The translations under genes were made by a program, and so were the position numbers. From Patescibacteria group bacterium (GTDB lineage: Bacteria; Patescibacteriota; Patescibacteriia; Patescibacteriales; UBA12075), in NCBI GenBank assembly GCA_034722035.1, contig JAYENK010000014.1, forward strand, positions 1 to 50,986: DNA of 50,986 nucleotides. Reading direction: 5' to 3'. This document shows, in pieces, positions 1 through 50,986 of the stretch. Within the stretch, counting starts at the first letter, position 1. Each line of letters opens with the position of its first letter. A model generated the notes under the pieces. The model had not been told where the DNA came from. It ran no database searches and was given only the letters and a program-made list of their open reading frames with translations.

Positions 1-228
1 AATAATGAGTTTGGTGAAAGTTTAGATGAAATAAAAGAAAGAATTAGTCAGCTTAATTTGTTGTTAAAAAATAATACTGGTTTGTTAATTATTTCCCATA
101 CATTTTTTTTGAAATTATTTTTAATATTTAAAAAAGAACCATTACTTTTTAATAGTCCGGAAATAATAAAGAAATATATTAACCCAAAAGAAAAAATAAT
201 AGAATTTGGTGAAGTAATTGGTCTGTAG
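1..228 (+). CDS. 3' end of a gene cut by the window edge; histidine phosphatase (phosphoglycerate-mutase-like) family C-terminus
   Basis: Frame 1 is open from base 1 to TAG at 226-228. The translation GESLDEIKERISQL..LLIISHTFFLKLFL resembles the GES...R...L...VSHGG.IR half of histidine phosphatases. Confidence 0.4.
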   Translation, partial: NNEFGESLDEIKERISQLNLLLKNNTGLLIISHTFFLKLFLIFKKEPLLFNSPEIIKKYINPKEKIIEFGEVIGL

Positions 229-266
229 TATTAGACATTTATTGGTTTTTGTTAATGCAAAAGCTA

Positions 267-295
267 TTGACTGATATTGAATTTTATGTTAATAT
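267..295 (+). promoter_or_regulatory. Candidate sigma70-type promoter upstream of tRNA-Asp
   Basis: TTGACT (267-272), 17-nt spacer, TAATAT (290-295), about 75 nt upstream of the tRNA. Confidence 0.35.
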
Positions 296-369
296 CTTTA
301 AAGATAGTCGAGTGGCATGACTGTCTTTTTCATTTTTTATTTATTTTTATATAAGTAAAAATTTATTGT

Positions 370-443
370 GGAGCGGTAGTTCAGCTGGTTAGAACGCCTG
401 CCTGTCACGCAGGAGGTCGCGGGTTCGAGTCCCGTCCGTTCCG
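370..443 (+). tRNA. tRNA-Asp (anticodon GTC)
   Basis: GGAGCGGTAGTTCAGCTGGTTAGAACGCCTGCCTGTCACGCAGGAGGTCGCGGGTTCGAGTCCCGTCCGTTCCG folds as a cloverleaf with anticodon loop CTGTCAC. It is nearly identical to canonical bacterial tRNA-Asp. No CCA is encoded. Confidence 0.95.
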
Positions 444-447
444 CATA

Positions 448-479
448 CAAAAATACACTCCTTTCGGAGTGTATTTTTA
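448..479. terminator. Bidirectional intrinsic terminator hairpin between the convergent tRNA-Asp and tRNA-Ala
   Basis: AAAATACACTCC-TTTC-GGAGTGTATTTT is a 12-bp stem with an A-run on one side and a T-run on the other. Confidence 0.6.
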
Positions 480-483
480 TCTG

Positions 484-557
484 TGGACCGTGAGGGATTC
501 GAACCCTCGATCTCCTGCTTGCAAAGCAGGCATTCTAACCAACTGAACTAACGGCCC
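484..557 (-). tRNA. tRNA-Ala (anticodon TGC)
   Basis: The reverse complement GGGCCGTTAGCTCAGTTGGTTAGAATGCCTGCTTTGCAAGCAGGAGATCGAGGGTTCGAATCCCTCACGGTCCA has anticodon loop TTTGCAA. The G3:U70 Ala identity pair is present. No CCA is encoded. Confidence 0.95.
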
Positions 558-562
558 ATATT

Positions 563-814
563 TTATTGCATATTATATTTTGTTAGCGGGCTTAGTGCCC
601 AGCCCATGAAACCATCGATTGAACCGGTGGCTGATAAAATTCCAAGAAATATGAAGATTATTCCAATCAATTTGTACCCTAGGCGTGATCCGCCGGATGT
701 GCCAAGCTTTCTTTCAAAAAATTCATTCCGTCCAAAATTATTTACCATCCATTCGGTTTTATAAATAATCGTCAAACCAATCACAATTAAAATTAAACCA
801 ATAAAAAATTTCAT
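563..814 (-). CDS. Small hypothetical membrane protein (two hydrophobic segments)
   Basis: 83-aa ATG-initiated ORF with hydrophobic N- and C-terminal segments (FIGLILIVIGLTII, LIGIIFIFLGILSA). No recognisable family. Confidence 0.5.
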   Translation of the reverse strand: MKFFIGLILIVIGLTIIYKTEWMVNNFGRNEFFERKLGTSGGSRLGYKLIGIIFIFLGILSATGSIDGFMGWALSPLTKYNMQ

Positions 815-823
815 AAATTAGCA

Positions 824-2158
824 TCATTTTATATAATTCAAAGGATTATATCTCTTGTTATTGATAATTATTTCAAAATGTAAATGCGAACCTGTTGACC
901 AACCGGTTGAACCCATCCCGGCAATGGTTTGCCCCTTGTTAACAAGATCGCCCCTTTTCACATAAAATTTAGACAAATGAGCGTAACGAGTTTTTTTGCC
1001 TCCACCATGATCAATTACGATTTGATTACCATAACCGGTTCCCCAGCCAAGCACTTCAATCGTACCAGCATCAGCCGCATAAATTGCCGTACCGATATTG
1101 TTCGCAATGTCCAGTCCATGATGGCGCCAGGAATAATATTGGGAAATACGCCCGCTGGCGGTCGGCCAATTCATTTTATTGCCACTCGCCGGTACCGCAT
1201 TAGGCTTTTTGACAATATCTGTAATTGCGGAAAAGCCGGTATAAGTTTTTGGCGCATATTTTTGTTCGGCTTTTTTGTAGCCATCCGGAATAAGTAAGTG
1301 CCGGCCGATTTTTAAAGTATCTCCGCTTGCAAGAGCATTGGCTTCCATAATAGCATCTTCTTCTACGTCATACTTTTTGGCAATCATGGTAATATTATCA
1401 CCTTTTATAATCGTATGATTAAGGCCGGTAAAAGGCAGAATTTTTAAAATGTCTCCCGGTCGGATAATACTGTGGGCTGATTTATTATTTTCCCACAAAA
1501 TTGTATTTACACTTACTCCGTATGTTTGCGCAATCGTGCTGACGGTGTTTCCAGGCAAAACCATATAGTCAATTGTTTTGGTACGCGCTTGTTTGGTTAT
1601 ATTAGTTTTGGTCAATTCCGGTTTAATAATACTGCCACTACTCTGAATAGTCGGAATTTCGACTGTTTTATCAATTTTTTTCAGACTTATTTTGGGTTGA
1701 GCCCGAAAACTATCAAGATTATCTAAATATTTTTGCTGCGAAGGCGAAATGACGGCTTCTTTATCAAATGTTTCTAAGATAAGCTGTTGATTATCTTCCA
1801 GTCCGCTAAACTCACTCTGAATAATCCGCGATAAAATAGTCTGATTAATTTTATCATTAAAACCACTCGCCCTGGTCTTTGGTGTTAAATTAATAAACAA
1901 TAAAGACACGGTTACAATAATAACAATAACATGAACAAATTTTTGATTGAAAAGAAAAGAAAAAAAACTGTATTCCAAGCCACGCCATCCTAAACGACGG
2001 CATACTATTCTGGTATTTGCATAAAGCTTTACTATTATCAAATAAAAAAAACGGCGAAATAGCCAAGAGCTTGGTTTCACCAAAATAAATGTAAAAAAAA
2101 CAGTTAGCACTTTTTTTATAAATACTAAAGCATTTATAAAATTAAGTAATATTAGCAC
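824..2158 (-). CDS. LysM-domain M23 family metallopeptidase (cell-wall endopeptidase). The start is uncertain: the track start is GTG and the true start may be downstream.
   Basis: Two LysM-like repeats (YMVLPGNTVSTIAQTYGVSVNTILWEN; HTIIKGDNITMIAKKYDVEEDAIMEAN). The C-terminal M23 motifs are HHGLDIA ... GSTGWSTGSHLHFEI. There is an N-terminal TM segment. Confidence 0.85.
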   Translation of the reverse strand: MLILLNFINALVFIKKVLTVFFTFILVKPSSWLFRRFFYLIIVKLYANTRIVCRRLGWRGLEYSFFSFLFNQKFVHVIVIIVTVSLLFINLTPKTRASGFNDKINQTILSRIIQSEFSGLEDNQQLILETFDKEAVISPSQQKYLDNLDSFRAQPKISLKKIDKTVEIPTIQSSGSIIKPELTKTNITKQARTKTIDYMVLPGNTVSTIAQTYGVSVNTILWENNKSAHSIIRPGDILKILPFTGLNHTIIKGDNITMIAKKYDVEEDAIMEANALASGDTLKIGRHLLIPDGYKKAEQKYAPKTYTGFSAITDIVKKPNAVPASGNKMNWPTASGRISQYYSWRHHGLDIANNIGTAIYAADAGTIEVLGWGTGYGNQIVIDHGGGKKTRYAHLSKFYVKRGDLVNKGQTIAGMGSTGWSTGSHLHFEIIINNKRYNPLNYIK

Positions 2159-2328
2159 AATAACCGGTAACCATCTATTTCTGTCCTTGCTCTTTTTTCT
2201 CCGGCTATATTTGGAATATCGATACTGTTGTATATGTTTATGATTTTATACTATAATGATATTATAGATTAACAACGTAAAAAATAATAACATTAAAATT
2301 AACAATAGTCAAACTGAAGTTTAAATAT

Positions 2329-2544
2329 ATGGAAGATATTATTCAAGACATTTCAAAGCTGATTAAGAAAAAAATGCAAGAGCAGGGAGTTTATGATCGA
2401 GAAGGCTACCGCAATCTGGTTAACGAAAGTATGGATTATTTTGTTAGCAAAGGCAAGCTAATCGATGACGACAATCTGGAGTTTATTGAGGATCGCTTAC
2501 TCGAACTTTATTCTCAGTTTAGCGAAGAACTAAGCGAGGACTAG
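2329..2544 (+). CDS. Hypothetical small acidic protein
   Basis: 71-aa ATG ORF with coding-like composition that fills the gap between divergent genes. No family recognised. Confidence 0.45.
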   Translation: MEDIIQDISKLIKKKMQEQGVYDREGYRNLVNESMDYFVSKGKLIDDDNLEFIEDRLLELYSQFSEELSED

Positions 2545-2546
2545 GG

Positions 2547-4337
2547 CTACACTTTTATTACAACCGGCAATACCATCGGTCGTCTTTTGGTTTTAATAAA
2601 TAAAAATTTGCCAATTTCATTACGAATTTTATTTTTGATATGATCTGTATCAGCTGACGTGCGTGAATCGTAATCTTTCACGATTTTTTTTATTTTTTTA
2701 CGCGTGTCCTCAATTAAAGCTCGGTTTTCTTTCATATAAACAAAACCGCGAGAAATAATATCCGGGTTTCCAATCGGTTCCCCAGTCTTGGAGTCAATTG
2801 TAGTAATTGCCACAATCATTCCGTCTTCTGCCATAACGCGCCTGTCTCGTAAAACAATATTACTTACATCTCCAACCCCAAGTCCGTCTACCATTACATA
2901 GTCGGACAAAACTTTTTCTTTACTCAATTTTCCAACTAAATTATTGCCTTGCTTGGAAAATTCCAGCACTTGACCATTATCCGGCACAAAAATATTTTCC
3001 TCCGGAATTCCAACCTGTATCGCTAAATCCGCGTGCGCTTGCAACATATAATGACTACCCTCAATTGGCACAAAGAATTTTGGTTTGAGCAAGCGCATCA
3101 TCAGCTTAAGATCTTCTTGCTTGGCATGACCACCGGCATGAACATCCATCATTTTGTAATGGACTATTCGCGCTCCTTGTCGTACCACCATATCTTTAAG
3201 TGCTTGAATACTGCGTTCATTGCCGGGAATAACCGAAGAAGAAAAAATTACCGTGTCGCCCTTTTTAAGCTGGATTGTTTTGTGTTCTCGGCTCACCACT
3301 CTTCTGAGAAAAGCATTGCTCTCACCTTGAGCGCCGGTACCAAGAATCATTACTTTATTGTCGGGTAATCGCTTTAAGTCGGCATCACGAATCAAAAGAT
3401 TTGGGCTAAATTTTAAATAGCCGATTTTATGAGCAATTTCAACGTTGTTATTCATACTCCGTCCTTGTAGATATATTTTACGGTTATGTTTTTTGGCTAT
3501 ATCAAAGATTTTTTGAATACGGCTAAGCTGACTGGCAAAAGTACCGATAATAATTCGACCTTGCAGATTTTCAAAAATGCGGTCAATTTCGTCGCCAATG
3601 GTCGACTCGGATAATTGATAACCGGGACTGTTTGAGTCAGTCGAATCAGACATCATTAATTCAACCCCGCGACTGCCCAAAAGAGCAATTCGATTTAAAT
3701 CGGCCGGTTTGTCATTTACCGGCGAATAATCAATTTTAAAATCGCCGGTATGAACAATTGTACCGATTGGAGTTTTAACAATAACCGCAAAAGAATCTGG
3801 AATAGAATGGTTTACTCGTAAAAATTCCACTTGTAAGCTACGACCAATTTTAACTCTTTTGGTGTCGTTAATTTCAGCAATATTCAACTGGGGACATTTT
3901 TGATATTCTTCACAGCGCTTACGAATAAGGCCAGCGGTTAATTTTCCGGTATAAAGCGGTGGATTGCCGATTTTACCCATAATATGCGGGATTGCTCCAA
4001 TATGGTCCATGTGTCCATGCGTAATAACCACGCCTTTAACCCAATCGATTTTATTCTCCAAATAGTTTATATTGGGAATAATATAATCAATCCCGGGCAT
4101 ATCTTCTTCCGGAAATTGTAAACCCATATCAATTATCATAATTTCTTTGTCGTATTCGATCAAAGTCATGTTGCGTCCGACTTCTTCTAATCCGCCTAAA
4201 ACAATTACCCGTAATTTCCCTTCTTGGAATACGGTTTTTGTCTTCGTTGGTTTTTTGTATGTTTGTGTGCTTCGATTTTCAGGTGCCTGCTTAGCAGCCC
4301 CCCCGAATCGAGCTTTTGGTTTATAAGTTCTAATCAT
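2547..4337 (-). CDS. rnj: Ribonuclease J (metallo-beta-lactamase / beta-CASP RNase) with a basic N-terminal extension
   Basis: 596 aa. It has the THGHMDHIGAIPH metallo-beta-lactamase motif, the overall RNase J pattern (LGGLEEVGRNM ... GDFKID ... HxSGH-like HAGGHAKQEDL) and the C-terminal domain. Confidence 0.9.
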   Translation of the reverse strand: MIRTYKPKARFGGAAKQAPENRSTQTYKKPTKTKTVFQEGKLRVIVLGGLEEVGRNMTLIEYDKEIMIIDMGLQFPEEDMPGIDYIIPNINYLENKIDWVKGVVITHGHMDHIGAIPHIMGKIGNPPLYTGKLTAGLIRKRCEEYQKCPQLNIAEINDTKRVKIGRSLQVEFLRVNHSIPDSFAVIVKTPIGTIVHTGDFKIDYSPVNDKPADLNRIALLGSRGVELMMSDSTDSNSPGYQLSESTIGDEIDRIFENLQGRIIIGTFASQLSRIQKIFDIAKKHNRKIYLQGRSMNNNVEIAHKIGYLKFSPNLLIRDADLKRLPDNKVMILGTGAQGESNAFLRRVVSREHKTIQLKKGDTVIFSSSVIPGNERSIQALKDMVVRQGARIVHYKMMDVHAGGHAKQEDLKLMMRLLKPKFFVPIEGSHYMLQAHADLAIQVGIPEENIFVPDNGQVLEFSKQGNNLVGKLSKEKVLSDYVMVDGLGVGDVSNIVLRDRRVMAEDGMIVAITTIDSKTGEPIGNPDIISRGFVYMKENRALIEDTRKKIKKIVKDYDSRTSADTDHIKNKIRNEIGKFLFIKTKRRPMVLPVVIKV

Positions 4338-4425
4338 AAATTGTGTTTAATTAAATTGTTTGTATTAAATTTTATTAAGAGGAACCCTGTTTGCTGTGTT
4401 GACAGACAGGATAAAAATAAAAATG

Positions 4426-4509
4426 TGCCGAGAAGAGGATTTGAACCTCCACGAGCTTACGCTCACTAGCACCTGAAGCTAGCGTGTATACCAATTTCAC
4501 CATCTCGGC
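4426..4509 (-). tRNA. tRNA-Leu (anticodon CAG), class II with a long variable arm
   Basis: The reverse complement is GCCGAGATGGTGAAATTGGTATACACGCTAGCTTCAGGTGCTAGTGAGCGTAAGCTCGTGGAGGTTCAAATCCTCTTCTCGGCA. The anticodon loop is TTCAGGT and the long extra arm is typical of Leu. Confidence 0.9.
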
Positions 4510-4521
4510 TTACTTAATTGT

Positions 4522-6465
4522 TTAATCCCAGACGAGTTTTTTGCCGGTTTTTAGATACCAATCATTGATATTGGAGAAGCGGTCTTTGGGGGTAAAGATA
4601 TTTTTTACTTGAAAGCCTTTTAAATTATTACTTTGAATATAAGTATAAATTGGCGAGTACATAAATATTGCCGGCGTCTCTTCGGCGATTATTTCTTGAA
4701 AGCGAAAATATTTTTTTTGTCTTTCTCCTTGGTCGAAAATTAAGCGAGCATCTTCTAATAATTTATCAGCTTCCTTATTGACAAAATTAGCAATATTGAA
4801 GCCGTTTTCACCAGTTTGAGATGAATGCCAAAAAGCATAAGGGTCCGGGTCCGCTCCCATCACCTGGCCATAGAACAAAGCGTCAAATTCCCTGGTTTTT
4901 ATCACTTCATTGTTGATGCGTGTAATCGGAACTATATCAATAACTGTTTTTACTCCCAGCTCTTCCCAAAACCCTTTAATTGCTCCCAGGATAAGTTCAT
5001 TTTCATTGCGTTCAACTGTTTTTATTTCTATCACCAAAAAATTATTATCTTTTTTACGCCATTGCCCTTCCCCCATCGCCAGGGTTTCTTTCGCTTCTTT
5101 TTTTGTTTCTTCATCACTTGACTCAAGCTCAGCTTCGGCCGTAGCGATGTTAGCCGAATTAATCTCAACTAATTTCCAGTCAACCGAATCTAGTAATTCT
5201 TCGGCTTTTGTTCTGTTAAAATTATATTTTTCCGTATTCGTGTTAAAGGCAAAATTATTGGCCAAAATCGGTCCATTTGCAATGTAAGCGTTGCTGCCAA
5301 GAACATTGTTGATAATTTCACCCCGGTTTAAGCCAAAAATTAAAGCTTGGCGCACTGCTTTGTCAGCCAAAGCCGGATTGCGTTCTTGATTGAAAAAAAT
5401 TAAAGTTAACTGTGGTAGATATAGTTCATTATAATGATAAGCCTTTGGCGTCAAAATTTGCTCTTTAAGGTCCTGTGGTAAATAGCTAATACCATTAATG
5501 CTGTTTGCATTCAAGGCAGCAATAGCCTCGATAAAGTCTACAAAAAAAACAAAGCTGATATCTACTTTTGGTACTTGCCCATAATAATCGGGATTGCGTG
5601 CCAAATTATATTCTTGAATAATGCCATTTTTATTTTTGCTAAAAGAATCAAATTTATAAGGACCGGAGCCGATTGGCATAATATTCAGTTCGGCCAGAAA
5701 GGCGGATTCGCTGGGCACTTGTGCCCATAAATCAGCCGGTAATATGCCGAATGTTAATATTTCCAAAAAAGCGACATAAGGTTCAGATAAAATTAATTTA
5801 AAGCTATAGTCGTCCAGACGAACTGTATCTACTCCGACTAAGCTGGGACGAAGCAAGGATTTATATTGTTGATCCTGGATTGCCGCAATTGTAAATAAAA
5901 TATCATCAACATTCAGCTTTGCCCCATCGTGCCAATAAACATTATCACGAATATAAAAAGTGTATTCTTTATTATCTTCTGATATGCTATAATTTTCGAG
6001 CAAATCCTTTTTAAGTTCGCCATTCTTGCCCCGCTTGAATAGCGACGAATAAACCAAAGCGGCAATATCATTGTCCACATCGTTAATGCTTGCATAAAGC
6101 GGATTAATGTGCTTAGGAGAACCAATCAATCCTTCGGTATATACTCCGCCCGAAATCGGTACAATTTGTAAATTGTTAAAATAAAAAGAAACAGAAAGAT
6201 AGAAAACGCTCAGAAAAATCAAAAGTACAGCTCCGTAAACAATCCACTTTTCTGTCAAGCTCAAATATTTATTGATATATTTGAATTGACGCCAAGTTGG
6301 TATACGTGATTTTGACAAAGAATAAATCAATTTTTTGTCATAATCGGCTTGTGTTTCAGATAGATTTTTAAAATGCAAAAAAAGTTTTAATTTAACTAAA
6401 AAAGTTTGTTTCTTATTTTTTAAGAAATTAATTATTTTTTTGGACAGATAGGTAATTGAAGCCAC
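4522..6465 (-). CDS. ABC transporter substrate-binding protein, family 5 (peptide/nickel type), membrane-anchored. GTG start in the track.
   Basis: 647 aa with an N-terminal TM segment. Family-5 SBP-like blocks are present (YTFYIRDNVYWHDG, GSGPYKF, ALFYGQ..GADPDPYAFWHSSQ). No permease or ATPase genes are adjacent. Confidence 0.75.
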   Translation of the reverse strand: MASITYLSKKIINFLKNKKQTFLVKLKLFLHFKNLSETQADYDKKLIYSLSKSRIPTWRQFKYINKYLSLTEKWIVYGAVLLIFLSVFYLSVSFYFNNLQIVPISGGVYTEGLIGSPKHINPLYASINDVDNDIAALVYSSLFKRGKNGELKKDLLENYSISEDNKEYTFYIRDNVYWHDGAKLNVDDILFTIAAIQDQQYKSLLRPSLVGVDTVRLDDYSFKLILSEPYVAFLEILTFGILPADLWAQVPSESAFLAELNIMPIGSGPYKFDSFSKNKNGIIQEYNLARNPDYYGQVPKVDISFVFFVDFIEAIAALNANSINGISYLPQDLKEQILTPKAYHYNELYLPQLTLIFFNQERNPALADKAVRQALIFGLNRGEIINNVLGSNAYIANGPILANNFAFNTNTEKYNFNRTKAEELLDSVDWKLVEINSANIATAEAELESSDEETKKEAKETLAMGEGQWRKKDNNFLVIEIKTVERNENELILGAIKGFWEELGVKTVIDIVPITRINNEVIKTREFDALFYGQVMGADPDPYAFWHSSQTGENGFNIANFVNKEADKLLEDARLIFDQGERQKKYFRFQEIIAEETPAIFMYSPIYTYIQSNNLKGFQVKNIFTPKDRFSNINDWYLKTGKKLVWD

Positions 6466-6483
6466 AATTCAGGCTTTAAATTA

Positions 6484-6696
6484 TTATATAATCACAATCG
6501 CTAATGAAATTACAAAAAAGCAAACAGATAAAACGATTGTTGTGTAAAAAAGTTTTTTTTCAAGACCGCGTTTGCTTGCATATACATTACCGCCGCCGCC
6601 AAATAAACCAGACACACCTGCGCCCCGATTCTGCATCAAAATTACCACAATCAAAGCAATCGCAATCGCAATTTGCAATAAATTAAAAATATCCAT
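6484..6696 (-). CDS. secG: Preprotein translocase subunit SecG
   Basis: 70 aa with two TM segments and the characteristic LMQ.RGAG.SG.FGGGG loop. Confidence 0.8.
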   Translation of the reverse strand: MDIFNLLQIAIAIALIVVILMQNRGAGVSGLFGGGGNVYASKRGLEKKLFYTTIVLSVCFFVISLAIVII

Positions 6697-6717
6697 ATAT
6701 TAATGAAGGCTAATAAA

Positions 6718-7071
6718 TTATTTAGAAGCTTGAGCCTTTTTTACAATCGTGTCTAAGACCTTTTTATTATTTACTGCTAAATCAGCTAAAATCTTACGGT
6801 CAAGTTTAATTTTCTTTTTTGTAAGTGCGTCAATAAATCTTGAATAAGATAAACCGCGTTCGCGGACAAAGGCGTTAATTTTTATATTCCACAAAGCTCG
6901 AAAATCACGTTTGCGTTTACGTCGATCCATAAAAGTGTGGGCGCCGGCCTTAACGCGTGCCTCTTTAGCTTGTTTGATTAAATTTTTTCGTCCCCATTTG
7001 TACCCTTTGGTTGCTTTTAACAGTTTTCTTCTTCTTTTTGTGTGGGTCGTACCCCGTTTTACTCTTGGCAT
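6718..7071 (-). CDS. rplT: 50S ribosomal protein L20
   Basis: MPRVKRGT..KRRRK.LK..KGY.G is the canonical L20 N-terminus. The gene lies in the infC-rpmI-rplT arrangement. Confidence 0.95.
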   Translation of the reverse strand: MPRVKRGTTHTKRRRKLLKATKGYKWGRKNLIKQAKEARVKAGAHTFMDRRKRKRDFRALWNIKINAFVRERGLSYSRFIDALTKKKIKLDRKILADLAVNNKKVLDTIVKKAQASK

Positions 7072-7072
7072 A

Positions 7073-7270
7073 TTAATTGTACGGCATTAATGTTTTAATG
7101 GTTTTTTTAAGGTTATCATCAGTATTAACATCACGACGCTTGTTGCGTTTGATTTTACCCGATTCGCGCGTGTTAAAATGATCTTGTCCGGCTTTACGTT
7201 GTTTTATAGTACCTTTTTGGGTTATTTTAAAACGTTTTGCAGTCGCCTTATGTGTTTTAATCTTCGGCAT
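7073..7270 (-). CDS. rpmI: 50S ribosomal protein L35
   Basis: MPKIKTHKATAKRFKIT.KG is the canonical L35 N-terminus. 65 aa. Confidence 0.95.
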   Translation of the reverse strand: MPKIKTHKATAKRFKITQKGTIKQRKAGQDHFNTRESGKIKRNKRRDVNTDDNLKKTIKTLMPYN

Positions 7271-7307
7271 CCTTTAAAATAATTAAGTATTATTTAATAT
7301 TAGCAAA

Positions 7308-7865
7308 TTATTCTTTCTTATTGACCAGTATCATTGTATAGCGTCCACCCTGTCTTGTCAAGTTTTGTTCACGTTCAATATTGAGTTCATCAATATTTTC
7401 TAATTCTTGAACAAAGCTGTTAATAGCTTCTCTGGCTTTTTCCGGATGAGCGCGCTCTCGTCCTTTGAGTACCAATTCAATTTTAAGTTTGTTTCTTTTG
7501 AGTAAAAATTTTTTGGCTTGTTCCTGACGGAATTTTTTATCATGTTCGGAAATACGAATAGACAGACGGATTCCTTTAATCCCTACTTTTTTTTGTTGAG
7601 TTTTTTGTTTATGCTTTTTCTTTTCTTGCTGATATTTAAATTGACCATAATTCATTATTTTGCAAACCGGTGGTTTTGCCGCCGGATTAACCTCAACCAA
7701 ATCGAGTCCAAGATTTTGTGCTTGCTTCAGTGCGTCTGCCAAAGGAACGTCTGAAATGTTGTCTCCATTTTCATCAATCAAAAAAACTTTATTAGCCCGA
7801 ATTTGTTTATTATAATAAAATCTTTTCTCTGGTTTTGGCTTGGCTTTACGCCAGGTTTTTCGCAT
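7308..7865 (-). CDS. infC: Translation initiation factor IF-3
   Basis: NKQIRANKVFLIDENG ... LDLVEVNPAAKPPVCKIMNYGQFKYQQEKK are canonical IF-3 blocks. The gene sits upstream of rpmI-rplT. Confidence 0.95.
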   Translation of the reverse strand: MRKTWRKAKPKPEKRFYYNKQIRANKVFLIDENGDNISDVPLADALKQAQNLGLDLVEVNPAAKPPVCKIMNYGQFKYQQEKKKHKQKTQQKKVGIKGIRLSIRISEHDKKFRQEQAKKFLLKRNKLKIELVLKGRERAHPEKAREAINSFVQELENIDELNIEREQNLTRQGGRYTMILVNKKE

Positions 7866-7954
7866 AAAGTAAAAATCAGACCCTACAATACAATCGTAGA
7901 GCCTTTATGTAATTTCATAATTATGTTAATATATTACAATATTTTAAAAAATAA

Positions 7955-8239
7955 GTCAAGGGTGAGTCTTGTCTCACGCATAGAAGGGAGAATTTTGATG
8001 ATGATCTTGCGATTGTTGCACCTGACGTTGGCGGAGCGGAAAGAGCCAGAGCTTTTGACAAAAGACTTAATGCTGGTTTGGCGATTGTAGATAAAAGAAG
8101 AAGTGCTCCAGGCAAGGCTAAGGCTATGAACCTGATAGGAGATGTAGTAGGAAAAGTTGCTATTATTCTGGATGATATGTTTGGAGAAGCAATAATCAGG
8201 AGTCATAGCGGGGAGTTAGTAAGTTCATTGTTTCTTTAA
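7955..8239 (+). pseudogene. prs: Decayed remnant of ribose-phosphate pyrophosphokinase (prs): N-terminally truncated with an internal deletion
   Basis: Frame 2 reads DDLAIVAPDVGGAERARAFDKRLNAGLAIVDKRRSAPGKAKAMNLIGDVVGKVAIILDDM|FGEAIIRSHSGELVSSLFL*. This matches the Prs PRPP-binding block (VSPDVGG..RA...IDKRR......GDV.G....DDM). It then jumps directly to the C-terminal LAEAIRRI..EESIS.LF block. There is no start codon for the conserved part and a stop lies at 7952. Confidence 0.6.
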
Positions 8240-8245
8240 TATTTT

Positions 8246-9322
8246 TTATTTTTTTAGTTGGTTTTTAAACCAGTCAACATAAGGAATTTCGGCTGGGTCG
8301 ATTTTGTTTAAGATGCCCAGGTAATAACTAATCCAAGCGCCTAGTTGTAATAGCTCAAAAGATTGGCTGAGTTTGTCTTTGCTTTTTAAATTATAAGATA
8401 GTGTTTCAATGTTATTTTTTTTGATTACTTGATTGGTGAGAGTACTGCGTTTTTGTACGCGCTTATCAAAAAGATTTGATTCAAAAAATAAAGCGATTAT
8501 ATTTTTTTTATTGCTAAGAGGAAAGCCCAGCCCTTCCAGAGTATAATGATTAAGATCCGGTAATTCAAGGTAGGCGGAAAAATTTTTAGAGCATTCATTA
8601 AATTGATTGCGCATAATATGGAGACAACCGAATAAATGCTCGGCGCTTATTAAGAGTGGGATTTTTTTGTGTAGTTTGAGTGCGATTTTTTTGGCAGCGT
8701 TCTGGTTGGTGGCGAAATTTGAGTGTAATTTATGGCTATTTATTTCTAGCATTGCAATAATGTCTTTCATTTGAGGTCGTTTAATTGAAAAAATGCCGGT
8801 TTTGGCCAAAATAACGGCTTGCCCAAAAATAGAATAACCTAGCCCCAAGCGTGGTTGACCGGATGGATTATATTTCGGTTTAAACAAATATCCGGGCAAG
8901 TTTTTCTTCATCATTATTTTTTTGAGTTTGCTTTTTGGGCTGTCTTCAGAGATAGCCGCTATTTTACAGTTTCTTTTTTGTGCTTCCTTGCAAGCCGAGA
9001 GAACCTCTTTGGTTGTGCCGGAATAAGAAGAGAGCAGAACTAGCGTATTTTTATCAACAAAGGCCGGTAAATGATAATTGGCAACAATATTAATCGGCAT
9101 TTTAATTTTGTCGGCGAAAGCTGAGCGGGTAAAATGCGTGCCTAGGTTGGATCCGCCCATGCCGACAACAACAACATTGTTGATATGTGAATAGTTTTTT
9201 GGGATTTTAATTAAATGCGCTTCATTTAATACTTGCCGCATTTGATCTGGCAAAAGTTCGATCGATTTGCCGACAAAATGCGCGTCGAGTTTTTTGTATT
9301 GTTGTTTATTGTCAAGATTCAT
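8246..9322 (-). CDS. Bifunctional phosphoglucose/phosphomannose isomerase family protein (SIS domains)
   Basis: 358 aa. It has the motifs VVVGMGGSNLG and LLSSYSGTTKE and the length typical of the archaeal/bacterial PGI/PMI family. Confidence 0.75.
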   Translation of the reverse strand: MNLDNKQQYKKLDAHFVGKSIELLPDQMRQVLNEAHLIKIPKNYSHINNVVVVGMGGSNLGTHFTRSAFADKIKMPINIVANYHLPAFVDKNTLVLLSSYSGTTKEVLSACKEAQKRNCKIAAISEDSPKSKLKKIMMKKNLPGYLFKPKYNPSGQPRLGLGYSIFGQAVILAKTGIFSIKRPQMKDIIAMLEINSHKLHSNFATNQNAAKKIALKLHKKIPLLISAEHLFGCLHIMRNQFNECSKNFSAYLELPDLNHYTLEGLGFPLSNKKNIIALFFESNLFDKRVQKRSTLTNQVIKKNNIETLSYNLKSKDKLSQSFELLQLGAWISYYLGILNKIDPAEIPYVDWFKNQLKK

Positions 9323-9345
9323 AGAATTAAATATAATTTTTAAGT

Positions 9346-9428
9346 ATGATGCGAATACACGAATGAATACAAATGGCGCGAATCAATTATATTCGTATCA
9401 TTTGTATTTATTCGTGTATTCGCACCAT
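9346..9428. repeat. 83-bp near-perfect palindrome (30-bp arms) rich in CGAAT/ATTCG units, in a divergent promoter region
   Basis: Left arm ATGATGCGAATACACGAATGAATACAAATG (9346-9375) pairs with right arm CATTTGTATTTATTCGTGTATTCGCACCAT (9399-9428), with 2 imperfect positions. The loop holds a smaller CGAAT..ATTCG hairpin. Confidence 0.75.
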
Positions 9429-9529
9429 ATTATTATTATAGTTTAACTTGATTTTTAAATCAATTTATGGTAAAGTCTAGTAAATATTATAGCTGACGAG
9501 GTTATAAATTTTTTTGTTTATTTAATATT

Positions 9530-10279
9530 ATGTCCGGACACAGTAAATGGTCTACAATCAAACGAGCCAAAGGAGTCAAAGACGCTAAGCGTGGCGCAAT
9601 TTTTACGAAGCTGGGGAATTTGATTACAATCGCAGCCAAAGACAAGGGGGCGGATATGGATACGAATTTTAGTTTGCGTATGGCCGTAGATAAAGCTAAG
9701 ACAGTTAATATGCCTAAAGATAATATTGAACGAGCGATTAAGCGTGGAACCGGTGAGTTTCAAGGGGAGGTAATTGAAGAATTATATTATGAGGGGATTG
9801 GTCCGGCAAGTAGCCAGGTTATCGTAAAGTCTTTGACTGATAACAAAAATCGGAGCGCTTCCACTGTTCGCCATATTTTTTCTAAGTATGGCGGTTCTTT
9901 GGGAGCTGTAATGTGGAATTTTGAGCAGAAAGGGGTTGTACGAATTAAAAATGAAAAATTAATCCTTCGGCAGGGCTCAGGACAGGAAATTAAAAATTTA
10001 GAATTAGATAGTATCGAGTTAGACTTAATTGAAGTAGGTGTAGATGATATTAAAAGCGAAAAAGAGGGAATTACTGTTATTACTAAAGTAGGGGATTTGC
10101 AGGCTGTTAAGAAGTATTTTGATAATAAGGAAGTTGAGATTGAATCGGCTGAGATTGAATATATTGCTAAAGATGAAATTAAGCTTGAGGATGGCGACGT
10201 AGAAAAATATGAGAAATTTATTGAAGAATTGGATGATTGCGAAGACGTGGCGGATTATTATTCTAATGTGAAAATATGA
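9530..10279 (+). CDS. yebC: YebC/PmpR family DNA-binding transcriptional regulator
   Basis: MSGHSKWSTIKRAKGVKDAKRG.IFTKL is the canonical N-terminus. 249 aa, upstream of ruvC as in many bacteria. Confidence 0.9.
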   Translation: MSGHSKWSTIKRAKGVKDAKRGAIFTKLGNLITIAAKDKGADMDTNFSLRMAVDKAKTVNMPKDNIERAIKRGTGEFQGEVIEELYYEGIGPASSQVIVKSLTDNKNRSASTVRHIFSKYGGSLGAVMWNFEQKGVVRIKNEKLILRQGSGQEIKNLELDSIELDLIEVGVDDIKSEKEGITVITKVGDLQAVKKYFDNKEVEIESAEIEYIAKDEIKLEDGDVEKYEKFIEELDDCEDVADYYSNVKI

Positions 10280-10746
10280 GTAATAAAATTTTAGGAATTG
10301 ATCCGGGGATTGCGGACACTGGCTGGGGCGTGATTGAGAATAATAAAGGTAAATTAAAATGTTTGGCTTATGGTTCAATTAAAACGAGCGCGAAGAAAGA
10401 ATTGCCTGAACGATTAACTGAGTTGCATCGAGAACTTGATGATGTTATAAAAAAATATCAACCAAAATTAGTTGGTGTGGAAGAATTATTTTTTTGTAAA
10501 AATGTTAAAACCGCCTTGATAGTCGGACAAGCACGTGGAGTAATTCTTTTGACTATAAAACAAAATAATTTAAATCCACGCGAATATACTCCTTTGCAAA
10601 TTAAGCAAGCTGTTAGTTCTTATGGCAAGGCTGATAAAGGACAAGTACAGCGTATGGTAAAAATAATGTTAAATTTGAAAGAAATTCCCAAGCCGGATGA
10701 CGCTGCTGACGCTCTGGCAGTCGCGATTTGTATGGTTAATTCGTGA
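10276..10746 (+). CDS. ruvC: Crossover junction endodeoxyribonuclease RuvC
   Basis: ILGIDPG...TGWGVIE ... VEELFF..N..TAL..GQARG ... PDDAADALAVAIC are the catalytic D/E/D/D blocks of RuvC. It overlaps yebC by 4 nt. Confidence 0.9.
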   Translation: MSNKILGIDPGIADTGWGVIENNKGKLKCLAYGSIKTSAKKELPERLTELHRELDDVIKKYQPKLVGVEELFFCKNVKTALIVGQARGVILLTIKQNNLNPREYTPLQIKQAVSSYGKADKGQVQRMVKIMLNLKEIPKPDDAADALAVAICMVNS

Positions 10747-12242
10747 TTGTTATAAATAATATGCTAAAGAAAAAATTAAAAATAGTATTTGTAGCGTCCG
10801 AGGTTTCGCCTTTTTCCAAGTCCGGCGGACTGGCTGATGTAATGCGAAGCTTGCCCAAAGCGGTTAAGCGTGCTGGACATGAGGTTTCAATTATCACGCC
10901 GCTTTATGGGCAGGTTATTGATAAAAAAAAGTACAAATTAAAAGAGATTTTTCATAATGAAAAAATATATTTGAATTCGAAAGAATCGATTCGGATTAAT
11001 TTTTGGCAAGGTGAAGCGATGGATTCTTTGCCGATTTATTTTGTAGAATGCAAAAAATATTTTTCCAGGAAAAAAGCTTTATATATGTCTGGCCATGAAA
11101 ATGCCAGATTTTTAGTTTTTAATGTAGCTACTCTAAAATTATTATCATTATTAAAATATCAAGCCGATATTATTAATTGTCATGATTGGCAAACCGGTTT
11201 AATTCCTTATTATTTAAAAACTGATTTTCGTTATTCCAAGACTCTTAAAAAAACTAAAACTTTATTTACGATACATAATTTAATTTTTCAACTCGGAACA
11301 GATTGGTGGATAATTCCCCCTAAAGAGAGGGATAATGGGCGCAGGCGTGTTCCCCATTTGTCCGACCCCTATATTGAAAAAATAAATTTTGCTAAGCGCG
11401 CAATTTTATCGGCCAATGCTATCTCTACCGTATCGGAGCAGTATCGCGAAGAGATAATGACCAGACATTACGGTCAAGATTTGCATGTTATTTTGAAAAA
11501 CCGTAGGAAGCGCTTGTTTGGCATTGTCAACGGTATTGATTATGCTGATTTTAATCCCAATAATGACCCAGGAATGCATTGTAATTATAATGATAAAACT
11601 TTTCAAAAAAAGAAGTTAAATAAAGCTTATTTGCAGAAAAAATTTGGATTGAAAGTTGACTCAAAAATACCTCTATTATGCGGAACTTCGCGCGTAACTT
11701 ATCAAAAAGGTTTTGAATTATTATTGAAAATAATGGATCATTTAACGGGGCTTAATTTGCAGATTATTATTATGGGCGGGGGAGACAAAATTTATATTAA
11801 AGAATATAAGCGAATTGCTCGTAAGTATCCGCGACGATTTGTAATCTTGCCGACGCATGAGCAAAATCAAAAATACGAGACTTTAGCTTTTGCTGGTAGT
11901 GATTATTTTCTTTTGCCTTCGCATATGGAGCCTTGCGGAATCAATCAGATGAAGGCGATGCGCTATGGCTGTGTGCCGATTGTGCGAAAAGTGGGAGGAC
12001 TGCATGATACTGTTAATAATTTTAATCCCGGAACAGGCAAGGGAACCGGATTTGTTTTTAAATATTTTAATGAGTTTTCTTTGTATGGCGGAATTGTGCG
12101 TGCTTTGGAAGCTTACAAAAACATTGAATTTTATAATAAATTGGCGCAAAAAGTAATGCATAAATCAAATTCCTGGGAAATTCCGGCTAAAAAATATGTC
12201 AGCCTTTATCGCAAGATTATGCGATTTCAAAATGTAGAATAA
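10743..12242 (+). CDS. glgA: Glycogen/starch synthase (GT5, GlgA-like), paralog 1. The track start is GTG at 10743; ATG at 10761 is equally plausible.
   Basis: KIVFVASEVSPFSKSGGLADV is the K-X-G-G-L motif. Other blocks are HDWQTGLIP, TIHNL.FQ and SHMEPCGINQMKAMRYGCVPIVRKVGGLHDTV. Confidence 0.85.
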   Translation: MIVINNMLKKKLKIVFVASEVSPFSKSGGLADVMRSLPKAVKRAGHEVSIITPLYGQVIDKKKYKLKEIFHNEKIYLNSKESIRINFWQGEAMDSLPIYFVECKKYFSRKKALYMSGHENARFLVFNVATLKLLSLLKYQADIINCHDWQTGLIPYYLKTDFRYSKTLKKTKTLFTIHNLIFQLGTDWWIIPPKERDNGRRRVPHLSDPYIEKINFAKRAILSANAISTVSEQYREEIMTRHYGQDLHVILKNRRKRLFGIVNGIDYADFNPNNDPGMHCNYNDKTFQKKKLNKAYLQKKFGLKVDSKIPLLCGTSRVTYQKGFELLLKIMDHLTGLNLQIIIMGGGDKIYIKEYKRIARKYPRRFVILPTHEQNQKYETLAFAGSDYFLLPSHMEPCGINQMKAMRYGCVPIVRKVGGLHDTVNNFNPGTGKGTGFVFKYFNEFSLYGGIVRALEAYKNIEFYNKLAQKVMHKSNSWEIPAKKYVSLYRKIMRFQNVE

Positions 12243-12243
12243 T

Positions 12244-13428
12244 ATGCTTTGGATTAATTTTTTACATTTATATCAACCGGTGCATACGGACGCGTATTTT
12301 ATCAAAGAGGCGACCGAGAAAAGTTATAAACGTATTATTAGCGCGCTTGAAGCTCACCCCGAGATTGGGTTCACTTTAAATATTAACACTTGCCTTTTTT
12401 TACGTTGGGAGGAGTTGGGGTATTCGGGTTTGATTAAGAGAATTGCTGTGTTGCTTGAGCGAGGGCAAATCGAATTAACCGGCAACGCCGCTTATCATCC
12501 GCTGCTTCCTTTAATTCCCAAAGAAGAACTTGAACGCCAGATTAAGGAAAGTGAAGATATTTTTCGCAAGCATTTTGGTGAAAAATATAAGCCACGTGGT
12601 TTTTTTATGTCCGAAATGGCCTATGGCAAAGAGGCGGCCAAAGCGATCAAAGAGCTTGGCTATGAATGGATTATTTTGGATGAGATTACTTATAATGGAA
12701 GATTAAAACAAGTTGATTTTCGTAAATGCCATATTGACAAGGAGAGCAAGCTGAAATTAATTTTTCGTTCCAGAAAGTTAAGCAGTGATTATGTGCCCAA
12801 ACTAATCAATAAATTATTAGATAAAGCCAATGGTAAAATTGTAGCGATAACCGCGACTGATGCTGAGCTTTATGGACTTAGATATAATGATATTCACAAT
12901 GAACTGGGTAAATTATTTAAAGACGAACGCCTGGAAACAAAATTGATTTCAGATTATCTTGATTTGGCGTGTACAAGTAAAGCAGGCAAAGAAATTAATT
13001 TAGTTTCTTCTAACTGGGAATCAACCGAGCGGGAGCTTAAAGAGAAGCGAGCTTATTCATCATGGAAAGATAACAAAAAGGATATCCATAAAAAATTATG
13101 GCAACTGACCAATCATGTTTATACAACCGTATGCGAACATCAGGATGATGATAATTATTATTGGGCGCGTTGGCATTTGGTGCGCGGTCTTTCCAGTTGT
13201 ACTTTTTGGTGGGCCTCGGGCAAAGATTTTCGTTATATTTTTGGTCCATACGCTTGGAATCCGGACGAGATTGAACGTGGCACGAATGAATTAGTTCGTT
13301 CAATTAGAGCCATTAACAATGAACTGACTATTGCCGATAAAATAAAAGCTGAACATTTATTTGTTGAAATAAAAAAAATAGTCTGGGAAAAACACTGGAT
13401 CTATTATTGGAAAAAAGTTATTAATTAA
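12244..13428 (+). CDS. Glycoside hydrolase family 57-like protein (alpha-glucan active)
   Basis: Blocks resemble GH57 conserved regions: INFLHLYQP (H.HQP-like), GQIELTGNAAYHPLLPL, FFMSEMAY (W.PE.A-like nucleophile region) and ATDAELYG (D.E.FG-like). It sits between glgA and other sugar genes. Confidence 0.6.
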   Translation: MLWINFLHLYQPVHTDAYFIKEATEKSYKRIISALEAHPEIGFTLNINTCLFLRWEELGYSGLIKRIAVLLERGQIELTGNAAYHPLLPLIPKEELERQIKESEDIFRKHFGEKYKPRGFFMSEMAYGKEAAKAIKELGYEWIILDEITYNGRLKQVDFRKCHIDKESKLKLIFRSRKLSSDYVPKLINKLLDKANGKIVAITATDAELYGLRYNDIHNELGKLFKDERLETKLISDYLDLACTSKAGKEINLVSSNWESTERELKEKRAYSSWKDNKKDIHKKLWQLTNHVYTTVCEHQDDDNYYWARWHLVRGLSSCTFWWASGKDFRYIFGPYAWNPDEIERGTNELVRSIRAINNELTIADKIKAEHLFVEIKKIVWEKHWIYYWKKVIN

Positions 13429-13430
13429 TT

Positions 13431-14450
13431 ATGAATAAAGCCAATCAGTTGTTAGATAAGCGATTCATGCTTGCTTATTTAAAGAAAAAGGTTTTGCCGC
13501 GCTATCCTTATTTTTCTGACATTAAAAGTATTAAATTAATCTTGCATAAAGATTACGTTTGGGAAGGAGACGCTTATCATGTTGTAATTGAATATTGTAC
13601 TCGTTTTGTTACGGCGGAAGATAAAATTCGATCTTTACCAATTTTTTGTTCGGCTCATTGGGAAGAACCGCGTAAAAATGTTTATGATAGTTTAAATTTT
13701 TTGTGGCAGCATGATTTTGATAAAAGTTATTTAACCATTCCCCATCCTTTATTTTATTCCAAAGAATTTCGAGGAGTATTTTATCGCGGTGTTAGTGGCA
13801 AAAGTTTTTATCATTATATTAAAAATAATGATCGTAAAACAATAGAGGCAATAATACCGAAAATAGCAAAATGGTTTGCCAAACTGCATAATTTAAATAT
13901 CAAAGAGGCTAAAAACTTTAATCAAGCCAACAGTCGAGTTGAAACTACTTTTCCCGGTTTGCCCCATATTTATCGACGGATAGAAGAAAAATATCCGGAG
14001 TATTCTCGTGATTATAGATTAATTTTTAGTATAATTAATCAGCGGGAGAAAGATTTTTTTCGTAATAATAAAACGCGCTGGCTTATTCATGGTGACGCAC
14101 ATCCGGGAAACGTGATCAAAATGGGCAAGAAAAAGATTGCTTTTATCGATTATACCGATATTTGCCTTTCTGATTTTACGCGTGACATTGGTACGTTTAT
14201 GCAACAGCTTGAATATATGATTAAACGCAAGCTAAAAGACGCAGGTTATGCTGATTATTTGCTAAATCTGTTTATTCAAAAATATTTTTTCAAAAGTAAG
14301 ACCAGCTTGGATCGGGATATCAAAGAACGGATTGATAATTATTATTATTGGACCACTATGCGTACTGCCACTTTCTTTTTGCTGAAAAGTGAAGCCGAGC
14401 CAGAACGAGCGAGACCGTTAATTGAAAAAGTTTTACAAGAGTTTAAATAA
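13431..14450 (+). CDS. Phosphotransferase-family kinase (APH/CotS/maltokinase-like fold)
   Basis: 339 aa with the catalytic-loop motif LIHGDAHPGNV followed by FIDYTD (the HGD....N ... D..D signature of the aminoglycoside phosphotransferase-like kinase superfamily). Confidence 0.6.
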   Translation: MNKANQLLDKRFMLAYLKKKVLPRYPYFSDIKSIKLILHKDYVWEGDAYHVVIEYCTRFVTAEDKIRSLPIFCSAHWEEPRKNVYDSLNFLWQHDFDKSYLTIPHPLFYSKEFRGVFYRGVSGKSFYHYIKNNDRKTIEAIIPKIAKWFAKLHNLNIKEAKNFNQANSRVETTFPGLPHIYRRIEEKYPEYSRDYRLIFSIINQREKDFFRNNKTRWLIHGDAHPGNVIKMGKKKIAFIDYTDICLSDFTRDIGTFMQQLEYMIKRKLKDAGYADYLLNLFIQKYFFKSKTSLDRDIKERIDNYYYWTTMRTATFFLLKSEAEPERARPLIEKVLQEFK

Positions 14451-14455
14451 ATTTT

Positions 14456-15319
14456 ATGTTAATTGATCTTCAGCTTCATTCAACTTATTCGGATGGATAC
14501 TTGACGCCGACCGCGGTGGCGAGGTTTTTGAAAAAAAATAAAGTACGTGCAGCTGCTCTTACTGACCATAATACAGTGAGCGGGCTGAGTGAATTTTTTA
14601 AAGCCTGTAAGCAATTAAAGATTAAAACAATTACCGGCATTGAATTGTATGTGCGTGATAGCAGTAGTCGTTTTAATATTCTTTGGTATAATTTTGATTC
14701 GGTTCGTCCGGAATTACACGATCTTTTGCGTAATAGCCAGGTTCGGCGTCGACGTAGTATTCGTTCTATTTTAAATAAATTAGTTGATGCTGGCTTTGAA
14801 ATGAACGTGAATGCAACTCTTGATAAATACAATCATTATGTGCCGGTAAATCAAATGGTGTCTGAATTAATAGGTGATAAAAATAATTTTAAAAAAATTC
14901 AAAAAGAATTAAAAACAAATAATCCCCGTGAAGAAAAAATTATTAAATATTATTTTCGTAATAAAAAATTTGGTATTCTCCGGGAAACTTATATTAATTT
15001 TGATAAAATAATAAAATTACGCAAAATTATTGGTGGACAATTAATCTTGTGTCATCCGGCTAAATATGGTAATTTGCGTAAAGACAAGATTATTCGTTTA
15101 AAAAAGGCCGGTTTGGATGGCGTTGAAGTTTTGTCTCCCCATCACTCCTACGGAGCCATTGTATATATTCAACATTTGGCGCATAAATTTGATTTAATCG
15201 AAACCGGTGGTTCCGACTTTCATCGTTACGAAGGGCATGACATGCCAATTCAAAGCTCATCAAATTATTTTCAAATCGAATCAAAATATTTGAAAGACGT
15301 GAAAAAAATTATTGGATAA
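14456..15319 (+). CDS. PHP-domain metal-dependent phosphoesterase (TrpH/YciV-like)
   Basis: N-terminal IDLQLHSTYSDG....P......K......ALTDHNTVSG is the classic PHP motif I/II. C-terminal GGSDFH is present. Confidence 0.75.
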   Translation: MLIDLQLHSTYSDGYLTPTAVARFLKKNKVRAAALTDHNTVSGLSEFFKACKQLKIKTITGIELYVRDSSSRFNILWYNFDSVRPELHDLLRNSQVRRRRSIRSILNKLVDAGFEMNVNATLDKYNHYVPVNQMVSELIGDKNNFKKIQKELKTNNPREEKIIKYYFRNKKFGILRETYINFDKIIKLRKIIGGQLILCHPAKYGNLRKDKIIRLKKAGLDGVEVLSPHHSYGAIVYIQHLAHKFDLIETGGSDFHRYEGHDMPIQSSSNYFQIESKYLKDVKKIIG

Positions 15320-15325
15320 TTAATT

Positions 15326-16600
15326 ATGAAAAAAGCTGTTATTTTTACTGGTTTAGTAAAAGTTGATAAAAATTTAGTGGGTACCGCTGTGATTTACCAA
15401 AAAATCGCGGATATTTTGTTGCGTCAAGGCTACGCAGTTGGTATGGTGGTGCCGGAGCAAAATAATTTAAAAAATAAAATTAATTATTATACTTGGAGTG
15501 AAAAAAACAATAAAAAATTGATTAACTCGTCTGATTTGGTTATTTTTGGGGCTTATCCGCCGGTTGAACCGATGTATTATGCTTATCAGAAAAAGAAAAC
15601 AATTATTACATATCTTTGGAGCATTGCTCCGGTTGGTTCACTTGAGTTTAAAGATTTTGCTTCTATAAATAAACAGCGCGGTTTGCATTACTATATTAAT
15701 GCTTCGTATAATCTTTCTTTGTTGTTATCTGATAAAATATTTTGTCGAAACGAACGGGTGCGTAATTTAGTCTTGGGCTCATTGCTTGCTCTTGGTAGAG
15801 TTGACCTTAAAAATTATCAAGGAGACAAGACTCTAAGAAATTTGATTGATACGGCTCCTTTTGGTATTGAGGCGCGTGCACCTAAACATAAAAAAAATAT
15901 TTATCGTGGAGTGATTAAAGGAATTAAGGATGATGATTTTTTGTTGATCTGGAATGGTGGGGTTTGGAATTGGAACGATGGTGAGACCCTGATTAAGACT
16001 ATGAAGTTGATTAGAGAAAAATATAACAAGAAAAATATAAAGCTGATTTTGCAAGGGTTTAAACATCCGGATGAAAATCAGAAGTTGTCGCAAGAGGCTC
16101 AGAGAACTTTGGACTTAATAGAAAAATATGAATTGGAAGACAAAAATATTTTTATAGCTCATTGGCTTGCTTTTAAAGAGAGAGAAAATTATTTAACCGA
16201 GTGTGATGCTGGCATTGTGACGGCCCCAAACATTCCAGAGGCCAATTTTTTTCTTAAAACTCGCATTTATGATTATCTTTGGGCTGATCTTCCGGTAGTT
16301 CTGGGAGACAATGAGGCATTTGCGCCGTTTATAAATCAAATGAAGCTAGGTCTTGTTGCTAAGTGTGGAACGCCGCAAGATTTTACCAAAAAAATAATCG
16401 CACTTGAGAAAAGTTCAGCTATGAGGGCGGGTATCAAGAACAATATTAAAACAATCAAAAAAAACTTAAACTGGAATAAAACTTTGGAGAAAGTAAAAGA
16501 GTATTTTAAAAATCCTGAGAAAGATAAATTGAAATATGTAAGTGGCCGATCCTTGTATAGGGAAAACATAAAAAATAATTTGAATATAATAAATAAGTAA
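15326..16600 (+). CDS. Putative GT-B fold glycosyltransferase
   Basis: 424 aa with an alternating alpha/beta pattern and an FLLIWNGG ... KLILQG ... E-containing C-terminal half reminiscent of GT1/GT4 enzymes. No sharp motif; the call rests mainly on context. Confidence 0.4.
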   Translation: MKKAVIFTGLVKVDKNLVGTAVIYQKIADILLRQGYAVGMVVPEQNNLKNKINYYTWSEKNNKKLINSSDLVIFGAYPPVEPMYYAYQKKKTIITYLWSIAPVGSLEFKDFASINKQRGLHYYINASYNLSLLLSDKIFCRNERVRNLVLGSLLALGRVDLKNYQGDKTLRNLIDTAPFGIEARAPKHKKNIYRGVIKGIKDDDFLLIWNGGVWNWNDGETLIKTMKLIREKYNKKNIKLILQGFKHPDENQKLSQEAQRTLDLIEKYELEDKNIFIAHWLAFKERENYLTECDAGIVTAPNIPEANFFLKTRIYDYLWADLPVVLGDNEAFAPFINQMKLGLVAKCGTPQDFTKKIIALEKSSAMRAGIKNNIKTIKKNLNWNKTLEKVKEYFKNPEKDKLKYVSGRSLYRENIKNNLNIINK

Positions 16601-16602
16601 TT

Positions 16603-17502
16603 ATGAAAACAAAAGGAAAAATTGGGATTATTGTGATGAAGCCTCATTGGGGGGAATTAAATAATATTTTTTATTCTCGTATTGAGGAAGAAATAAGACA
16701 TTTTGGCTACACACCAGAAATATTGCATTATGATAAATTTTTTATTGAGATCAAAAAATCTTTAAAATTTTACTATGATGAGAAAAATTTTAAAGTGAAT
16801 GATTACAAAATGTTTTTTTTGACTCTTTTCGGCTCAGTTAATAATTTTTTCTTGGCTGAAGCTTTGTTGTCTGCAGGCGCAAACATAAAAAATAGTTTAG
16901 CAGCGATTAATAATGCCAATGATAAAGCCAAAACGCATTTATTACTCAGTCGAGATGGCATTAAAACTTTGTCGGCCTATATGAATTTTTCCCAGTATGA
17001 TTGGAGGCCACTTTTTTCCGCTATTTCTGATGACAAATATATTGTCAAAGTCAGAAACGGATCTTGGGGGGCGGGAGTTTCTCGTGTTGACTCAAAGATG
17101 TCTTTGATCTCAACCCAGGAGTTAATGGCTTCGAGCGGAATTGACACTTCGGCTTTGATATTTCAAAAGTATTATGAAGAAACAGCTGGTACTGACATGC
17201 GTGTCATCGTGGCCGGTAAAAAAATAGTAGCGGCGATGGAGCGACGGTCCAAGGGAATGGATTTTCGCGCTAATTTATTTGGTGGTGGGAAAGCTATTAA
17301 AATTGAGCCGAGTGAAAAGATTAAAAAAATGGCGATTCAGGCGATTAAAGTTTTAGGACTCAATTATGGCGGAGTTGATATTTTGAAGACAAAACAAGGG
17401 CCGATGGTTTTGGAAGTTAATGCCAACCCAGGACTCAAAATCGAAGAGTATACGGGCGTGAATGTGGCACGCGGGATTGTTAAGGAGCTTTTGAAAGATT
17501 GA
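16603..17502 (+). CDS. RimK-type ATP-grasp ligase (alpha-L-glutamate ligase-like)
   Basis: YIVKVRNGSWGAGVSRV, DMRVIVAGKKIVAAMERRS..DFRANL..GG and YGGVDIL....GPMVLEVNANPG are ATP-grasp/RimK blocks. Confidence 0.75.
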   Translation: MKTKGKIGIIVMKPHWGELNNIFYSRIEEEIRHFGYTPEILHYDKFFIEIKKSLKFYYDEKNFKVNDYKMFFLTLFGSVNNFFLAEALLSAGANIKNSLAAINNANDKAKTHLLLSRDGIKTLSAYMNFSQYDWRPLFSAISDDKYIVKVRNGSWGAGVSRVDSKMSLISTQELMASSGIDTSALIFQKYYEETAGTDMRVIVAGKKIVAAMERRSKGMDFRANLFGGGKAIKIEPSEKIKKMAIQAIKVLGLNYGGVDILKTKQGPMVLEVNANPGLKIEEYTGVNVARGIVKELLKD

Positions 17503-17550
17503 CAATTTATTAATCAAAAGATATACTTAAGTTAATCTAAAGATTAACTT
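17499..17550 (+). promoter_or_regulatory. Promoter plus palindromic operator of the Phd/RelE cassette
   Basis: TTGACA (17499-17504, overlapping the upstream stop codon), 17 nt, TATACT (17522-17527). It is followed by the perfect inverted repeat AAGTTAATC-TAAA-GATTAACTT (17529-17550), 8 nt before the antitoxin ATG. Confidence 0.5.
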
Positions 17551-17558
17551 ATCAATTT

Positions 17559-17783
17559 ATGGAAAATATAATAGGACTAAAAGAGTTTAGATTAAATGTT
17601 GATAAATTTGCCAATCGAGCCTCAAAGGAAGGGCCAATCACTGTTTTTAAAAGATCTAAACCGTTGTTTAAAATTTCCGCGGTAAATGATAATGTTTCTA
17701 GCGGCGAATGGGAAGAAGTAATTGATTTTACTAAAATTAAAAAGGGAGGAGTAAATATTGACGACATCCTTTCCCGACTTTGA
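17559..17783 (+). CDS. Type II antitoxin, Phd/YefM-like
   Basis: 74 aa. The N-terminus IIGLKEFRLNVDKFANRASKEGPITVFKRSKPLFKI resembles the Phd/YefM fold. Its stop overlaps the start region of the next small gene. Confidence 0.6.
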   Translation: MENIIGLKEFRLNVDKFANRASKEGPITVFKRSKPLFKISAVNDNVSSGEWEEVIDFTKIKKGGVNIDDILSRL

Positions 17784-17785
17784 TT

Positions 17786-18031
17786 ATGGATAAATTAGCT
17801 AAAGCTTTAAAAAAATTATTAGTCAAAGAAAAAAAACAGGTTAAAGCAATTTTTGCTAGCTTAAAAAGATATGATTTTGACGGACTGGACATAAAAAAAT
17901 TAAAAGGAAGAGATAATATTTATCGTGTACGCAAAGGAAACTTGCGTATTATTTATTATAATAAAGAAAAAGAAATAAGTATTTTGGCGCTTGAGCGTCG
18001 GTCAGACAATACTTATAAAACATTAAAATGA
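17786..18031 (+). CDS. Type II toxin, RelE/ParE family (an alternative TTG start at 17780 overlaps the antitoxin stop)
   Basis: LKGRDNIYRVRKGNLRIIYYNKEKEISILALERRSDNTYK is the typical RelE/ParE core (L.G....YR.R.G.YRIIY........I....R..vY). Confidence 0.7.
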   Translation: MDKLAKALKKLLVKEKKQVKAIFASLKRYDFDGLDIKKLKGRDNIYRVRKGNLRIIYYNKEKEISILALERRSDNTYKTLK

Positions 18032-18870
18032 AAATAGGTTTTTGGGATGTGCAAATTGATATTGAAAAAGCTTTTTTGGAGTGCGGGCATAAGGTAGTGG
18101 CTTTGGATTTTCACAAGAGTGATTGGCAGAATGATTTTGTTAAAGCTGATTGTGATGCCTACGTTTGGTATCCGCATGCGTTGCACAAAGAATATTATAA
18201 ATTATTGGATCGGGCCGGGTTTATTGAATTCTTTTTGAGCAAGCGCGCTTTTCCTAATGTACGTACCAGCTATTTGTTTCAAGATAAAATGCGTCAGGAG
18301 TACGTTTTTGATTTATTAAGAATTCCTCAACCTAAAACTATAATTTTAACCAGTCAGGCAGAAATAAATAAATTTTTAAAATTAAAGATTAAATTTCCCT
18401 TAATTGTGAAAGACATGTGGAATTATGGTGGTTATGGGATTTTTGTTTTGAAGAATAAAAAAGAACTAGAAAAATATATTGCGAAAAAAAGAATTCCTAA
18501 AAACAAGGAAAATGTTATCCAAAAACATTATTTATATTTGCAGGAATATATTGATTTGCGTGAGGAGTATCGAGTAATGACGGTCGGGCAAAAAATTATT
18601 TTGGTTTATCGCAAAAAGGCGGACAAATTTTTGGGTCATGTCTGGCGTGGAGCTAAAGTTGATTTTGAAGTTAAAAAAGATGTTTTGGATTTTGTTAGAA
18701 AATATAATAAAATTTTAAAATTAGATTGCTGTGGTTGGGATTTGGCACGGAACAAGCAAGGTAAATTAAAAATAATAGAACTAAACCCGATTGCTGGCAC
18801 GAAAATTTTGGAAGAGCAGGGAATTAGTTTGGCGGAGCATATAGCCGAATATGTGGAGAAAGTGCTATAA
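18028..18870 (+). CDS. Second ATP-grasp domain protein (divergent)
   Basis: FPLIVKDMWNYGGYGIFVLKN, LQEYIDLREEYRVMTVG and WDLARNKQGKLKIIELNP resemble the ATP-grasp K / G-rich loop / E..N pattern. Its ATG overlaps the toxin stop (ATGA). Confidence 0.55.
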   Translation: MKIGFWDVQIDIEKAFLECGHKVVALDFHKSDWQNDFVKADCDAYVWYPHALHKEYYKLLDRAGFIEFFLSKRAFPNVRTSYLFQDKMRQEYVFDLLRIPQPKTIILTSQAEINKFLKLKIKFPLIVKDMWNYGGYGIFVLKNKKELEKYIAKKRIPKNKENVIQKHYLYLQEYIDLREEYRVMTVGQKIILVYRKKADKFLGHVWRGAKVDFEVKKDVLDFVRKYNKILKLDCCGWDLARNKQGKLKIIELNPIAGTKILEEQGISLAEHIAEYVEKVL

Positions 18871-18877
18871 TAAAAAC

Positions 18878-20299
18878 ATGAAAAATAATAATCAAAAAAT
18901 CAAAGTTCTAATGGCGGCGGCGGAGTGTGTGCCTTTTGCTAAGGTGGGTGGACTTGCGGACGTGGTTGGGAGTTTGCCTAAGGCTTTGTCTGGGCAGAAG
19001 GTTGATGTGCGCTTGGTTTTGCCTTTATATGGCGTGATTAGCCGGCAAAAATATAAATTGAAAAAAATATATTCTGGCTTGGAGATTCCGTCCGGACGGG
19101 TTATGCTAAGGGTAAATATTTATCAGGGTAAATTACCAGGTTCAGATGTGACCGTTTATTTTATTGACTCAAAAGAGTATTTTTCCAAGAAGCAAGTCTA
19201 TGGCAAGAGTAATCATTCCGAGCGTTTTTTGTTTTTTTCTTTGGCTGCGCTCTATGCTATCCCGTGCTATAAGTGGGAGCCGCAAATTATTCATATGCAT
19301 GACGCACACGTAGCGATGATGGCCGATATTATCAAAGTTAGCCGGCTAGAATATATCCGTGACCTCAAAACTCTCCTCACTATTCATAATTTACGTTATC
19401 AGTATGCAGATGAGCCGATGCGTTTATCCAGCGGCAATCTTCATCTTTCGATGTTAAAGACTTTGTCCATTGACGCAGAAGACGGGGACGTAAATTTTAT
19501 GGCACAAGGAATTTTGAATGCTGATATTATTAATACAGTCAGCTCGACTTACGCTGAAGAAATTTTGCATTCAGCTTATGGCGCTAGTTTGGAAAAAATA
19601 TTAAGAAAACGACGCGCTGATCTCTATGGTATTTTGAATGGAATTGATATAGATTTATTTAATCCTGAAATTGATAAAAATATTATTAAAAATTATAGTG
19701 CTAAGACTTTAAAATATAAAAGAGAAAACAAGATTGCTTTGCAAAAGAAATTTAATTTACCGATTAACGAAAATATACCGGTAATTGGGTTTATTTCCCG
19801 CTTGGTTTGGCAAAAAGGGCTGGAATTGATTACAGAAGATTTGAATAAAGTAAAAGCGCAATTTGTATTTTTGGGTAAAGGTGCTAAGAAATATGAGAGA
19901 CATTTAGAAGAGTTGGCTAAGAAATATCCGGGTCAATTTGCAGTTGATATCGGTTTTGATTTAAAAACGGCTCAGCAGATTTATGCCAGTTCAGATTTTT
20001 TCTTGATGCCGTCTCGCTTCGAGCCTTGTGGTCTCGGGCAAATGATTGCGATGCGTTACGGAGCAGTGCCGATTGTACGTGCAACCGGAGGACTCAAAGA
20101 TACAGTCACGCCAGCGTTTGGTTTTAGTTTTGAAAACATTGAAGAGAAAGAATTGTTTAATTCAATTAAAAAAGCATTAGATTTATATTATGAAAAGCCG
20201 GAAGAATTTGCAGTAATGCAAATAAAAGATATGAAGCAAGATTTTTCCTGGAATAAATCAGCTCAGAAATATATCAATCTATATAAAAAATTAATTTAA
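18878..20299 (+). CDS. glgA: Glycogen/starch synthase (GT5, GlgA-like), paralog 2. The track ORF begins at 18851, but ATG 18878 avoids overlap with the upstream gene.
   Basis: KVLMAAAECVPFAKVGGLADVVGSLPKAL is the K-X-G-G-L motif. Other blocks are HMHDAH, TIHNLRYQ and SRFEPCGLGQMIAMRYGAVPIVRATGGLKDTV. Confidence 0.85.
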   Translation: MKNNNQKIKVLMAAAECVPFAKVGGLADVVGSLPKALSGQKVDVRLVLPLYGVISRQKYKLKKIYSGLEIPSGRVMLRVNIYQGKLPGSDVTVYFIDSKEYFSKKQVYGKSNHSERFLFFSLAALYAIPCYKWEPQIIHMHDAHVAMMADIIKVSRLEYIRDLKTLLTIHNLRYQYADEPMRLSSGNLHLSMLKTLSIDAEDGDVNFMAQGILNADIINTVSSTYAEEILHSAYGASLEKILRKRRADLYGILNGIDIDLFNPEIDKNIIKNYSAKTLKYKRENKIALQKKFNLPINENIPVIGFISRLVWQKGLELITEDLNKVKAQFVFLGKGAKKYERHLEELAKKYPGQFAVDIGFDLKTAQQIYASSDFFLMPSRFEPCGLGQMIAMRYGAVPIVRATGGLKDTVTPAFGFSFENIEEKELFNSIKKALDLYYEKPEEFAVMQIKDMKQDFSWNKSAQKYINLYKKLI

Positions 20300-20415
20300 A
20301 ATAATATTTAATGTGCATTAAGTGTTCAAAAGTAATATTTTAATGTATTTTTTTGTTTAGTATTAGTATAATATTGTTTAAAAGCTAAAAATTTATAAGT
20401 TGAGCCTATTTTTGC

Positions 20416-20444
20416 TTGACATAATTTAGAAAATTATATATCAT
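20416..20444 (+). promoter_or_regulatory. Candidate strong promoter in the rRNA leader region
   Basis: TTGACA (20416-20421), 17 nt, TATCAT (20439-20444). Confidence 0.45.
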
Positions 20445-20552
20445 ACACTTACGTTAAATAAATGTTAAAGCATCAGAAAATAACATATGAAAAAGAAAAT
20501 AACTTCTCATATTGCAAGCGGTTGATGAAACGCCTTTTTGTGGCTTTGCCTG

Positions 20553-20574
20553 ACCGCTCTAGAGCGGTTTTTTT
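20553..20574 (+). terminator. Intrinsic-terminator-like hairpin about 110 nt downstream of the promoter at 20416
   Basis: ACCGCTCTAGAGCGGT is a GC-rich palindrome followed by TTTTTTT. Confidence 0.45.
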
Positions 20575-20591
20575 GATGCCAATTATCGACT

Positions 20592-20660
20592 AGTTGACAA
20601 TTAACAATTAACAATTAATCAGTGGTTAATAGTCAATTGTTAACTGTTAAAAGTTAAACC
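20592..20660. repeat. Heptad-repeat hairpin in the 23S leader, same family as the 23S insertions
   Basis: The 5' arm TGACAAT TAACAAT TAACAAT TAATCAG is followed by the complementary arm TTAATAGTCAATTGTTAACTGTTAAAAGTTAA. Confidence 0.6.
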
Positions 20661-21497
20661 TGAACATTAACAATTAAATATAGTTTTATTCATAAAACAT
20701 CTGACGAGCGTTTTATGGATAAAATCTTTTCAAGATTAATAAGTGAAAAGAGCATCAACAAAATTTCGTCGATAATTTATTATCGAACTTTTGCGTTTTT
20801 AGAATCTATTTGATTTCAAAAACGTGGGAAAATCTCGTAAGAGTATATGGTGGATGCCTTGACACAAGAAGACGATGAAGGACGTAGCAGCCTGCGATAA
20901 GCCTTGGTGAGGTGGCAAGCAACCTTTGAACCAGGGATTTCCGAATGGGGAAACCCGCCTAGTTGAAGACTGGGCTCCCGCTAAGTGAATATATAGCTTA
21001 GTGAGGGGACAACCCGGCGAATTGAAACATCTTAGTAGCCGGAGGAAAAGAAAAAAAATATTTATTCCGTAAGTAGCGGCGAGCGAAAGCGGATCAGCCT
21101 AAACCGTTTAAACTGCGCTTGGTTTTATCTTCGGGTAAAACCTTGCAAAAGGCTCCAGAGCCATATGTTTTTTTGGTGTTGTAAGATTATTGCATTCTCT
21201 TTCTGGATTAAGAGAGGTAAGGTTTACGAATTATTACTTCCCTAGTTGAAGCGAGCTGGAAAGCTCCGCCAGAGAAGGTGAAAGCCCTGTAAGGCGAAAG
21301 GGGTAATTACTTTACTGCAATAATTCTTGAGTACCGCGGAACCCGTGAAATTCCGTGGGAATCCGGGACGACTATGTCCCAAGGCTAAATACTTCTTGTG
21401 ATCGATAGCGAACTAGTACCGTGAGGGAAAGGTGAAAAGCATCCCGGTAAGGGAGGTGAAATAGTACCTGAAACCATATACTTACAAGGAATCAGAG

Positions 21498-21609
21498 CTT
21501 CGCTGCCGCTTCGCTAACAATTGACAATTAACAATTAACAATTGACAATTAACTATTCAGTTAAAAGTCAATTGTCAAAAGTCAAGTGTTCACGAAGCGA
21601 CAGCGTAGT
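21498..21609 (+). repeat. Insertion/expansion hairpin in 23S domain I (helix 25 position), with an AT-rich heptad core
   Basis: It lies between the conserved GAAACCATATACTTACAAGGAATCAGAGC and GTGATGGTGTGCCTATTGAAGAATGAGCC. The GC-rich base CGCTGCCGCTTCG/CGAAGCGACAGCG carries the arm TAACAAT TGACAAT TAACAAT TAACAAT TGACAAT TAACTAT and its complement. E. coli has about 12 nt at this position (from memory). Confidence 0.75.
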
Positions 21610-22774
21610 GATGGTGTGCCTATTGAAGAATGAGCCAACGAGTTAGTTCTATGTGGCCTAGCTAAGCCCCGCTTGGGGTGGAGCTGTAGTGAAAGCGAGG
21701 GTTAATAGCCCGATTAAGTCGCATGGACTAGACCCGAAGCCGAGTGATCTAGCCATGGCCAGGTTGAAACCCCAAGAAGTTGGGGTGGAGGACCGCACCC
21801 ACTGATCGTGCAATATCAGGGGATGAGCTGTGGCTAGCGGAGAAATTCTAATCGAACTCGGCAATAGCTGGTTCTCCTCGAAATAGCTTTAGGGCTAGCG
21901 TTGGATGCTGACTACTGGGGGTAGAGCACTGAATGAGATAAGGATCCATACGGATACCTTTCTTAACCAAACTCCGAATACCAGTAGGTGTAGTCCGGCA
22001 GTTAGACTATGGGGGCTAAGCTCCATCAGTCGAAAGGGAAACAGCCCAGACCGCCGTCTAAGGTCCCTAAATATATGCTAAGTGTGAAAGGTGGTGTCGC
22101 GACTGCGACAACTAGGAGGTTGGCTTAGAAGCAGCCATCCTTTAAAGAAAGCGTAATAGCTCACTAGTCAAGTTACCGCGCGCCGAAAATGTATCGGGGC
22201 TAAGCATATTACCGAAGACGCGGGCTCTCTAGTTTACTAGAGAGCGGTAGAGGAGCGTTCTTATTGCGTTGAAGCTGAGTCGTGAGGCTTGGTGGAGCGA
22301 TGAGAAGTGAGAATGTTGGCATGAGTAGCAAAAAGGCGGGTGAGAACCCCGCCCACCGCAAGCCTCAGGGTTCCTGGGCAACGTAAATCGACCCAGGGTT
22401 AGTCGGTCCTAAGACGAGGTCCGTGTAGTGCGGGCGTAGCCGATGGAAGAGCTGGTTAATATTCCAGCACTACTTATAGTTTCCGATGGGGGGACGTAAA
22501 ATAAAAACTGGAGCGGGTATTGGTTTGCCCGTTGCTGGTCAAGACTCGAGTCCAGGTAAATCCGGATTCGCAAGAGTCAAGATTGGCAGAAGATGAAGCT
22601 TTTGTGGATTCAATTTCGGAGGATATTTTATCGAGAAAAACCTCTAGGGCTAAGCTATAAGCAACCGTACCGCAAACCGACACAGGTAGGCGAGGCGAGT
22701 AGCCTCAGGTGTACGAGAGAACCCTCGTTAAGGAACTAGGCAAAATAGCGGCCGTAATTTCGAGATAAGGCCTG

Positions 22775-22887
22775 CCCGGGTTCAACATTTAACCATTAAC
22801 TTTTAACAGTTAACTTATAATTATAAATTATTTAATTTATAAATAGTTAATAGTTAATTTTGTTAATTGTTAAATGTTGAATCTGGG
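22775..22887 (+). repeat. AT-rich hairpin replacing or extending the variable helix in 23S domain IV (helix 63 position)
   Basis: It lies between the conserved GGCAAAATAGCGGCCGTAATTTCGAGATAAGGCCTGC and CGACTGTTTATCAAAAACACAG. The base CCCGGGTTCAACATTT/AAATGTTGAATCTGGG carries arms made of NTTAACN heptads. Confidence 0.7.
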
Positions 22888-23005
22888 CCGCAGCTAAAGA
22901 CGCCCCAACGACTGTTTATCAAAAACACAGTTCCCTGCTAACTCGAAAGAGGATGTATAGGGGGTGACGCCTGGCCAGTGTCCGAACGTTAAGGGGATGG
23001 GTTAG

Positions 23006-23145
23006 TGCTTCGCTTACGCTCAGCAACTTTTAACAGTTGACAATTAACAGTTAACAAATTAAGGAATTATTTAATAAATTTATTTCTTAATTATGTTAAT
23101 AGTTAAAAGTTAATTGTTAATTGTTTGCGGAGCGTAAGCGGAGCA
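23006..23145 (+). repeat. 140-nt hairpin insertion in 23S domain IV (the position of the short GCGCAAGCGAAGC hairpin of E. coli)
   Basis: The base TGCTTCGCTTACGCTCAGC/GCGGAGCGTAAGCGGAGCA carries arms TTAACAG TTGACAA TTAACAG TTAACAA and their complement. The flanks GGGATGGGTTAG and GAAGCCTTGAACTGAAGCGCGGATGAACGCCGGCGATAACTATAA are conserved 23S sequence. Confidence 0.75.
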
Positions 23146-23788
23146 TGAAGCCTTGAACTGAAGCGCGGATGAACGCCGGCGATAACTATAATCGTCCTAA
23201 GGTAGCGAAATTCCTTGTCGGCTAATTACCGACCTGCACGAATGGCGTAACGATTGGGGCACTGTCTCAACGAGGGACTCGGCGAAATTGCAAGACGAGT
23301 AAAGATGCTCGTTAACCGTAGTCGGACGAAAAGACCCCGTGAAGCTTTACTACAGCTTGACATTGGCTTATGACTATATTTGTTCAGTATAGGTGGGAGA
23401 TCTTCGGATCGCCAGTGAGATACCACCCTTGTATATTTGTAATTCTAACCCTAGGCCTTGAATCAGGTCGGGGGACAGTGTTTGGCGGGTAGTTTGTCTG
23501 GGGCGGATGCCTCCCAAAGAGTAACGGAGGCGTTTACAAAGGTTGGCTATCCCGGAATGGAAACCCGGGAGATAGTGCAAGGGCACAAGCCAGCTTTACT
23601 GCAAGACCTACAAGTCGAGCAGTCACGAAAGTGGAACCTAGTGATCCGACCGTCCAATATAGGATGGCGGAAGCTCATCGGATAAAAGCTACTCCGGGGA
23701 TAACAGGCTAGTCGCGCCCAAGCGTCCACAGCGACGGCGCGGTTCGGCACCTCGATGTCGGCTCGTCTCATCCTGGGGGTGAAGAAGC

Positions 23789-23819
<31 letters not shown>

Positions 23820-23845
23820 AGGCACGCGAGCTGGGTTCAGACCGT

Positions 23846-24581
23846 CAAGAAATTGAAAATTTTCGATTTTTTGACCATCTGAACCCTTAAAGACAAAAAT
23901 ACGGCGGCCTTCACGAGTAATCGTGATTGAAAGAAGCTGACTCATATCGATGAAGTCCTAACTTGAATAATAACCTGTCATGTGTTAGGATAATATCGAG
24001 GGAAGTCGCTTATGCAAAATAAAAAATCAAACATCCAAGCAGCATATTTAGCCGGTTTTTTAGATGGAGACGGCAGTATATATGTAAGAGCAAAATCAGA
24101 TTCTACTTATAAGTATGGATTCCAAATTGCTCCATATATTGTTTTCTTTCAGTCTAAAAAAGAAGAAGATAATTTTAGAAAAATTTTTTCTAATATTAAT
24201 TATGGTTATATGCGAACACGCAAAGATGGAATACTTGAGTATACGATTGGACGAAAAAAGGATATTATTTCTTTGATTAATTTAATAAAACCTTATTTAA
24301 TATTAAAAATAAGGCAAGCAGATTTAATTATAGAAATATTAAATAAGAAAGAGAAAGTTAAAAATATTAAAGACTTTCAGAAACTATTAGATTTAGTTGA
24401 TAAATTTAGAGAATTAAATTATTCCAAGAAGCGTAAAAAGCATAAGTTGACCCTTTAGAGACTGATCCCATATTTGGGAGAGGATGGCGTGTAATATGCG
24501 CTATCAAAACGTTAGCCCCCTATATAGATTTTTATAGGGTGAAGGTATAGTCCATGCATTTGGTAACAAGTGATTAACATG
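23846..24581 (+). mobile_element. Group I intron in 23S rRNA at the I-CreI-type site (E. coli ~2593), carrying a homing endonuclease ORF
   Basis: The conserved exon sequence GCTGGGTTCAGACCGT stops at 23845 and resumes as CGTAAGACAGGTCGGTCTCTATC at 24582. Joined, these give ACCGTCGTAAGACAGGTCGG, equivalent to E. coli AACGTCGTGAGACAGTTCGG. The 5' exon ends in T and the intron ends in G, as in group I introns. The 736 nt between them contain the LAGLIDADG ORF. Confidence 0.85.
24012..24458 (+). CDS. Single-motif LAGLIDADG homing endonuclease (I-CreI-like), intron-encoded
   Basis: 148 aa. AAYLAGFLDGDGSIYVRAK aligns with I-CreI LLYLAGFVDGDGSIIAQIK. Size and downstream blocks (KPYLILKIRQADL vs QPFLKLKQKQANL) also match. 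Confidence 0.9.
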   Translation: MQNKKSNIQAAYLAGFLDGDGSIYVRAKSDSTYKYGFQIAPYIVFFQSKKEEDNFRKIFSNINYGYMRTRKDGILEYTIGRKKDIISLINLIKPYLILKIRQADLIIEILNKKEKVKNIKDFQKLLDLVDKFRELNYSKKRKKHKLTL

Positions 24582-24882
24582 CGTAAGACAGGTCGGTCTC
24601 TATCCACTACGGTCGTGGAAACTTGAGGAGGCCCTTTCCTAGTACGAGAGGACCGGAAAGGACGAAGCTCTAGTGTACCGGCTGTCCCACCAGGGGCATT
24701 GCCGGGTAGCTACCTTCGGTTTGGATAAGCGCTGAAAGCATATAAGCGCGAAGCCGTCTCCAAGATAAGGTTTCGTTATGAGGTCCGCGGGAGACTACCG
24801 CGTTGATAGGCTCTACGTGTAAGCACAGTAATGTGTTGAGCGGAGGAGTACTAATCGACCCATGATTTTCCCACATTTTTGA

Positions 24883-24934
24883 TGTTATCACCCTTCGGGT
24901 GAGCCCTTCTACAAATAGGGCACATGCGAATGAG
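24883..24934 (+). repeat. Dispersed repeat copy U1 (23S-5S spacer)
   Basis: TGTTATCACCCTTCGGGTGAGCCCTTCTACAAATAGGGCACATGCGAATGAG is related to the copies at 25009, 40587 and 41067 (those three in the opposite orientation). Confidence 0.75.
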
Positions 24935-25008
24935 TGATAAATATAGTTATTACTATATTTAAATAGATTAGTGTTACTTTTTACTTTATCAAGATTAGAT
25001 ATACTTTT

Positions 25009-25058
25009 GGTATTCGCATGTCTCGTATTCGTAGTGCGGGTCAGCGAAGTTGATAACA
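25009..25058 (-). repeat. Dispersed repeat copy U2, inverted relative to U1
   Basis: The reverse complement TGTTATCAACTTCGCTGACCCGCACTACGAATACGAGACATGCGAATACC aligns with U1 over its full length. U1 and U2 bracket an 74-nt AT-rich segment. Confidence 0.75.
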
Positions 25059-25072
25059 TAAAAACTCCACAA

Positions 25073-25188
25073 TTCTGGTGGTTTTAGCGGAGGGGGTACA
25101 CCTGTTCCCATCTTGAACACAGTAGTTAAGCCCTCCAGCGCTGATGATACTTGGGTTTTAACCCTGGAAAAGTAAGTCACCGCCAGAA
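25073..25188 (+). rRNA. rrf: 5S rRNA
   Basis: TTCTGGTGGTTTTAGCGGAGGGGGTACACCTGTTCCCATCTTGAACACAGTAGTTAAGCCCTCCAGCGCTGATGATACTTGGG...CCGCCAGAA shows helix I pairing and the conserved CCCATC..GAAC.C.G.AGTTAAGC block. An extra 12-bp extension AAAACTCCACAA/TTGTGGAGTTTT flanks it and ends in a T-run. Confidence 0.9.
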
Positions 25189-25212
25189 TTGTGGAGTTTT
25201 TTTATTTTGAAC

Positions 25213-25249
25213 AAAAAAACCAAGCTCGAGTATTCGAGATTGGTTTTTT
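25213..25249. terminator. Hairpin terminator downstream of the rRNA unit (bidirectional by sequence)
   Basis: AAAAAACCAAGCTCGAGTATTCGAGATTGGTTTTTT has a stem with flanking A- and T-runs. Confidence 0.5.
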
Positions 25250-25274
25250 GTTTTTTGGAAATTTTTCAAAAAAA

Positions 25275-25388
25275 TTAACCAGTGATTTTCATGAAAGCAG
25301 CTAACATGACCATCATAAATCCGCCCAGAGCCATGCCAATAAACATTGCCCAAAAAATCGCGTTGAAATATTTACTTTCTTTTGCCAT
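25275..25388 (-). CDS. Possible 37-aa hydrophobic peptide (weak call)
   Basis: The ATG ORF MAKESKYFNAIFWAMFIGMALGGFMMVMLAAFMKITG has one TM-like segment. There is no other support. Confidence 0.2.
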   Translation of the reverse strand: MAKESKYFNAIFWAMFIGMALGGFMMVMLAAFMKITG

Positions 25389-25520
25389 AAAACATGATTA
25401 TTAATATTTTTAAACTTATAAATATATTATACTATATTTTTATAAATTCGTGAAGAGGAAAATTAATTGACAAGAGTGAGGTTTTTTAATACATTATAGT
25501 TAGAGATGTAGAAGAAATAG

Positions 25521-25712
25521 AAAGTAACTGAAAAAAATACAGAGATAAAACAAGTTGCTGATGAAGCAATTTATATTCCTAAAACCTTGGAAATGCTTAC
25601 TCCGATTTTAGTCGCTATCCCTTTGCAATTGTTCGCCTATCATATGGCGTTTTTAAAAGGAAAAGACGTAGATAAGCCCCGTAATCTAGCTAAGAGTGTT
25701 ACAGTAGAATAA
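25521..25712 (+). pseudogene. glmS: C-terminal remnant of glutamine--fructose-6-phosphate aminotransferase (glmS)
   Basis: Frame 3 reads ..[54 protein letters not shown]. This is the canonical last ~60 residues of GlmS (..P.L..IPLQLLAYH.A...[16 protein letters not shown]). A stop at 25518 is immediately upstream, and nothing upstream encodes the other ~550 residues. Confidence 0.65.
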
Positions 25713-25737
25713 TAATTATAAATTTGTATAAAAAAAC

Positions 25738-26808
25738 ATGCCAACAAAAAAGAGAGATTATCACATGCTTAGGGAAATTGAAGAACAGCCGGCTGCAATT
25801 GATAATTTGATAAAAAAATATGTGGAAAAAAATCAGGTTGAGATGAAAGAGTTTAGAGAATTTAAAAAAAAGCTTAGAAATATAAGGCGTTTTAGTTTTT
25901 GGGGGATTGGTTCTTCGTTTCATGCTGCGATGTACGCTGATTATTTATTTGAAGATTTGTGTTCTGTGCCCTGCGAATGTGAGCGGGCTGATGAGCTGAT
26001 TATACGAAAAGATGTTTTGGAAAAAGACACGGCAGTGGTTGTAATTAGTCAATCTGGAGAAACCAGCGATTTGATTGAAGCTGTTAAAAAAGCAAAGATG
26101 CAGAAGGTTTTGACTATTGGTATCATAAATAGCAAAGATTCATCTCTTGGTTCTTTGCTTGATGTTGCTTTGAATATTGAAGCTGGCGAAGAAAAAGCTT
26201 TAGCCGCTACAAAAGCGTTTAGCTCTCAGTTGTTTACGCTTTTTCTTTTGGCTGTATATTATAATCAGTTTAGATCTAGATGTAATGAAGATTTACTTGC
26301 GGTTGCAAAAGAATTGCCAAGGAAAATTAGTCGGATTATCAAGCAAAAAAAAGAAATACAAGAAATCGCTAAAAAATATAAAGGCTTAAATCATTTAACT
26401 GTTTTGGGCAGACACTGGCATTATCCAATCGCCGAAGAAGTCGCGTTAAAGTGCAAAGAAACCGCCTATCTGGACGCTGAAGGCATGGCAACTGAGACTT
26501 TTCGCCACGGACCGGCAGCGGTAATTGATGAAAATTTTGTGTCACTGATATTTTTACCAAAAAATAAAAATTATGACGAAAATGTAGTGGCTTTGGAAGA
26601 AACAATAAGAGCAAAGGGTAAAACGATTGCGGTGGCGAACGAAGAGACAAAAAAAGTAAAAGATCAAATAGTAATTCCAAAGATTGATTCAGTTTTACAG
26701 CCCCTTTTAAGCGTGGTGGCCGGACAGTATTTTGCGTATTTTATTGCGCTGGAGAGAGGATTGGATATTGATAATCCGCGTAATATATTTAAATTTATTA
26801 AGAAATAA
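25738..26808 (+). CDS. Stand-alone SIS-domain sugar-phosphate isomerase/aminotransferase-like protein (GlmS isomerase-domain homolog without a glutaminase domain)
   Basis: 356 aa. It begins HMLREIEEQPAAI (as at the start of the GlmS isomerase domain), has VVVISQSGETSDLIEAVK (SQSGET motif) and two SIS halves, and ends LDIDNPRNIFKFIKK (divergent from ..[15 protein letters not shown]). Confidence 0.8.
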   Translation: MPTKKRDYHMLREIEEQPAAIDNLIKKYVEKNQVEMKEFREFKKKLRNIRRFSFWGIGSSFHAAMYADYLFEDLCSVPCECERADELIIRKDVLEKDTAVVVISQSGETSDLIEAVKKAKMQKVLTIGIINSKDSSLGSLLDVALNIEAGEEKALAATKAFSSQLFTLFLLAVYYNQFRSRCNEDLLAVAKELPRKISRIIKQKKEIQEIAKKYKGLNHLTVLGRHWHYPIAEEVALKCKETAYLDAEGMATETFRHGPAAVIDENFVSLIFLPKNKNYDENVVALEETIRAKGKTIAVANEETKKVKDQIVIPKIDSVLQPLLSVVAGQYFAYFIALERGLDIDNPRNIFKFIKK

Positions 26809-26815
26809 AAAATAA

Positions 26816-28063
26816 ATGCGTCAAATTGCAGATTTTCATATTCATTCAAAATATTCTCGGGCTTGCTCGAAGCATTTAACTCTTGCTAATATTGACAAAA
26901 CTTGCCGAATTAAAGGTGTCAATATAATCGGAACAGGAGACTTCACTTATCCGGATTGGATTAAGAATATTCAGAATGAATTGGAAGAAATCGGAAATTC
27001 AGGGTTATATAAACATAAGCAGAGCAATGATGATAAGGTAAAATTTATTTTAACGGTAGAAGTTGCTTTGATATACAAAAAATTTGACAAGTGTCGGCGG
27101 GTGCATATTGTAGCACATGCGCCAAATATTGAAGCCGTGGCTGGGTTTAATAAACGATTGGATAAAAATTATAATATTCGCAGTGATGGCCGGCCGATTC
27201 TTGGGATGAGCATTGAAGACTTTTGTCGGCTTTGTTTTTCGGTTCATCCTAAATTTTTGATATATCCGGCTCATATCTGGACGCCTTGGTTTGCTATTTT
27301 TGGTTCTAAATCCGGTTTTGACAATTGGGAAGACGCTTTCGGTGAATATTCGGATAAGATTTTTGCTTACGAAACCGGCTTATCAAGCGATCCGGAAATG
27401 AATTGGCGCCTAAGTGCTTTGGATAAGCTCACTTTTCTTTCAAATTCAGACGCGCATAGCTTGCCCAATATTGCGCGTGAAGCCAATGTATTTGAGATGG
27501 ATAGCGTTAGCTATGATGCAATTTATAATATAATAAAAAATAAAAAGATTAACAGTAAAAATTATTTAGATTATACAATAGAGTTTTATCCGGAAGAGGG
27601 GATGTATCATTATGACGGGCATCGGGCCTGTAATATCAGCTTTGCTCCCAAAGAAACCAAAAAACACAAAGGCATTTGTCCAAAATGTAAAAAGCCTTTG
27701 GTAATTGGGGTCGATTATCAAGTGGAAGAATTGGCTGACCGCAAGGTCGGGCGCAAACCCAAGGGTTCGCCCGGATTTATAAAATTAATTGAGTTGGATA
27801 AAATTATTGCACAAGCTCTTGGCATCAAAAGTCGCAGTGCCAAAAAGGTGTTGGCCGAATATAATAATTTAATTTCGCGGGCCGGTACGGAGATGGAAAT
27901 TTTACTGGATAAGCCTTTGGATGAATTAAAAAACGTGACCACAAAGAGAATTATTGAAGGAATCAGGCGGGTTCGGGCAGGCGAGCTTACAGTTATTCCC
28001 GGTTATGACGGTGAATATGGAAAAATAGAAATATTTAAAAATAAACAGAAAAAAATGTTTTAA
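26816..28063 (+). CDS. Endonuclease Q (EndoQ)-like PHP-fold protein with a zinc-finger
   Basis: ADFHIHSKYSRACSKHLTLANIDKTCRIKGVNIIGTGDFTYPDW resembles the EndoQ N-terminus as I recall it (DLHIHS.YS.A.S..M......A..KGL...GTGD..HP.W). A CPKC..P zinc-finger-like CxxC and the C-terminal IPGYDGEYG block are present. Confidence 0.65.
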   Translation: MRQIADFHIHSKYSRACSKHLTLANIDKTCRIKGVNIIGTGDFTYPDWIKNIQNELEEIGNSGLYKHKQSNDDKVKFILTVEVALIYKKFDKCRRVHIVAHAPNIEAVAGFNKRLDKNYNIRSDGRPILGMSIEDFCRLCFSVHPKFLIYPAHIWTPWFAIFGSKSGFDNWEDAFGEYSDKIFAYETGLSSDPEMNWRLSALDKLTFLSNSDAHSLPNIAREANVFEMDSVSYDAIYNIIKNKKINSKNYLDYTIEFYPEEGMYHYDGHRACNISFAPKETKKHKGICPKCKKPLVIGVDYQVEELADRKVGRKPKGSPGFIKLIELDKIIAQALGIKSRSAKKVLAEYNNLISRAGTEMEILLDKPLDELKNVTTKRIIEGIRRVRAGELTVIPGYDGEYGKIEIFKNKQKKMF

Positions 28064-28184
28064 TTTTTTTCTGTAACAAATTGGATATTTAAAAAACTGT
28101 GTTTTGGCACAGCTTTTTTTATTATATGATTTATTTAATATTAGCTAATTTTATAAAATATTAATGAAATATTCAAAATTTCGT

Positions 28185-28213
28185 TTGACAAGATTTAAAA
28201 TATATGATAGAGT
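28185..28213 (+). promoter_or_regulatory. Candidate promoter preceding the long hairpin at 28238-28350
   Basis: TTGACA (28185-28190), 17 nt, TAGAGT (28208-28213), with TG at 28205-28206 (extended -10). Confidence 0.35.
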
Positions 28214-28219
28214 AATAAA

Positions 28220-28360
28220 TTACTTAAAAAAAGAAAAGACCGGTTGTTGCGGGTTAGGCACGACAAGCATGGGGATTTTTTTTCAGGTTTTCTGGGCTAC
28301 GGCTTAGGACTTTCTGAAAAAAATTTCTTGCCTACCCGCAATAACCGGTCTTTATTTTAT
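28220..28360 (+). ncRNA. Candidate small RNA: a 113-nt imperfect hairpin capped by a UACG tetraloop (class unknown). Alternatively an oversized bidirectional terminator.
   Basis: GACCGGTTGTTGCGGGTTAGGCA (28238-28260) pairs with TGCCTACCCGCAATAACCGGTC (28329-28350), giving 22 bp with one bulge. The inner stem is GATTTTTTTTCAG/CTGAAAAAAATTTC. The apical stem TTCTGGGC-TACG-GCTTAGGA uses G-U pairs. The hairpin is followed by TTTATTTT. Confidence 0.35.
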
Positions 28361-28367
28361 GGTGGAT

Positions 28368-30269
28368 TTAATTTGCAGATTCGGAATGAGTTGAGCTGGC
28401 GGTTTTGTTCGGATCAATACCGATGAGACAAACTTCACGCCAAGGGGTATAATAAGATTTGAAGCGAGTGATGTCGGTATTATCGTTTTCGATAAAATCA
28501 TTATCATCTTTTAATTCTTCCGGAATATTTGTTTCGGGATATTTTACACTATAATCAAAGTAAGCACTGGCGCCGTTATGGGCATGTTCAGTGCATTTTT
28601 TTTCTCCGGGAGCTAGATCTGGTGTTTCGATAATTAAAGTTGGATCTGGTTTGGTAATATTGTAAATAATGGGATAAGTAGTGGTTGCTTCGCGACCGTC
28701 TTTTGTTCCCCAAAAATCAAAATATAAATCATTACCTTCAATACGAGCAGTAATTAAGACATGGTGTTTGTAGTCATTTTTAAATTTGTAGTCTGGCCAA
28801 GGGTCATAAATTGTCGCGTCTGTTCCGGCCGGTTCATAATAAGAAACGCGATAGGAATGATTACGGCGCGTTGTTACCGGTAATCCGGCCGCGAGAGTGC
28901 CGCGAAAAGCGGTTGTTCCAATCTGACAAAGCCCGCCACCATATTCTGGAATAGTGCGGTTTTCTTTTATTACGAGTTCCGGTAGATAATCGGTGCTGGC
29001 ATTAATTTCGCCCAACACGCTGAGTAAAGAAAACTCTTCGCCCGGTTCAAGAATTGTGCCATTAACCGAAGTAGCCCCAACAGCTATATTATGTCGACGA
29101 TTAGAAGGTGAGCCGGCAAAGTTGGAATGTCCGGTACCAAGAAGCTCTTTGATGCCCAAGTTATTAATATTTTCGGTGATAATCTCACTTTCTTTTTCCG
29201 CTACAGTTAATTCTAGACTATTATTTTGTTTTAGTATAAACTCTTTTTCAATTTTTTTGGCATTAGCAATAAGTGTCAGTTCTTGTCCGTTTTTGCTTTC
29301 TTGGAACTCCACCACTTTATCTTTTTCCATTTCAAACTTTGCTTCAATCGGTTCAATGTTGATAGCCGGAGCAATGTTTTCTTTTAGATATTGGGCAATT
29401 AATTTATAATCAAAGCCTAGGCCGTGTTTAGCATCAGTGCTGGTAGATAAATTATTTTTTACAACTAGCCAGTCAGCCAAAATCATTTTGTCTATTTTCC
29501 AGGATTTCCAGGAATATTTTAAGTTAAGTGGAGACAGGGCAATAATTTTTTCCGCTTCAAGCTCGATGTTCAAAAGGTCTTTTTTGTAAATTTTTGGGTA
29601 ATCAATTGTGGCCGAAAGGGTAGTTGGTGAAGTGTCTAAATCGTTTAATTTTCGTTTTAATTCTTGAATAGCGCTGACCCAATTTAAGGTTTGGCCATAT
29701 TCTTCTTCTTTAATGTAAAACTGAAAATCAGACCAAGCATTTTTTTGTTTGTAGGCCAGGCGAGCGTTTTTGCCCGGTGAAGCAAAATGAGAAAAATTTT
29801 CCAAAAAGAATTTTTCCATCTCAACATGGTTAACTGCAAACATAAAATAATAATAAACTGGATCTTTTAATGATTTAATTTTTGTTATTAGCCTTTGCAA
29901 AAAAGAGCCTTTTCTCGCGTGGGTATAGAGTCGTTCAACGGTATTTTCTATGTCAAAAACCAAAACTTCAATTGCGATATCTCCTTCAAGTGAAGAAATT
30001 ATCGGGTATAGCGTTGAATTTTGATTATGATAATGAAAAGTAATCCCTTCTTGGTTTATACGCTTGATTATTTTGTTTAATTTTTTTTTTGCTTGGTTTT
30101 TATCAAGCCCGCTAAAATCATAAGCGCCAATTCGCGCCCCTTTGTATATTTTATGTTCATACTTATTTTCATAAAACAGGTAAGCGCAGAGGGGCAAGAT
30201 AATAAATATAAAAAAAACACCGGTCAAGAAACCGATTTTTTTATATATTTTTAAATTATTATTTTCCAT
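28368..30269 (-). CDS. VanW family protein, membrane-anchored
   Basis: 633 aa with an N-terminal TM segment. The C-terminal part carries YGGGLCQIGTTAFRG ... HSYRVSYY, typical of the VanW domain (GGG.CQ.S.T...A). Confidence 0.8.
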   Translation of the reverse strand: MENNNLKIYKKIGFLTGVFFIFIILPLCAYLFYENKYEHKIYKGARIGAYDFSGLDKNQAKKKLNKIIKRINQEGITFHYHNQNSTLYPIISSLEGDIAIEVLVFDIENTVERLYTHARKGSFLQRLITKIKSLKDPVYYYFMFAVNHVEMEKFFLENFSHFASPGKNARLAYKQKNAWSDFQFYIKEEEYGQTLNWVSAIQELKRKLNDLDTSPTTLSATIDYPKIYKKDLLNIELEAEKIIALSPLNLKYSWKSWKIDKMILADWLVVKNNLSTSTDAKHGLGFDYKLIAQYLKENIAPAINIEPIEAKFEMEKDKVVEFQESKNGQELTLIANAKKIEKEFILKQNNSLELTVAEKESEIITENINNLGIKELLGTGHSNFAGSPSNRRHNIAVGATSVNGTILEPGEEFSLLSVLGEINASTDYLPELVIKENRTIPEYGGGLCQIGTTAFRGTLAAGLPVTTRRNHSYRVSYYEPAGTDATIYDPWPDYKFKNDYKHHVLITARIEGNDLYFDFWGTKDGREATTTYPIIYNITKPDPTLIIETPDLAPGEKKCTEHAHNGASAYFDYSVKYPETNIPEELKDDNDFIENDNTDITRFKSYYTPWREVCLIGIDPNKTASSTHSESAN

Positions 30270-30273
30270 TTTT

Positions 30274-30486
30274 TTACGGATTTAAGATTTCATTCAAGAT
30301 GTTTTTTGCCAGTTTTTTATCATCTTCGCTTTTATGTTGATTATCTTTTATGGTAAAAGCAAGCACACTGCCTTCTTTCATGTTTTTTGGCAGTTTATTT
30401 TTAGGCCAATTAATTATTTCTTTGTCTTTGCTAATCAGCACGGCTTGTTTTCCCTCGAATCGATCAATTGTTAGGTTTATATTCAT
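30274..30486 (-). CDS. DUF3006-like small protein
   Basis: 70 aa. IDRFEGKQAVLI......INWPKNKLPKNMKEGSVL matches the pattern I associate with DUF3006 (DR.EG..AVL.......P...LP....EG). Its start overlaps the hsp20 stop. Confidence 0.5.
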   Translation of the reverse strand: MNINLTIDRFEGKQAVLISKDKEIINWPKNKLPKNMKEGSVLAFTIKDNQHKSEDDKKLAKNILNEILNP

Positions 30487-31040
30487 GACTTTTCTTTAAC
30501 TTTAATCTGAATCTGTTGGGCGTTTTTGGCTTTGGGCAGAGTGATGGTTAAAACACCGTTCTCCAGAGTCGCATCGATTTTTTCGGATTCAACTTCAACC
30601 GGTAGAATAACTGAGCGGGAAAAAGCCCCCCAATAACATTCGCGAAATAGATAGTTTTCGTCTTCTACTTTTTCGTTGTATTCGCGCTTACCGCGAATTG
30701 TCAGCATGTCATTATTGATAGAAATGTCAATGTCTCCCGGCTTAACCCCGGCAATAGTAGATTTGACTACAATCGATTTGGCGGTTTGATAAACATCAAT
30801 CGAGAGTTGTCCCTCTTCGAACTCATCGGCCGGCCATTCCTCATCTAACTCTTTTTGCAACTGATCGGTTTCGCTTTCATCTTCTATGTTTTCTTCTTCC
30901 TCGTTTTCTTCGTGTTCATCATCATTATCGTAATATAAATCATCTTCGTTTGTCCCGTCTTCGTTTTCTGTTTCGTCTTGCAAATCAAAGTTTTGCTTCT
31001 CGCGGTTAAAACCTGATAATTTTTGTAAAATTTTCCTCAT
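30483..31040 (-). CDS. Hsp20/alpha-crystallin small heat-shock protein with a long acidic N-terminal region
   Basis: The C-terminal alpha-crystallin domain is LSIDVYQT...VVKSTIAGVKP.DIDISI.NDMLTIRGKRE...F.RS..LP..V....I.A.LENGVLTI.LPK. The N-terminal ~85 aa are very D/E-rich. Confidence 0.85.
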   Translation of the reverse strand: MRKILQKLSGFNREKQNFDLQDETENEDGTNEDDLYYDNDDEHEENEEEENIEDESETDQLQKELDEEWPADEFEEGQLSIDVYQTAKSIVVKSTIAGVKPGDIDISINNDMLTIRGKREYNEKVEDENYLFRECYWGAFSRSVILPVEVESEKIDATLENGVLTITLPKAKNAQQIQIKVKEKS

Positions 31041-31151
31041 AACCTTGTTTCTTAAAAAAGTAATTAATTTATACTTATATTATAAAAGCTTTAAAGATTT
31101 TTTGCAAATTTTTAATAATTTAAGCACTACTATAGTGGCACTTATTTGCGG

Positions 31152-31225
<74 letters not shown>

Positions 31226-31275
31226 TGAATTTTATTTATTTGTCTATATAATTATAACATAATGCTAGCCTTGCT

Positions 31276-32337
31276 TTATCTTTTAATCTCGAGCTTTTTC
31301 CTTAAGTAACAAACACTTGACCAGTCAACTAGTTTGTCGTGTGCTAATCTCCCGGCAACAATACCAGGGTCGACATCAAGCTTTTTGGCAAATGTTTTTA
31401 TTTGAATATTTTTAAAATCATTTTGGCTTACAAAGTTTTTATATTCATTATAATCAATTAATGTATTGGAGGCGAATTTATCAGCCTCTTTTTCTTTTTT
31501 AGAAGAACGTTTGATTTTTTCATTAAAGTCTATAAATTGATCAGTTTTGCCATGTAATAGAATATGTCCTACTTCATGCAGAAATGTAAACCAGAAGATA
31601 TCGCTGTACTTATATCTAATAGTTAGCTGAATAACGGGATTATCGCCGACCCATCTAACAGCTCCATTTACATAGGTATTTTTGAGATATGGAGTGAATA
31701 ATACCTTGACTCCGCATTCAGCACATATTTTTCGAATTTGCTCAGAAAAATTATTTGGGAGATGAGTTAGTTTTTTTAGCTCATCAATTTTTTTCTTTAA
31801 TTTATTTTTGTCGAATTTGTTCACTTCTTGTTTTTTAGCCTCAATTTCACCGAATCTTAACCATGCCGCTAATGATTCTTTGGATATTTTATCAGTATTA
31901 GTCTTTTTAAAAGCAATTGCCTCTGTTTTTAAAACAAAACTCAAAGAGTCAACTGCAAAAAAATTAAGCAGATTGTCTACTTTTTCTTTGTTGTCTATAG
32001 TTTTTTTGACTGCACCAGTTTTTGATAGCTCCAAGTATGGATATTCTTTCATTATAATAATTTCTTTCTTCAATTGTTCTTCTTGCTTCAATCTAGCTTT
32101 ATTTTCTTGATATTGATTTTCCAAGTTAATCCAGAAGTCAGCATTTCCGCCTAAAACTCTTTCCAGTTTTAAGGCGGTATCTAATGTAATAACAGTTTTT
32201 CCATTCATAATATGGCTGATATGTTTTTCCGAGATACCAGTTCTTTGAGATAAGTCTATTTGGGACATGCTCGCTCTTTCAATTGTTAGCGCCAATGTTT
32301 TTCCTGGATGAAGCGCAATGCTTGGTTTATAGCTCAT
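31276..32337 (-). CDS. higA: HigA-type HTH antitoxin fused to an ImmA/IrrE-family zinc metallopeptidase domain
   Basis: The N-terminus HPGKTLALTIERASMSQIDLSQRTGISEKHISHIMNGKTVITLDTALKLERVLGGNADFWINLENQY is a HigA/VapI-like XRE HTH. The C-terminal half carries FLHEVGHILLH (the HExxH of COG2856 ImmA/IrrE). Confidence 0.75.
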   Translation of the reverse strand: MSYKPSIALHPGKTLALTIERASMSQIDLSQRTGISEKHISHIMNGKTVITLDTALKLERVLGGNADFWINLENQYQENKARLKQEEQLKKEIIIMKEYPYLELSKTGAVKKTIDNKEKVDNLLNFFAVDSLSFVLKTEAIAFKKTNTDKISKESLAAWLRFGEIEAKKQEVNKFDKNKLKKKIDELKKLTHLPNNFSEQIRKICAECGVKVLFTPYLKNTYVNGAVRWVGDNPVIQLTIRYKYSDIFWFTFLHEVGHILLHGKTDQFIDFNEKIKRSSKKEKEADKFASNTLIDYNEYKNFVSQNDFKNIQIKTFAKKLDVDPGIVAGRLAHDKLVDWSSVCYLRKKLEIKR

Positions 32338-32348
32338 ATATTTAAAAA

Positions 32349-32663
32349 TTAATGATAGTCACAATTTAAATCAATAATCACTATTGATTTTATTGTTGAG
32401 TAATCATTTATATTGTATTTTCCTTTTGGTTCGAATATTAATCTATAGGGATGTTTTGTATCTACCGCAAATTTGCCATTATGTTTTCCTTTTAAGGGAT
32501 GAGGCTTTATTGCAGTAGGGATATCAGCAAGACACGTGGAAGCGTTTAAATATGTTAAAGACAGGATTATAAGTTCTCCACAGTTTTTTCCAAATTTCTG
32601 ATATAGCTTTTTATGATTATCAGCTAACTTTTGCAATTTTTTATTTTTATAAACTATCTCCAT
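32349..32663 (-). CDS. higB: HigB-like toxin (plasmid maintenance killer / RelE superfamily)
   Basis: 104 aa. It reads ..KNKKLQKL......L.KFG...........L.......D.......HPLKG...G.FAV......RLIFEP, the pattern of HigB killer proteins. It lies upstream of higA, the toxin-first order typical of higBA. Confidence 0.65.
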   Translation of the reverse strand: MEIVYKNKKLQKLADNHKKLYQKFGKNCGELIILSLTYLNASTCLADIPTAIKPHPLKGKHNGKFAVDTKHPYRLIFEPKGKYNINDYSTIKSIVIIDLNCDYH

Positions 32664-32702
32664 TTTATTATATCATAAAAAGAGAAAAATTGAAAAAAAT
32701 AT

Positions 32703-32752
32703 TCTTTACCTTATAGGTAAAGATATTATACTATAATTTTTCAATTTGTCAA
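32703..32752 (-). promoter_or_regulatory. higBA promoter with an overlapping palindromic operator
   Basis: On the minus strand: TTGACA (32752-32747), 16 nt, TATAAT (32730-32725). It is followed immediately by the perfect palindrome TCTTTACCT-ATA-AGGTAAAGA (32723-32703), about 40 nt upstream of the higB ATG. Confidence 0.55.
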
Positions 32753-32878
32753 GAGTCGAATTTTTATTAATACTATTTCTTATTTAAACTTTATCAATTT
32801 TTAATGTATAAATCAAATTTTTTTATTATTTTATCACGTTACTATCCAACACACTCTCAACAGGATTAATTGCAGACA

Positions 32879-33025
32879 ATGATGGCAATGATTGGAGCAT
32901 TCATAGGACTTTTGACAACGGGCTGGATAGCCGGAAATATTTCAGTTAGCATGGCTTGGTTAACAGGCGCAATAGTGATAATAGTGTCACTGCCGTTATT
33001 ATTTCTCCTGAAAAATGGGGAATAA
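32879..33025 (+). CDS. Possible 48-aa hydrophobic peptide (weak call)
   Basis: The ATG ORF MMAMIGAFIGLLTTGWIAGNISVSMAWLTGAIVIIVSLPLLFLLKNGE has two TM-like segments. It lies in a 520-bp gap that is otherwise non-coding. Confidence 0.3.
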   Translation: MMAMIGAFIGLLTTGWIAGNISVSMAWLTGAIVIIVSLPLLFLLKNGE

Positions 33026-33119
33026 AACAAAAACCCATTTACTTAAAAAAGTAAAGGAGTTTTTTCTATTCCGGATTTTTTCAAGACGCATGTATAACGG
33101 TAGATTTTATTATTTTTCC

Positions 33120-33148
33120 TAGACACACAGGGGGGGGGCTGTTATAAT
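33120..33148 (+). promoter_or_regulatory. Promoter of the 613-aa surface protein gene with a G9 homopolymer in the spacer
   Basis: TAGACA (33120-33125), a 17-nt spacer CACAGGGGGGGGGCTGT containing G9 (33130-33138), TG at 33140-33141, and TATAAT (33143-33148). The ATG is at 33185. Confidence 0.5.
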
Positions 33149-33184
33149 AAAATTAAATATTATTAATATTATAATTTATAAATT

Positions 33185-35026
33185 ATGAATGGAATAAAAA
33201 AAATTGTTGACTTGAGATACTCTTCTCAAGTAATTATAACTTCTATTGTCGCTATTTTAATGGTTGCGGGTATAACTGGCGCAACAACAATCGGCACAAA
33301 CATTTCAACTGACGGCAGTTTGACCGTTACAGGCACAACTACTATTGATAGTGGTCTTTTTTATGTTGATGTTACTAATGATAAGGTTGGAATAGGTTTA
33401 ACAAATCCAGATTCACAGCTTCATGTATATGATGCAAATGGTGGAATGATTGAGGTTTCAGATGGTGGTTCAGTTAGGGTAAAAATTAGTGCTACCTCAA
33501 CAGGTGGATACATTGGAACTAGTAATAATAATTCTTTTGGGATTAGAACAAATAATATTGATCAGATTTTTATTTTGGATACAACAGGAGGAAGTAATGC
33601 AAAGGTTGGGATTGGAACTACTACTCCCACAGCTAAGTTAACTATTCAAGGTGCCTCAGGTCAATCAATATTAAACATAGCATCCTCGTCTGGGTCTTCA
33701 ATTTTAAGTATCAATCAAAATGGCTATGTGGGAATAAACAGTCCATCGCCAATTTATCAGTTCCATGTTAATGGAGGGAATTATAATGCTATAGTTGGAT
33801 CAACTGATGGTGTAGGTTATTCGGGTGTAGTTGGATATGGTAACGATGGTCCAGGTGTTCATGGGCAGAGTGGTGGTTCAAGTGGAACTGGTGTTTCGGG
33901 TCAAGGACAAACGGGAGTGCATGGAGTTGGACCGAATGATGACTCTATCGGGGTCAGAGGAGTCAGCCATGGAGTAAATGGGATTGGTGGTAAATTTGAG
34001 GCTTCTTCTGGTTATGCCTTGATTACCACTGATGGTAATGTTGGAATTGGAACGGCTACTCCTCAATACATACTAGACGTTAATGGAGATGTGAATATTG
34101 CCAGTGGTAGCACATATAAAATAAATGGACAGACAGTTCTTTCAGCATCTTCGCAATTAGGTAATGTATATTTAGGAAGAAATGTTGGGGTGTCAAATAC
34201 CACTGGTTCGGAAAATGTTTTTATTGGCAATGATTCAGGGGAGTTAAATACAACAGGGTATAGAAATACATATTTAGGATCAGAGGCAGGTGATGCTAAT
34301 ACTACTGGCAGAGATAATGTTTTTGTTGGCAGTGCTTCAGCTAAGTCAAATGATATAGGTTATCAGAATGTTTTTGTTGGGAAATCATCAGGTGAATTAA
34401 GTGGGTCGTCTAATAATAATATATTTTTGGGTTATATGGCTGGATATAATGAAACAAGTTCAAATAGACTGTATATTACAAATTCAAACACTTCAGCAAC
34501 TTCAACGTTAATTTACGGTGAATTTGATAACAATATTTTATCCTTTAATGCGAATGTTGGGATTGGCACGACATCACCTCAAACCGATTTGCATGTTTTT
34601 GATGATCAGGCAAATGCTCAAATAACGATTGAAGGCTATAATCCAATGTTGAGATTTACCGATACCTTAGCAAGTGTTGGAGATAAAAATTGGGCCCTGT
34701 ATGGCTATAGAGATACATTCAGAGGAGTATTGAACTCGGATGATTGGTCTGGTGGAGATACTACCTGGCTAGAAGTAGTTAGAAATGGTGAATCTGATGT
34801 GACAAGCGTCAATTTTCCGAATGGAAATGTTGGAATAGGCACTACAACACCAGATGCTAATTTGCAGGTTTACGGTGGTGATAGCGCTACAAGCACATTG
34901 GAGGTTGGCGGAAGTTTAAGTAGTAGTGGCGCTTGTATAAAATTAAGAGACAGTGATGGCGCTGGCTGGAGTTACTGCACAATTTTAGACGGCACACTTT
35001 CATGCTCACAAGCATCATGCGAATAA
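33185..35026 (+). CDS. Membrane-anchored/secreted surface protein with repeated VGIGT..P...L.V modules (tail-fibre-like repeats) and a Cys-rich C-terminal tip
   Basis: 613 aa with an N-terminal TM segment. Six copies of the motif are present (KVGIGLTNPDSQLHVY, KVGIGTTTPTAKLTIQ, YVGINSPSPIYQFHVN, NVGIGTATPQYILDVN, NVGIGTTSPQTDLHVF, NVGIGTTTPDANLQVY). There is a G/S/T/N-rich repetitive core, and the protein ends GACIKLRDSDGAGWSYCTILDGTLSCSQASCE. Confidence 0.8.
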   Translation: MNGIKKIVDLRYSSQVIITSIVAILMVAGITGATTIGTNISTDGSLTVTGTTTIDSGLFYVDVTNDKVGIGLTNPDSQLHVYDANGGMIEVSDGGSVRVKISATSTGGYIGTSNNNSFGIRTNNIDQIFILDTTGGSNAKVGIGTTTPTAKLTIQGASGQSILNIASSSGSSILSINQNGYVGINSPSPIYQFHVNGGNYNAIVGSTDGVGYSGVVGYGNDGPGVHGQSGGSSGTGVSGQGQTGVHGVGPNDDSIGVRGVSHGVNGIGGKFEASSGYALITTDGNVGIGTATPQYILDVNGDVNIASGSTYKINGQTVLSASSQLGNVYLGRNVGVSNTTGSENVFIGNDSGELNTTGYRNTYLGSEAGDANTTGRDNVFVGSASAKSNDIGYQNVFVGKSSGELSGSSNNNIFLGYMAGYNETSSNRLYITNSNTSATSTLIYGEFDNNILSFNANVGIGTTSPQTDLHVFDDQANAQITIEGYNPMLRFTDTLASVGDKNWALYGYRDTFRGVLNSDDWSGGDTTWLEVVRNGESDVTSVNFPNGNVGIGTTTPDANLQVYGGDSATSTLEVGGSLSSSGACIKLRDSDGAGWSYCTILDGTLSCSQASCE

Positions 35027-35045
35027 TTATTTTTTAATATTTCCT

Positions 35046-36827
35046 ATGAAATTATATAAAACTTTTTTTCTATTATTTATATTTATTGCTTTGCCAGTAG
35101 TTGCAGCCACAAACGATTTGATTTTCAGTGAAGATATAACTGTTTCAGGCATCACTCTAGGCTCAGGCACAACTAACATGACTGTGTTTGCCAGTTCCTC
35201 TGCTGAAAGTTTTGATATAGCCAGCGGGGTATTTACGATAACCAATCCTGGGAGTTCGTTTAATGCTGGCTCTGCTAATGCTAGCGTGGGAATTATTATA
35301 ATATTAAAAAGTGGAGCAATGGAGAGTTGCACTGCTAATACTGTACCAGGAACTAGTTCAACAACACTACCAACAGCTAGTGGAGTTTATACAATAAGAC
35401 CGTTAGAGGCTACTAGTTGTAGCGGCTTATGTTCTTCTCTTACAGGTGCGGCAACATATAATGCCTACCCAACTTGCGGAGCGTCGACATGCAGTTCCGG
35501 ATACACCCTCTCAGGATCAGGTTCTAGCGCCACTTGTAGTGTGCAATCATCTGGAGGCGGAGGTGGTGGAAGTTATATTCCTCCATCAACCACAGCTGAT
35601 CAAGATGAAAATATTTCAACTATTCAATCATTTGTGACTTCTTCAGATGGAACTAGTCTTTCAAGCGAGACAAAAACAACTAAATCAGATAGTGGTGTTG
35701 TAGAAAAAGTTGAAATTGAAACAACAATTACCGCCTCAGAGGATGTGGCAGATACTCAGACCGTTAAGCTGGATTCGAGCGAAACCGCAGATGTAAAAGA
35801 AATAAAACTAGAAATGGAAAAAGAGATTATAAAAGAAATCATTGGCACTTCAACAAATAAAGAAATAAAAGTAAATATTATTAGCCAAGAAGCTACAACT
35901 GTTCAAAAAAATATTACCGCAAGGGGTGGTAAATTTTTGCTTGGATATGATATCTTTAGCATTGATATACAGACAGGCAAGAATAAAATAAATAAGTTTG
36001 TAAATCCACTAAAATTAACATTTGATATTAGCAATATTGCTGATAAATCTGATTTGAAAATATATTATTTTGACGAGTTAACTAATAAATGGGAAATAGC
36101 AGGAAATGGCGGAGTGATTGCAGGAGATAATATTATTGTGGAAGTATACCATCTAACTGATTTTAGTTTGATGAAAGACGTGGAAGAAGATATTGAAGTA
36201 GACGTAAATGAATTTATTGATAGAGAGAAGCAAATGCTACAAATTGAAGATGATGCAAATGCTGTGTTTATAAGTGGAATTGATTTGAATACAATACTTA
36301 TTCATAATAATGTAGAAAAAGATACAGAAATGCAATCAAAGGGTATGAATAAATATATTCCAGAGTTAAAAGAAAATATTTCAGGACTTACTATGAATAA
36401 TATTTATGCCATAAATAATTTTATTATGTATGGATCTATTACAACCGAAAAGCTGGGAGCGGGCGAGAGAGCGGGGGTTGTTAATTCTTATAAAAAAGCA
36501 TTTGGCAAATTGCCACTTACCAAAGAAGAGTGGAAAGATTGCATAGCTATTGGAAATGGCCGCTGGCCTAGAGAAACTAGCACAACAGCTGAAGCAACAG
36601 CAAGCGAAGAATTTAAGAAAATATATTTGCGCGATGCAAACATGGATAATCCGAATGACAACGCCGCAGTAACAATAATTTCATATGGACTTCGTCCATC
36701 TGACAGAAATACAGAATCAGAAAGAGCAGGTATTAATATTTTTAAGGGAATATATAAATATAATCCTACGTTAGCATTAGATTGGGATATTGTGAGGGCG
36801 ATTAGTTATTCAGGGGCGACTAGGTAG
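35046..36827 (+). CDS. Secreted hypothetical protein (signal peptide, Cys-rich segment, poly-Gly linker, acidic region, conserved-looking C-terminal domain)
   Basis: 593 aa. The signal peptide is MKLYKTFFLLFIFIALPVVAA. A CSGLCSS..CGASTCSSGY..CS segment precedes GGGGGG. It lies 20 nt after the upstream gene on the same strand. Confidence 0.75.
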   Translation: MKLYKTFFLLFIFIALPVVAATNDLIFSEDITVSGITLGSGTTNMTVFASSSAESFDIASGVFTITNPGSSFNAGSANASVGIIIILKSGAMESCTANTVPGTSSTTLPTASGVYTIRPLEATSCSGLCSSLTGAATYNAYPTCGASTCSSGYTLSGSGSSATCSVQSSGGGGGGSYIPPSTTADQDENISTIQSFVTSSDGTSLSSETKTTKSDSGVVEKVEIETTITASEDVADTQTVKLDSSETADVKEIKLEMEKEIIKEIIGTSTNKEIKVNIISQEATTVQKNITARGGKFLLGYDIFSIDIQTGKNKINKFVNPLKLTFDISNIADKSDLKIYYFDELTNKWEIAGNGGVIAGDNIIVEVYHLTDFSLMKDVEEDIEVDVNEFIDREKQMLQIEDDANAVFISGIDLNTILIHNNVEKDTEMQSKGMNKYIPELKENISGLTMNNIYAINNFIMYGSITTEKLGAGERAGVVNSYKKAFGKLPLTKEEWKDCIAIGNGRWPRETSTTAEATASEEFKKIYLRDANMDNPNDNAAVTIISYGLRPSDRNTESERAGINIFKGIYKYNPTLALDWDIVRAISYSGATR

Positions 36828-36857
36828 AATTTATTTTTGAGAAATTTTTTTATATTG

Positions 36858-36930
36858 TGCTCCCAGATGGAATTGAACCATCGACCCCCACGTTATAAGC
36901 GTGGTGCTCTAACCCCTGAGCTATGGGAGC
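36858..36930 (-). tRNA. tRNA with anticodon TAT (tRNA-Ile, AUA-reading)
   Basis: The reverse complement GCTCCCATAGCTCAGGGGTTAGAGCACCACGCTTATAACGTGGGGGTCGATGGTTCAATTCCATCTGGGAGCA gives a clean cloverleaf. The anticodon stem is CCACG/CGTGG and the loop is CTTATAA, so the anticodon is UAU. Confidence 0.85.
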
Positions 36931-36977
36931 TGACGAATATTATAATAGCAAGATAATCAAAAAAACTCAATATTTAT

Positions 36978-37021
36978 AAAATAGCACATTCTATGGAATA
37001 TTCTATAGAATGTGCTATTTT
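36978..37021. terminator. Near-perfect palindromic hairpin between nrnA and the tRNA
   Basis: ATAGCACATTCTAT (36981-36994) and ATAGAATGTGCTAT (37005-37018) form a perfect 14-bp stem, extendable, flanked by A/T runs. Confidence 0.6.
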
Positions 37022-37033
37022 ATAATAAATTTT

Positions 37034-38182
37034 TTATATTGATAATTTATTTAACTCAAGTTTAATTTTTTCGATTATTTCTTTTTCAGAATTATTAATA
37101 CCTTGTTTTATTTTAATTTTAGCTAATTGTTTGGTTCCGCCGGGCTTATATTCCTTTACCAGATTAAGCGAATTTACGGTTTTGGTAGAGTAGATTAAAA
37201 TTTCAGATTCTTTGTTTTTTTTCCTAGTTGTTTCGTAGATAAGAACAATGATTTTGGCATCAGGAATATTTATCATGAGTTCGTCAATAACATCGTTTAG
37301 ATCATTTTTGTCGGTGTTGGTTTTTTGAAAATCAGTTTCAGCCAGCACACTCCAGATCAATTTATTATTCATTTCACTTTTGAGGCGGGCCAAGATTCGC
37401 CCCCAGAGCTTAAGAATATTGATTGAGCGGGAGCGATAGAGTCGATTAACGATTTCTTGCCGGCGTCCACCTATTGCAACCAGCTGAGAAGAGGCGGAAA
37501 GCGCTTGCGGAGTAACATTTTGCGTTTTAAAGCTTCTGGTTTTGGAAATAATACCGGCAAGCAGGCAAGTGGCAATGTCTTCGTCAATTAAATCACGGGA
37601 GATGTTGGTAAACAAATTGAATAATATTTCCGCGCTGGAAACAGCCGTGAGCTCAATTAGATTGATTTGTCCGTAGCTTTCGTTATTGGGATGATGATCG
37701 ATATTAATCAATGGCACCTGGTAAAAGAATTCAGTGTCATTGTCGTAAATTGCGCCCAGAGCTTCTAAGTCCGGCGTATCAATCGTGATGATCAGATTAT
37801 ATTTAAATTCGCCGGAATGGGTTTTAACGTCGTCGGAACTAAAGAAGCCTCCTTTGGGGGAAATAATAAAATTTAATTTGTCGTTTTTTATTTTGTATTT
37901 AATTTGTCTGACCTGTGTATTTGTTATATCCACTGAAACAATAAATTTGCGCAGGTTATTCAATGAATTTTGAATCAAGTCAAAACTTGGTAAGAAATTA
38001 TAGCTCGTGCTTTCATCAAAACATTCGGCCGCGATAGTGGCGTTTTTGTCCATTTTTTTTAGAAGCAAATAAAAAGCCAAAGAAGACGCAATCGCGTCCC
38101 CATTCCAGGTTTTTTTGAAAGTGATTAAAATATTATTCGCTTTTTTAATTTGTTTTAAAATTTGCTGATCTAGGTTTAACAT
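37034..38182 (-). CDS. nrnA: DHH/DHHA1 family phosphoesterase (NrnA-like oligoribonuclease/pAp phosphatase)
   Basis: NGDAIASSLAF (DxD region), the IDHH motif (NIDHHPNN) and GGRRQ.. in the C-terminal DHHA1-like part. 382 aa. Confidence 0.8.
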   Translation of the reverse strand: MLNLDQQILKQIKKANNILITFKKTWNGDAIASSLAFYLLLKKMDKNATIAAECFDESTSYNFLPSFDLIQNSLNNLRKFIVSVDITNTQVRQIKYKIKNDKLNFIISPKGGFFSSDDVKTHSGEFKYNLIITIDTPDLEALGAIYDNDTEFFYQVPLINIDHHPNNESYGQINLIELTAVSSAEILFNLFTNISRDLIDEDIATCLLAGIISKTRSFKTQNVTPQALSASSQLVAIGGRRQEIVNRLYRSRSINILKLWGRILARLKSEMNNKLIWSVLAETDFQKTNTDKNDLNDVIDELMINIPDAKIIVLIYETTRKKNKESEILIYSTKTVNSLNLVKEYKPGGTKQLAKIKIKQGINNSEKEIIEKIKLELNKLSI

Positions 38183-38317
38183 AATTACTCAATATATATT
38201 AATAATGTACTAGTGTCAAGGATAAAATGCAATATATGACAGTAAAAAGTTTTCTTGCCAAAATTAGCTAATAATGATAATGTTTTAGCAGAATAAGTTT
38301 AGAATTAGGATAAAAAA

Positions 38318-39259
38318 ATGATTAATAATTTGTCGAATATTAGTAAAAAGGAGGCGAGTATTTTAAAAACACTCGTCTTTTTTGATATGTTTGATTTTCC
38401 TCTTACTGCTTTTGAGTTGTGGCAATATTCATGTATAGAGTGTGATTTAGGTGAATTAATCGCTGTTTTGGATAATTCAGAGTATTTAAAAAGGAAGATA
38501 AGCGTAAAAAATATTTTTTATTGTCTAAGGGATCGAGAAGAAATAATTTCGATTCGTTTGGCGCGTTATCATTCAAGCGCGCGCAAATTTAAAAAAGCCA
38601 AGAGTTTTATTTATTTATTTCGTTTGTTTCCCTGGATAGAAATGATCGCTATGGCAAATGTAATCGGAGCAGACAATTTGCGTGATGAGAGCGATATCGA
38701 TTTGTTTATAATTACTTCATCAAAGCGAATCTGGATTACACGATTTTTTTGCATTTTGATTACAAAATTATTTAATGCCAGACCGAAGCCGGGCAAGAAG
38801 AGGGATAAGATTTGTTTAAGTTTTTATGTTGCTCGTGACGGCTTAAATTTAAAAAATTTGATGCTTGCGGATGATGTTTATTTTAAACATTGGTTAATAT
38901 CACTGATGCCGTTACTGGATAGAAAAAATACTTATAAAAAATTTATTAAGAAAAATTTTTGGATCAAAAAAGATTTTCCGAACTGGGAAGAGGTGAAAAC
39001 AGTTGAGAATAGGAAAATAAAAAATATAAAAAATATTATATATTTAGAGATATTTGATTTGTTTTTTGGTGGGCTTGATCAAACGGTAAAAAAATTGCAA
39101 CTAAAATTGTTAGCGCCGGAATTAAAAAAGAAATTAAATAAAGACACCAGCGTTGTTATGAGTGACCAAGTTTTAAAAATGTATTCAAATGACAGGAGAG
39201 AAAGTTATAAAAAAAGATATAACAATAAGTTGAAAGTTTATAAAGTTGAAAGTTTATAA
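38318..39259 (+). CDS. Hypothetical protein with a possible nucleotidyltransferase-fold core
   Basis: 313 aa. MANVIGADNLRDESDIDLFIITS resembles the G[SA]....(D/E)SD(I/L)DL motif of Pol-beta-type nucleotidyltransferases. Otherwise unassigned. Confidence 0.5.
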   Translation: MINNLSNISKKEASILKTLVFFDMFDFPLTAFELWQYSCIECDLGELIAVLDNSEYLKRKISVKNIFYCLRDREEIISIRLARYHSSARKFKKAKSFIYLFRLFPWIEMIAMANVIGADNLRDESDIDLFIITSSKRIWITRFFCILITKLFNARPKPGKKRDKICLSFYVARDGLNLKNLMLADDVYFKHWLISLMPLLDRKNTYKKFIKKNFWIKKDFPNWEEVKTVENRKIKNIKNIIYLEIFDLFFGGLDQTVKKLQLKLLAPELKKKLNKDTSVVMSDQVLKMYSNDRRESYKKRYNNKLKVYKVESL

Positions 39260-39266
39260 AGATTGC

Positions 39267-40574
39267 ATGAAAGATAATATAAAAAAAATTATAGAATATG
39301 GTATATATCTTCTTGTATTTATTTTGCCCTTGCAGACGCGTTGGATTTTTTCCCCTGGAGAGTTTAATGGCGGTTACAGCGAATACTTTACCTATAGTTT
39401 ATATGGTTTTGATATTTTGTTGTTTATTTTGATTGGCTTAGAGGGCACAAGTATTATAATAAATAAAAAAGACAAGACAATCAAAGCACCGGTATTGTGG
39501 ATTTTATTGGGAATATTTGAGTTTATTTGTTTTATTTCGATTTTTTTCGCGCTTGATCGTACTTTGGCTGTTTTTGTTTATGTTCGACTTCTTTTTGTTT
39601 TTGGTTTTTTCTTTGTGATTATCAAAAGCAAGTATGATAAAAATAAAATATTTTTGAGTTTTATCGCCAGTGCTTTTTTTCAATCATTATTTGTTGTTTG
39701 GCAATTTGTTACTCAGTCCGGTTTTGCGAATAAATGGCTGGGTCTAGCTAAGCATGATCCGGCCGAGCTTGGTGTGTCTGTTGTAGAAGCTGTGGGCGCT
39801 AGCGGACACTCTGAGCGTTGGCTCCGTGCTTATGGCTCGCTTGATCATCCTAATATGCTGGGTGGATTCTTAGCACTTGCCTTAATTTTGATAATGTTTT
39901 ATCGGATAAAACAAAACAAGAAAGTTCATTTATTTTTTATTTTTGCTTATGTTGTAATCGGATTTGCTTTGGTTTTTTCTTTTTCTCGTTCGGCCTGGCT
40001 TGGTCTTCTACTTGGCCTCTTGATAATTGCGTTAATTTCGATTAAGCGCCGAGCCTTGCAAGCGCAGAAAATTATTGCTCAATCGATTCTGATGATTAGT
40101 GTGATATTTTTTGCCTTATTTTTAATCTATCCGAATCTTTTTATGACAAGAGTTAGCGCGGACAGTCGTTTGGAAAATATTTCAAAAGAGGAGCGAATAA
40201 GCGCGATTGATACGGCGCAGAAAATTAGTCAAGAATATTCCGCCATTGGCACCGGTATTGGTAACTATACCAAGGCTCAGGCGGAAATAAAGAAATTACA
40301 GTATTCTTATAAATTGCAGCCAGTGCATAATGTTTTTTTATTGATAAGAAGTGAGACCGGGATATTTGGAATTTTGGTATTTTTAGTAATTTTGCTCTAT
40401 TATTTACAAATTATTATCAAATCAAAGGAAAATATATATTTGATTGGGGGATTTATATTAATTTTGATTATATTTATGTTTGACCATTGGCTTTGGTCAT
40501 TGCATTTTGGGCTCATGTTATTAGCTTTTATTAGTGGAGGAGTAATAAAATTAATTTATAGTAAAGAATTTTAA
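39267..40574 (+). CDS. O-antigen ligase/polymerase-like (Wzy_C) polytopic membrane protein. The track start is TTG at 39246; ATG 39267 is preferred.
   Basis: About 10-12 predicted TM segments. FSFSRSAWLGLLLGLLI matches the SR.AWLG motif region of O-antigen ligase family proteins. Confidence 0.7.
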   Translation: MKDNIKKIIEYGIYLLVFILPLQTRWIFSPGEFNGGYSEYFTYSLYGFDILLFILIGLEGTSIIINKKDKTIKAPVLWILLGIFEFICFISIFFALDRTLAVFVYVRLLFVFGFFFVIIKSKYDKNKIFLSFIASAFFQSLFVVWQFVTQSGFANKWLGLAKHDPAELGVSVVEAVGASGHSERWLRAYGSLDHPNMLGGFLALALILIMFYRIKQNKKVHLFFIFAYVVIGFALVFSFSRSAWLGLLLGLLIIALISIKRRALQAQKIIAQSILMISVIFFALFLIYPNLFMTRVSADSRLENISKEERISAIDTAQKISQEYSAIGTGIGNYTKAQAEIKKLQYSYKLQPVHNVFLLIRSETGIFGILVFLVILLYYLQIIIKSKENIYLIGGFILILIIFMFDHWLWSLHFGLMLLAFISGGVIKLIYSKEF

Positions 40575-40586
40575 GCTTGGTTTATA

Positions 40587-40664
40587 ATTATTCGCATGTG
40601 CCCTATTTAGCTTGTCCTGAGCGGAGCCGAAGGATAGAGGGGCTCACGCGAAGCGTGATAACAC
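40587..40664 (-). repeat. Dispersed repeat copy U3 (with a 28-nt internal insertion)
   Basis: The reverse complement GTGTTATCACGCTTCGCGTGAGCCCCTCT[ATCCTTCGGCTCCGCTCAGGACAAGCT]AAATAGGGCACATGCGAATAAT aligns with U1 on both sides of the bracketed insertion. Confidence 0.75.
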
Positions 40665-40725
40665 TAATATTGCAAAAAATTTTACTCTTTTTGTGACAAT
40701 AAAGTAATATAATTAATTTTAATAT

Positions 40726-40805
40726 ATTATAATATAATATAGATAATTATAATATAATATAGATAATTATAATATAATATAGATAATTATAATATAATAT
40801 GATTA
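40726..40805. repeat. Tandem repeat, 20-nt unit AGATAATTATAATATAATAT x3 plus partial copies
   Basis: Identical units lie at 40741-40760, 40761-40780 and 40781-40800, flanked by partial copies. Each unit contains TATAAT. Confidence 0.85.
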
Positions 40806-40862
40806 ATAATAATAGTGTATTATAGTATTTAGTTAAATATAGAGAATTGTGGATAACAAAGC

Positions 40863-40892
40863 TTGACAATAGACGACAAAATAGTTTATAAT
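40863..40892 (+). promoter_or_regulatory. Candidate promoter of the HTH-FN3-giant protein operon
   Basis: TTGACA (40863-40868), 18 nt, TATAAT (40887-40892), with a second TATAAT at 40893-40898. It is followed by ATCCCCATG, as at the promoter of the 48381 gene. Confidence 0.45.
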
Positions 40893-40912
40893 TATAATAT
40901 CATCCCCATGAT

Positions 40913-40973
40913 GTAATCCGAAAAAATAGCCTCGACGTTCTATTCTTTGAGAATGTCGAGGTTTCGGCATTAC
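40913..40973 (+). promoter_or_regulatory. Two-tier hairpin in the putative 5' leader of the 41100 operon
   Basis: The outer stem is GTAATCCGAAA/TTTCGG(C)ATTAC (11 bp, one bulge). The inner stem is CCTCGACGTTC/GAATGTCGAGG (11 bp) with a 10-nt loop. Confidence 0.4.
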
Positions 40974-41066
40974 TTTGCTTTAATTTATAATAAACAAAAA
41001 ATAAAAATTAAATTTTGCATCCCTTTTAACATTACATTGTCAGGACATGTGAATAGTTGGATAAAT

Positions 41067-41117
41067 AATTATTCGTATGTCCCACATTTGTAGTGTGGGT
41101 TGGCGAAGTCAATAACA
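41067..41117 (-). repeat. Dispersed repeat copy U4, overlapping the start of the HTH gene
   Basis: On the plus strand, AATTATTCGTATGTCCCACATTTGTAGTGTGGGTTGGCGAAGTCAATAACA aligns with the plus strand of U2, GGTATTCGCATGTCTCGTATTCGTAGTGCGGGTCAGCGAAGTTGATAACA. The upstream GGACATGTGAATA (41044) forms an inverted repeat with its TATTCGTATGTCC. Confidence 0.7.
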
Positions 41118-41294
41118 GTGTTTAGATCAGACGACATTTTAACCCCAAAGGAAGTCGCAAAGATGCTTAAAGTTAGCACGCGCACAGTTTACCGCTGGAT
41201 TGACAGTGGTGATCTTAAAGTTGCCCGGATCGGTCGCAAGACCTACCGGGTTTTTGAGTCTGATCTAAAAAAGTTTATTAGGAAGTTTATGTAG
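41100..41294 (+). CDS. Excisionase-family (MerR-like) helix-turn-helix DNA-binding protein. TTG start in the track; the start is uncertain.
   Basis: LTPKEVAKMLKVSTRTVYRWIDSGDLKVARIGRKTYRVFESDLKKFI is the typical excisionase-family DNA-binding domain pattern (L...E.A..L.VS..T.YR....G.L......G....R....L..F). Confidence 0.75.
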   Translation: MAKSITVFRSDDILTPKEVAKMLKVSTRTVYRWIDSGDLKVARIGRKTYRVFESDLKKFIRKFM

Positions 41295-41297
41295 TTT

Positions 41298-43223
41298 ATG
41301 TTGAATATAAATAAATTAAAAATTAAATTTATAATATGGCTACTGCTTGTAGTAATGTTTGTGCCGATAAATTTGAGCTGGGCGGCGATGCGTAGCAATT
41401 CTTATATTATTTATGAAAATATTCATCATAGCTTTGATGGGCCGGTAATCAGCGATGTGAGTGCGAGTGTAAGTGAGCAGAGCGCGACTGTTACTTGGAA
41501 TACGGATATTATTGCTGACGCTTATGTAATTTATTCGACTGAGGCGAGTTTTGCTACCAGCTATGAACAAGGTTCGAGCGTGAAAAGTGCAATTGCGCAT
41601 AGTGTTATTGTGAGTGGGCTTGATCCGAGTCAGACATATTATTATCGTGTACGCAGTGAACGGATTAATGGTGGTGTTACGACCGATACGACCGAGCGTA
41701 CTTTTATGACCGAAGCGGAAGCTGTAAGCCCGGAAACTCCGAGTAGTGGCGGTGGGGGAATATTGATTATTGACAAGACTGACAAAATTCCGCCGGAGAT
41801 AAGCAACATAAATATTAGTGATATTGGCGCTCAGACGATTAGCGTGGAATGGGAGACGAATGAAGAGGCAACTAGCTTTGTTGAGTATGGTGAGGGGGAT
41901 GCTTATGGCAATGTTTATGGTGAATGGGGGACTTCGACTGAACATAGTGTGAATCTAGAAAGATTAAAGCCGGCAACCGCTTATAGCTTTCGGGTATTAT
42001 CGAGTGATAGCTGGGGTAATATTGCTTATTCGGATAAGCAAAGTTTTGTTACTTTGACGGCTAGCGGTGAAGAAGTAATTCCGGAAGATGAGCCGGAAGA
42101 AGAAGATGAGCTGGTACTACCGGCGGAAGGACTGGCAGAATTAACACAGAACGTGATTGATTTTCTTTTGCGTCTGTTTCCGGATTTGAATCTGGAAGAT
42201 TTAGTAAATATTAATAATATTAATGAACTGTCAGACTATATGGATACGCCAAATGTAATTGGTGAACCAATAATAGATGTAAGCGCGGATGAAGTGACAA
42301 TAAGCTGGCAAACTGATATTGAATCTAACTCTATGGTCGCGATCGCACCGAATAGCGCTTATAACACCGAGGAAGATGACCCTTATCAGCAAGTGATTGG
42401 TAATTCGAATGAGTATGTGACTAATCATGAATTAACATTATATGGTTTAATACCGGACACAAGCTATCATTTGCAGATTCGAAGTGCCGCTCCTTTGGGG
42501 CCGGGCGCAGAGTCGTCTGATTATACTTTTCGTACCAGCCAGGAAGAGTTGCAGATACTTAGTTATTTGACACAGATTGTGGATAATGAAACGGCTTCTT
42601 TCAAATGGACTACGAACAAGGAAGCAGACTCTTCTGTCACGTTTACGCCGTATTTTGAAGGAGTGCTTGGCTTGGATCAACAAAAAACAATCAAGAATAA
42701 TAATGTTTCCGTGGTACATGAAATATTGATCGATGAATTTGTGGGTGGAACATTCTATGAGGTGGAAATACTTAGTACCGATAATCGGGGCAATGAAGCG
42801 CGCAAAATAATTACACAATTTTCTACTACTGAAAATGATTTAGCTCCGATAATTTCACATGTCAAAGCCGACTCGACTGTATTTGTGGATCGGAGCGATC
42901 AGATTCAGACAATTATATCTTGGTTGACTAATGAGCCGGCTACTTCCCAGGTGTATTATCAAGAGGGAGTTCATAGCGCGACCACTAAATTGACAGAATC
43001 AACCAGCCATAACACCAATTATACCCGCGAACATATGGTGGTGGTATCTAAGTTTAAGCCCGGCTTGGTTTATAGCTTCCGGGTTGAAAGTGTGGACTCT
43101 GGTGGAAATACTGTTATATCTAAACTGCATACATTTATGACTGCCAAGAAAAAAGAATCTATCATTACTGTAATTATGAATATTTTAGAAAACACTTTTG
43201 GATGGATGAAAAAATTAATGTAA
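41298..43223 (+). CDS. Secreted protein with five fibronectin type III-like (purple-acid-phosphatase-N-like) repeats
   Basis: 641 aa with a signal peptide. Five ~95-aa repeats each have ..A.V.W.T.E.A.S.V.Y......Y..........H.V.L.GL.P.T.Y.YRV.S.D..GN......F.T (e.g. SATVTWNTD..YYYRVRS, ISVEWETNE..YSFRVLSSDSWGN, VTISWQTDI..YHLQIRS, ASFKWTTNK..YEVEILSTDNRGN, IISWLTNEP..YSFRVESVDSGGN). Confidence 0.8.
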   Translation: MLNINKLKIKFIIWLLLVVMFVPINLSWAAMRSNSYIIYENIHHSFDGPVISDVSASVSEQSATVTWNTDIIADAYVIYSTEASFATSYEQGSSVKSAIAHSVIVSGLDPSQTYYYRVRSERINGGVTTDTTERTFMTEAEAVSPETPSSGGGGILIIDKTDKIPPEISNINISDIGAQTISVEWETNEEATSFVEYGEGDAYGNVYGEWGTSTEHSVNLERLKPATAYSFRVLSSDSWGNIAYSDKQSFVTLTASGEEVIPEDEPEEEDELVLPAEGLAELTQNVIDFLLRLFPDLNLEDLVNINNINELSDYMDTPNVIGEPIIDVSADEVTISWQTDIESNSMVAIAPNSAYNTEEDDPYQQVIGNSNEYVTNHELTLYGLIPDTSYHLQIRSAAPLGPGAESSDYTFRTSQEELQILSYLTQIVDNETASFKWTTNKEADSSVTFTPYFEGVLGLDQQKTIKNNNVSVVHEILIDEFVGGTFYEVEILSTDNRGNEARKIITQFSTTENDLAPIISHVKADSTVFVDRSDQIQTIISWLTNEPATSQVYYQEGVHSATTKLTESTSHNTNYTREHMVVVSKFKPGLVYSFRVESVDSGGNTVISKLHTFMTAKKKESIITVIMNILENTFGWMKKLM

Positions 43224-43224
43224 C

Positions 43225-43297
43225 CCTCTTTGTCATCCCGGATTTTTTTATTGGAGCGAAGCGACAAGATTAAAAAATATCCGGGATGATAAAGAGG
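43225..43297 (+). promoter_or_regulatory. Very stable ~24-bp stem hairpin between the FN3 gene and the giant gene
   Basis: CCTCTTTGTCATCCCGGATTTTTTT (43225-43249) pairs with AAAAAATATCCGGGATGATAAAGAGG (43272-43297), with one mismatch and one G-T pair. The 22-nt loop contains GGAGCGAAGCGAC. There is no T-run afterwards. Confidence 0.7.
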
Positions 43298-43322
43298 AGA
43301 AAATAAAGTTGAAAATTATAAA

Positions 43323-46300
43323 ATGAAATATACAAGACTAACAATTCTAAGTTTAATTGTCCTCGCTGTGTTTGGGGTTTCTTCAGCTATGGCTCAGACT
43401 GGATCTCTTCTCAATTTTACCGGTAAAGTAACAAATTTGGATGGAACGGAAGTGGCGGATGGAGCTTATGATTTTGTTTATCGCTTGTATGATACGCCGA
43501 GCGGGGGGACAGCGCTTTGGACAGAAACACTAAGCGCCTCTACTCGTTTTGTGGCAACTGTTGACAGTATTACTACTCTGGCGACTAGCACACGAATTGA
43601 TTATAGCGTTTCTTCCGCTACTTCCACTTTAGGTGTCGGACAATATTTATCTACTTACGGTTCAAGTGATGCCGCCTTAATTACAGATTATAATAGTATT
43701 GGTACTTATTTATTTGTTGCAAGTTCTTCGCTTGTAATAAGCGCGGGAGACGAAATAAGCAATAAACCTTTTGTTGAGGGTGGTGTGATTGCCGAGAATT
43801 TGGGAACAGTTAGCGATATATCCGATGTTGATTTTTTACAGACACTTTATTTGGAAGTTGAATTTAATGGAGAAATTATGCGTCCGCGCAAGCTGTTAAC
43901 CAGGGCTGCGTCTGCTTTTGATACTTCTCGTTTTGGTGGTAAAACCGAAAGCCAATATGCTACTTTGGATGAAAATGAGATCGTTACAGGGGAGTGGAGT
44001 TTTAATAATATTCTTAGTATTGCGACCGGTTCTGCCACTACCGCCCTTACTGTGGTGCAAAATGGCTCTGGAAGTCTTGTGGAAATAAAGCGTGGAGCGA
44101 CTACATCCTTTGCGGTGTTGAATGACGGGCGAGTGCAATTTGAAAATTATACCTTCCCATTAGCAAACGGTTTACCCGGTTATGTTTTGAAAGCGACTGC
44201 TGGGGGGCAACTAGAATGGGCGGTAGATTTTGCCGGAGGTTTTGGAACAGAAGGAAAGACTTTGTGGGCAACTACTTCAGATGAATTAATAATTTATCCA
44301 ATTGATACGTCGTATGTCACCGTTCTTGGCAATAATGCTACTTCAACTCTAGATGGGCAAATATTTGAAGTGCAAGGTTCGTCTTTGTTTGATCGGGTAA
44401 ATATTAGCAATCAATCAGAGCTTAGGTTTTATGATGCGGACAATTCTAATTATATGAGTTTGCGCGCTAGCTCGACTTTAACTTCAAATTATGTTTTGAT
44501 TTTGCCTAGAGACGCCGGAACGGACGGGATGTCCCTCGTGACTGATGGAAATGGGAATTTGCGCTGGGAGGCTGGTAGTCAGCTTATTGAGCAAGAAATT
44601 ATCGATTTTGGCTTTATTAAAGGTTTAACTCTTGGCAATCTATATGATGTTTCGACCTCATCTTTGTCTATAAACGATGTAGTTTATTGGACCGGTGTCG
44701 AGTGGCAAACCACCGCTACTAGCACTTGGGATACAAATACTGGTTGGACTGCGCTTACCGATATGAGTTTAAGTAACGGTTATATCTATACCGGATATTT
44801 GGGATCGCCAATTGCGACTTCCAGTATATTTATTGACGTAATCACAAAGAATGTCGGCATCGGTACCACCACTCCGGATTCACTTTTCCATGTTGATGGG
44901 GATGGTACTTTTGATCGACTTTGTATTGGTGGAACTTGTATTGACGAATGGGGAAGTGCCGGTTCACTCGATTCAACTGCAGTTAGTATCGGTGGAGTTG
45001 CCACTTGGTATGATGCGGATACTTTGACGGCCTCCACTTCAATTAATGTTGCTTATGGCGGAACCGGTAAACAATCTTGGACACAGTACGCAATTCCGTA
45101 TTTAACTGATTCTAATACTTTTGGTGAAATTACAATTGGTAATTCCAGCTATGTTTTGGCGGTAAATGGTACTCAGGACGGTTATACTTGGATCGATGCT
45201 TCTTCGACCGGCGCGACCTACCAATTTAATGCGGAGTATTCACCGGCACAAAGCGGAATTATTCAGATTTACGCCACTTCTACCGCTGGCAATGATTTTC
45301 AGATTATCAGTAATGCCAATATTCACACATTCTATTTGCCTGATGCTTCTTCTTCGGCCCGCGGACTCTTGACTGGCAGTGATTGGAGTACTTTTAATAA
45401 TAAATGGGATGATTTGGCAGATATGACGCTTGATACTGGATTTGTTTATGTCGGTTATGGCAATGACCCGATTGCCACCTCTACTATTTATATTGACACT
45501 GGTTTGAATTATGTTGGCATTGGCACCACTACGCCGGACACGCTTTTTCATGTTGACGGAGCCGGTTCCTTTTCTTCGCTTTGTATTAACGGGGATTGTA
45601 AAATTGACTGGGCTAGCGCTGGACCGATTGATGGCGGAGGCGGAGCTGATGAGATCGCATTTTGGTCTGATTCTGATACTTTAAGCTCTATCAGTAAAGG
45701 TGCAACCAATACTGTGTTTTATATTGACGCTAGCGGCAATTATGCCTGGACGGCGACAAGTACTTGGATCCATGATGAGGTAACATTAACCGGCGCAAGA
45801 AACTATATTACAATATCAGATCAAAATATCAGTGTGGGCGAAGTTGATATTTCGGATGACACTAATTTAACGGTTACCGCAACCGGCATTGAACGACTCG
45901 ATGATGCTATTGTTCTTACAGATGACTATCTAATTCCGCGGAGTGGAAGTACTACTAATTGGAACAATTTCTTTGATACTCCAAACACGGTAATTACAGA
46001 TGGAAATAATATCACTTGGTCTGGCAATACATTGAACGTTACTGACATTTGGTGGGACAATCTTGATGATATGACGCTTGTTAGCGGTAATGTCTATATC
46101 GGTTATGGTGGTATCCCGGTTGCAACTTCAACTGTATTTATCGATACTGCTTTAAATTATGTTGGAATCGGGACAACAACACCGAATACAATATTTCATG
46201 TTGATGGAAGGGGTACTTTTGATGAAATTTGTTTTGGTTCTGATTGTCAGAGCGATTGGGCCTCGGCCGGAGCTTTTGACGGTTCTGGTACAGATGGAGA

Positions 46301-47174
46301 GCCGGCGGTTTGGGTAGATGGCAACACACTTACTAGTACAAGTTCAATTAACGTAGCTTATGGCGGTACTGGCCGGCAAACTTTGAGCGATGGTGGAGTA
46401 TTATTGGGAGCCGGTTCTGGACCGATAAATATTTTGGCTGTATCCAACGCGGGCGAAATTATGATAGGGGACGGTGTGGGCGGACCGACAGTTTTGGCGG
46501 CGTTTACAGCCGAAGACGGAGCGCTCAAAGCGCAATATGGCGGAATCGGAACCAGTTCAGCCGTTTGGAACGGTGTTGCCGTGATAAATAATGGAATATG
46601 GTCGGCCAGTTCGGCATTATCAATCGCTTATGGCGGAACCGGTGCGAATAATGCTTCAAGCGCACGGGCTAATTTAGACCTTAAATCAATATATGATTAT
46701 GGAATTAATTTTGTTGCTACTAGTGGTTATGTTTGGATGAGTGATGGAGATGGGCGCGGTGAATGGGTGGCTACTTCTAGCTTAGGTGTAGGCGAATCCG
46801 GTGGTGGGATGAATGTTTCGGTATTTGTAGGTACAACTACAGTTACATATGATGGTTATTTTGCCAGTAGTACATACGAGGGTTATGAAGCGGCTAATTA
46901 TATTTGTGACGCAGAGTATCCCGGTTCACATTTTTGCCGTACTTATGATTTGTTGGTGACAGCTGAACAGCAAGATGTGTCAGGTTGGGGCGGTGAAGGT
47001 TGGGTAGCGGAAGGACCGCCAGGATTTACATCCGATTCGAACGATTGTAATGGTTGGACTGATAACGATAGTGCTAAATATGGTGCTTGGTGGGAATATA
47101 CGCCGAATGGGGGAATGGGTTGGTTGATATATTGTAATTTTTCTAAACCAATATCGTGTTGTTCGAGGCAATAA
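43323..47174 (+). CDS. Giant secreted modular surface protein (1283 aa) with three ~215-aa modules containing the (Y)VGIGTTTPD.LFHVDG..F..LC..G.C..DW.SAG motif and a Cys-rich C-terminal domain
   Basis: The signal peptide is MKYTRLTILSLIVLAVFGVSSAMA|Q. Module cores repeat at aa ~500, ~715 and ~930 (NVGIGTTTPDSLFHVDGDGTFDRLCIGGTCIDEWGSAG; YVGIGTTTPDTLFHVDGAGSFSSLCINGDCKIDWASAG; YVGIGTTTPNTIFHVDGRGTFDEICFGSDCQSDWASAG). INVAYGGTG(K/R)Q also repeats. The C-terminus is ..YICDAEYPGSHFCRTYDLL...SNDCNGWTD....GAWWEY...GWLIYCNFSKPISCC. Confidence 0.85.
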   Translation: MKYTRLTILSLIVLAVFGVSSAMAQTGSLLNFTGKVTNLDGTEVADGAYDFVYRLYDTPSGGTALWTETLSASTRFVATVDSITTLATSTRIDYSVSSATSTLGVGQYLSTYGSSDAALITDYNSIGTYLFVASSSLVISAGDEISNKPFVEGGVIAENLGTVSDISDVDFLQTLYLEVEFNGEIMRPRKLLTRAASAFDTSRFGGKTESQYATLDENEIVTGEWSFNNILSIATGSATTALTVVQNGSGSLVEIKRGATTSFAVLNDGRVQFENYTFPLANGLPGYVLKATAGGQLEWAVDFAGGFGTEGKTLWATTSDELIIYPIDTSYVTVLGNNATSTLDGQIFEVQGSSLFDRVNISNQSELRFYDADNSNYMSLRASSTLTSNYVLILPRDAGTDGMSLVTDGNGNLRWEAGSQLIEQEIIDFGFIKGLTLGNLYDVSTSSLSINDVVYWTGVEWQTTATSTWDTNTGWTALTDMSLSNGYIYTGYLGSPIATSSIFIDVITKNVGIGTTTPDSLFHVDGDGTFDRLCIGGTCIDEWGSAGSLDSTAVSIGGVATWYDADTLTASTSINVAYGGTGKQSWTQYAIPYLTDSNTFGEITIGNSSYVLAVNGTQDGYTWIDASSTGATYQFNAEYSPAQSGIIQIYATSTAGNDFQIISNANIHTFYLPDASSSARGLLTGSDWSTFNNKWDDLADMTLDTGFVYVGYGNDPIATSTIYIDTGLNYVGIGTTTPDTLFHVDGAGSFSSLCINGDCKIDWASAGPIDGGGGADEIAFWSDSDTLSSISKGATNTVFYIDASGNYAWTATSTWIHDEVTLTGARNYITISDQNISVGEVDISDDTNLTVTATGIERLDDAIVLTDDYLIPRSGSTTNWNNFFDTPNTVITDGNNITWSGNTLNVTDIWWDNLDDMTLVSGNVYIGYGGIPVATSTVFIDTALNYVGIGTTTPNTIFHVDGRGTFDEICFGSDCQSDWASAGAFDGSGTDGEPAVWVDGNTLTSTSSINVAYGGTGRQTLSDGGVLLGAGSGPINILAVSNAGEIMIGDGVGGPTVLAAFTAEDGALKAQYGGIGTSSAVWNGVAVINNGIWSASSALSIAYGGTGANNASSARANLDLKSIYDYGINFVATSGYVWMSDGDGRGEWVATSSLGVGESGGGMNVSVFVGTTTVTYDGYFASSTYEGYEAANYICDAEYPGSHFCRTYDLLVTAEQQDVSGWGGEGWVAEGPPGFTSDSNDCNGWTDNDSAKYGAWWEYTPNGGMGWLIYCNFSKPISCCSRQ

Positions 47175-47182
47175 AGTATAAT

Positions 47183-47230
47183 GCGAATCTGCGAATTTAT
47201 GCAAATATGGCGAATACAAATTATGCGAAT
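47183..47230. repeat. Cluster of four GCGAAT motifs (plus one degenerate GCAAAT) downstream of the giant gene
   Basis: ATGCGAATCTGCGAATTTATGCAAATATGGCGAATACAAATTATGCGAATAA has GCGAAT at 47183, 47191, 47210 and 47225. The same core occurs in the U repeats and the 9346 palindrome. Confidence 0.6.
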
Positions 47231-47272
47231 AAAGTTTTTTAAAAAAATAAAATAAAGAAGTTTGTCAAGAGT

Positions 47273-47322
47273 AAGTATTAAGCGAGAAAGAGAAAAATGC
47301 TTTGCATTTTTGCTTAATACTT
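47273..47322 (+). terminator. Two-tier hairpin, likely terminator of the giant gene
   Basis: The outer stem is AAGTATTAAGC/GCTTAATACTT. The inner stem is AAAAATGC-TTT-GCATTTTT. Confidence 0.45.
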
Positions 47323-47353
47323 AATATTAGATACTTAATACTGATTAAACGAT

Positions 47354-48187
47354 ATGTCAATAACTAAAGTAGCCTTGTTTAAAGGTAAAAAAATTAGGAA
47401 GATTATTTATAATAATGAATGGTGGTTTTCGGTTGTGGATGTTATTTTTGCTTTGACTGATAGTGTTGATGCGCGTGATTATTGGTATAGAATAAAAGTC
47501 AGGGTTAAAAATGAGAGCGATATTCAGTTGTCGACAGATTGTCGACAACTGAAACTAGAAGCTAATGATGGCAAAAAATATGCTACAGATTGTGCTAACA
47601 CAGAAACAATGTTTCGAATAATTCAATCAATTCCATCACCCAAAGCCGAGCCCTTTAAAATGTGGCTAGCGCGTGTTGGTTATGAAAGAGTGCGGGAAAT
47701 TGAAAATCCGGAATTAGGGCAAAAAAGAATGGCAGCGATTTATAAAGCAAAAGGTTATCCAGATTCATGGATTGCAAAAAGAATGCGTGGTATTGCAATT
47801 CGTCAGGACTTGACTGATGAATGGGAAGAAAGAGGAGCGAAAAAACAAGAAGATTATGCGATTTTGACAGCAGAAATCAGTAAAGCAACTTTTGGAATGA
47901 CGCCATCAGAATATAAAAAATACAAAAATATTTCAGATAAGCCAAAAGCAAATTTGCGATACAGTATGACTGACTTGGAATTGATTTTTAATATGTTGGG
48001 CGAGAAAGTTACCACTGAAATATCAAAAAATGAAAAGCCAGAGGATATGCCGGAAAATAGAAAAGTAGCTAAGCGTGGTGGTAGAGTTGCTGGAAAAGCT
48101 CGGGAAGATACGGAAAAAGAGATTGGCAAAAGTGTTGTTTCGGAAGATAATTATTTGGATTTAAAAAAGCAGACAAGTATTAAGTAG
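47354..48187 (+). CDS. BRO-N domain protein (prophage antirepressor / DinD-like family)
   Basis: The N-terminus ..FKGKKIRKIIYNNEWWFSVVDVIFALTDS..ARDYW..IK is a typical Bro-N motif (....R.......WF...D....L.......). The remainder resembles DinD-like C-terminal regions (PKAEPFKMWLARVGYERVRE..NPE). Confidence 0.7.
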   Translation: MSITKVALFKGKKIRKIIYNNEWWFSVVDVIFALTDSVDARDYWYRIKVRVKNESDIQLSTDCRQLKLEANDGKKYATDCANTETMFRIIQSIPSPKAEPFKMWLARVGYERVREIENPELGQKRMAAIYKAKGYPDSWIAKRMRGIAIRQDLTDEWEERGAKKQEDYAILTAEISKATFGMTPSEYKKYKNISDKPKANLRYSMTDLELIFNMLGEKVTTEISKNEKPEDMPENRKVAKRGGRVAGKAREDTEKEIGKSVVSEDNYLDLKKQTSIK

Positions 48188-48335
48188 CTAGAATGAGTTC
48201 AAAAATTTGTTATTAATATAAATTTAATGATAAATTTGTGAATTTGTAATTACACAATTCACTCTGGCACAAATACAACAAAATAATCCGGCCTCCTAGC
48301 GCTTTTTTTCCTAGCTAGGAGGCTGGAGAGGAGAA

Positions 48336-48365
48336 TTGAATCTTTTAGGGTGTATATGGTATAAT
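48336..48365 (+). promoter_or_regulatory. Candidate promoter of the second giant gene; the predicted leader is very short
   Basis: TTGAAT (48336-48341), 18 nt, TG at 48357-48358, TATAAT (48360-48365). The ATG at 48381 is only 15 nt after the -10, within AATCCCCATG. Confidence 0.45.
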
Positions 48366-48380
48366 ATAATATTAATCCCC

Positions 48381-50986
48381 ATGCAAAATCTCGATTTTGT
48401 AAAATTAAATAAAGAGAAAAAAAGTAAAAAGCTGATTTTAAAATTTTCGGTAATTTTTGCTATTTTAACGGTAATTTTTTTTATAACAGCCGTGCAGGCA
48501 GCTTGGTCGCCGGAAAAATATTGGGTGACGGACAGCGCTAATTGCCCGGAAGATTATAGAGGAGTTAAGGGTGGAGCCGGCACTGAGGTTTGTGGTGTGG
48601 ATTTTAATAATGAAAACATTTATTTTTATGATACTAACAGCTTAAGCGTGCCAATCGCGTCTAGCACTACTTATAGTGCTAATAGTGTTAGTACCAGTAC
48701 CGGCGGTTATTACTTGGATTGTTATTCTAATGATGGTTCTAGCCCGCATTGTGATGTGAGCGGTAATTGGTATTGTCAGCGTGATTCGTCATGTTATTCC
48801 AATAATAGACAGACTACCTGCGTTGCCGGAGAAACAGCTTCTTCAACTTGTGCTAATTGCCGGACGAATTATATGGATTGTGATGCTAATACTGTAGATT
48901 GTGAAGTTTATGATGGACAGGCCAGTTCGACCGCGACAAACGTTGATTGGGATGCCGGTTGTACTTTTATATGTGATAGCGGATACCTGGATTGTGACGG
49001 ATCCGGTGATGGTTCGGACAGTGACTGTGAAATAGATATGTACGACACTGCCAGTTCAACCGCAACTCATGTCGAATATGCCGGTACCTGTAGTACTTGG
49101 GAATGTGAGGACGGTTGGATTGATTGTGACGGTGATGGGACCGGCTCGGATGGTTCTTGCGAAGTTGAACAGGACGGAATTTGTTTTGTTGGTGCTCTTA
49201 TGGGTACTTATATCGGTTGCAGTGGTGGTAGTGGTAATTGTGTGGTGGCATCGAGTACTTTTGTGACGGGCGAACTTAGTGAATTTGCGACTGACGATCC
49301 GCTACTTTGGGGTTATCAATACGGTGACGGGCCAATGATAAAGTTTACCAGCTATAATAGCTCGACTACCGGCGGGGTGTTTTTAGTGGAAAATGACGGT
49401 CGGGTCGGTATTGGCACTACTACTCTTGGCAGCGGTAATTTGCTTACAGTTGGTTTTGACTCAAATTCTCAATTTATTGTTAATAATTCCGGTGAGGTTG
49501 TTTCCGGTGCTTGGAAAGGTGATGTTGTCGGTCTTGATTATGGCGGACTTGGTACTAATTTGAGCGATCCGAACGCAGATAGGCTGCTTATTTGGGACGA
49601 TTCAAGCGGAAACATCACTTGGATATCGACTTCATCTTTGGAAACAGGCACTGTTGAAAATTCGCAGGGTGGCTGGACTCCGTATTATTCTTCTAATGGA
49701 AACGTTTTAACCGGCACGTCATCGATTTATTTTGATACTGCCGGCAATGTTGCAATCGGTCCGAATTCATATTTTAATTCTACTGGCTATATCGGCATCG
49801 GCACTACCACTCCGGATTCACTTCTTCATGTAGCCGGGACCGGTTCTTTTAATGAATTATGTTTTGGTTCGGATTGTGTGACAGATTGGAGTGGTGCCGG
49901 TTTACAAGGATTATCTCCGGTCACCGGTCAGCCGGCGGTTTGGGTTAATTCAAATACATTAACCGCTTCCGGCACGATTCAAACCGTTTACGGCGGAACC
50001 GGAAAACAGTCATGGGTTAGTGACCGGTTAATTTATTCAATTGACACTAACACTTTGGGCAATATTTCTAAAGGTGGAAACAACACTGTTTTCTATATTA
50101 ATTCATCTGGTAATTATACTTGGACCGCGACCAGTTCCTGGGATACCGATACCCAATTAGCCGAACAGGATATTACTGATTTTGGATTTATTAAAGGTCT
50201 TACTTTGGGCAATCTCTACGATGTCTCCACATCCTCTCTTGCCAGCAATGATGTTCTCTATTGGACTGGTACACAGTGGCAAACAACCGGCACCAGCACC
50301 TGGGATACCGATACTCAGATCTCTGACTCCGAGGTTGGTGTTTTTGGCTATATCAAAGGACTGACATTAGGTAATCTCTACGATGTCTCCACCTCTTCTC
50401 TTGCCAGTAACGATATTCTCTATTGGGATGGGGATTCCTGGGAAACTACCGCCACCAGCACCTGGACCCATGACAAAGTCACACTTAGTGGAACCGAAAA
50501 CTATCTCACCATATCGGATCAAGAAATTACAGTAAGCGAAATTGATATTTCCGAACACACTAATTTAACGGTTAGCGCCACCGGACTCACTCAAAATGAC
50601 GACGACATTGAATTGACCACAAAATATATCATCCCATTCTCCGCTTCTACTACGAACTGGAACAATTTTTTTGACACGCCAAGCACGGTTATCACTGATG
50701 GAGCTCATCTGACCTGGACCGATAACACTTTAGCGGTTGATGATGACTGGTGGGATAATCTGGATGAGATGGTTCTAAATACCGGTGAAATTTATGTCGG
50801 CTACGACAATATCCCGACCGGAACTAGCACCATCTTTGTTGACACTAGCCAAAATTACGTCGGCATCGGCACTACCACTCCGGATTCACTTCTTCATGTA
50901 GCCGGGACCGGTTCTTTTAATGAATTATGTTTTGGTTCGGATTGTGTGACAGATTGGAGTGGTGCCGGTTTACAAGGATTATCTCC
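48381..50986 (+). CDS. Second giant modular surface protein, 5' part (more than 868 aa, runs off the window); paralog of 43323..47174 with an additional N-terminal Cys-rich repeat region
   Basis: Frame 3 is open from ATG 48381 to the window end. The signal/anchor is KLILKFSVIFAILTVIFFITAVQA. Cys-rich repeats are present (C.SGYLDCDGSGDGSDSDCEI; CEDGWIDCDGDGTGSDGSCEV). Modules then follow with YIGIGTTTPDSLLHVAGTGSFNELCFGSDCVTDWSGAG (twice), TVYGGTGKQSW and FGFIKGLTLGNLYDVSTSSLASNDVLYW (twice), all matching the 43323 protein. Confidence 0.85.
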   Translation, partial: MQNLDFVKLNKEKKSKKLILKFSVIFAILTVIFFITAVQAAWSPEKYWVTDSANCPEDYRGVKGGAGTEVCGVDFNNENIYFYDTNSLSVPIASSTTYSANSVSTSTGGYYLDCYSNDGSSPHCDVSGNWYCQRDSSCYSNNRQTTCVAGETASSTCANCRTNYMDCDANTVDCEVYDGQASSTATNVDWDAGCTFICDSGYLDCDGSGDGSDSDCEIDMYDTASSTATHVEYAGTCSTWECEDGWIDCDGDGTGSDGSCEVEQDGICFVGALMGTYIGCSGGSGNCVVASSTFVTGELSEFATDDPLLWGYQYGDGPMIKFTSYNSSTTGGVFLVENDGRVGIGTTTLGSGNLLTVGFDSNSQFIVNNSGEVVSGAWKGDVVGLDYGGLGTNLSDPNADRLLIWDDSSGNITWISTSSLETGTVENSQGGWTPYYSSNGNVLTGTSSIYFDTAGNVAIGPNSYFNSTGYIGIGTTTPDSLLHVAGTGSFNELCFGSDCVTDWSGAGLQGLSPVTGQPAVWVNSNTLTASGTIQTVYGGTGKQSWVSDRLIYSIDTNTLGNISKGGNNTVFYINSSGNYTWTATSSWDTDTQLAEQDITDFGFIKGLTLGNLYDVSTSSLASNDVLYWTGTQWQTTGTSTWDTDTQISDSEVGVFGYIKGLTLGNLYDVSTSSLASNDILYWDGDSWETTATSTWTHDKVTLSGTENYLTISDQEITVSEIDISEHTNLTVSATGLTQNDDDIELTTKYIIPFSASTTNWNNFFDTPSTVITDGAHLTWTDNTLAVDDDWWDNLDEMVLNTGEIYVGYDNIPTGTSTIFVDTSQNYVGIGTTTPDSLLHVAGTGSFNELCFGSDCVTDWSGAGLQGLS
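49792..49918 (+). repeat. Copy 1 of a perfect 127-bp (at least) intragenic direct repeat
   Basis: Base-for-base identical to 50860-50986 (checked by eye). The offset is 1068 bp, or 356 codons, in frame. Confidence 0.9.
50860..50986 (+). repeat. Copy 2 of the perfect intragenic direct repeat (truncated by the window end)
   Basis: Identical to 49792-49918. The identity may continue beyond the window. Confidence 0.9.

Follow-up and report, generated by a model that had tools for sequence, protein, structure and literature searches.

The window, the 50,986-bp stretch of DNA analysed here, comes from a candidate-phyla-radiation (CPR) bacterium from brine. It contains a 23S rRNA gene with long hairpins in helices H25, H63, and H68, and a fourth hairpin in the leader of the gene (Table 1). 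The first-pass annotation had located the 4 hairpins to within 1-2 nt of the positions given here and had ended the gene at position 23930. The gene runs to about 24875, and its end had been misplaced because an intron-like insertion with a LAGLIDADG ORF interrupts it. The available text of a survey of CPR rRNA genes describes LAGLIDADG introns at 23S position 2593, matching the intron in the window (Tsurumaki et al. 2024, PMC11270868). The hairpins do not qualify as group I introns, being plain stem-loops without ORFs.

Table 1. Features of the 23S rRNA gene and its leader in the window.
Feature	Position	Strand	Description
Leader hairpin	20592..20660	+	Fold dG -18.8 kcal/mol, z -3.9; motif matches; 5' arm TTGACAA TTAACAA TTAACAA TTAATCA, 3' arm its complement
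boxA-like element GAACATTAACAATT	20662..20675	+	rrn antitermination box
23S processing stem	20816-20834 / 24864-24882		Inverted repeat
23S rRNA gene	20831..24875	+	Rfam LSU_rRNA_bacteria matches
H25 insertion	21499..21608	+	At E. coli ~546; dG -47.6 kcal/mol, z -8.3; 18-nt GC clamp, then 6 TTRACAA heptads, loop, complementary heptads
H63 insertion	22777..22886	+	Replaces E. coli 1707-1751; dG -49.6 kcal/mol, z -9.3; TTAACNN heptads, AT-only apex, no GC clamp; native tip in the clade ~11 nt
H68 insertion	23006..23145	+	At E. coli ~1870; dG -66.4 kcal/mol, z -12.4; 17-bp GC clamp homologous to the H25 clamp, then TTAACAG/TTGACAA heptads, AT-only apex
Intron-like insertion	23848-24586		739 nt, LAGLIDADG ORF; sole intron-like insertion

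The insertion points were set by a MAFFT alignment against E. coli rrlH together with the short forms of the helices in relatives. The H25 insertion stands in place of the native tip, which is CCCGCAAGGGG in relatives, and the H68 insertion in place of a C(UUCG)G tip; the 3 hairpins inside the gene span 110-140 nt where the tips of H25, H63, and H68 were roughly 10 nt. Measured from anchor to anchor, these regions were 128 nt (H25), 138 nt (H63), and 165 nt (H68) long in the window versus 29-33, 38-40, and 33-35 nt in most relatives; these are not variable helices of the usual length. Each of the 4 elements was predicted to fold as a single long hairpin, with z-scores calculated against dinucleotide shuffles. 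Four brine-metagenome runs yielded independent Logan contigs in which the H63 and H68 hairpins recurred with 0-1 differences, and the leader hairpin was recovered in runs X1 and X2; the hairpins are therefore not assembly artefacts.

The arms of the hairpins are largely built from tandem units of 7 nt. The motif TTRACANTTRACANTTRACA, with up to 2 mismatches allowed, had 19 matches in the window, all of which were located within the 4 hairpins, on the plus strand in the 5' arms and on the minus strand in the 3' arms, whereas 0.11 matches were expected from shuffled sequences and none of 100 shuffles reached 19. Independently of the motif search, Tandem Repeats Finder called a period of 7, 14, or 21 in every hairpin arm. 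The initial description of the arms as TTRACAN heptads holds for these matches but not throughout, since the H63 and H68 hairpins consist of A and T only, without TTRAC repeats, in their apical thirds, and the units in H63 are TTAACNN. Similarly, the GC-rich base thought to be shared by the hairpins was seen at H25 and H68, which have in common the clamp GCTTCGCTnnCGCTTCGC[T/A]AAC ... GCGnAGCGnnAGCG besides the heptads, whereas H63 lacks a clamp and is the least typical hairpin. An inverted-repeat search showed 80% complementarity, over 51 nt, between the H68 arms and the 5' arm of the H25 insertion.

The comparison with relatives covered 123 related 23S genes that contain a clade-specific 23S word. 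Most of these genes had short helices at the hairpin sites, and about 25 of the 123 contained long hairpins at H25, H45, H63, or H68. The long hairpins were concentrated in the subclade of the window, where their distribution was mosaic. In most of them, a lag of 7 (or 14) gave the top autocorrelation, while the heptads differed between relatives. The H25 module was 80-86% identical across six genomes, including the window and the relatives L123, L140, L206, and L227, and has been inherited vertically in them. The H63 insertion had an ortholog in L123 (78% identity), and the H25 insertion of L209 was of the window H63 type. Orthologs of the H68 insertion were present in L123 and L227/L234 (71-75% identity), and homologs of the leader hairpin at the equivalent place in L123/L124, L125, and L144. 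Site H45 was occupied in L123, L140, L151, and L206, the last of which also contained a copy of the heptad hairpin in the 23S-5S spacer. With the upstream glycogen synthase gene as a synteny guide, 23S genes were found nearby in L123, L124, and L125; in L122 no 23S gene was found near the glycogen synthase gene (71% identity). Homologous hairpins are therefore present at the same sites in related genomes.

The location of the heptads was surveyed in 845 kb of clade DNA, with an array defined as 3 tandem copies of TTRACNN. All 24 arrays were located in the 23S leader, H25, H63, H68, or the 23S-5S spacer; no TTAAC-type arrays were found in 544 kb of flanking DNA outside the 23S-5S unit, nor in the 50,986-bp window outside the 4 hairpins. 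Heptad arrays of other sequence were present outside rRNA genes in the relatives, and a genome-wide scan for (TTRACAN)4 identified at least 120 unrelated microsatellite loci, chiefly in cyanobacteria and Bacteroidota and also in Clostridia. None of these loci showed 23S homology beyond the repeat, and there were no relatives among them. Since heptad arrays occur outside rRNA and in unrelated phyla, the pattern may partly reflect a general mutational habit. Cyanobacteria are known for heptanucleotide tandem repeats (STRR), and these and other heptanucleotide repeats resemble the window hairpins in being 7-nt microsatellites with units such as TTGACAG and TTAACAA, but are mostly one-armed and located outside rRNA. 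A literature search on heptad repeats in rRNA returned nothing relevant.

Such repeats are common, and the DNA is rich in AT (37% GC in the genome, 19-36% in the hairpins), which would favour a chance convergence of low-complexity sequences at helices that vary independently. This explanation is contradicted by the excess of motif matches over expectation, the clamp common to the H25 and H68 insertions, the covariation in orthologs described below, and the location of every array inside the operon, and we regard it as highly improbable. The clamp and the homologous hairpins in relatives bear out the original suggestion that one sequence family, beyond mere low complexity, occupies several sites.

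Comparisons of closely related sequences indicated slippage and turnover of the hairpins. In near-identical strains, the leader hairpin was one heptad (7 nt) shorter in run X2 and was replaced by CGTTATTAA in run X3. The H25 insertions of L227 and L234 were unrelated in these otherwise identical sequences. L151 had insertions of 155 nt at both H25 and H45 in a single gene, and the two were 96% identical; the H45, H63, and H68 insertions in L140 were mutual best matches. The TTGAC variant was present in several hairpins of the window and L206, and in none of those of L123 or L227. Like the matches within L151 and L140 and the clamp common to H25 and H68, this speaks for paralogy and exchange between sites of one gene.

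A palindromic element that transposes at the DNA level into rRNA hairpin loops, as proposed in the first-pass annotation and comparable to MITE, REP, or Rickettsia palindromic elements (RPE), would explain why L151 has nearly identical copies at two of its helices and why some strains have the leader copy and others do not, as well as the H25 allele replacement between L227 and L234 and the sporadic distribution in the clade. Like those elements, the hairpins are small palindromic modules able to sit within genes for structured RNAs or proteins, and modules of an AAAT type in the relatives have palindromic GC-rich 15-17-mers at their ends. However, in the 845 kb of clade DNA surveyed the TTAAC type is confined to the operon rather than dispersed, and it has no evident partner transposase or terminal inverted repeats with target duplications. 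At the junctions in L151 and the window no target-site duplication was found, the native tips having been replaced rather than interrupted. Moreover, heptad numbers differ between orthologous copies, which fits growth in place, and the H25 copy follows vertical descent. Transposition of this kind is therefore an unlikely origin of the hairpins.

The pairing of the arms has been maintained despite the sequence changes. In the consensus H25 hairpin across orthologs, 8 of the 46 pairs had changed on both sides, with the R of TTRAC covarying with the Y of GTYAA, and G-U pairs were conserved. Of 31 insertions, 25 were predicted to fold more stably as the sense strand than as the antisense strand, with a mean difference of -4.7 kcal/mol (Wilcoxon p = 0.001).

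We propose, with a probability of roughly 0.6, that the elements in the window are hairpin modules of the intervening-sequence (IVS) type in the 23S operon of Patescibacteria (CPR), which grow by slippage, are exchanged inside the operon, and probably undergo excision. The heptad arms would lengthen, shorten, and diverge through replication slippage, while compensatory change would preserve their pairing, with selection acting on the rRNA-sense transcript. Within one operon, the modules at separate sites may be paralogs that are copied or exchanged from site to site inside the transcription unit, perhaps through ectopic gene conversion or template switching, and this is our proposal for why one family occupies four sites. 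The TTAACAA unit may derive from the boxA core UUUAACAAUU as a seed. The long duplexes would be cut from the precursor without religation, as in the classical intervening sequences at H25 and H45, to give a fragmented, functional 23S rRNA with its pieces joined by the remaining structure; the leader copy and the spacer copy in L206 would sit in regions that are discarded anyway. This predicts that the 23S rRNA is divided into as many as four pieces, including one of only about 120 nt.

Transcript data bear on the fate of one insertion in the clade directly. Contigs with 100% identity to L227, found in four lake metatranscriptomes, terminated at the base of the L227 H45 insertion, with the Illumina adapter directly after the contig end in 3 of the four runs, and RNA depth was zero over about 110 nt before it resumed. 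This insertion, which is not of the heptad type, is thus absent from the rRNA with discrete ends and is excised. For L140, in which the H45 hairpin is of the heptad type, one RNA contig ended with an adapter at the hairpin base; adapter-terminated contigs were also found at one very abundant conserved position. The window organism itself was detected in four DNA runs, all from a single brine study, and RNA runs matched its conserved 23S words only. No heptad hairpins were found in the RNA contigs of eight metatranscriptomes in which related 23S cores were abundant and short-helix strains co-occurred. In the metatranscriptomes of relatives, contigs passed through the short-helix variants at H25, H63, and H68, and the hairpins may therefore be missing from the RNA because the strains expressed there do not have them. 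A six-frame search gave no RNase III signature, which is uninformative because it covered the 51-kb window only.

For the hairpins in the window, excision by RNase III-type processing without religation is the outcome that we favour somewhat, by analogy with the intervening sequences. The role as RNase-recognition structures that had been suggested for them is plausible on the same grounds, and the loss of the non-heptad H45 insertion from the rRNA of L227 is in line with it. The available text of the CPR survey proposes that short insertions other than introns at the H25 and H45 sites in CPR 23S genes are RNase III-type IVSs, and that those without an ORF at 23IS2 and 23IS4 are IVS-like (PMC11270868).

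A possible, though less probable, alternative is that the hairpins stay in the mature 23S rRNA and project from the surface of the 50S subunit as expansion segments evolving by "cryptically simple" slippage. Helices H25 and H63 tolerate retained insertions in E. coli and correspond to the eukaryotic ES7 and ES27 sites (PMC2441807). Retention would also agree with the RNA-level selection on pairing and the long maintenance of the H25 module. It is harder to reconcile with the tip of H68, which is absent from the insertion-tolerant sites in E. coli 23S rRNA (PMC2441807) and is not a known expansion-segment site. Members of the same family lie outside the mature rRNA in the leader and in one 23S-5S spacer, and near-identical strains gain or lose whole hairpins. 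The lack of heptad hairpins in the RNA contigs and the excision of the neighbouring L227 H45 insertion likewise speak against retention.

Expansion segments in eukaryotes were reportedly found by Hancock and Dover (1988, 1990) to be cryptically simple and to evolve by compensatory slippage. The hairpins share with them the ES7 (H25) and ES27 (H63) sites, simple repeats common to several segments of one rRNA, and a pairing that survives changes in length. They differ in belonging to a bacterium with a single gene copy in having a strict 7-nt unit, and in being AT-rich rather than GC-rich; retention of the window hairpins in the ribosome is, moreover, a possibility only. They offer a bacterial, single-copy counterpart to the co-evolving simple-sequence segments of eukaryotes, and a tractable case for studying how helices of rRNA lengthen and whether the added length is tolerated or trimmed away.

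The preferred reading, IVS-type modules, draws upon several points of resemblance to the intervening sequences. The hairpins are extended stem-loops in place of a helix tip, as described in the available texts on the 23S IVSs of Salmonella, Campylobacter, Coxiella, and Leptospira (PMC2672173, PMC4990558, PMC11270868), and the classical sites H25 and H45 are both used in the clade of the window. The sporadic presence among close relatives that is typical of IVSs was seen in the mosaic within the subclade, in L227/L234, and in the leaders of runs X1-X3, and the relative's H45 insertion is missing from the rRNA with discrete ends. Unlike classical IVSs, the clade hairpins also occupy H63 and H68, fill up to four sites in a gene in addition to the leader and spacer copies, contain no ORF, and have arms of tandem heptads with sequence common to different helices; furthermore, excision of the heptad-type hairpins is something that we infer by analogy.

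Insertions in CPR rRNA genes were reportedly noted by Brown et al. in 2015. CPR 23S genes very often contain insertions at hot spots, according to the available text of Tsurumaki et al. 2024 (PMC11270868), which describes neither an architecture of repeats, sequence common to different sites, copies in the leader and spacer, nor polymorphism among strains. In these heavily interrupted genes, the short ORF-less insertions have hitherto been an uncharacterised remainder. In one Parcubacteria-like clade, they are structured families with heptad arms, a clamp common to H25 and H68, restriction to the 23S-5S unit, and a proposed exchange between helix tips.

The leader contains, in this order, a terminator-like hairpin, the heptad hairpin, and boxA. 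The heptad hairpin thus lies at the position of boxB in E. coli and is followed by the boxA-like CTTTAACAATT, as in the boxB-boxA order of rrn leaders; with up to 2 substitutions, this sequence was found in 43 of 52 clade leaders, 70-280 nt upstream of the 23S gene, and the E. coli spacer boxA TGCTCTTTAAAAA was found in L001. Unlike the E. coli elements, the hairpin consists of heptads without the 5' GYUC, is dispensable in a sister strain, and has copies within the 23S gene. Two tandem heptads, ACAATTAACAATT, differ by one base from the boxA-like element GAACATTAACAATT (window boxA ACATTAACAATT), which adjoins the leader hairpin; the heptad corresponds to the 3' half of the leader boxA. NusB/NusE specifically recognise the 5' part (GYUC) of boxA.

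The near-identity to boxA and the confinement of TTAAC arrays to the transcription unit could be taken to mean that the hairpins are reiterated boxA mimics, the 5' arms of which transiently bind NusB/NusE while single-stranded and thereby reload or stabilise the antitermination complex during transcription of a long 23S unit that is rich in AT and contains an intron. Both the binding and this effect seem very doubtful to us. The heptads fit the published consensus GYTCTTTAANA (PMC5725501) only at UUAACAA and lack its 5' GYUC part, and in the stable fold both arms are base-paired. Relatives combine a normal boxA with unrelated heptads, namely AATTTCT, AAATAAC, and TCGGATA. It is equally doubtful that the TTAACAA hairpins are a self-propagating, boxA-derived module specific to the rRNA operon, with 5' arms acting as Nus-factor sites and the duplex as an RNase III cut site. 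If true, one repeat unit would couple antitermination, folding order, and 23S fragmentation.

A promoter role of the TTGACA hexamers in the repeats was rejected, as no usable -10 partner was present; promoter-like sites numbered 5 in the leader versus 4.7 expected from shuffles, and 4 in the gene versus 2.5. An Rfam search of the leader at a permissive threshold gave only noise far below the gathering scores, and a literature search on leader-peptide control of rRNA operons returned nothing relevant. It was also noted that the leader contains a mini-ORF with a terminator beside the boxA. Taken with the link to boxA, this suggests that these minimal cells may regulate the transcription of their rRNA in an unusual way.

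When the window was re-read, the 4 hairpins of the 23S rRNA leader and of helices H25, H63, and H68 had the sequences described in the first-pass annotation, with the 7-nt unit TTRACAN (heptad) in tandem in the 5' arm and its complement in the 3' arm. The sequence TTRACANTTRACANTTRACA (up to 2 mismatches) occurred 19 times, always inside the hairpins, versus 0.11 expected, and every arm had a period of 7, 14, or 21 according to Tandem Repeats Finder. Each element folded into a single long hairpin (z-scores, -3.9 to -12.4), and alignment to E. coli rrlH placed the 3 elements within the gene at the H25 tip (~546), in H63 (1707 to 1751), and at the H68 tip (~1870). Relatives (L numbers) were sampled by scanning metagenome contigs with a 21-nt clade-specific word just 5' of H25, which returned 120 loci. 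Their anchor-to-anchor intervals were mostly 29 to 33 nt for H25, 41 to 43 nt for H45, 38 to 40 nt for H63, and 33 to 35 nt for H68, whereas those of the window were 128, 41, 138, and 165 nt, respectively. Thus, tips of about 10 nt (CCCGCAAGGGG, CCAGCAATGGG, CACTTCGGTG) have been replaced by hairpins of 110 to 140 nt. With intervals so far above those of the clade, the hairpins are not ordinary variable helices of normal length, which according to the annotation would have refuted its idea.

Features of the rRNA locus in the window
Feature	Position	Detail
Sigma-70-like promoter	20416-20444	TTGACA-17-TATCAT
Mini-ORF	20487-20525	MKKKITSHIASG and stop; 12 to 14 codons across leaders
Intrinsic terminator	20552-20569	followed by T run
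Leader hairpin	20592-20660	
boxA-like element	20662-20675	GAACATTAACAATT; directly after leader hairpin
19-nt stem bracketing 23S gene	20816-20834 with 24864-24882	
Bacterial LSU rRNA	from 20831	Rfam
H25 hairpin	21499-21608	
H63 hairpin	22777-22886	
H68 hairpin	23006-23145	
Intron-like insertion	23848-24586	739 nt; model position 2621/2622, near E. coli 2593
LAGLIDADG_1 ORF	24012-24458	148 aa, single-domain; inside intron-like insertion
5S rRNA	25074-25188	Rfam

The Candidatus Parcubacteria assembly L123, with a 23S core 81% to 87% identical to that of the window, had hairpins belonging to this family at its leader, H25, H63, and H68, and one more in H45. About 25 of 123 clade sequences had a long insertion in at least one of H25, H45, H63, and H68; such insertions were concentrated in the subclade of the window and mosaic within it. 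Lag 7 or 14 gave the strongest autocorrelation in most of them, but the heptad sequences differed. TTAACAN heptads were found in the window, L123, L209, H25 of L140 and L206, and H25 and H68 of L227; AATTTCT or AAATnnC heptads in L131/L178, L151, L165, L193, H45, H63, and H68 of L140, and H45 and H63 of L206; TCGGATn heptads in H63 of L227/L234; and a 9-nt unit in L207 and L213. The H25 heptads of the close relative L125 were AATTTAT. The annotation's caveat that relatives might have unrelated sequences at these helices was borne out for some but not for others. The clade as a whole has conserved the overall plan, a hairpin at the helix tip whose arms repeat every 7 nt, and the TTAAC family is one lineage of this plan.

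The earlier proposal of one family at 4 sites held for the leader, H25, and H68 copies, while the H63 copy was looser. The H25 and H68 insertions of the window, L123, and L227 shared heptads and a GC-rich clamp, GCTTCGCTnnCGCTTCGC[T/A]AAC ... GCGnAGCGnnAGCG. Against a background identity of about 55% to 60% for such AT-rich hairpins, H25 orthologs from 5 genomes were 80% to 86% identical in pairwise comparisons and H68 orthologs 71% to 75%, and the paralogous H25 and H68 insertions were 75% to 77% identical. Moreover, the H25 and H45 insertions of L151 were 96% identical over 155 nt, and the H45, H63, and H68 insertions of L140 were mutual best matches. Several hairpins of both the window and L206 contained the TTGAC variant of the heptad, and no hairpin of L123 or L227 did. 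This is the pattern expected if the hairpins of one operon exchange sequence, which may proceed by gene conversion or template switching.

The consensus hairpin of the 5 aligned H25 orthologs contained 46 pairs, 8 of which were kept paired through two-sided changes. The A/G position of TTRAC and the T/C position of GTYAA, which lies in the other arm, covaried, and G-U pairs were conserved at several places. Furthermore, the rRNA-sense strand folded better than its complement in 25 of 31 distinct insertions (mean difference -4.7 kcal/mol, Wilcoxon p = 0.001). The covariation and the folding bias point to the transcript, not a DNA cruciform, as the target of selection.

Turnover was visible between strains. 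Among the brine runs, the leader hairpin was identical to that of the window in X1, shorter by exactly 7 nt, one heptad, in X2, and replaced by 9 unrelated letters in X3, where the contig flanks differed from the window at a single position. L227 and L234 had unrelated H25 insertions, although they were otherwise identical over 3.4 kb, including the H45, H63, and H68 insertions. Metatranscriptome contigs from the same lakes contained 2 further H25 alleles. One lake H25 allele was a bare clamp with a UUCG loop, GAGCTTCGCT-TCG-GCGGAGTGA, which resembles a starting point for growth of the long hairpin; a C(UUCG)G hairpin likewise forms the native H68 tip. Arms would grow from such tips through slippage or through template switching, and compensatory change would maintain pairing.

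When 185,579 species genomes were scanned for (TTRACAN)4, the matches listed were unrelated microsatellites, mainly from filamentous cyanobacteria, Bacteroidota, and Clostridia, and none of those listed was inside a 23S gene; on its own, the heptad is therefore unremarkable. Within 845 kb of clade DNA, all 24 arrays of at least 3 TTRACNN units were located at the 23S leader, H25, H63, H68, or the 23S-5S spacer, the last in L206, where a TTAAC-type hairpin fills the spacer (4031-4112). None was present in 544 kb of other clade DNA, and the window contained no heptad arrays outside the operon. Relatives also have arrays of other heptads outside rRNA, some as intergenic hairpins; ruvC of L123, for example, is flanked on both sides by such hairpins (2000-2065 and 2525-2590). 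The small palindromic mobile element suggested previously is considered unlikely; in the DNA surveyed, the hairpins differ in behavior from dispersed MITE or REP elements. Elsewhere in the window, an AT-only tandem array at 40705-40814 consists of 4.4 copies of the 20-nt unit ATTATAATATAATATAGATA with 95% matches, alternatively read as TAATA x22.

The E. coli leader boxA is TGCTCTTTAACAA, to which the clade element CTTTAACAATT is very close, unexpectedly so at such an evolutionary distance. This element, which matches rrn boxA (published consensus GYTCTTTAANA; PMC5725501), was found with up to 2 substitutions in 43 of 52 clade leaders, 70 to 280 nt upstream of 23S, and the E. coli spacer boxA TGCTCTTTAAAAA was present in L001. 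The boxA-like element of the window differs from 2 heptads by a single base, so that TTAACAA equals the 3' half of boxA, which is a possible seed of the repeat. The heptads themselves do not fit the boxA consensus. A putative Nus-binding function, which this likeness might suggest, is a minority possibility, because boxA stays normal in genomes with other heptads and the GYUC part is missing from the heptads.

The leader upstream (20416-20576) has an architecture of promoter, mini-ORF, and terminator that is conserved in L123, L125, L151, L128, L154, L190, L225, and about 20 other leaders, and that had no Rfam match. The peptides of relatives end in SG or KRF, and the distance from stop to terminator is constant at 24 to 29 nt. 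The last codons and stop (AGCGGTTGA) repeat the 3' arm of the terminator and can therefore pair with its 5' arm. Of 33 distinct leaders, 15 had a 6-mer in the last 12 nt of the mini-ORF, stop included, that paired 6/6 with the 5' arm of the terminator; the end of the mini-ORF covaried with the terminator stem in L164, where region 1 (CGCGGT) equals the 3' arm, and to a lesser degree in L215. The leader resembles a translation-sensing attenuator ahead of an rRNA gene.

The L227-like core was found at 100% identity in lake-water metatranscriptomes. At the H45 insertion of L227, which is not of the heptad type, RNA contigs ended at positions 3125-3127, with Illumina adapter directly after the contig end in 3 runs (depths 560 to 1200), and depth was zero over 3130-3239 and resumed at 3241-3246. 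This pattern is the mark left by excision without religation, and amounts to a fragmented 23S rRNA in an uncultured lake Patescibacterium. The 113-nt insertion (region 3126-3257) was missing from rRNA, with discrete adapter-marked ends, in RNA runs X51, X55, X56, and X37. Adapter junctions also occurred at one very abundant conserved position. For the heptad-type H45 hairpin of L140, one contig ended with adapter at the hairpin base. The interiors of heptad hairpins had zero depth in 8 of 8 RNA runs; the expressed strains may lack these hairpins, because short-helix contigs crossed H25, H63, and H68 at comparable depth. One published account suggests that in CPR 23S genes the short insertions without an ORF at two hot spots, H25 and H45, are RNase III-type intervening sequences (PMC11270868), and E. 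coli 23S tolerates insertions at H25, H45, and H63, with none recovered in H68 (PMC2441807). Based on the RNA of relatives, this published context, and the presence of the module also in a leader and a spacer, both discarded regions, we predict excision of the window's hairpins, with a probability of roughly 55% to 60%, in which RNase III would be the enzyme. Retention in mature 23S rRNA, over which the same evidence favors excision, is considered roughly half as likely.

The closest known kind is the bacterial 23S intervening sequence and, within CPR, the uncharacterized short insertions at hot spots, a vague class that the heptad hairpins turn into a defined, testable system. In the way they evolve, they resemble those eukaryotic expansion segments that are cryptically simple and co-evolve. 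A group I intron was rejected for the hairpins. In L122, a gene with bAvd/23S_rRNA_IVP (S23p-like) domains (695-1045) is free-standing beside glycogen-metabolism genes, outside the rRNA genes.

Rfam identified no 16S gene within the 51-kb window, and the locus is thus an unlinked 23S-5S operon. The 23S end at 23930 obtained with the whole window was an alignment artifact, because the intron-like insertion interrupts the gene; 23500-25060 alone extended it to 24862. The insertion did not match Intron_gpI at the gathering threshold, and an Intron_gpI match was obtained at the same site in L206. The glycogen synthase upstream of 23S had its best matches in Candidatus Parcubacteria, Falkowbacteria, and Patescibacteria, and the window DNA was found almost only in 4 runs of a single brine-metagenome study. 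The 5S is enclosed by a 34-nt processing stem of 85% complementarity (25049-25082/25179-25212). Domain I of 23S contained about 120 nt of extra sequence (21108-21227, near E. coli 277), which forms 2 GC-normal hairpins that are not heptad-like. Both L123 and L125 conserve this sequence, which is probably made up of retained expansions specific to the clade.

Follow-up and report, generated by a model that had tools for sequence, protein, structure and literature searches.

The window (the whole stretch of DNA that was analysed; 50,986 nt, 36.8% G+C) contains a pair of adjacent genes on the plus strand that resembles an operon. The upstream gene (33185-35026) is predicted from motifs, homologs and a PDB match to encode an exported tail-fibre-like protein of 613 amino acids (MAT-like, non-S74), and the downstream gene, which begins after a 19-nt gap (35046-36827), encodes a secreted partner protein of 593 amino acids; the two genes are probably co-transcribed. 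The region is flanked by tRNA-Val (31150-31225) on one side and by tRNA-Ile (36857-36930) on the other. Upstream of the fibre gene lie genes for a HigA-HTH/M78 antitoxin-type protein, a repressor (31276-32337), and a HigB-like toxin (32349-32663), followed by a 51-codon membrane ORF (32870-33025).

The window otherwise reads as ordinary chromosome, with genes for RNase J, L20, IF3, RuvC, glycogen synthases, 23S and 5S rRNA, and tRNAs. The nearest relatives of the RNase J, at 78-82% identity, bear Parcubacteria, Falkowbacteria or Patescibacteria group names, and homologs of the 613-aa and 593-aa proteins bear the same CPR names. On the basis of these relationships, the source organism is assigned to the Patescibacteria, and we assume that it probably lives as an episymbiont on other bacteria. 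Neither mutS nor mutL was found in the 51-kb window, a result that concerns the window alone and says nothing of the whole genome.

Two other regions of the window contain tandem repeats. At 20831-25188, the match to the 23S rRNA spans 3,100 nt compared to 2,925 positions in the model; AT-rich heptamer tandem repeats at 21515-21589 and 22784-23125 suggest insertions, a LAGLIDADG endonuclease ORF (24012-24458) is situated between the 23S and 5S genes, and there is no adjacent 16S rRNA gene. At 40726-40814 (within the region 40705-40892), a 20-nt tandem repeat, ATTATAATATAATATAGATA, is present in 4.4 copies with a 95% match, and ~50 nt separate it from a perfect TTGACA-18-TATAAT promoter downstream (40863-40892). 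That promoter is followed by a small ORF with an excisionase-like HTH and by a gene for a 641-aa FN3/purple-acid-phosphatase-N protein (41298-43223).

The predicted fibre protein and its partner

The N-terminus of the 613-aa protein forms a hydrophobic helix (residues 8-31 in the model), and the protein carries repeated VGIGTxxP and NxFxGxxAG motifs, which are common to the 887 homologs that were detected. Homologs are annotated as tail-fibre-domain proteins or trimeric autotransporter adhesins, and the protein also matched PHROG tail-fibre families. Using phmmer, residues 272-435 aligned with 8OND (Bd2133, a mosaic adhesive trimer [MAT] fibre of Bdellovibrio) at E = 3.7e-5; the similarity falls in the tip region of Bd2133, which is the sole meaningful solved relative. 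According to PMC10769870, MAT fibres occur on the surface of the Bdellovibrio predator and recognise prey glycans.

No Pfam match was identified in the 613-aa protein, and many of its homologs have PF13884, the S74 chaperone domain. The protein would belong to the non-S74 MAT group, as it shares with the NS74 MAT subgroup the lack of an S74 chaperone domain; however, it is shorter than Bd2133 and has a different C-terminal tip, and its role as a fibre is predicted from sequence. AlphaFold gave a mediocre monomer model (pLDDT 62). The top matches of a fold search with this model were all MAT fibres, albeit not significant (E ≥0.02), owing to the use of a monomer model of such low pLDDT. The sequence-only reading had described the gene as encoding a surface protein, and an exported fibre is supported by the hydrophobic helix, the tail-fibre and adhesin homologs, and the PHROG and Bd2133 matches. 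We infer that the product is surface-exposed, and it is a probable host-attachment fibre.

In the 593-aa partner protein, there is a signal peptide, and a G6 linker joins a Cys-rich N-terminal domain to a C-terminal domain of ~200 amino acids. This last domain recurs (~33% query coverage) in many Patescibacteria proteins with PKD, YDG and Big-like architectures, and no Pfam, NCBIfam, PHROG or PDB match to it was found. The gene pair is kept in all orthologous loci of other Patescibacteria. Orthologous operons adjoin transposases (rve in locus L006 and IS110 in locus L014) as well as a type I restriction-modification methylase with a Bro-N protein; given these neighbours, the fibre operon seems to be located in variable or mobile regions.

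A G9 tract in the probable promoter of the fibre gene

Upstream of the 613-aa gene, the plus strand contains a -35 element, TAGACA (33120-33125; 5/6 match to TTGACA), a 17-nt spacer, CACA-G9-CTGT (CACAGGGGGGGGGCTGT; 33126-33142), and a -10 element, TATAAT (33143-33148), with an extended -10 TG at -15/-14 (33140-33141). The -35 element, the -10 element and the TG were identified by direct reading and by a consensus promoter scan, and the spacer by direct reading. The G9 homopolymer, which is the proposed slipped-strand tract, occupies 33130-33138 and is the sole G/C run of ≥8 in the 50,986 nt; in the homopolymer count, the next longest is a C7 at 4298, and several G6 runs follow, among them those at 16649, 17066, 22488, 43503 and 44202. 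All of the elements that the sequence-only reading had placed here were confirmed, and no G/C homopolymer in the window is longer than the G run, as it had claimed.

The promoter scan scored this site 11/12 plus TG, the top plus-strand site in the interval that extends from the upstream genes to the ATG at 33185. It is also the sole scan site downstream of a hairpin followed by a U-run (33029-33066, plus strand; inverted repeat I8), and its position is kept in orthologs; these results uphold the earlier choice of this site as the best promoter for the gene. The hairpin, which comes after the 51-codon membrane ORF, folds at -10.2 kcal/mol (z = -3.6) and is a probable intrinsic terminator. It is absent from the output of a consensus terminator scan, which missed it because its stem is poor in G-C pairs. 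The hairpin probably ends upstream transcription and thereby isolates the fibre gene. Taken together, the sequence elements place the G9 tract between the -35 and the -10 of the promoter that would drive the 613-aa gene.

The TATAAT ends 36 nt before the ATG, and the region holding the predicted leader (33149-33184, plus strand) contains neither G nor C and has no Shine-Dalgarno sequence. Transcription from this promoter would be predicted to start ~7 nt beyond 33148, at around 33154-33157. Because a Shine-Dalgarno-like sequence is present at almost none of the 29 gene starts inspected in the window, where the upstream regions are simply A/T-rich, its absence at the 613-aa gene is uninformative. 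The surrounding intergenic DNA had been described as almost pure A/T, which is too strong: outside the tract, 33065-33184 is 21% G+C, and only the 36-nt leader is GC-free.

Other candidate features at the promoter were rejected. A second TATAAT at 33170-33175 lacks an acceptable -35 and is not kept in orthologs, which makes it an unlikely promoter. An invertible promoter was also considered; the flanks gave merely AT-rich, low-complexity matches and no convincing inverted repeats. No Rfam family matched the promoter region as a structured RNA or riboswitch.

We compared the tract with the expectation from base composition. Under a first-order Markov model, the expected number of runs of ≥9 in the window is 0.08 for G and 0.01 for C, and at least two G8 matches occurred in 9 of 100 dinucleotide shuffles of the window (p ~0.09). 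By composition alone, the G9 is only mildly unusual and marginally improbable. The window has nine promoter-like sites scoring ≥11/12, and in a post hoc calculation, a 9-mer would fall wholly inside the spacer of such a site at 0.16% of window positions. What is unusual about the G9 is where it lies in this genome stretch, not the run itself. No other simple sequence repeat (SSR) of the promoter-spacer homopolymer kind was found in the 51-kb window.

Upstream regions of orthologous loci from other Patescibacteria were aligned on the -10 element; seven orthologous loci (L004, L005, L006 with its identical copies L007-L010, L136, L138 and L140) were used. Each has TATAAT as its -10, as does the window. 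The window combines TAGACA with a 17-nt spacer, L004 has TTGACA at 17 nt, L005 has TTGATT at 17 nt, and L006-L010 have TTGACA at 16 nt; a spacer of 18 nt follows TTGTCA in both L136 and L138 and TTGAAG in L140. A -35-like hexamer at 16-18 nt is retained in 7/8 orthologous promoters, L014 apparently being the exception. The sequence TGT-TATAAT is common to L002 (as TATAGT), L136, L138 and L140. Across the orthologs, TATAAT followed by a AAAATTAAATAT-like sequence is kept, even though the partner proteins are just 47-76% identical, which argues that the promoter is conserved in place. Based on this alignment, the G9 promoter of the 613-aa gene is probably real.

The orthologous spacers, at 16-18 nt, are AT-rich and free of G/C runs, and no G/C run of ≥7 was found in these spacers or in ~41 kb of related Patescibacteria loci. 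In the comparison with orthologous promoters, which had been put forward as a check on the tract, the -35-like hexamer, the 16-18-nt spacing and the TATAAT are conserved, and the G tract is present in none of the orthologs. Because the spacers of the orthologs are AT-rich and lack a G/C run, the G9 is a lineage-specific replacement of an ordinary spacer.

In the orthologous locus L014 (1621-3329), no -35 hexamer is recognisable, and a (CT)10 repeat at 3279-3298 lies 25 nt upstream of TATAAT. An IS110-family transposase gene (1621-2796, minus strand) is situated ~480 nt upstream of the CT repeat, and insertion of the element at or beside this repeat may have displaced the -35. The sister assembly of this locus, L003, starts inside the (CT)n repeat (L003 1-16); we considered this contig break as a sign of SSR heterogeneity, and a multi-copy IS110 element upstream is the likelier cause. 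The nearest ortholog, L002 (Logan ERR15087772), encodes a fibre protein that is 67% identical. Its contig (1-14) starts inside the promoter spacer (AAAAATGTTATAGT), 5 nt upstream of its TGTTATAGT; this break was rejected as evidence for a tract, as the spacer remnant resembles the AT-rich spacers of L136 and L138.

Tract length could be compared with one other assembly. A Logan contig (L001; SRR26901930) matches the window with 100% identity across 5,707 nt, including the G9, although it is possibly assembled from the same reads. This assembly is continuous across the tract, which argues that any second allele was too scarce to interrupt the contig. Exact-protein look-ups with the 613-aa protein and with its HigB-like neighbour returned solely this contig. 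A DNA pattern specific to this locus, in which the length of the G gap could vary, gave 0 matches in metagenome contigs, and profile-based searches for the locus in genome contigs and metagenome contigs gave no confirmed relatives. No related strain was found in the databases searched; the 613-aa and 593-aa proteins have no relatives above 76% identity there, and the RNase J has none above 82%. No length polymorphism at the G9 was seen in the two assemblies, which are identical over 5.7 kb and possibly share reads.

Predicted poly-G spacer promoters in other genomes

We scanned GTDB species representatives for T[AT]GACA-N1-7-G8-N1-7-TATAAT and identified at least 124 sites in at least 120 stretches (L016-L135). 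Among the matches listed, the modal run is G9 (57/124), G8 accounts for 23/124, and runs extend up to G16; most come from gut Clostridia, Bacilli and Christensenellales metagenome-assembled genomes (MAGs). Signal-peptide or transmembrane-like N-termini, including lipoprotein-like ones, are predicted for 66% of the ORFs downstream of the matches listed compared to 23% of control ORFs from the same loci, an excess of exported proteins with an odds ratio of 6.3 (p = 3e-16).

Related promoters in this set differ in tract length. In rabbit-gut Bacilli MAGs, TTGACACC is followed by G8, G9 or G10, and related Faecalibacterium promoters have G8 and G10; other related pairs among the matches listed have G11 and G14, or G12 and G13. 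Poly-G spacer promoters before exported proteins are thus recurrent and length-variable in uncultured bacteria, and from its sequence features the set looks like a large, mostly undescribed group of candidate contingency loci. This recurrence elsewhere raises the prior for the tract in the window.

Three CPR genomes are represented among the matches listed, two of Saccharibacteria (L027 and L077) and one of Absconditabacterales (L087). In L027, a Saccharibacteria MAG from sheep ileum, TTGACA-ACGCTC-G14-TATAAT has a 20-nt spacer and is located 42 nt before a 470-aa ORF (promoter 5017-5048, ORF 5091-6503; minus strand, reverse-complement coordinates). The 470-aa protein combines a signal peptide with a sortase-type anchor at its C-terminus, which is composed of SPDTG, a hydrophobic stretch and basic residues. 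The Saccharibacteria MAG L077 has a G9 promoter at 1672-1698, and the Absconditabacterales MAG L087 has one at 2866-2892 (minus strand, reverse-complement coordinates).

The promoters of this set are like that of the window in having a -35, a spacer with G8-G16 and a TATAAT upstream of exported proteins, and they are themselves predictions. They differ in having a perfect TTGACA and a tract that often abuts the -10, whereas the window has TAGACA. Among the matches listed, the -35 is TTGACA at every one of the 124 sites and TAGACA at none of them, which may reflect either biology or the way the scanner expanded the ambiguity code.

Proposed effect of tract length and its meaning

G/C runs of at least eight residues are slippage-prone, which places the G9 among slippage-prone repeats, and 17 nt is the optimal distance between -35 and -10. 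In the mechanism that we propose, a slippage-prone tract would set the -35/-10 distance in the sigma-70-type promoter of the two-gene fibre operon. With nine G residues, the spacer would have its optimal 17 nt, and the assembled allele would be the one with high expression. If a single G were gained or lost at replication, the spacer would measure 18 or 16 nt, with the -35 turned by ~34 degrees relative to the -10; transcription would be reversibly lowered, and larger slips would lower it still further. Because the TG keeps with the -10 on slippage and the orthologs use spacers of 16-18 nt, a change of one G would more probably tune expression than abolish it, and residual transcription is to be expected. 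A graded effect is thus more likely than an absolute one, and the outcome would be a heritable, stochastic "volume control" and not a clean on/off switch, generating cell-to-cell diversity in a probable host-attachment fibre. We infer the start of transcription, the hypermutability of the tract in this organism, its effect on expression and any adaptive value. Several observations count against a switch: both assemblies have G9, the Logan contig continues unbroken across it, its composition makes it only marginally improbable, and it is the single SSR of its kind in the 51-kb window. In addition, the TG and the natural 16-18-nt range of the orthologs suggest that one-nucleotide changes are tolerated, and L014 apparently has no -35, so the promoter may rely mainly on the extended -10.

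The same observations can be read as signs of an incidental tract, a neutral G run that grew by slippage and drift in a tolerant spacer while the extended -10 dominates. The TG at -15/-14 would fit such a promoter, as would the ortholog spacers of 16-18 nt and the degenerate -35 elements (TTGATT, TTGAAG, TTGTCA, and none recognisable in L014). A G9 somewhere in the window is expected in ~9% of shuffles, and such a tract occurs once in the 51-kb window and in no ortholog. However, the hexamers at 16-18 nt in 7/8 orthologous promoters suggest that spacing is constrained, the G9 falls within the 0.16% of available positions noted above, and the assembled length is exactly the optimal 17 nt; in addition, the same architecture is widespread elsewhere and strongly tied to exported proteins among the matches listed. 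On balance, we consider a neutral tract rather unlikely. A further explanation is that the G-rich spacer sets a fixed promoter strength, through its stiffness or melting or as a regulator site, and that its length is irrelevant. Spacer sequence is known to influence the strength of sigma-70 promoters, the composition of the window spacer is sharply unlike that of all the AT-rich ortholog spacers, and a short ACAG/CTGT inverted repeat lies on either side of the tract. Yet a 9-nt homopolymer would be an unstable encoding for a fixed property, a similar motif is not repeated elsewhere in the window, and no poly-G-specific regulator is found nearby, where the upstream genes encode the HigB-like toxin and the HigA/M78 antitoxin-type repressor. 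We regard fixed tuning as improbable.

The tract might be an error of sequencing or assembly, either a two-colour Illumina poly-G or a miscounted homopolymer, both of which are familiar problems; the two assemblies may share reads. Against this, two different assemblers agree on G9 within continuous sequence, and the flanks form a conserved promoter at exactly 17 nt that is collinear with the orthologs on the -10 side. Spurious poly-G is usually long and situated at the ends of reads or contigs, and we judge an artefact very improbable. The G9 promoter is a well-formed candidate contingency locus, and we put at roughly even chances the proposed mechanism, in which slippage would alter the -35/-10 spacing.

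The closest described parallels are in Neisseria meningitidis, in which a poly-G tract in the promoter spacer of porA and a poly-C tract in that of opc mediate phase variation (van der Ende 1995; Sarkari 1994; cited in PMC5084427). Like porA and opc, the window has a G/C homopolymer that separates the -35 from the -10 in a sigma-70 promoter upstream of a predicted surface protein, and tract length sets a spacer with an optimum of 17 nt. Variation and its effect on expression are known for porA and opc, whereas for the window they are predictions. The window promoter also differs in its extended -10 TG and its host, an uncultured Patescibacterium with 37% G+C; its product is tail-fibre-like, whereas those of porA and opc are a porin or an Opa-like adhesin. 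The vlp lipoprotein genes of Mycoplasma hyorhinis contain poly-A between the -35 and the -10, and they are ON at a spacing of 17 nt. Here too, a spacer homopolymer controls surface proteins in an AT-rich, host-dependent bacterium with a reduced genome; however, vlp is a multigene family with poly-A, whereas one G tract was found in the 51-kb window, with no evident paralogous family.

As to the gene product, the parallel with Bdellovibrio extends to lifestyle, as the window bacterium probably lives on other bacteria. In the passages of PMC10769870 that were covered, there was no mention of MAT genes being regulated through SSRs. A full-text literature search found no paper on SSR contingency loci in CPR, Patescibacteria or Saccharibacteria; the nearest CPR report concerns a Gracilibacterium with a coding 9-mer repeat that is hypervariable (PMC6851277).

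We hold it possible, as a tentative reading, that this is a genuine SSR contingency locus in a Patescibacterium, with a hypermutable G tract stochastically tuning a MAT-like host-recognition fibre. The mechanism itself is a textbook one, and the value of the finding would be in the organism and the gene and not in a new principle. Slipped-strand contingency loci are known mainly from host-adapted pathogens, and this reading, if true, would bring the candidate phyla radiation within their range; taken with the Saccharibacteria (G14 and G9) and Absconditabacterales (G9) promoters, it would mean that CPR bacteria use slipped-strand phase variation. To our knowledge, host recognition and host switching by ultrasmall episymbiotic bacteria are largely unknown, with few cultured examples; genetic tools for a tractable Patescibacterium are reported in PMC10633639. 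A heritable, reversible switch on a Bdellovibrio-related fibre would give a testable handle on population-level variation in attachment, and metagenomic reads show tract length directly. If the reading is true, the attachment apparatus would go on varying within a clonal population of the episymbiont.

Follow-up and report, generated by a model that had tools for sequence, protein, structure and literature searches.

The window, a 50,986-nt stretch of DNA from a Patescibacteria group bacterium, carries from position 33,185 to its end two separately transcribed sets of genes that probably encode cell-surface fibers like the MAT fibers of Bdellovibrio bacteriovorus, possibly docked end to end. 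We base this reading on homology to recognition fibers, identity of a structural motif, a conserved gene order, the exchange of sequence blocks between the two largest genes (g1 and g2), and a chromosomal context that is not that of a prophage. How Patescibacteria (CPR) recognize and hold their hosts is largely an open question. The second of the two sets, unit B, is a concrete candidate for host-cell attachment in these ultra-small and probably host-dependent bacteria, as a conserved operon tied to structurally understood recognition fibers, namely phage tail fibers and Bdellovibrio MAT proteins.

The sequence-only reading described the region as a single 18-kb accessory locus dominated by five large ORFs of 613, 593, 641, 1283 and more than 868 aa. 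All five are present at these sizes (Table 1), and a scan for hydrophobic 19-mers found one such segment in each protein, at the N-terminus only. The single locus, however, is two transcription units with a tRNA and a DHH gene between them. A promoter-like site of its own precedes unit A (p613 and p593), which stops short of tRNA-Ile; this tRNA, a hairpin that is likely a boundary or terminator, and a minus-strand DHH gene follow, and the HTH operon begins 4 kb on. This second unit, with the order HTH–FN3–g1–(BRO-N)–g2, does not deserve the label "accessory" because it is conserved across genomes. Pfam assigned an enzyme domain to none of the five proteins, in line with the earlier remark that none has an enzyme-like motif, and scans of p613, p593, p1283 (g1) and p868 (g2) against Pfam, NCBIfam and PHROGs returned no usable family name.

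Table 1. Features of the fiber region and of the genes and sites around it, in window coordinates.
Feature	Position	Strand	Description and basis
Promoter-like site 5' of p613	33120..33148	+	TAGACA-17-TATAAT, TG before; 11/12 consensus matches, pattern match only
p613	33185-35026	+	613-aa ORF
p593	35046-36827	+	593-aa ORF
tRNA-Ile(TAT)	36857-36930		tRNA call
Hairpin between unit A/tRNA-Ile and minus-strand DHH gene	36976..37023		20-bp stem; terminator-like scan
313-aa protein gene	38318..39259	+	Function unknown; 14-nt overlap with start of Wzy_C gene
Wzy_C polytopic membrane protein	39246..40574	+	Pfam PF04932, 8.7e-19
AT-rich tandem array	40726..40814		20-nt unit, 4.4 copies, 10-nt sub-period; 5' of operon promoter; TRF
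Perfect sigma-70 consensus 5' of HTH gene	40863..40892	+	TTGACA-18-TATAAT; 12/12, pattern match only
HTH_17 / excisionase-family small DNA-binding protein	41100..41294	+	Pfam HTH_17 8.6e-18; TIGR01764 6e-14
p641	41298-43223	+	641-aa ORF
g1 (p1283)	43323-47174	+	1283-aa ORF
BRO-N domain gene	47354..48187	+	277 aa; Pfam Bro-N 8.3e-12; phrog_15286 3.6e-91 (full-length match)
Promoter-like site 5' of g2	48336..48365	+	TTGAAT-18-TATAAT, TG before; 10/12, pattern match only
g2 (p868)	48381-50986	+	868-aa ORF, 5' part only, runs off the window

A short motif links three of these proteins. In a six-frame translation of the whole window, [VIL]G[IVL][GN]x..P occurs 10 times, always within p613 (5), p1283 (3) or p868 (2), compared with 0.16 times on average and at most twice in 50 shuffles. 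The module that had been ascribed to all three proteins is common to them in its VGIGTTTP...L.V part, which is all that p613 has, but only p1283 and p868 have the module in full, LC..C..DW and YGGTG included.

Unit A ties this motif to known fibers. The p613 protein starts with a hydrophobic anchor or signal and continues with five VGIGxxxP motifs, a block of G-x-x-N-T/S repeats and a short C-terminal tip with four cysteines. A PDB sequence search matched it to the Bdellovibrio MAT fiber Bd2133 (8ond_A, E 3.7e-5) in a HMMER alignment that passes through GNVGIGxxxPxxKLxV motifs. It has 887 homologues, the majority of which carry PF13884 (Peptidase_S74, a tail-fiber chaperone domain), so that by sequence p613 is a member of the large "tail fiber domain-containing" family. 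The resemblance to tail-fiber or adhesin beta-helical repeats noted earlier is thus substantiated, and the role of the family that it matches, adhesion, is a related one. A Pfam scan of p613 gave no match of any kind, which indicates that it has no S74 domain of its own; PF13884 is absent from every window protein in the same type of scan, which puts the window fibers in the non-S74 class. On these sequence criteria, p613 is a tail-fiber-like, MAT-like, non-S74 fiber protein. PHROG tail-fiber matches were weak for both p613 and p1283, and the one NCBIfam match of p613 is far below threshold. The name "trimeric autotransporter adhesin", which JGI gives to some relatives, was rejected: there is no YadA-type anchor and no Pfam match in p613, and the C-termini of its relatives are S74 or T9SS sorting domains, not a YadA-type beta-barrel.

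The product of the second gene of unit A, p593, begins with a signal peptide and an N-terminal part rich in cysteines, from which an S/T-rich linker leads to an all-alpha domain of ~200 aa at the C-terminus (36213-36824). Its orthologues (47-75% identity) always have a fiber gene adjacent upstream, in differing genomic contexts. The C-terminal domain is modeled with an AF2 pLDDT of 95.4; Foldseek found no match for it among PDB folds (best E 2.1, TM <= 0.24), nor did its profile find anything among PDB sequences. It is a Patescibacteria-wide module common to many secreted proteins and may serve as a surface anchor. This confidently predicted fold without a PDB match is a mark of many CPR secreted proteins. 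We propose that unit A is a two-gene cassette in which a tail-fiber-like protein without the S74 chaperone (p613) would be joined by a secreted partner (p593). The parts of the two units also combine elsewhere, as the fiber of locus L008 is the p613 N-terminus fused to the Cys module of g1 and g2.

The same motif connects unit B to this fiber class. A motif-centered profile built from non-CPR S74 relatives of p613 finds p1283 (E 5.8e-13, Z = 1e6), p868 (3e-12) and P0015 (an 855-aa fragment of the same repeat type as g2, on the 54,105-nt source contig), and also 12 sites in the g2 of locus L004, five of them exactly 250 aa apart; this test is partly circular because the profile was seeded with the motif regular expression. 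In MAT and S74 fibers the consensus forms a capping loop at the edges of trimeric beta-helices (Caulton et al. 2024, PMC10769870), and the window motif, judged by its sequence, fits such a capping loop. The window proteins would accordingly form trimeric fibers at the cell surface, and we infer an adhesive function in attachment to a host or partner cell, where the host-dependent lifestyle is assumed from the phylum.

Like the MATs Bd2133 and Bd2740, the window proteins are large chromosomal proteins with a signal peptide, carry the capping-loop motif V-G-I-G/N-x-x-x-P-x-x-x-L (p613 matching Bd2133 directly), and are mosaics of exchangeable segments. Non-S74 tips are another shared trait, including the C-type lectin fold that is predicted for g1 and reported for Bd2740 (Caulton et al. 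2024, PMC10769870). Bdellovibrio also lives on other bacteria, which we count as a likeness to the window organism. Unlike the MATs, the window fibers belong to a phylum without an outer membrane, Patescibacteria, and stand in a fixed operon with an HTH gene and an FN3 protein; g2 is 5-6 times longer than any MAT and begins with a Cys-rich domain instead of the MAT N-domain; and the lectin-like end, conserved instead of variable, always precedes a Cys-rich-start gene except in locus L014. The available supplementary text of Caulton et al. 2024 (PMC10769870) was searched for Patescibacteria and has none. The p613 sequence family and its motif are also shared with S74 phage fibers and tailspikes (the T5 L-shaped fiber, 4UW8, and the K1F endosialidase, 3GW6), although the window proteins lack S74, lie outside a phage genome and have N-terminal signal or anchor segments. 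With our results the tail-fiber/MAT class takes in Patescibacteria as well as proteins that are 5-6 thousand residues long.

The g1 protein consists of a signal peptide, a conserved N-terminal domain (~aa 1-420), a mosaic fiber with three VGIGTTTP-Cys modules (nt 44853, 45513, 46161) and YGGTG motifs, and a C-terminal 6-Cys C-type-lectin-like domain at about nt 46815-47171. All of its 47 homologues come from uncultured sources, with source-given taxon names that are Patescibacteria or unclassified "bacterium" throughout, and among orthologues both termini are strongly conserved while the middle is mosaic. A profile of the N-terminal domain matches the N-termini of the S74-bearing fibers P0105 (1.8e-13), P0136 and P0123, a likeness to bacterial "tail fiber domain-containing proteins"; the N-termini of p613 and g2 differ from this domain. 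The GGTGA..A..AR.NLGL motif of g1 matches the phage tail fiber 7z47_D (E 5.5e-6), and phmmer with full p1283 found nothing among PDB sequences. AF2 modeled the tip with a pLDDT of 80-93, and the top 50 PDB matches by Foldseek were almost all C-type lectin-like or endostatin (probability up to 0.99, TMt 0.32-0.48), with E-values of 5e-3 to 0.1 for the lectin-fold matches. We therefore hold with moderate confidence that the C-terminal end is predicted correctly as a C-type-lectin-like domain. Against the viral Foldseek library the g1 model gave nothing significant, and the shaft modeled as a monomer had a pLDDT < 50 at residues 24-143 of the modeled segment. Overall, g1 would combine an N-terminal domain common to S74-type fibers, a mosaic capping-loop shaft and a lectin-like end.

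In g2, an N-terminal hydrophobic segment is followed by a Cys-rich domain (~aa 40-340, 26 Cys) and by fiber repeats with VGIGTTTP-Cys modules. A perfect internal repeat of 127 nt (49792-49918 = 50860-50986) contains the end of the window, and p868 is the start of a much longer protein: its N-terminal domain is orthologous to the N-termini of proteins of 5116, 5298 and 6008 aa. The complete protein would consist of the Cys-rich N-terminal domain and then a very long periodic shaft. Scaled roughly from the Bd2133 tip, for which 150 Å per 370 residues is reported (Caulton et al. 2024, PMC10769870), g1 would be about 50 nm long and a g2 of 5,000 aa about 200 nm. Among 1.84 billion clusters, 284 representatives carry the Cys-rich domain, in most of the matches listed at the N-terminus, and partial g2 orthologues had no meaningful Pfam domains. 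As had been proposed, p1283 and p868 are paralogues (37% amino acid identity over 644 aa, E 7e-111), and the DNA identity of their modules, given as 70-75%, was measured at a similar 62-74%. In the closest g1 orthologue, P0002, a 432-aa block is 68% identical to the g2 of the window; mosaic exchange of blocks between g1 and g2 is evident.

The genes of unit B are neighbors in related genomes, a point on which the sequence-only reading had staked its case. The order HTH-FN3-g1-g2 is found in loci L004, L005, L006, L013 and L022, and in L001 up to g1, where the contig ends; additional loci have FN3-g1-g2. Genomes of Falkowbacteria and Parcubacteria preserve the order, with g2 orthologues of 5,100–6,000 aa, and in megabase-scale contigs it occupies a conserved chromosomal position beside RmuC, the 313-aa gene and Wzy_C. 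The FN3 protein, p641, is secreted and has about five FN3-like domains (Pfam Pur_ac_phosph_N 4.5e-33 in 4 stretches, fn3 3e-18); its orthologues (43-63% identity) are placed 5' of g1 in 14 distinct loci of relatives. The opening gene is of the excisionase type, as claimed (Table 1), a 64-aa ORF with a probable GTG start at 41118 that would give 58 aa. Copies that are 72-86% identical stand directly 5' of the FN3 gene in L001, L004, L005, L006, L013 and L022, and the window has no integrase as an excisionase partner. Its fixed place as first operon gene in six related loci and the lack of an integrase in the window make it more likely that the protein is a transcription factor than a recombination directionality factor, and it may control the unit B operon. 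An Rfam scan upstream of the HTH gene found no RNA.

The BRO-N gene does lie between the two giant genes, but it is not part of the arrangement, since no BRO match was found between g1 and g2 in any other locus examined. Its protein is ~49% identical to relatives on small uncultured "Bacteriophage sp." contigs, and the gene is probably a later insertion without a role in the fibers. Of the "own small regulators" attributed to the locus, one thus stands as a conserved HTH gene and the other appears to be an inserted gene. These phage-like features could mean that the region is a remnant of a prophage, tailocin or mobile element, with the fibers being virion parts rather than cell-surface parts: the HTH gene is of the excisionase family, the BRO-N match to its PHROG is full length, the PHROG tail-fiber matches exist, if weak, and unit A lies between tRNA-Val and tRNA-Ile beside a HigB-like/HTH-M78 pair. 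We rejected this explanation as highly improbable given the lack of structural and integration genes and the conserved chromosomal context. Genes for an integrase, capsid, terminase, portal, tail tube or baseplate were not found in the window; a hydrophobic signal or anchor segment stands at the N-terminus of all five proteins; a tblastn search of 50,697 phage genomes gave no match to p1283; and both the place of HTH-FN3-g1-g2 in megabase-scale contigs and the missing BRO-N gene elsewhere speak against such a remnant.

Comparison of the loci revealed a further regularity. A gene with a lectin-like end directly precedes a gene with a Cys-rich start in the window and in 30 of the 31 loci that come from GTDB species representatives. 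The pair occurs in several classes, its genes often overlapping (stop and start codons) or a few bases apart, and apart from these two domains no part is conserved across classes. In the exception, L014, a tRNA-synthetase-like gene follows g1; in L028 and L041, a middle protein with both a Cys-rich start and a lectin-like end precedes another Cys-rich-start protein. The lectin-like end is the best-conserved part of g1 (46-62% identity across classes). In phages and MATs it is usually the host-receptor tip that varies most, which argues against the g1 tip as the host-binding end. We suggest, tentatively and with the odds somewhat against it, that g1 docks through its lectin-like end to the next gene's protein, at the Cys-rich start of the latter, giving a serially assembled fiber. 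The long tail fiber of phage T4 (gp34-gp35-gp36-gp37) is built from several proteins end to end that are encoded by neighboring genes, and it serves here as no more than an analogy for a fiber whose successive segments may come from neighboring genes, with the docking in our case being hypothetical. It is more doubtful still that several Patescibacteria classes build a cell-length, multi-protein fiber in gene order from g1, optional middle units and a g2 of 2,000-6,000 aa. If true, a gene-order docked fiber would be a new assembly principle for bacterial surface fibers and a main host-capture device of these ultra-small bacteria. The rule of a lectin end followed by a Cys-rich start is testable and could be used to find and dissect such fibers in any CPR genome.

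The same pattern could arise if g1, g2 and the extra copies in L028 and L041 were independent tandem paralogues with swapped end domains, such that gene order reflects duplication history and co-regulation rather than docking. Paralogy and block exchange between g1 and g2 are consistent with this, as is the hydrophobic N-terminal segment of each protein, and because proteins with both end domains exist, an ancestral fiber with a Cys-rich start and a lectin end could have duplicated in tandem. This account, which we rate as unlikely though deserving serious weight, leaves unexplained both the fixed order (lectin end first, Cys-rich start next, in 30/31 loci) and why only these two domains are conserved across classes.

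The mosaic middle regions of the orthologues and the 100%-identical internal repeats of g2 also raise a dedicated surface-variation system, as the sequence-only reading had suggested, whose modules would be cassettes, either for recombination of a programmed kind or for hypermutation driven by a retroelement. The targets of diversity-generating retroelements usually have a C-type lectin fold as their scaffold (PMC11661182), and Avd-like 23S_rRNA_IVP genes flank g1 in L007. We consider such a system improbable. No reverse transcriptase or invertase was found among the window ORFs scanned, nor a template/variable repeat pair in the window, and the lectin-like domain, far from being a hypervariable target, ranks with the best-conserved parts; a retroelement was rejected for the window on these grounds. 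No variation machinery is present in the window, and what can be seen nevertheless is the mosaic g1–g2 block exchange.

Block exchange and mosaic shafts are typical of diversifying pressure from a partner or enemy, and this, together with the ligand binding suggested by a lectin-like terminal domain and the fact that the closest characterized relatives (MAT fibers and phage tail fibers) are recognition devices, favors adhesive fibers over structural envelope proteins (S-layer-associated spacers or a protective coat) or phage-soaking decoys with no part in partner-cell recognition. We give that alternative a small chance, slightly above that of a variation system. Both termini of g1 are strongly conserved, and the p593 C-terminal domain is common to many secreted proteins, as would be expected of an envelope-anchoring module. 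In addition, the giant membrane proteins of the related Vampirococcus lugosii have been proposed as the cause of its fibrous surface look in the available text of Moreira et al. 2021 (PMC8080830). That text describes surface and membrane proteins of 1392-4163 aa in this CPR predator, with a proposed role in host recognition and attachment. They resemble the window proteins as very large membrane or surface proteins of a CPR bacterium and differ in that they are described through WD40, PKD, integrin, fibronectin and similar domains; neither a tail-fiber-type architecture nor a conserved gene pair is reported in this part of the source (PMC8080830). Literature on Patescibacteria together with tail fibers, C-type lectins or giant proteins yielded general statements on giant CPR surface proteins, and the operon itself is undescribed there.

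Upstream of unit B, the Wzy_C protein is an O-antigen ligase/O-oligosaccharyltransferase-like protein and a conserved neighbor of the operon. Orthologues of the adjacent 313-aa protein (40-46% identity) adjoin Wzy_C upstream of the fiber operon in L001, L004, L005, L013 and L018, with a weaker match in L026 (29% identity); the protein had no match in Pfam or among PDB sequences. This pair may glycosylate the Ser/Thr-rich shafts of the fibers. Finally, the AT-rich array 5' of the operon promoter has counterparts, in that phased arrays occur at the equivalent position in L004, L005 and L013.

Although this region had been taken for one 18-kb accessory surface locus, gene order, promoter-like sites and a hairpin divide it into two units with unrelated genes between them. 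Unit A comprises p613 and p593, and unit B comprises an HTH_17 gene, the FN3-repeat protein p641 and the giant genes g1 (p1283) and g2 (p868). In each of the five large proteins the N-terminus holds the only hydrophobic segment, and Ser+Thr make up 20-24% of the residues. The window belongs to a metagenome-assembled genome of the Patescibacteria (CPR). Elsewhere it carries ordinary chromosomal genes (23S and 5S rRNA, tRNAs, VanW, HSP20 and a glycosyltransferase of the starch/glycogen synthase type), and window proteins and their nearest relatives carry the source names 'Patescibacteria group bacterium', 'Candidatus Falkowbacteria' and 'Candidatus Parcubacteria'.

Coordinates of features in the window and in related loci
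Feature	Position	Strand	Remark
Region of 23S and 5S rRNA genes	20831-25188		23S match 3100 nt vs 2925-nt model
LAGLIDADG endonuclease ORF	24012-24458
HigB-like and HTH_3/Peptidase_M78 genes	31276-32663	-
Promoter-like site	33120-33148		ahead of p613
p613	33185-35026	+
p593	35046-36827	+
p593 C-terminal domain	36213-36824		~200 aa
tRNA-Ile	36857-36930	-	ARAGORN, anticodon TAT
Hairpin	36976-37023		20-bp stem
DHH-family gene	37034-38182	-
313-aa gene	38318-39259	+
Wzy_C gene	39246-40574	+	start overlaps 313-aa gene by 14 nt
AT-rich spacer	40575-41099		525 nt
25-nt direct repeat	40584-40608 / 41065-41089		84% identical
AT-rich array	40726-40814
Promoter-like site	40863-40892		ahead of HTH gene, perfect TTGACA-18-TATAAT
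HTH_17 gene	41100-41294	+
p641	41298-43223	+	FN3 repeats
g1 (p1283)	43323-47174	+
BRO-N gene	47354-48187	+
Promoter-like site	48336-48365		ahead of g2
g2 (p868)	48381-50986	+	continues past window end
g2 internal repeat	49792-49918 = 50860-50986		127 nt, perfect
L004 AT-rich array	7263-7392
L005 AT-rich array	7168-7299
L013 AT-rich array	6119-6173
L007 23S_rRNA_IVP-family genes	9473-9829; 14056-14259
L010 Bro-N gene	11204-12046
L039 BRO-N relative	6514-7374

The motif [VIL]G[IVL][GN]x..P occurred 10 times when all 51 kb of the window were translated in six frames (shuffle mean 0.16), and all 10 copies fell within three genes (p613, five; g1, three; g2, two). The sequence-only reading had assigned these three proteins a common module; they do share the VGIGxxxP motif, but LC..C..DW and the YGGTG that follows it are confined to g1 and g2. 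Along GNVGIGxxxPxxKLxV-type motifs, p613 aligned with the sequence of PDB 8ond (Bdellovibrio Bd2133; E 3.7e-5). Six 'mosaic adhesive trimer' (MAT) fibre structures have been solved in Bdellovibrio; the motif consensus is a capping loop at the edges of an intertwined trimeric beta-helix, common to phage S74 tail fibres, and MAT tips are S74 chaperone domains or other adhesive folds, C-type lectin among them (Caulton et al. 2024, PMC10769870). Most of the 887 p613 relatives, with the source label 'tail fiber domain-containing protein', carry this chaperone domain (Peptidase_S74, PF13884); a Pfam scan did not find it in p613 itself.

A profile of 60 residues centred on the motif drew solely on p613 relatives outside the Patescibacteria (CPR), most of them S74-bearing; it detected g1 (E 5.8e-13, nominal database 1e6), g2 (3e-12) and the source-contig fragment P0015, and placed 12 sites in one g2 orthologue, five of them spaced exactly 250 aa, in a test that is partly circular because the motif seeded the profile. 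Furthermore, a profile of the g1 N-domain matched S74-bearing fibres of other phyla at their N-termini (P0105, 1.8e-13; P0136; P0123), and a profile of the g1 C-terminal third matched GGTGA..A..AR.NLGL of phage tail fibre 7z47_D (E 5.5e-6). Placement of g1 in the broad MAT/S74 fibre superfamily is thus supported by its motif, its N-domain and its tip, which is not of the S74 type. Its predicted layout is signal, N-domain, capped shaft and alternative tip, and the fibre would be a trimer.

An AF2 model of g1 (27 aligned homologues) was confident for the last ~120 residues alone (pLDDT 80-93). When this tip was compared with the PDB by Foldseek, C-type-lectin-like domains and endostatin made up nearly all of the top 50 matches (E 5e-3 to 0.1, prob up to 0.99, TM on target 0.32-0.48). 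On these values, support for a predicted C-type-lectin-like fold is moderate rather than strong. Six Cys and the motif W.AEGPPG..(6)..NDC.G are invariant in the domain.

The order of unit B is conserved in relatives. Two megabase contigs (1.27 and 1.03 Mb) carry the 313-aa gene, Wzy_C, HTH, FN3, g1 and g2 in the same order, and a 0.49-Mb contig carries FN3, g1 and g2 likewise. The g2 orthologues on these three contigs are 5116, 5298 and 6008 aa long, and residues 13-395 of the window's g2 are orthologous to their N-termini. Across these loci the HTH protein keeps 72-86% identity and is better conserved than its neighbours. Alignment of the g1 C-terminus against one genome per GTDB species yielded 31 loci, most of them named Patescibacteria (Falkowbacteria, Parcubacteria, Magasanikbacteria, Peribacteria, Shapirobacteria); several were titled just 'bacterium', and four otherwise named (three 'Gammaproteobacteria', one Devosia) were taken to be mis-binned. 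A gene encoding the lectin-like end (46-62% identity) is followed directly by one encoding a Cys-rich start (27-43%) in 30 of the 31, with stop and start often overlapping or a few bases apart; the sole exception (L014, 1-2300) has a tRNA-synthetase-like gene in that place. FN3 and the g1 N-domain occur together mainly in a Falkowbacteria/Parcubacteria-type subset, and the HTH, Wzy_C and 313-aa genes were seen in fewer loci, in part owing to the short length of many of them. The Cys-rich domain is rare (284 representative clusters among 1.84 billion) and mostly N-terminal among the matches listed, in proteins of up to 5709 aa. Complete g2 proteins (2200-3179 aa) have a single N-terminal hydrophobic segment with an AxA site and none further, 24-25 Cys (24 within the first 400 residues) and an acidic Pro/Glu/Thr tail.

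The lectin-like end and the Cys-rich start are the sole parts conserved across classes, and their meeting point is always a gene junction. L028 and L041 each encode a middle protein (625 aa and 896 aa, respectively) with a Cys-rich domain at its start and a lectin-like domain at its end, followed by another Cys-rich-start protein. A tip that binds a host receptor would not be expected to be as highly conserved as the lectin-like end. From these observations, we propose that the lectin-like end of one fibre protein may dock onto the Cys-rich start of the next gene's protein. Segments of the T4 long tail fibre dock end to start, and the proposed docking of g1/g2-type proteins would resemble this. 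Alternatively, the genes could be tandem paralogues with swapped ends, instead of docking partners. That g1 and g2 are paralogues, as already noted from sequence, was confirmed (37% identity over 644 aa, E 7e-111); the DNA identity of their modules, put at ~70-75%, measured 62-74%.

The perfect internal repeat of g2 reaches the window's last base, and a further fragment on the source contig (54,105 nt), P0015, is 855 aa long, open at both ends and made of g2-type repeat units. The true length of g2 is therefore much above 868 aa, and an assembly break, gap or collapse probably lies within its repeats. Orthologues of g1 conserve both termini around a middle that varies in length and content, and only some have the VGIGTTTP-Cys module. 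In the closest, P0002, a 432-aa block matches the g2 of the window (68% identity) rather than the g1, and in L008 the fibre ahead of a p593 orthologue joins a p613 N-terminus to the g1/g2 Cys module.

Orthologues of p593 (47-75% identity) always have a fibre gene just upstream in otherwise unrelated contexts, one with transposases and a type I R-M operon. Since the pair recurs in this way, unit A forms a portable two-gene cassette. The p593 C-terminal domain is common to >70 secreted Patescibacteria proteins, at their ends, behind N-terminal domains that include Fn3_assoc, CHB_HEX_C, TSP3, PG_binding_1, CARDB, PKD and YDG. Its AF2 model is all-alpha (11 helices, pLDDT 95.4), with an internal repeat (ERAG..SY..AFGK.P....W.D / SERAGI.IFK.IY..P...DWD.VRAI); it had no Pfam model, and searches of the PDB by sequence and by fold gave no match (best Foldseek E 2.1, TM <= 0.24). 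We infer that this domain is a putative envelope anchor of its carriers, and p593 would then hold the base of the fibre.

Across the loci compared, BRO-N lies between g1 and g2 in this window only. Relatives with ~49% identity occur on small uncultured phage-labelled contigs, and a 66% identical one sits just upstream of a g1-like gene in L039. This likeness to phage contigs, together with relatives at other places in other CPR genomes, fits the insertion of a mobile solo gene between g1 and g2; from then on, g2 would use its own promoter-like site. A Pfam Bro-N gene beside hsdM, in the type I restriction-modification locus of L010, had no detected similarity to the window's copy. A prophage was rejected: the window yielded neither structural genes nor integration genes of a phage. 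A search of 50,697 phage genomes gave no match to g1.

Among known systems, Bdellovibrio MAT fibres and S74-type tail fibres come closest; the system here resembles them in architecture and probably also in role. New relative to the literature found are MAT/S74-type fibres in Patescibacteria, the fixed HTH-FN3-g1-g2 operon, a second fibre of 5-6 thousand residues, and the conserved gene junction at which a lectin-like end meets a Cys-rich start.

Upstream of the fibre operon, the 313-aa and Wzy_C pair recurs in L001, L004, L005, L013 and L018, and with a weaker match in L026. No family was detected for the 313-aa protein; the Wzy_C family includes protein O-oligosaccharyltransferases encoded beside pilin genes, and the pair may glycosylate the Ser/Thr-rich fibres. 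In four genomes, an AT-rich tandem array phased at 10/20 nt precedes the HTH gene by ~150-350 nt. The array sequences do not align with each other, and they could be operator sites or curved DNA; the window array lies directly upstream of the perfect sigma-70 consensus, and the direct repeat flanks array and promoter. In L007, small 23S_rRNA_IVP-family genes lie on either side of g1. This family includes Avd accessory proteins of diversity-generating retroelements; a reverse transcriptase was not found among the called genes of that locus.

The anticodon called for tRNA-Ile is TAT, whereas AUA is decoded in most bacteria by a modified CAU tRNA. No 16S gene adjoins the 23S and 5S genes in the window, and the LAGLIDADG ORF and one further ORF sit between those two. 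Between tRNA-Val and unit A lies a pair formed by a HigB-like toxin gene (weak Pfam match, 6e-4) and an HTH_3/Peptidase_M78 (ImmA/IrrE-type) gene.
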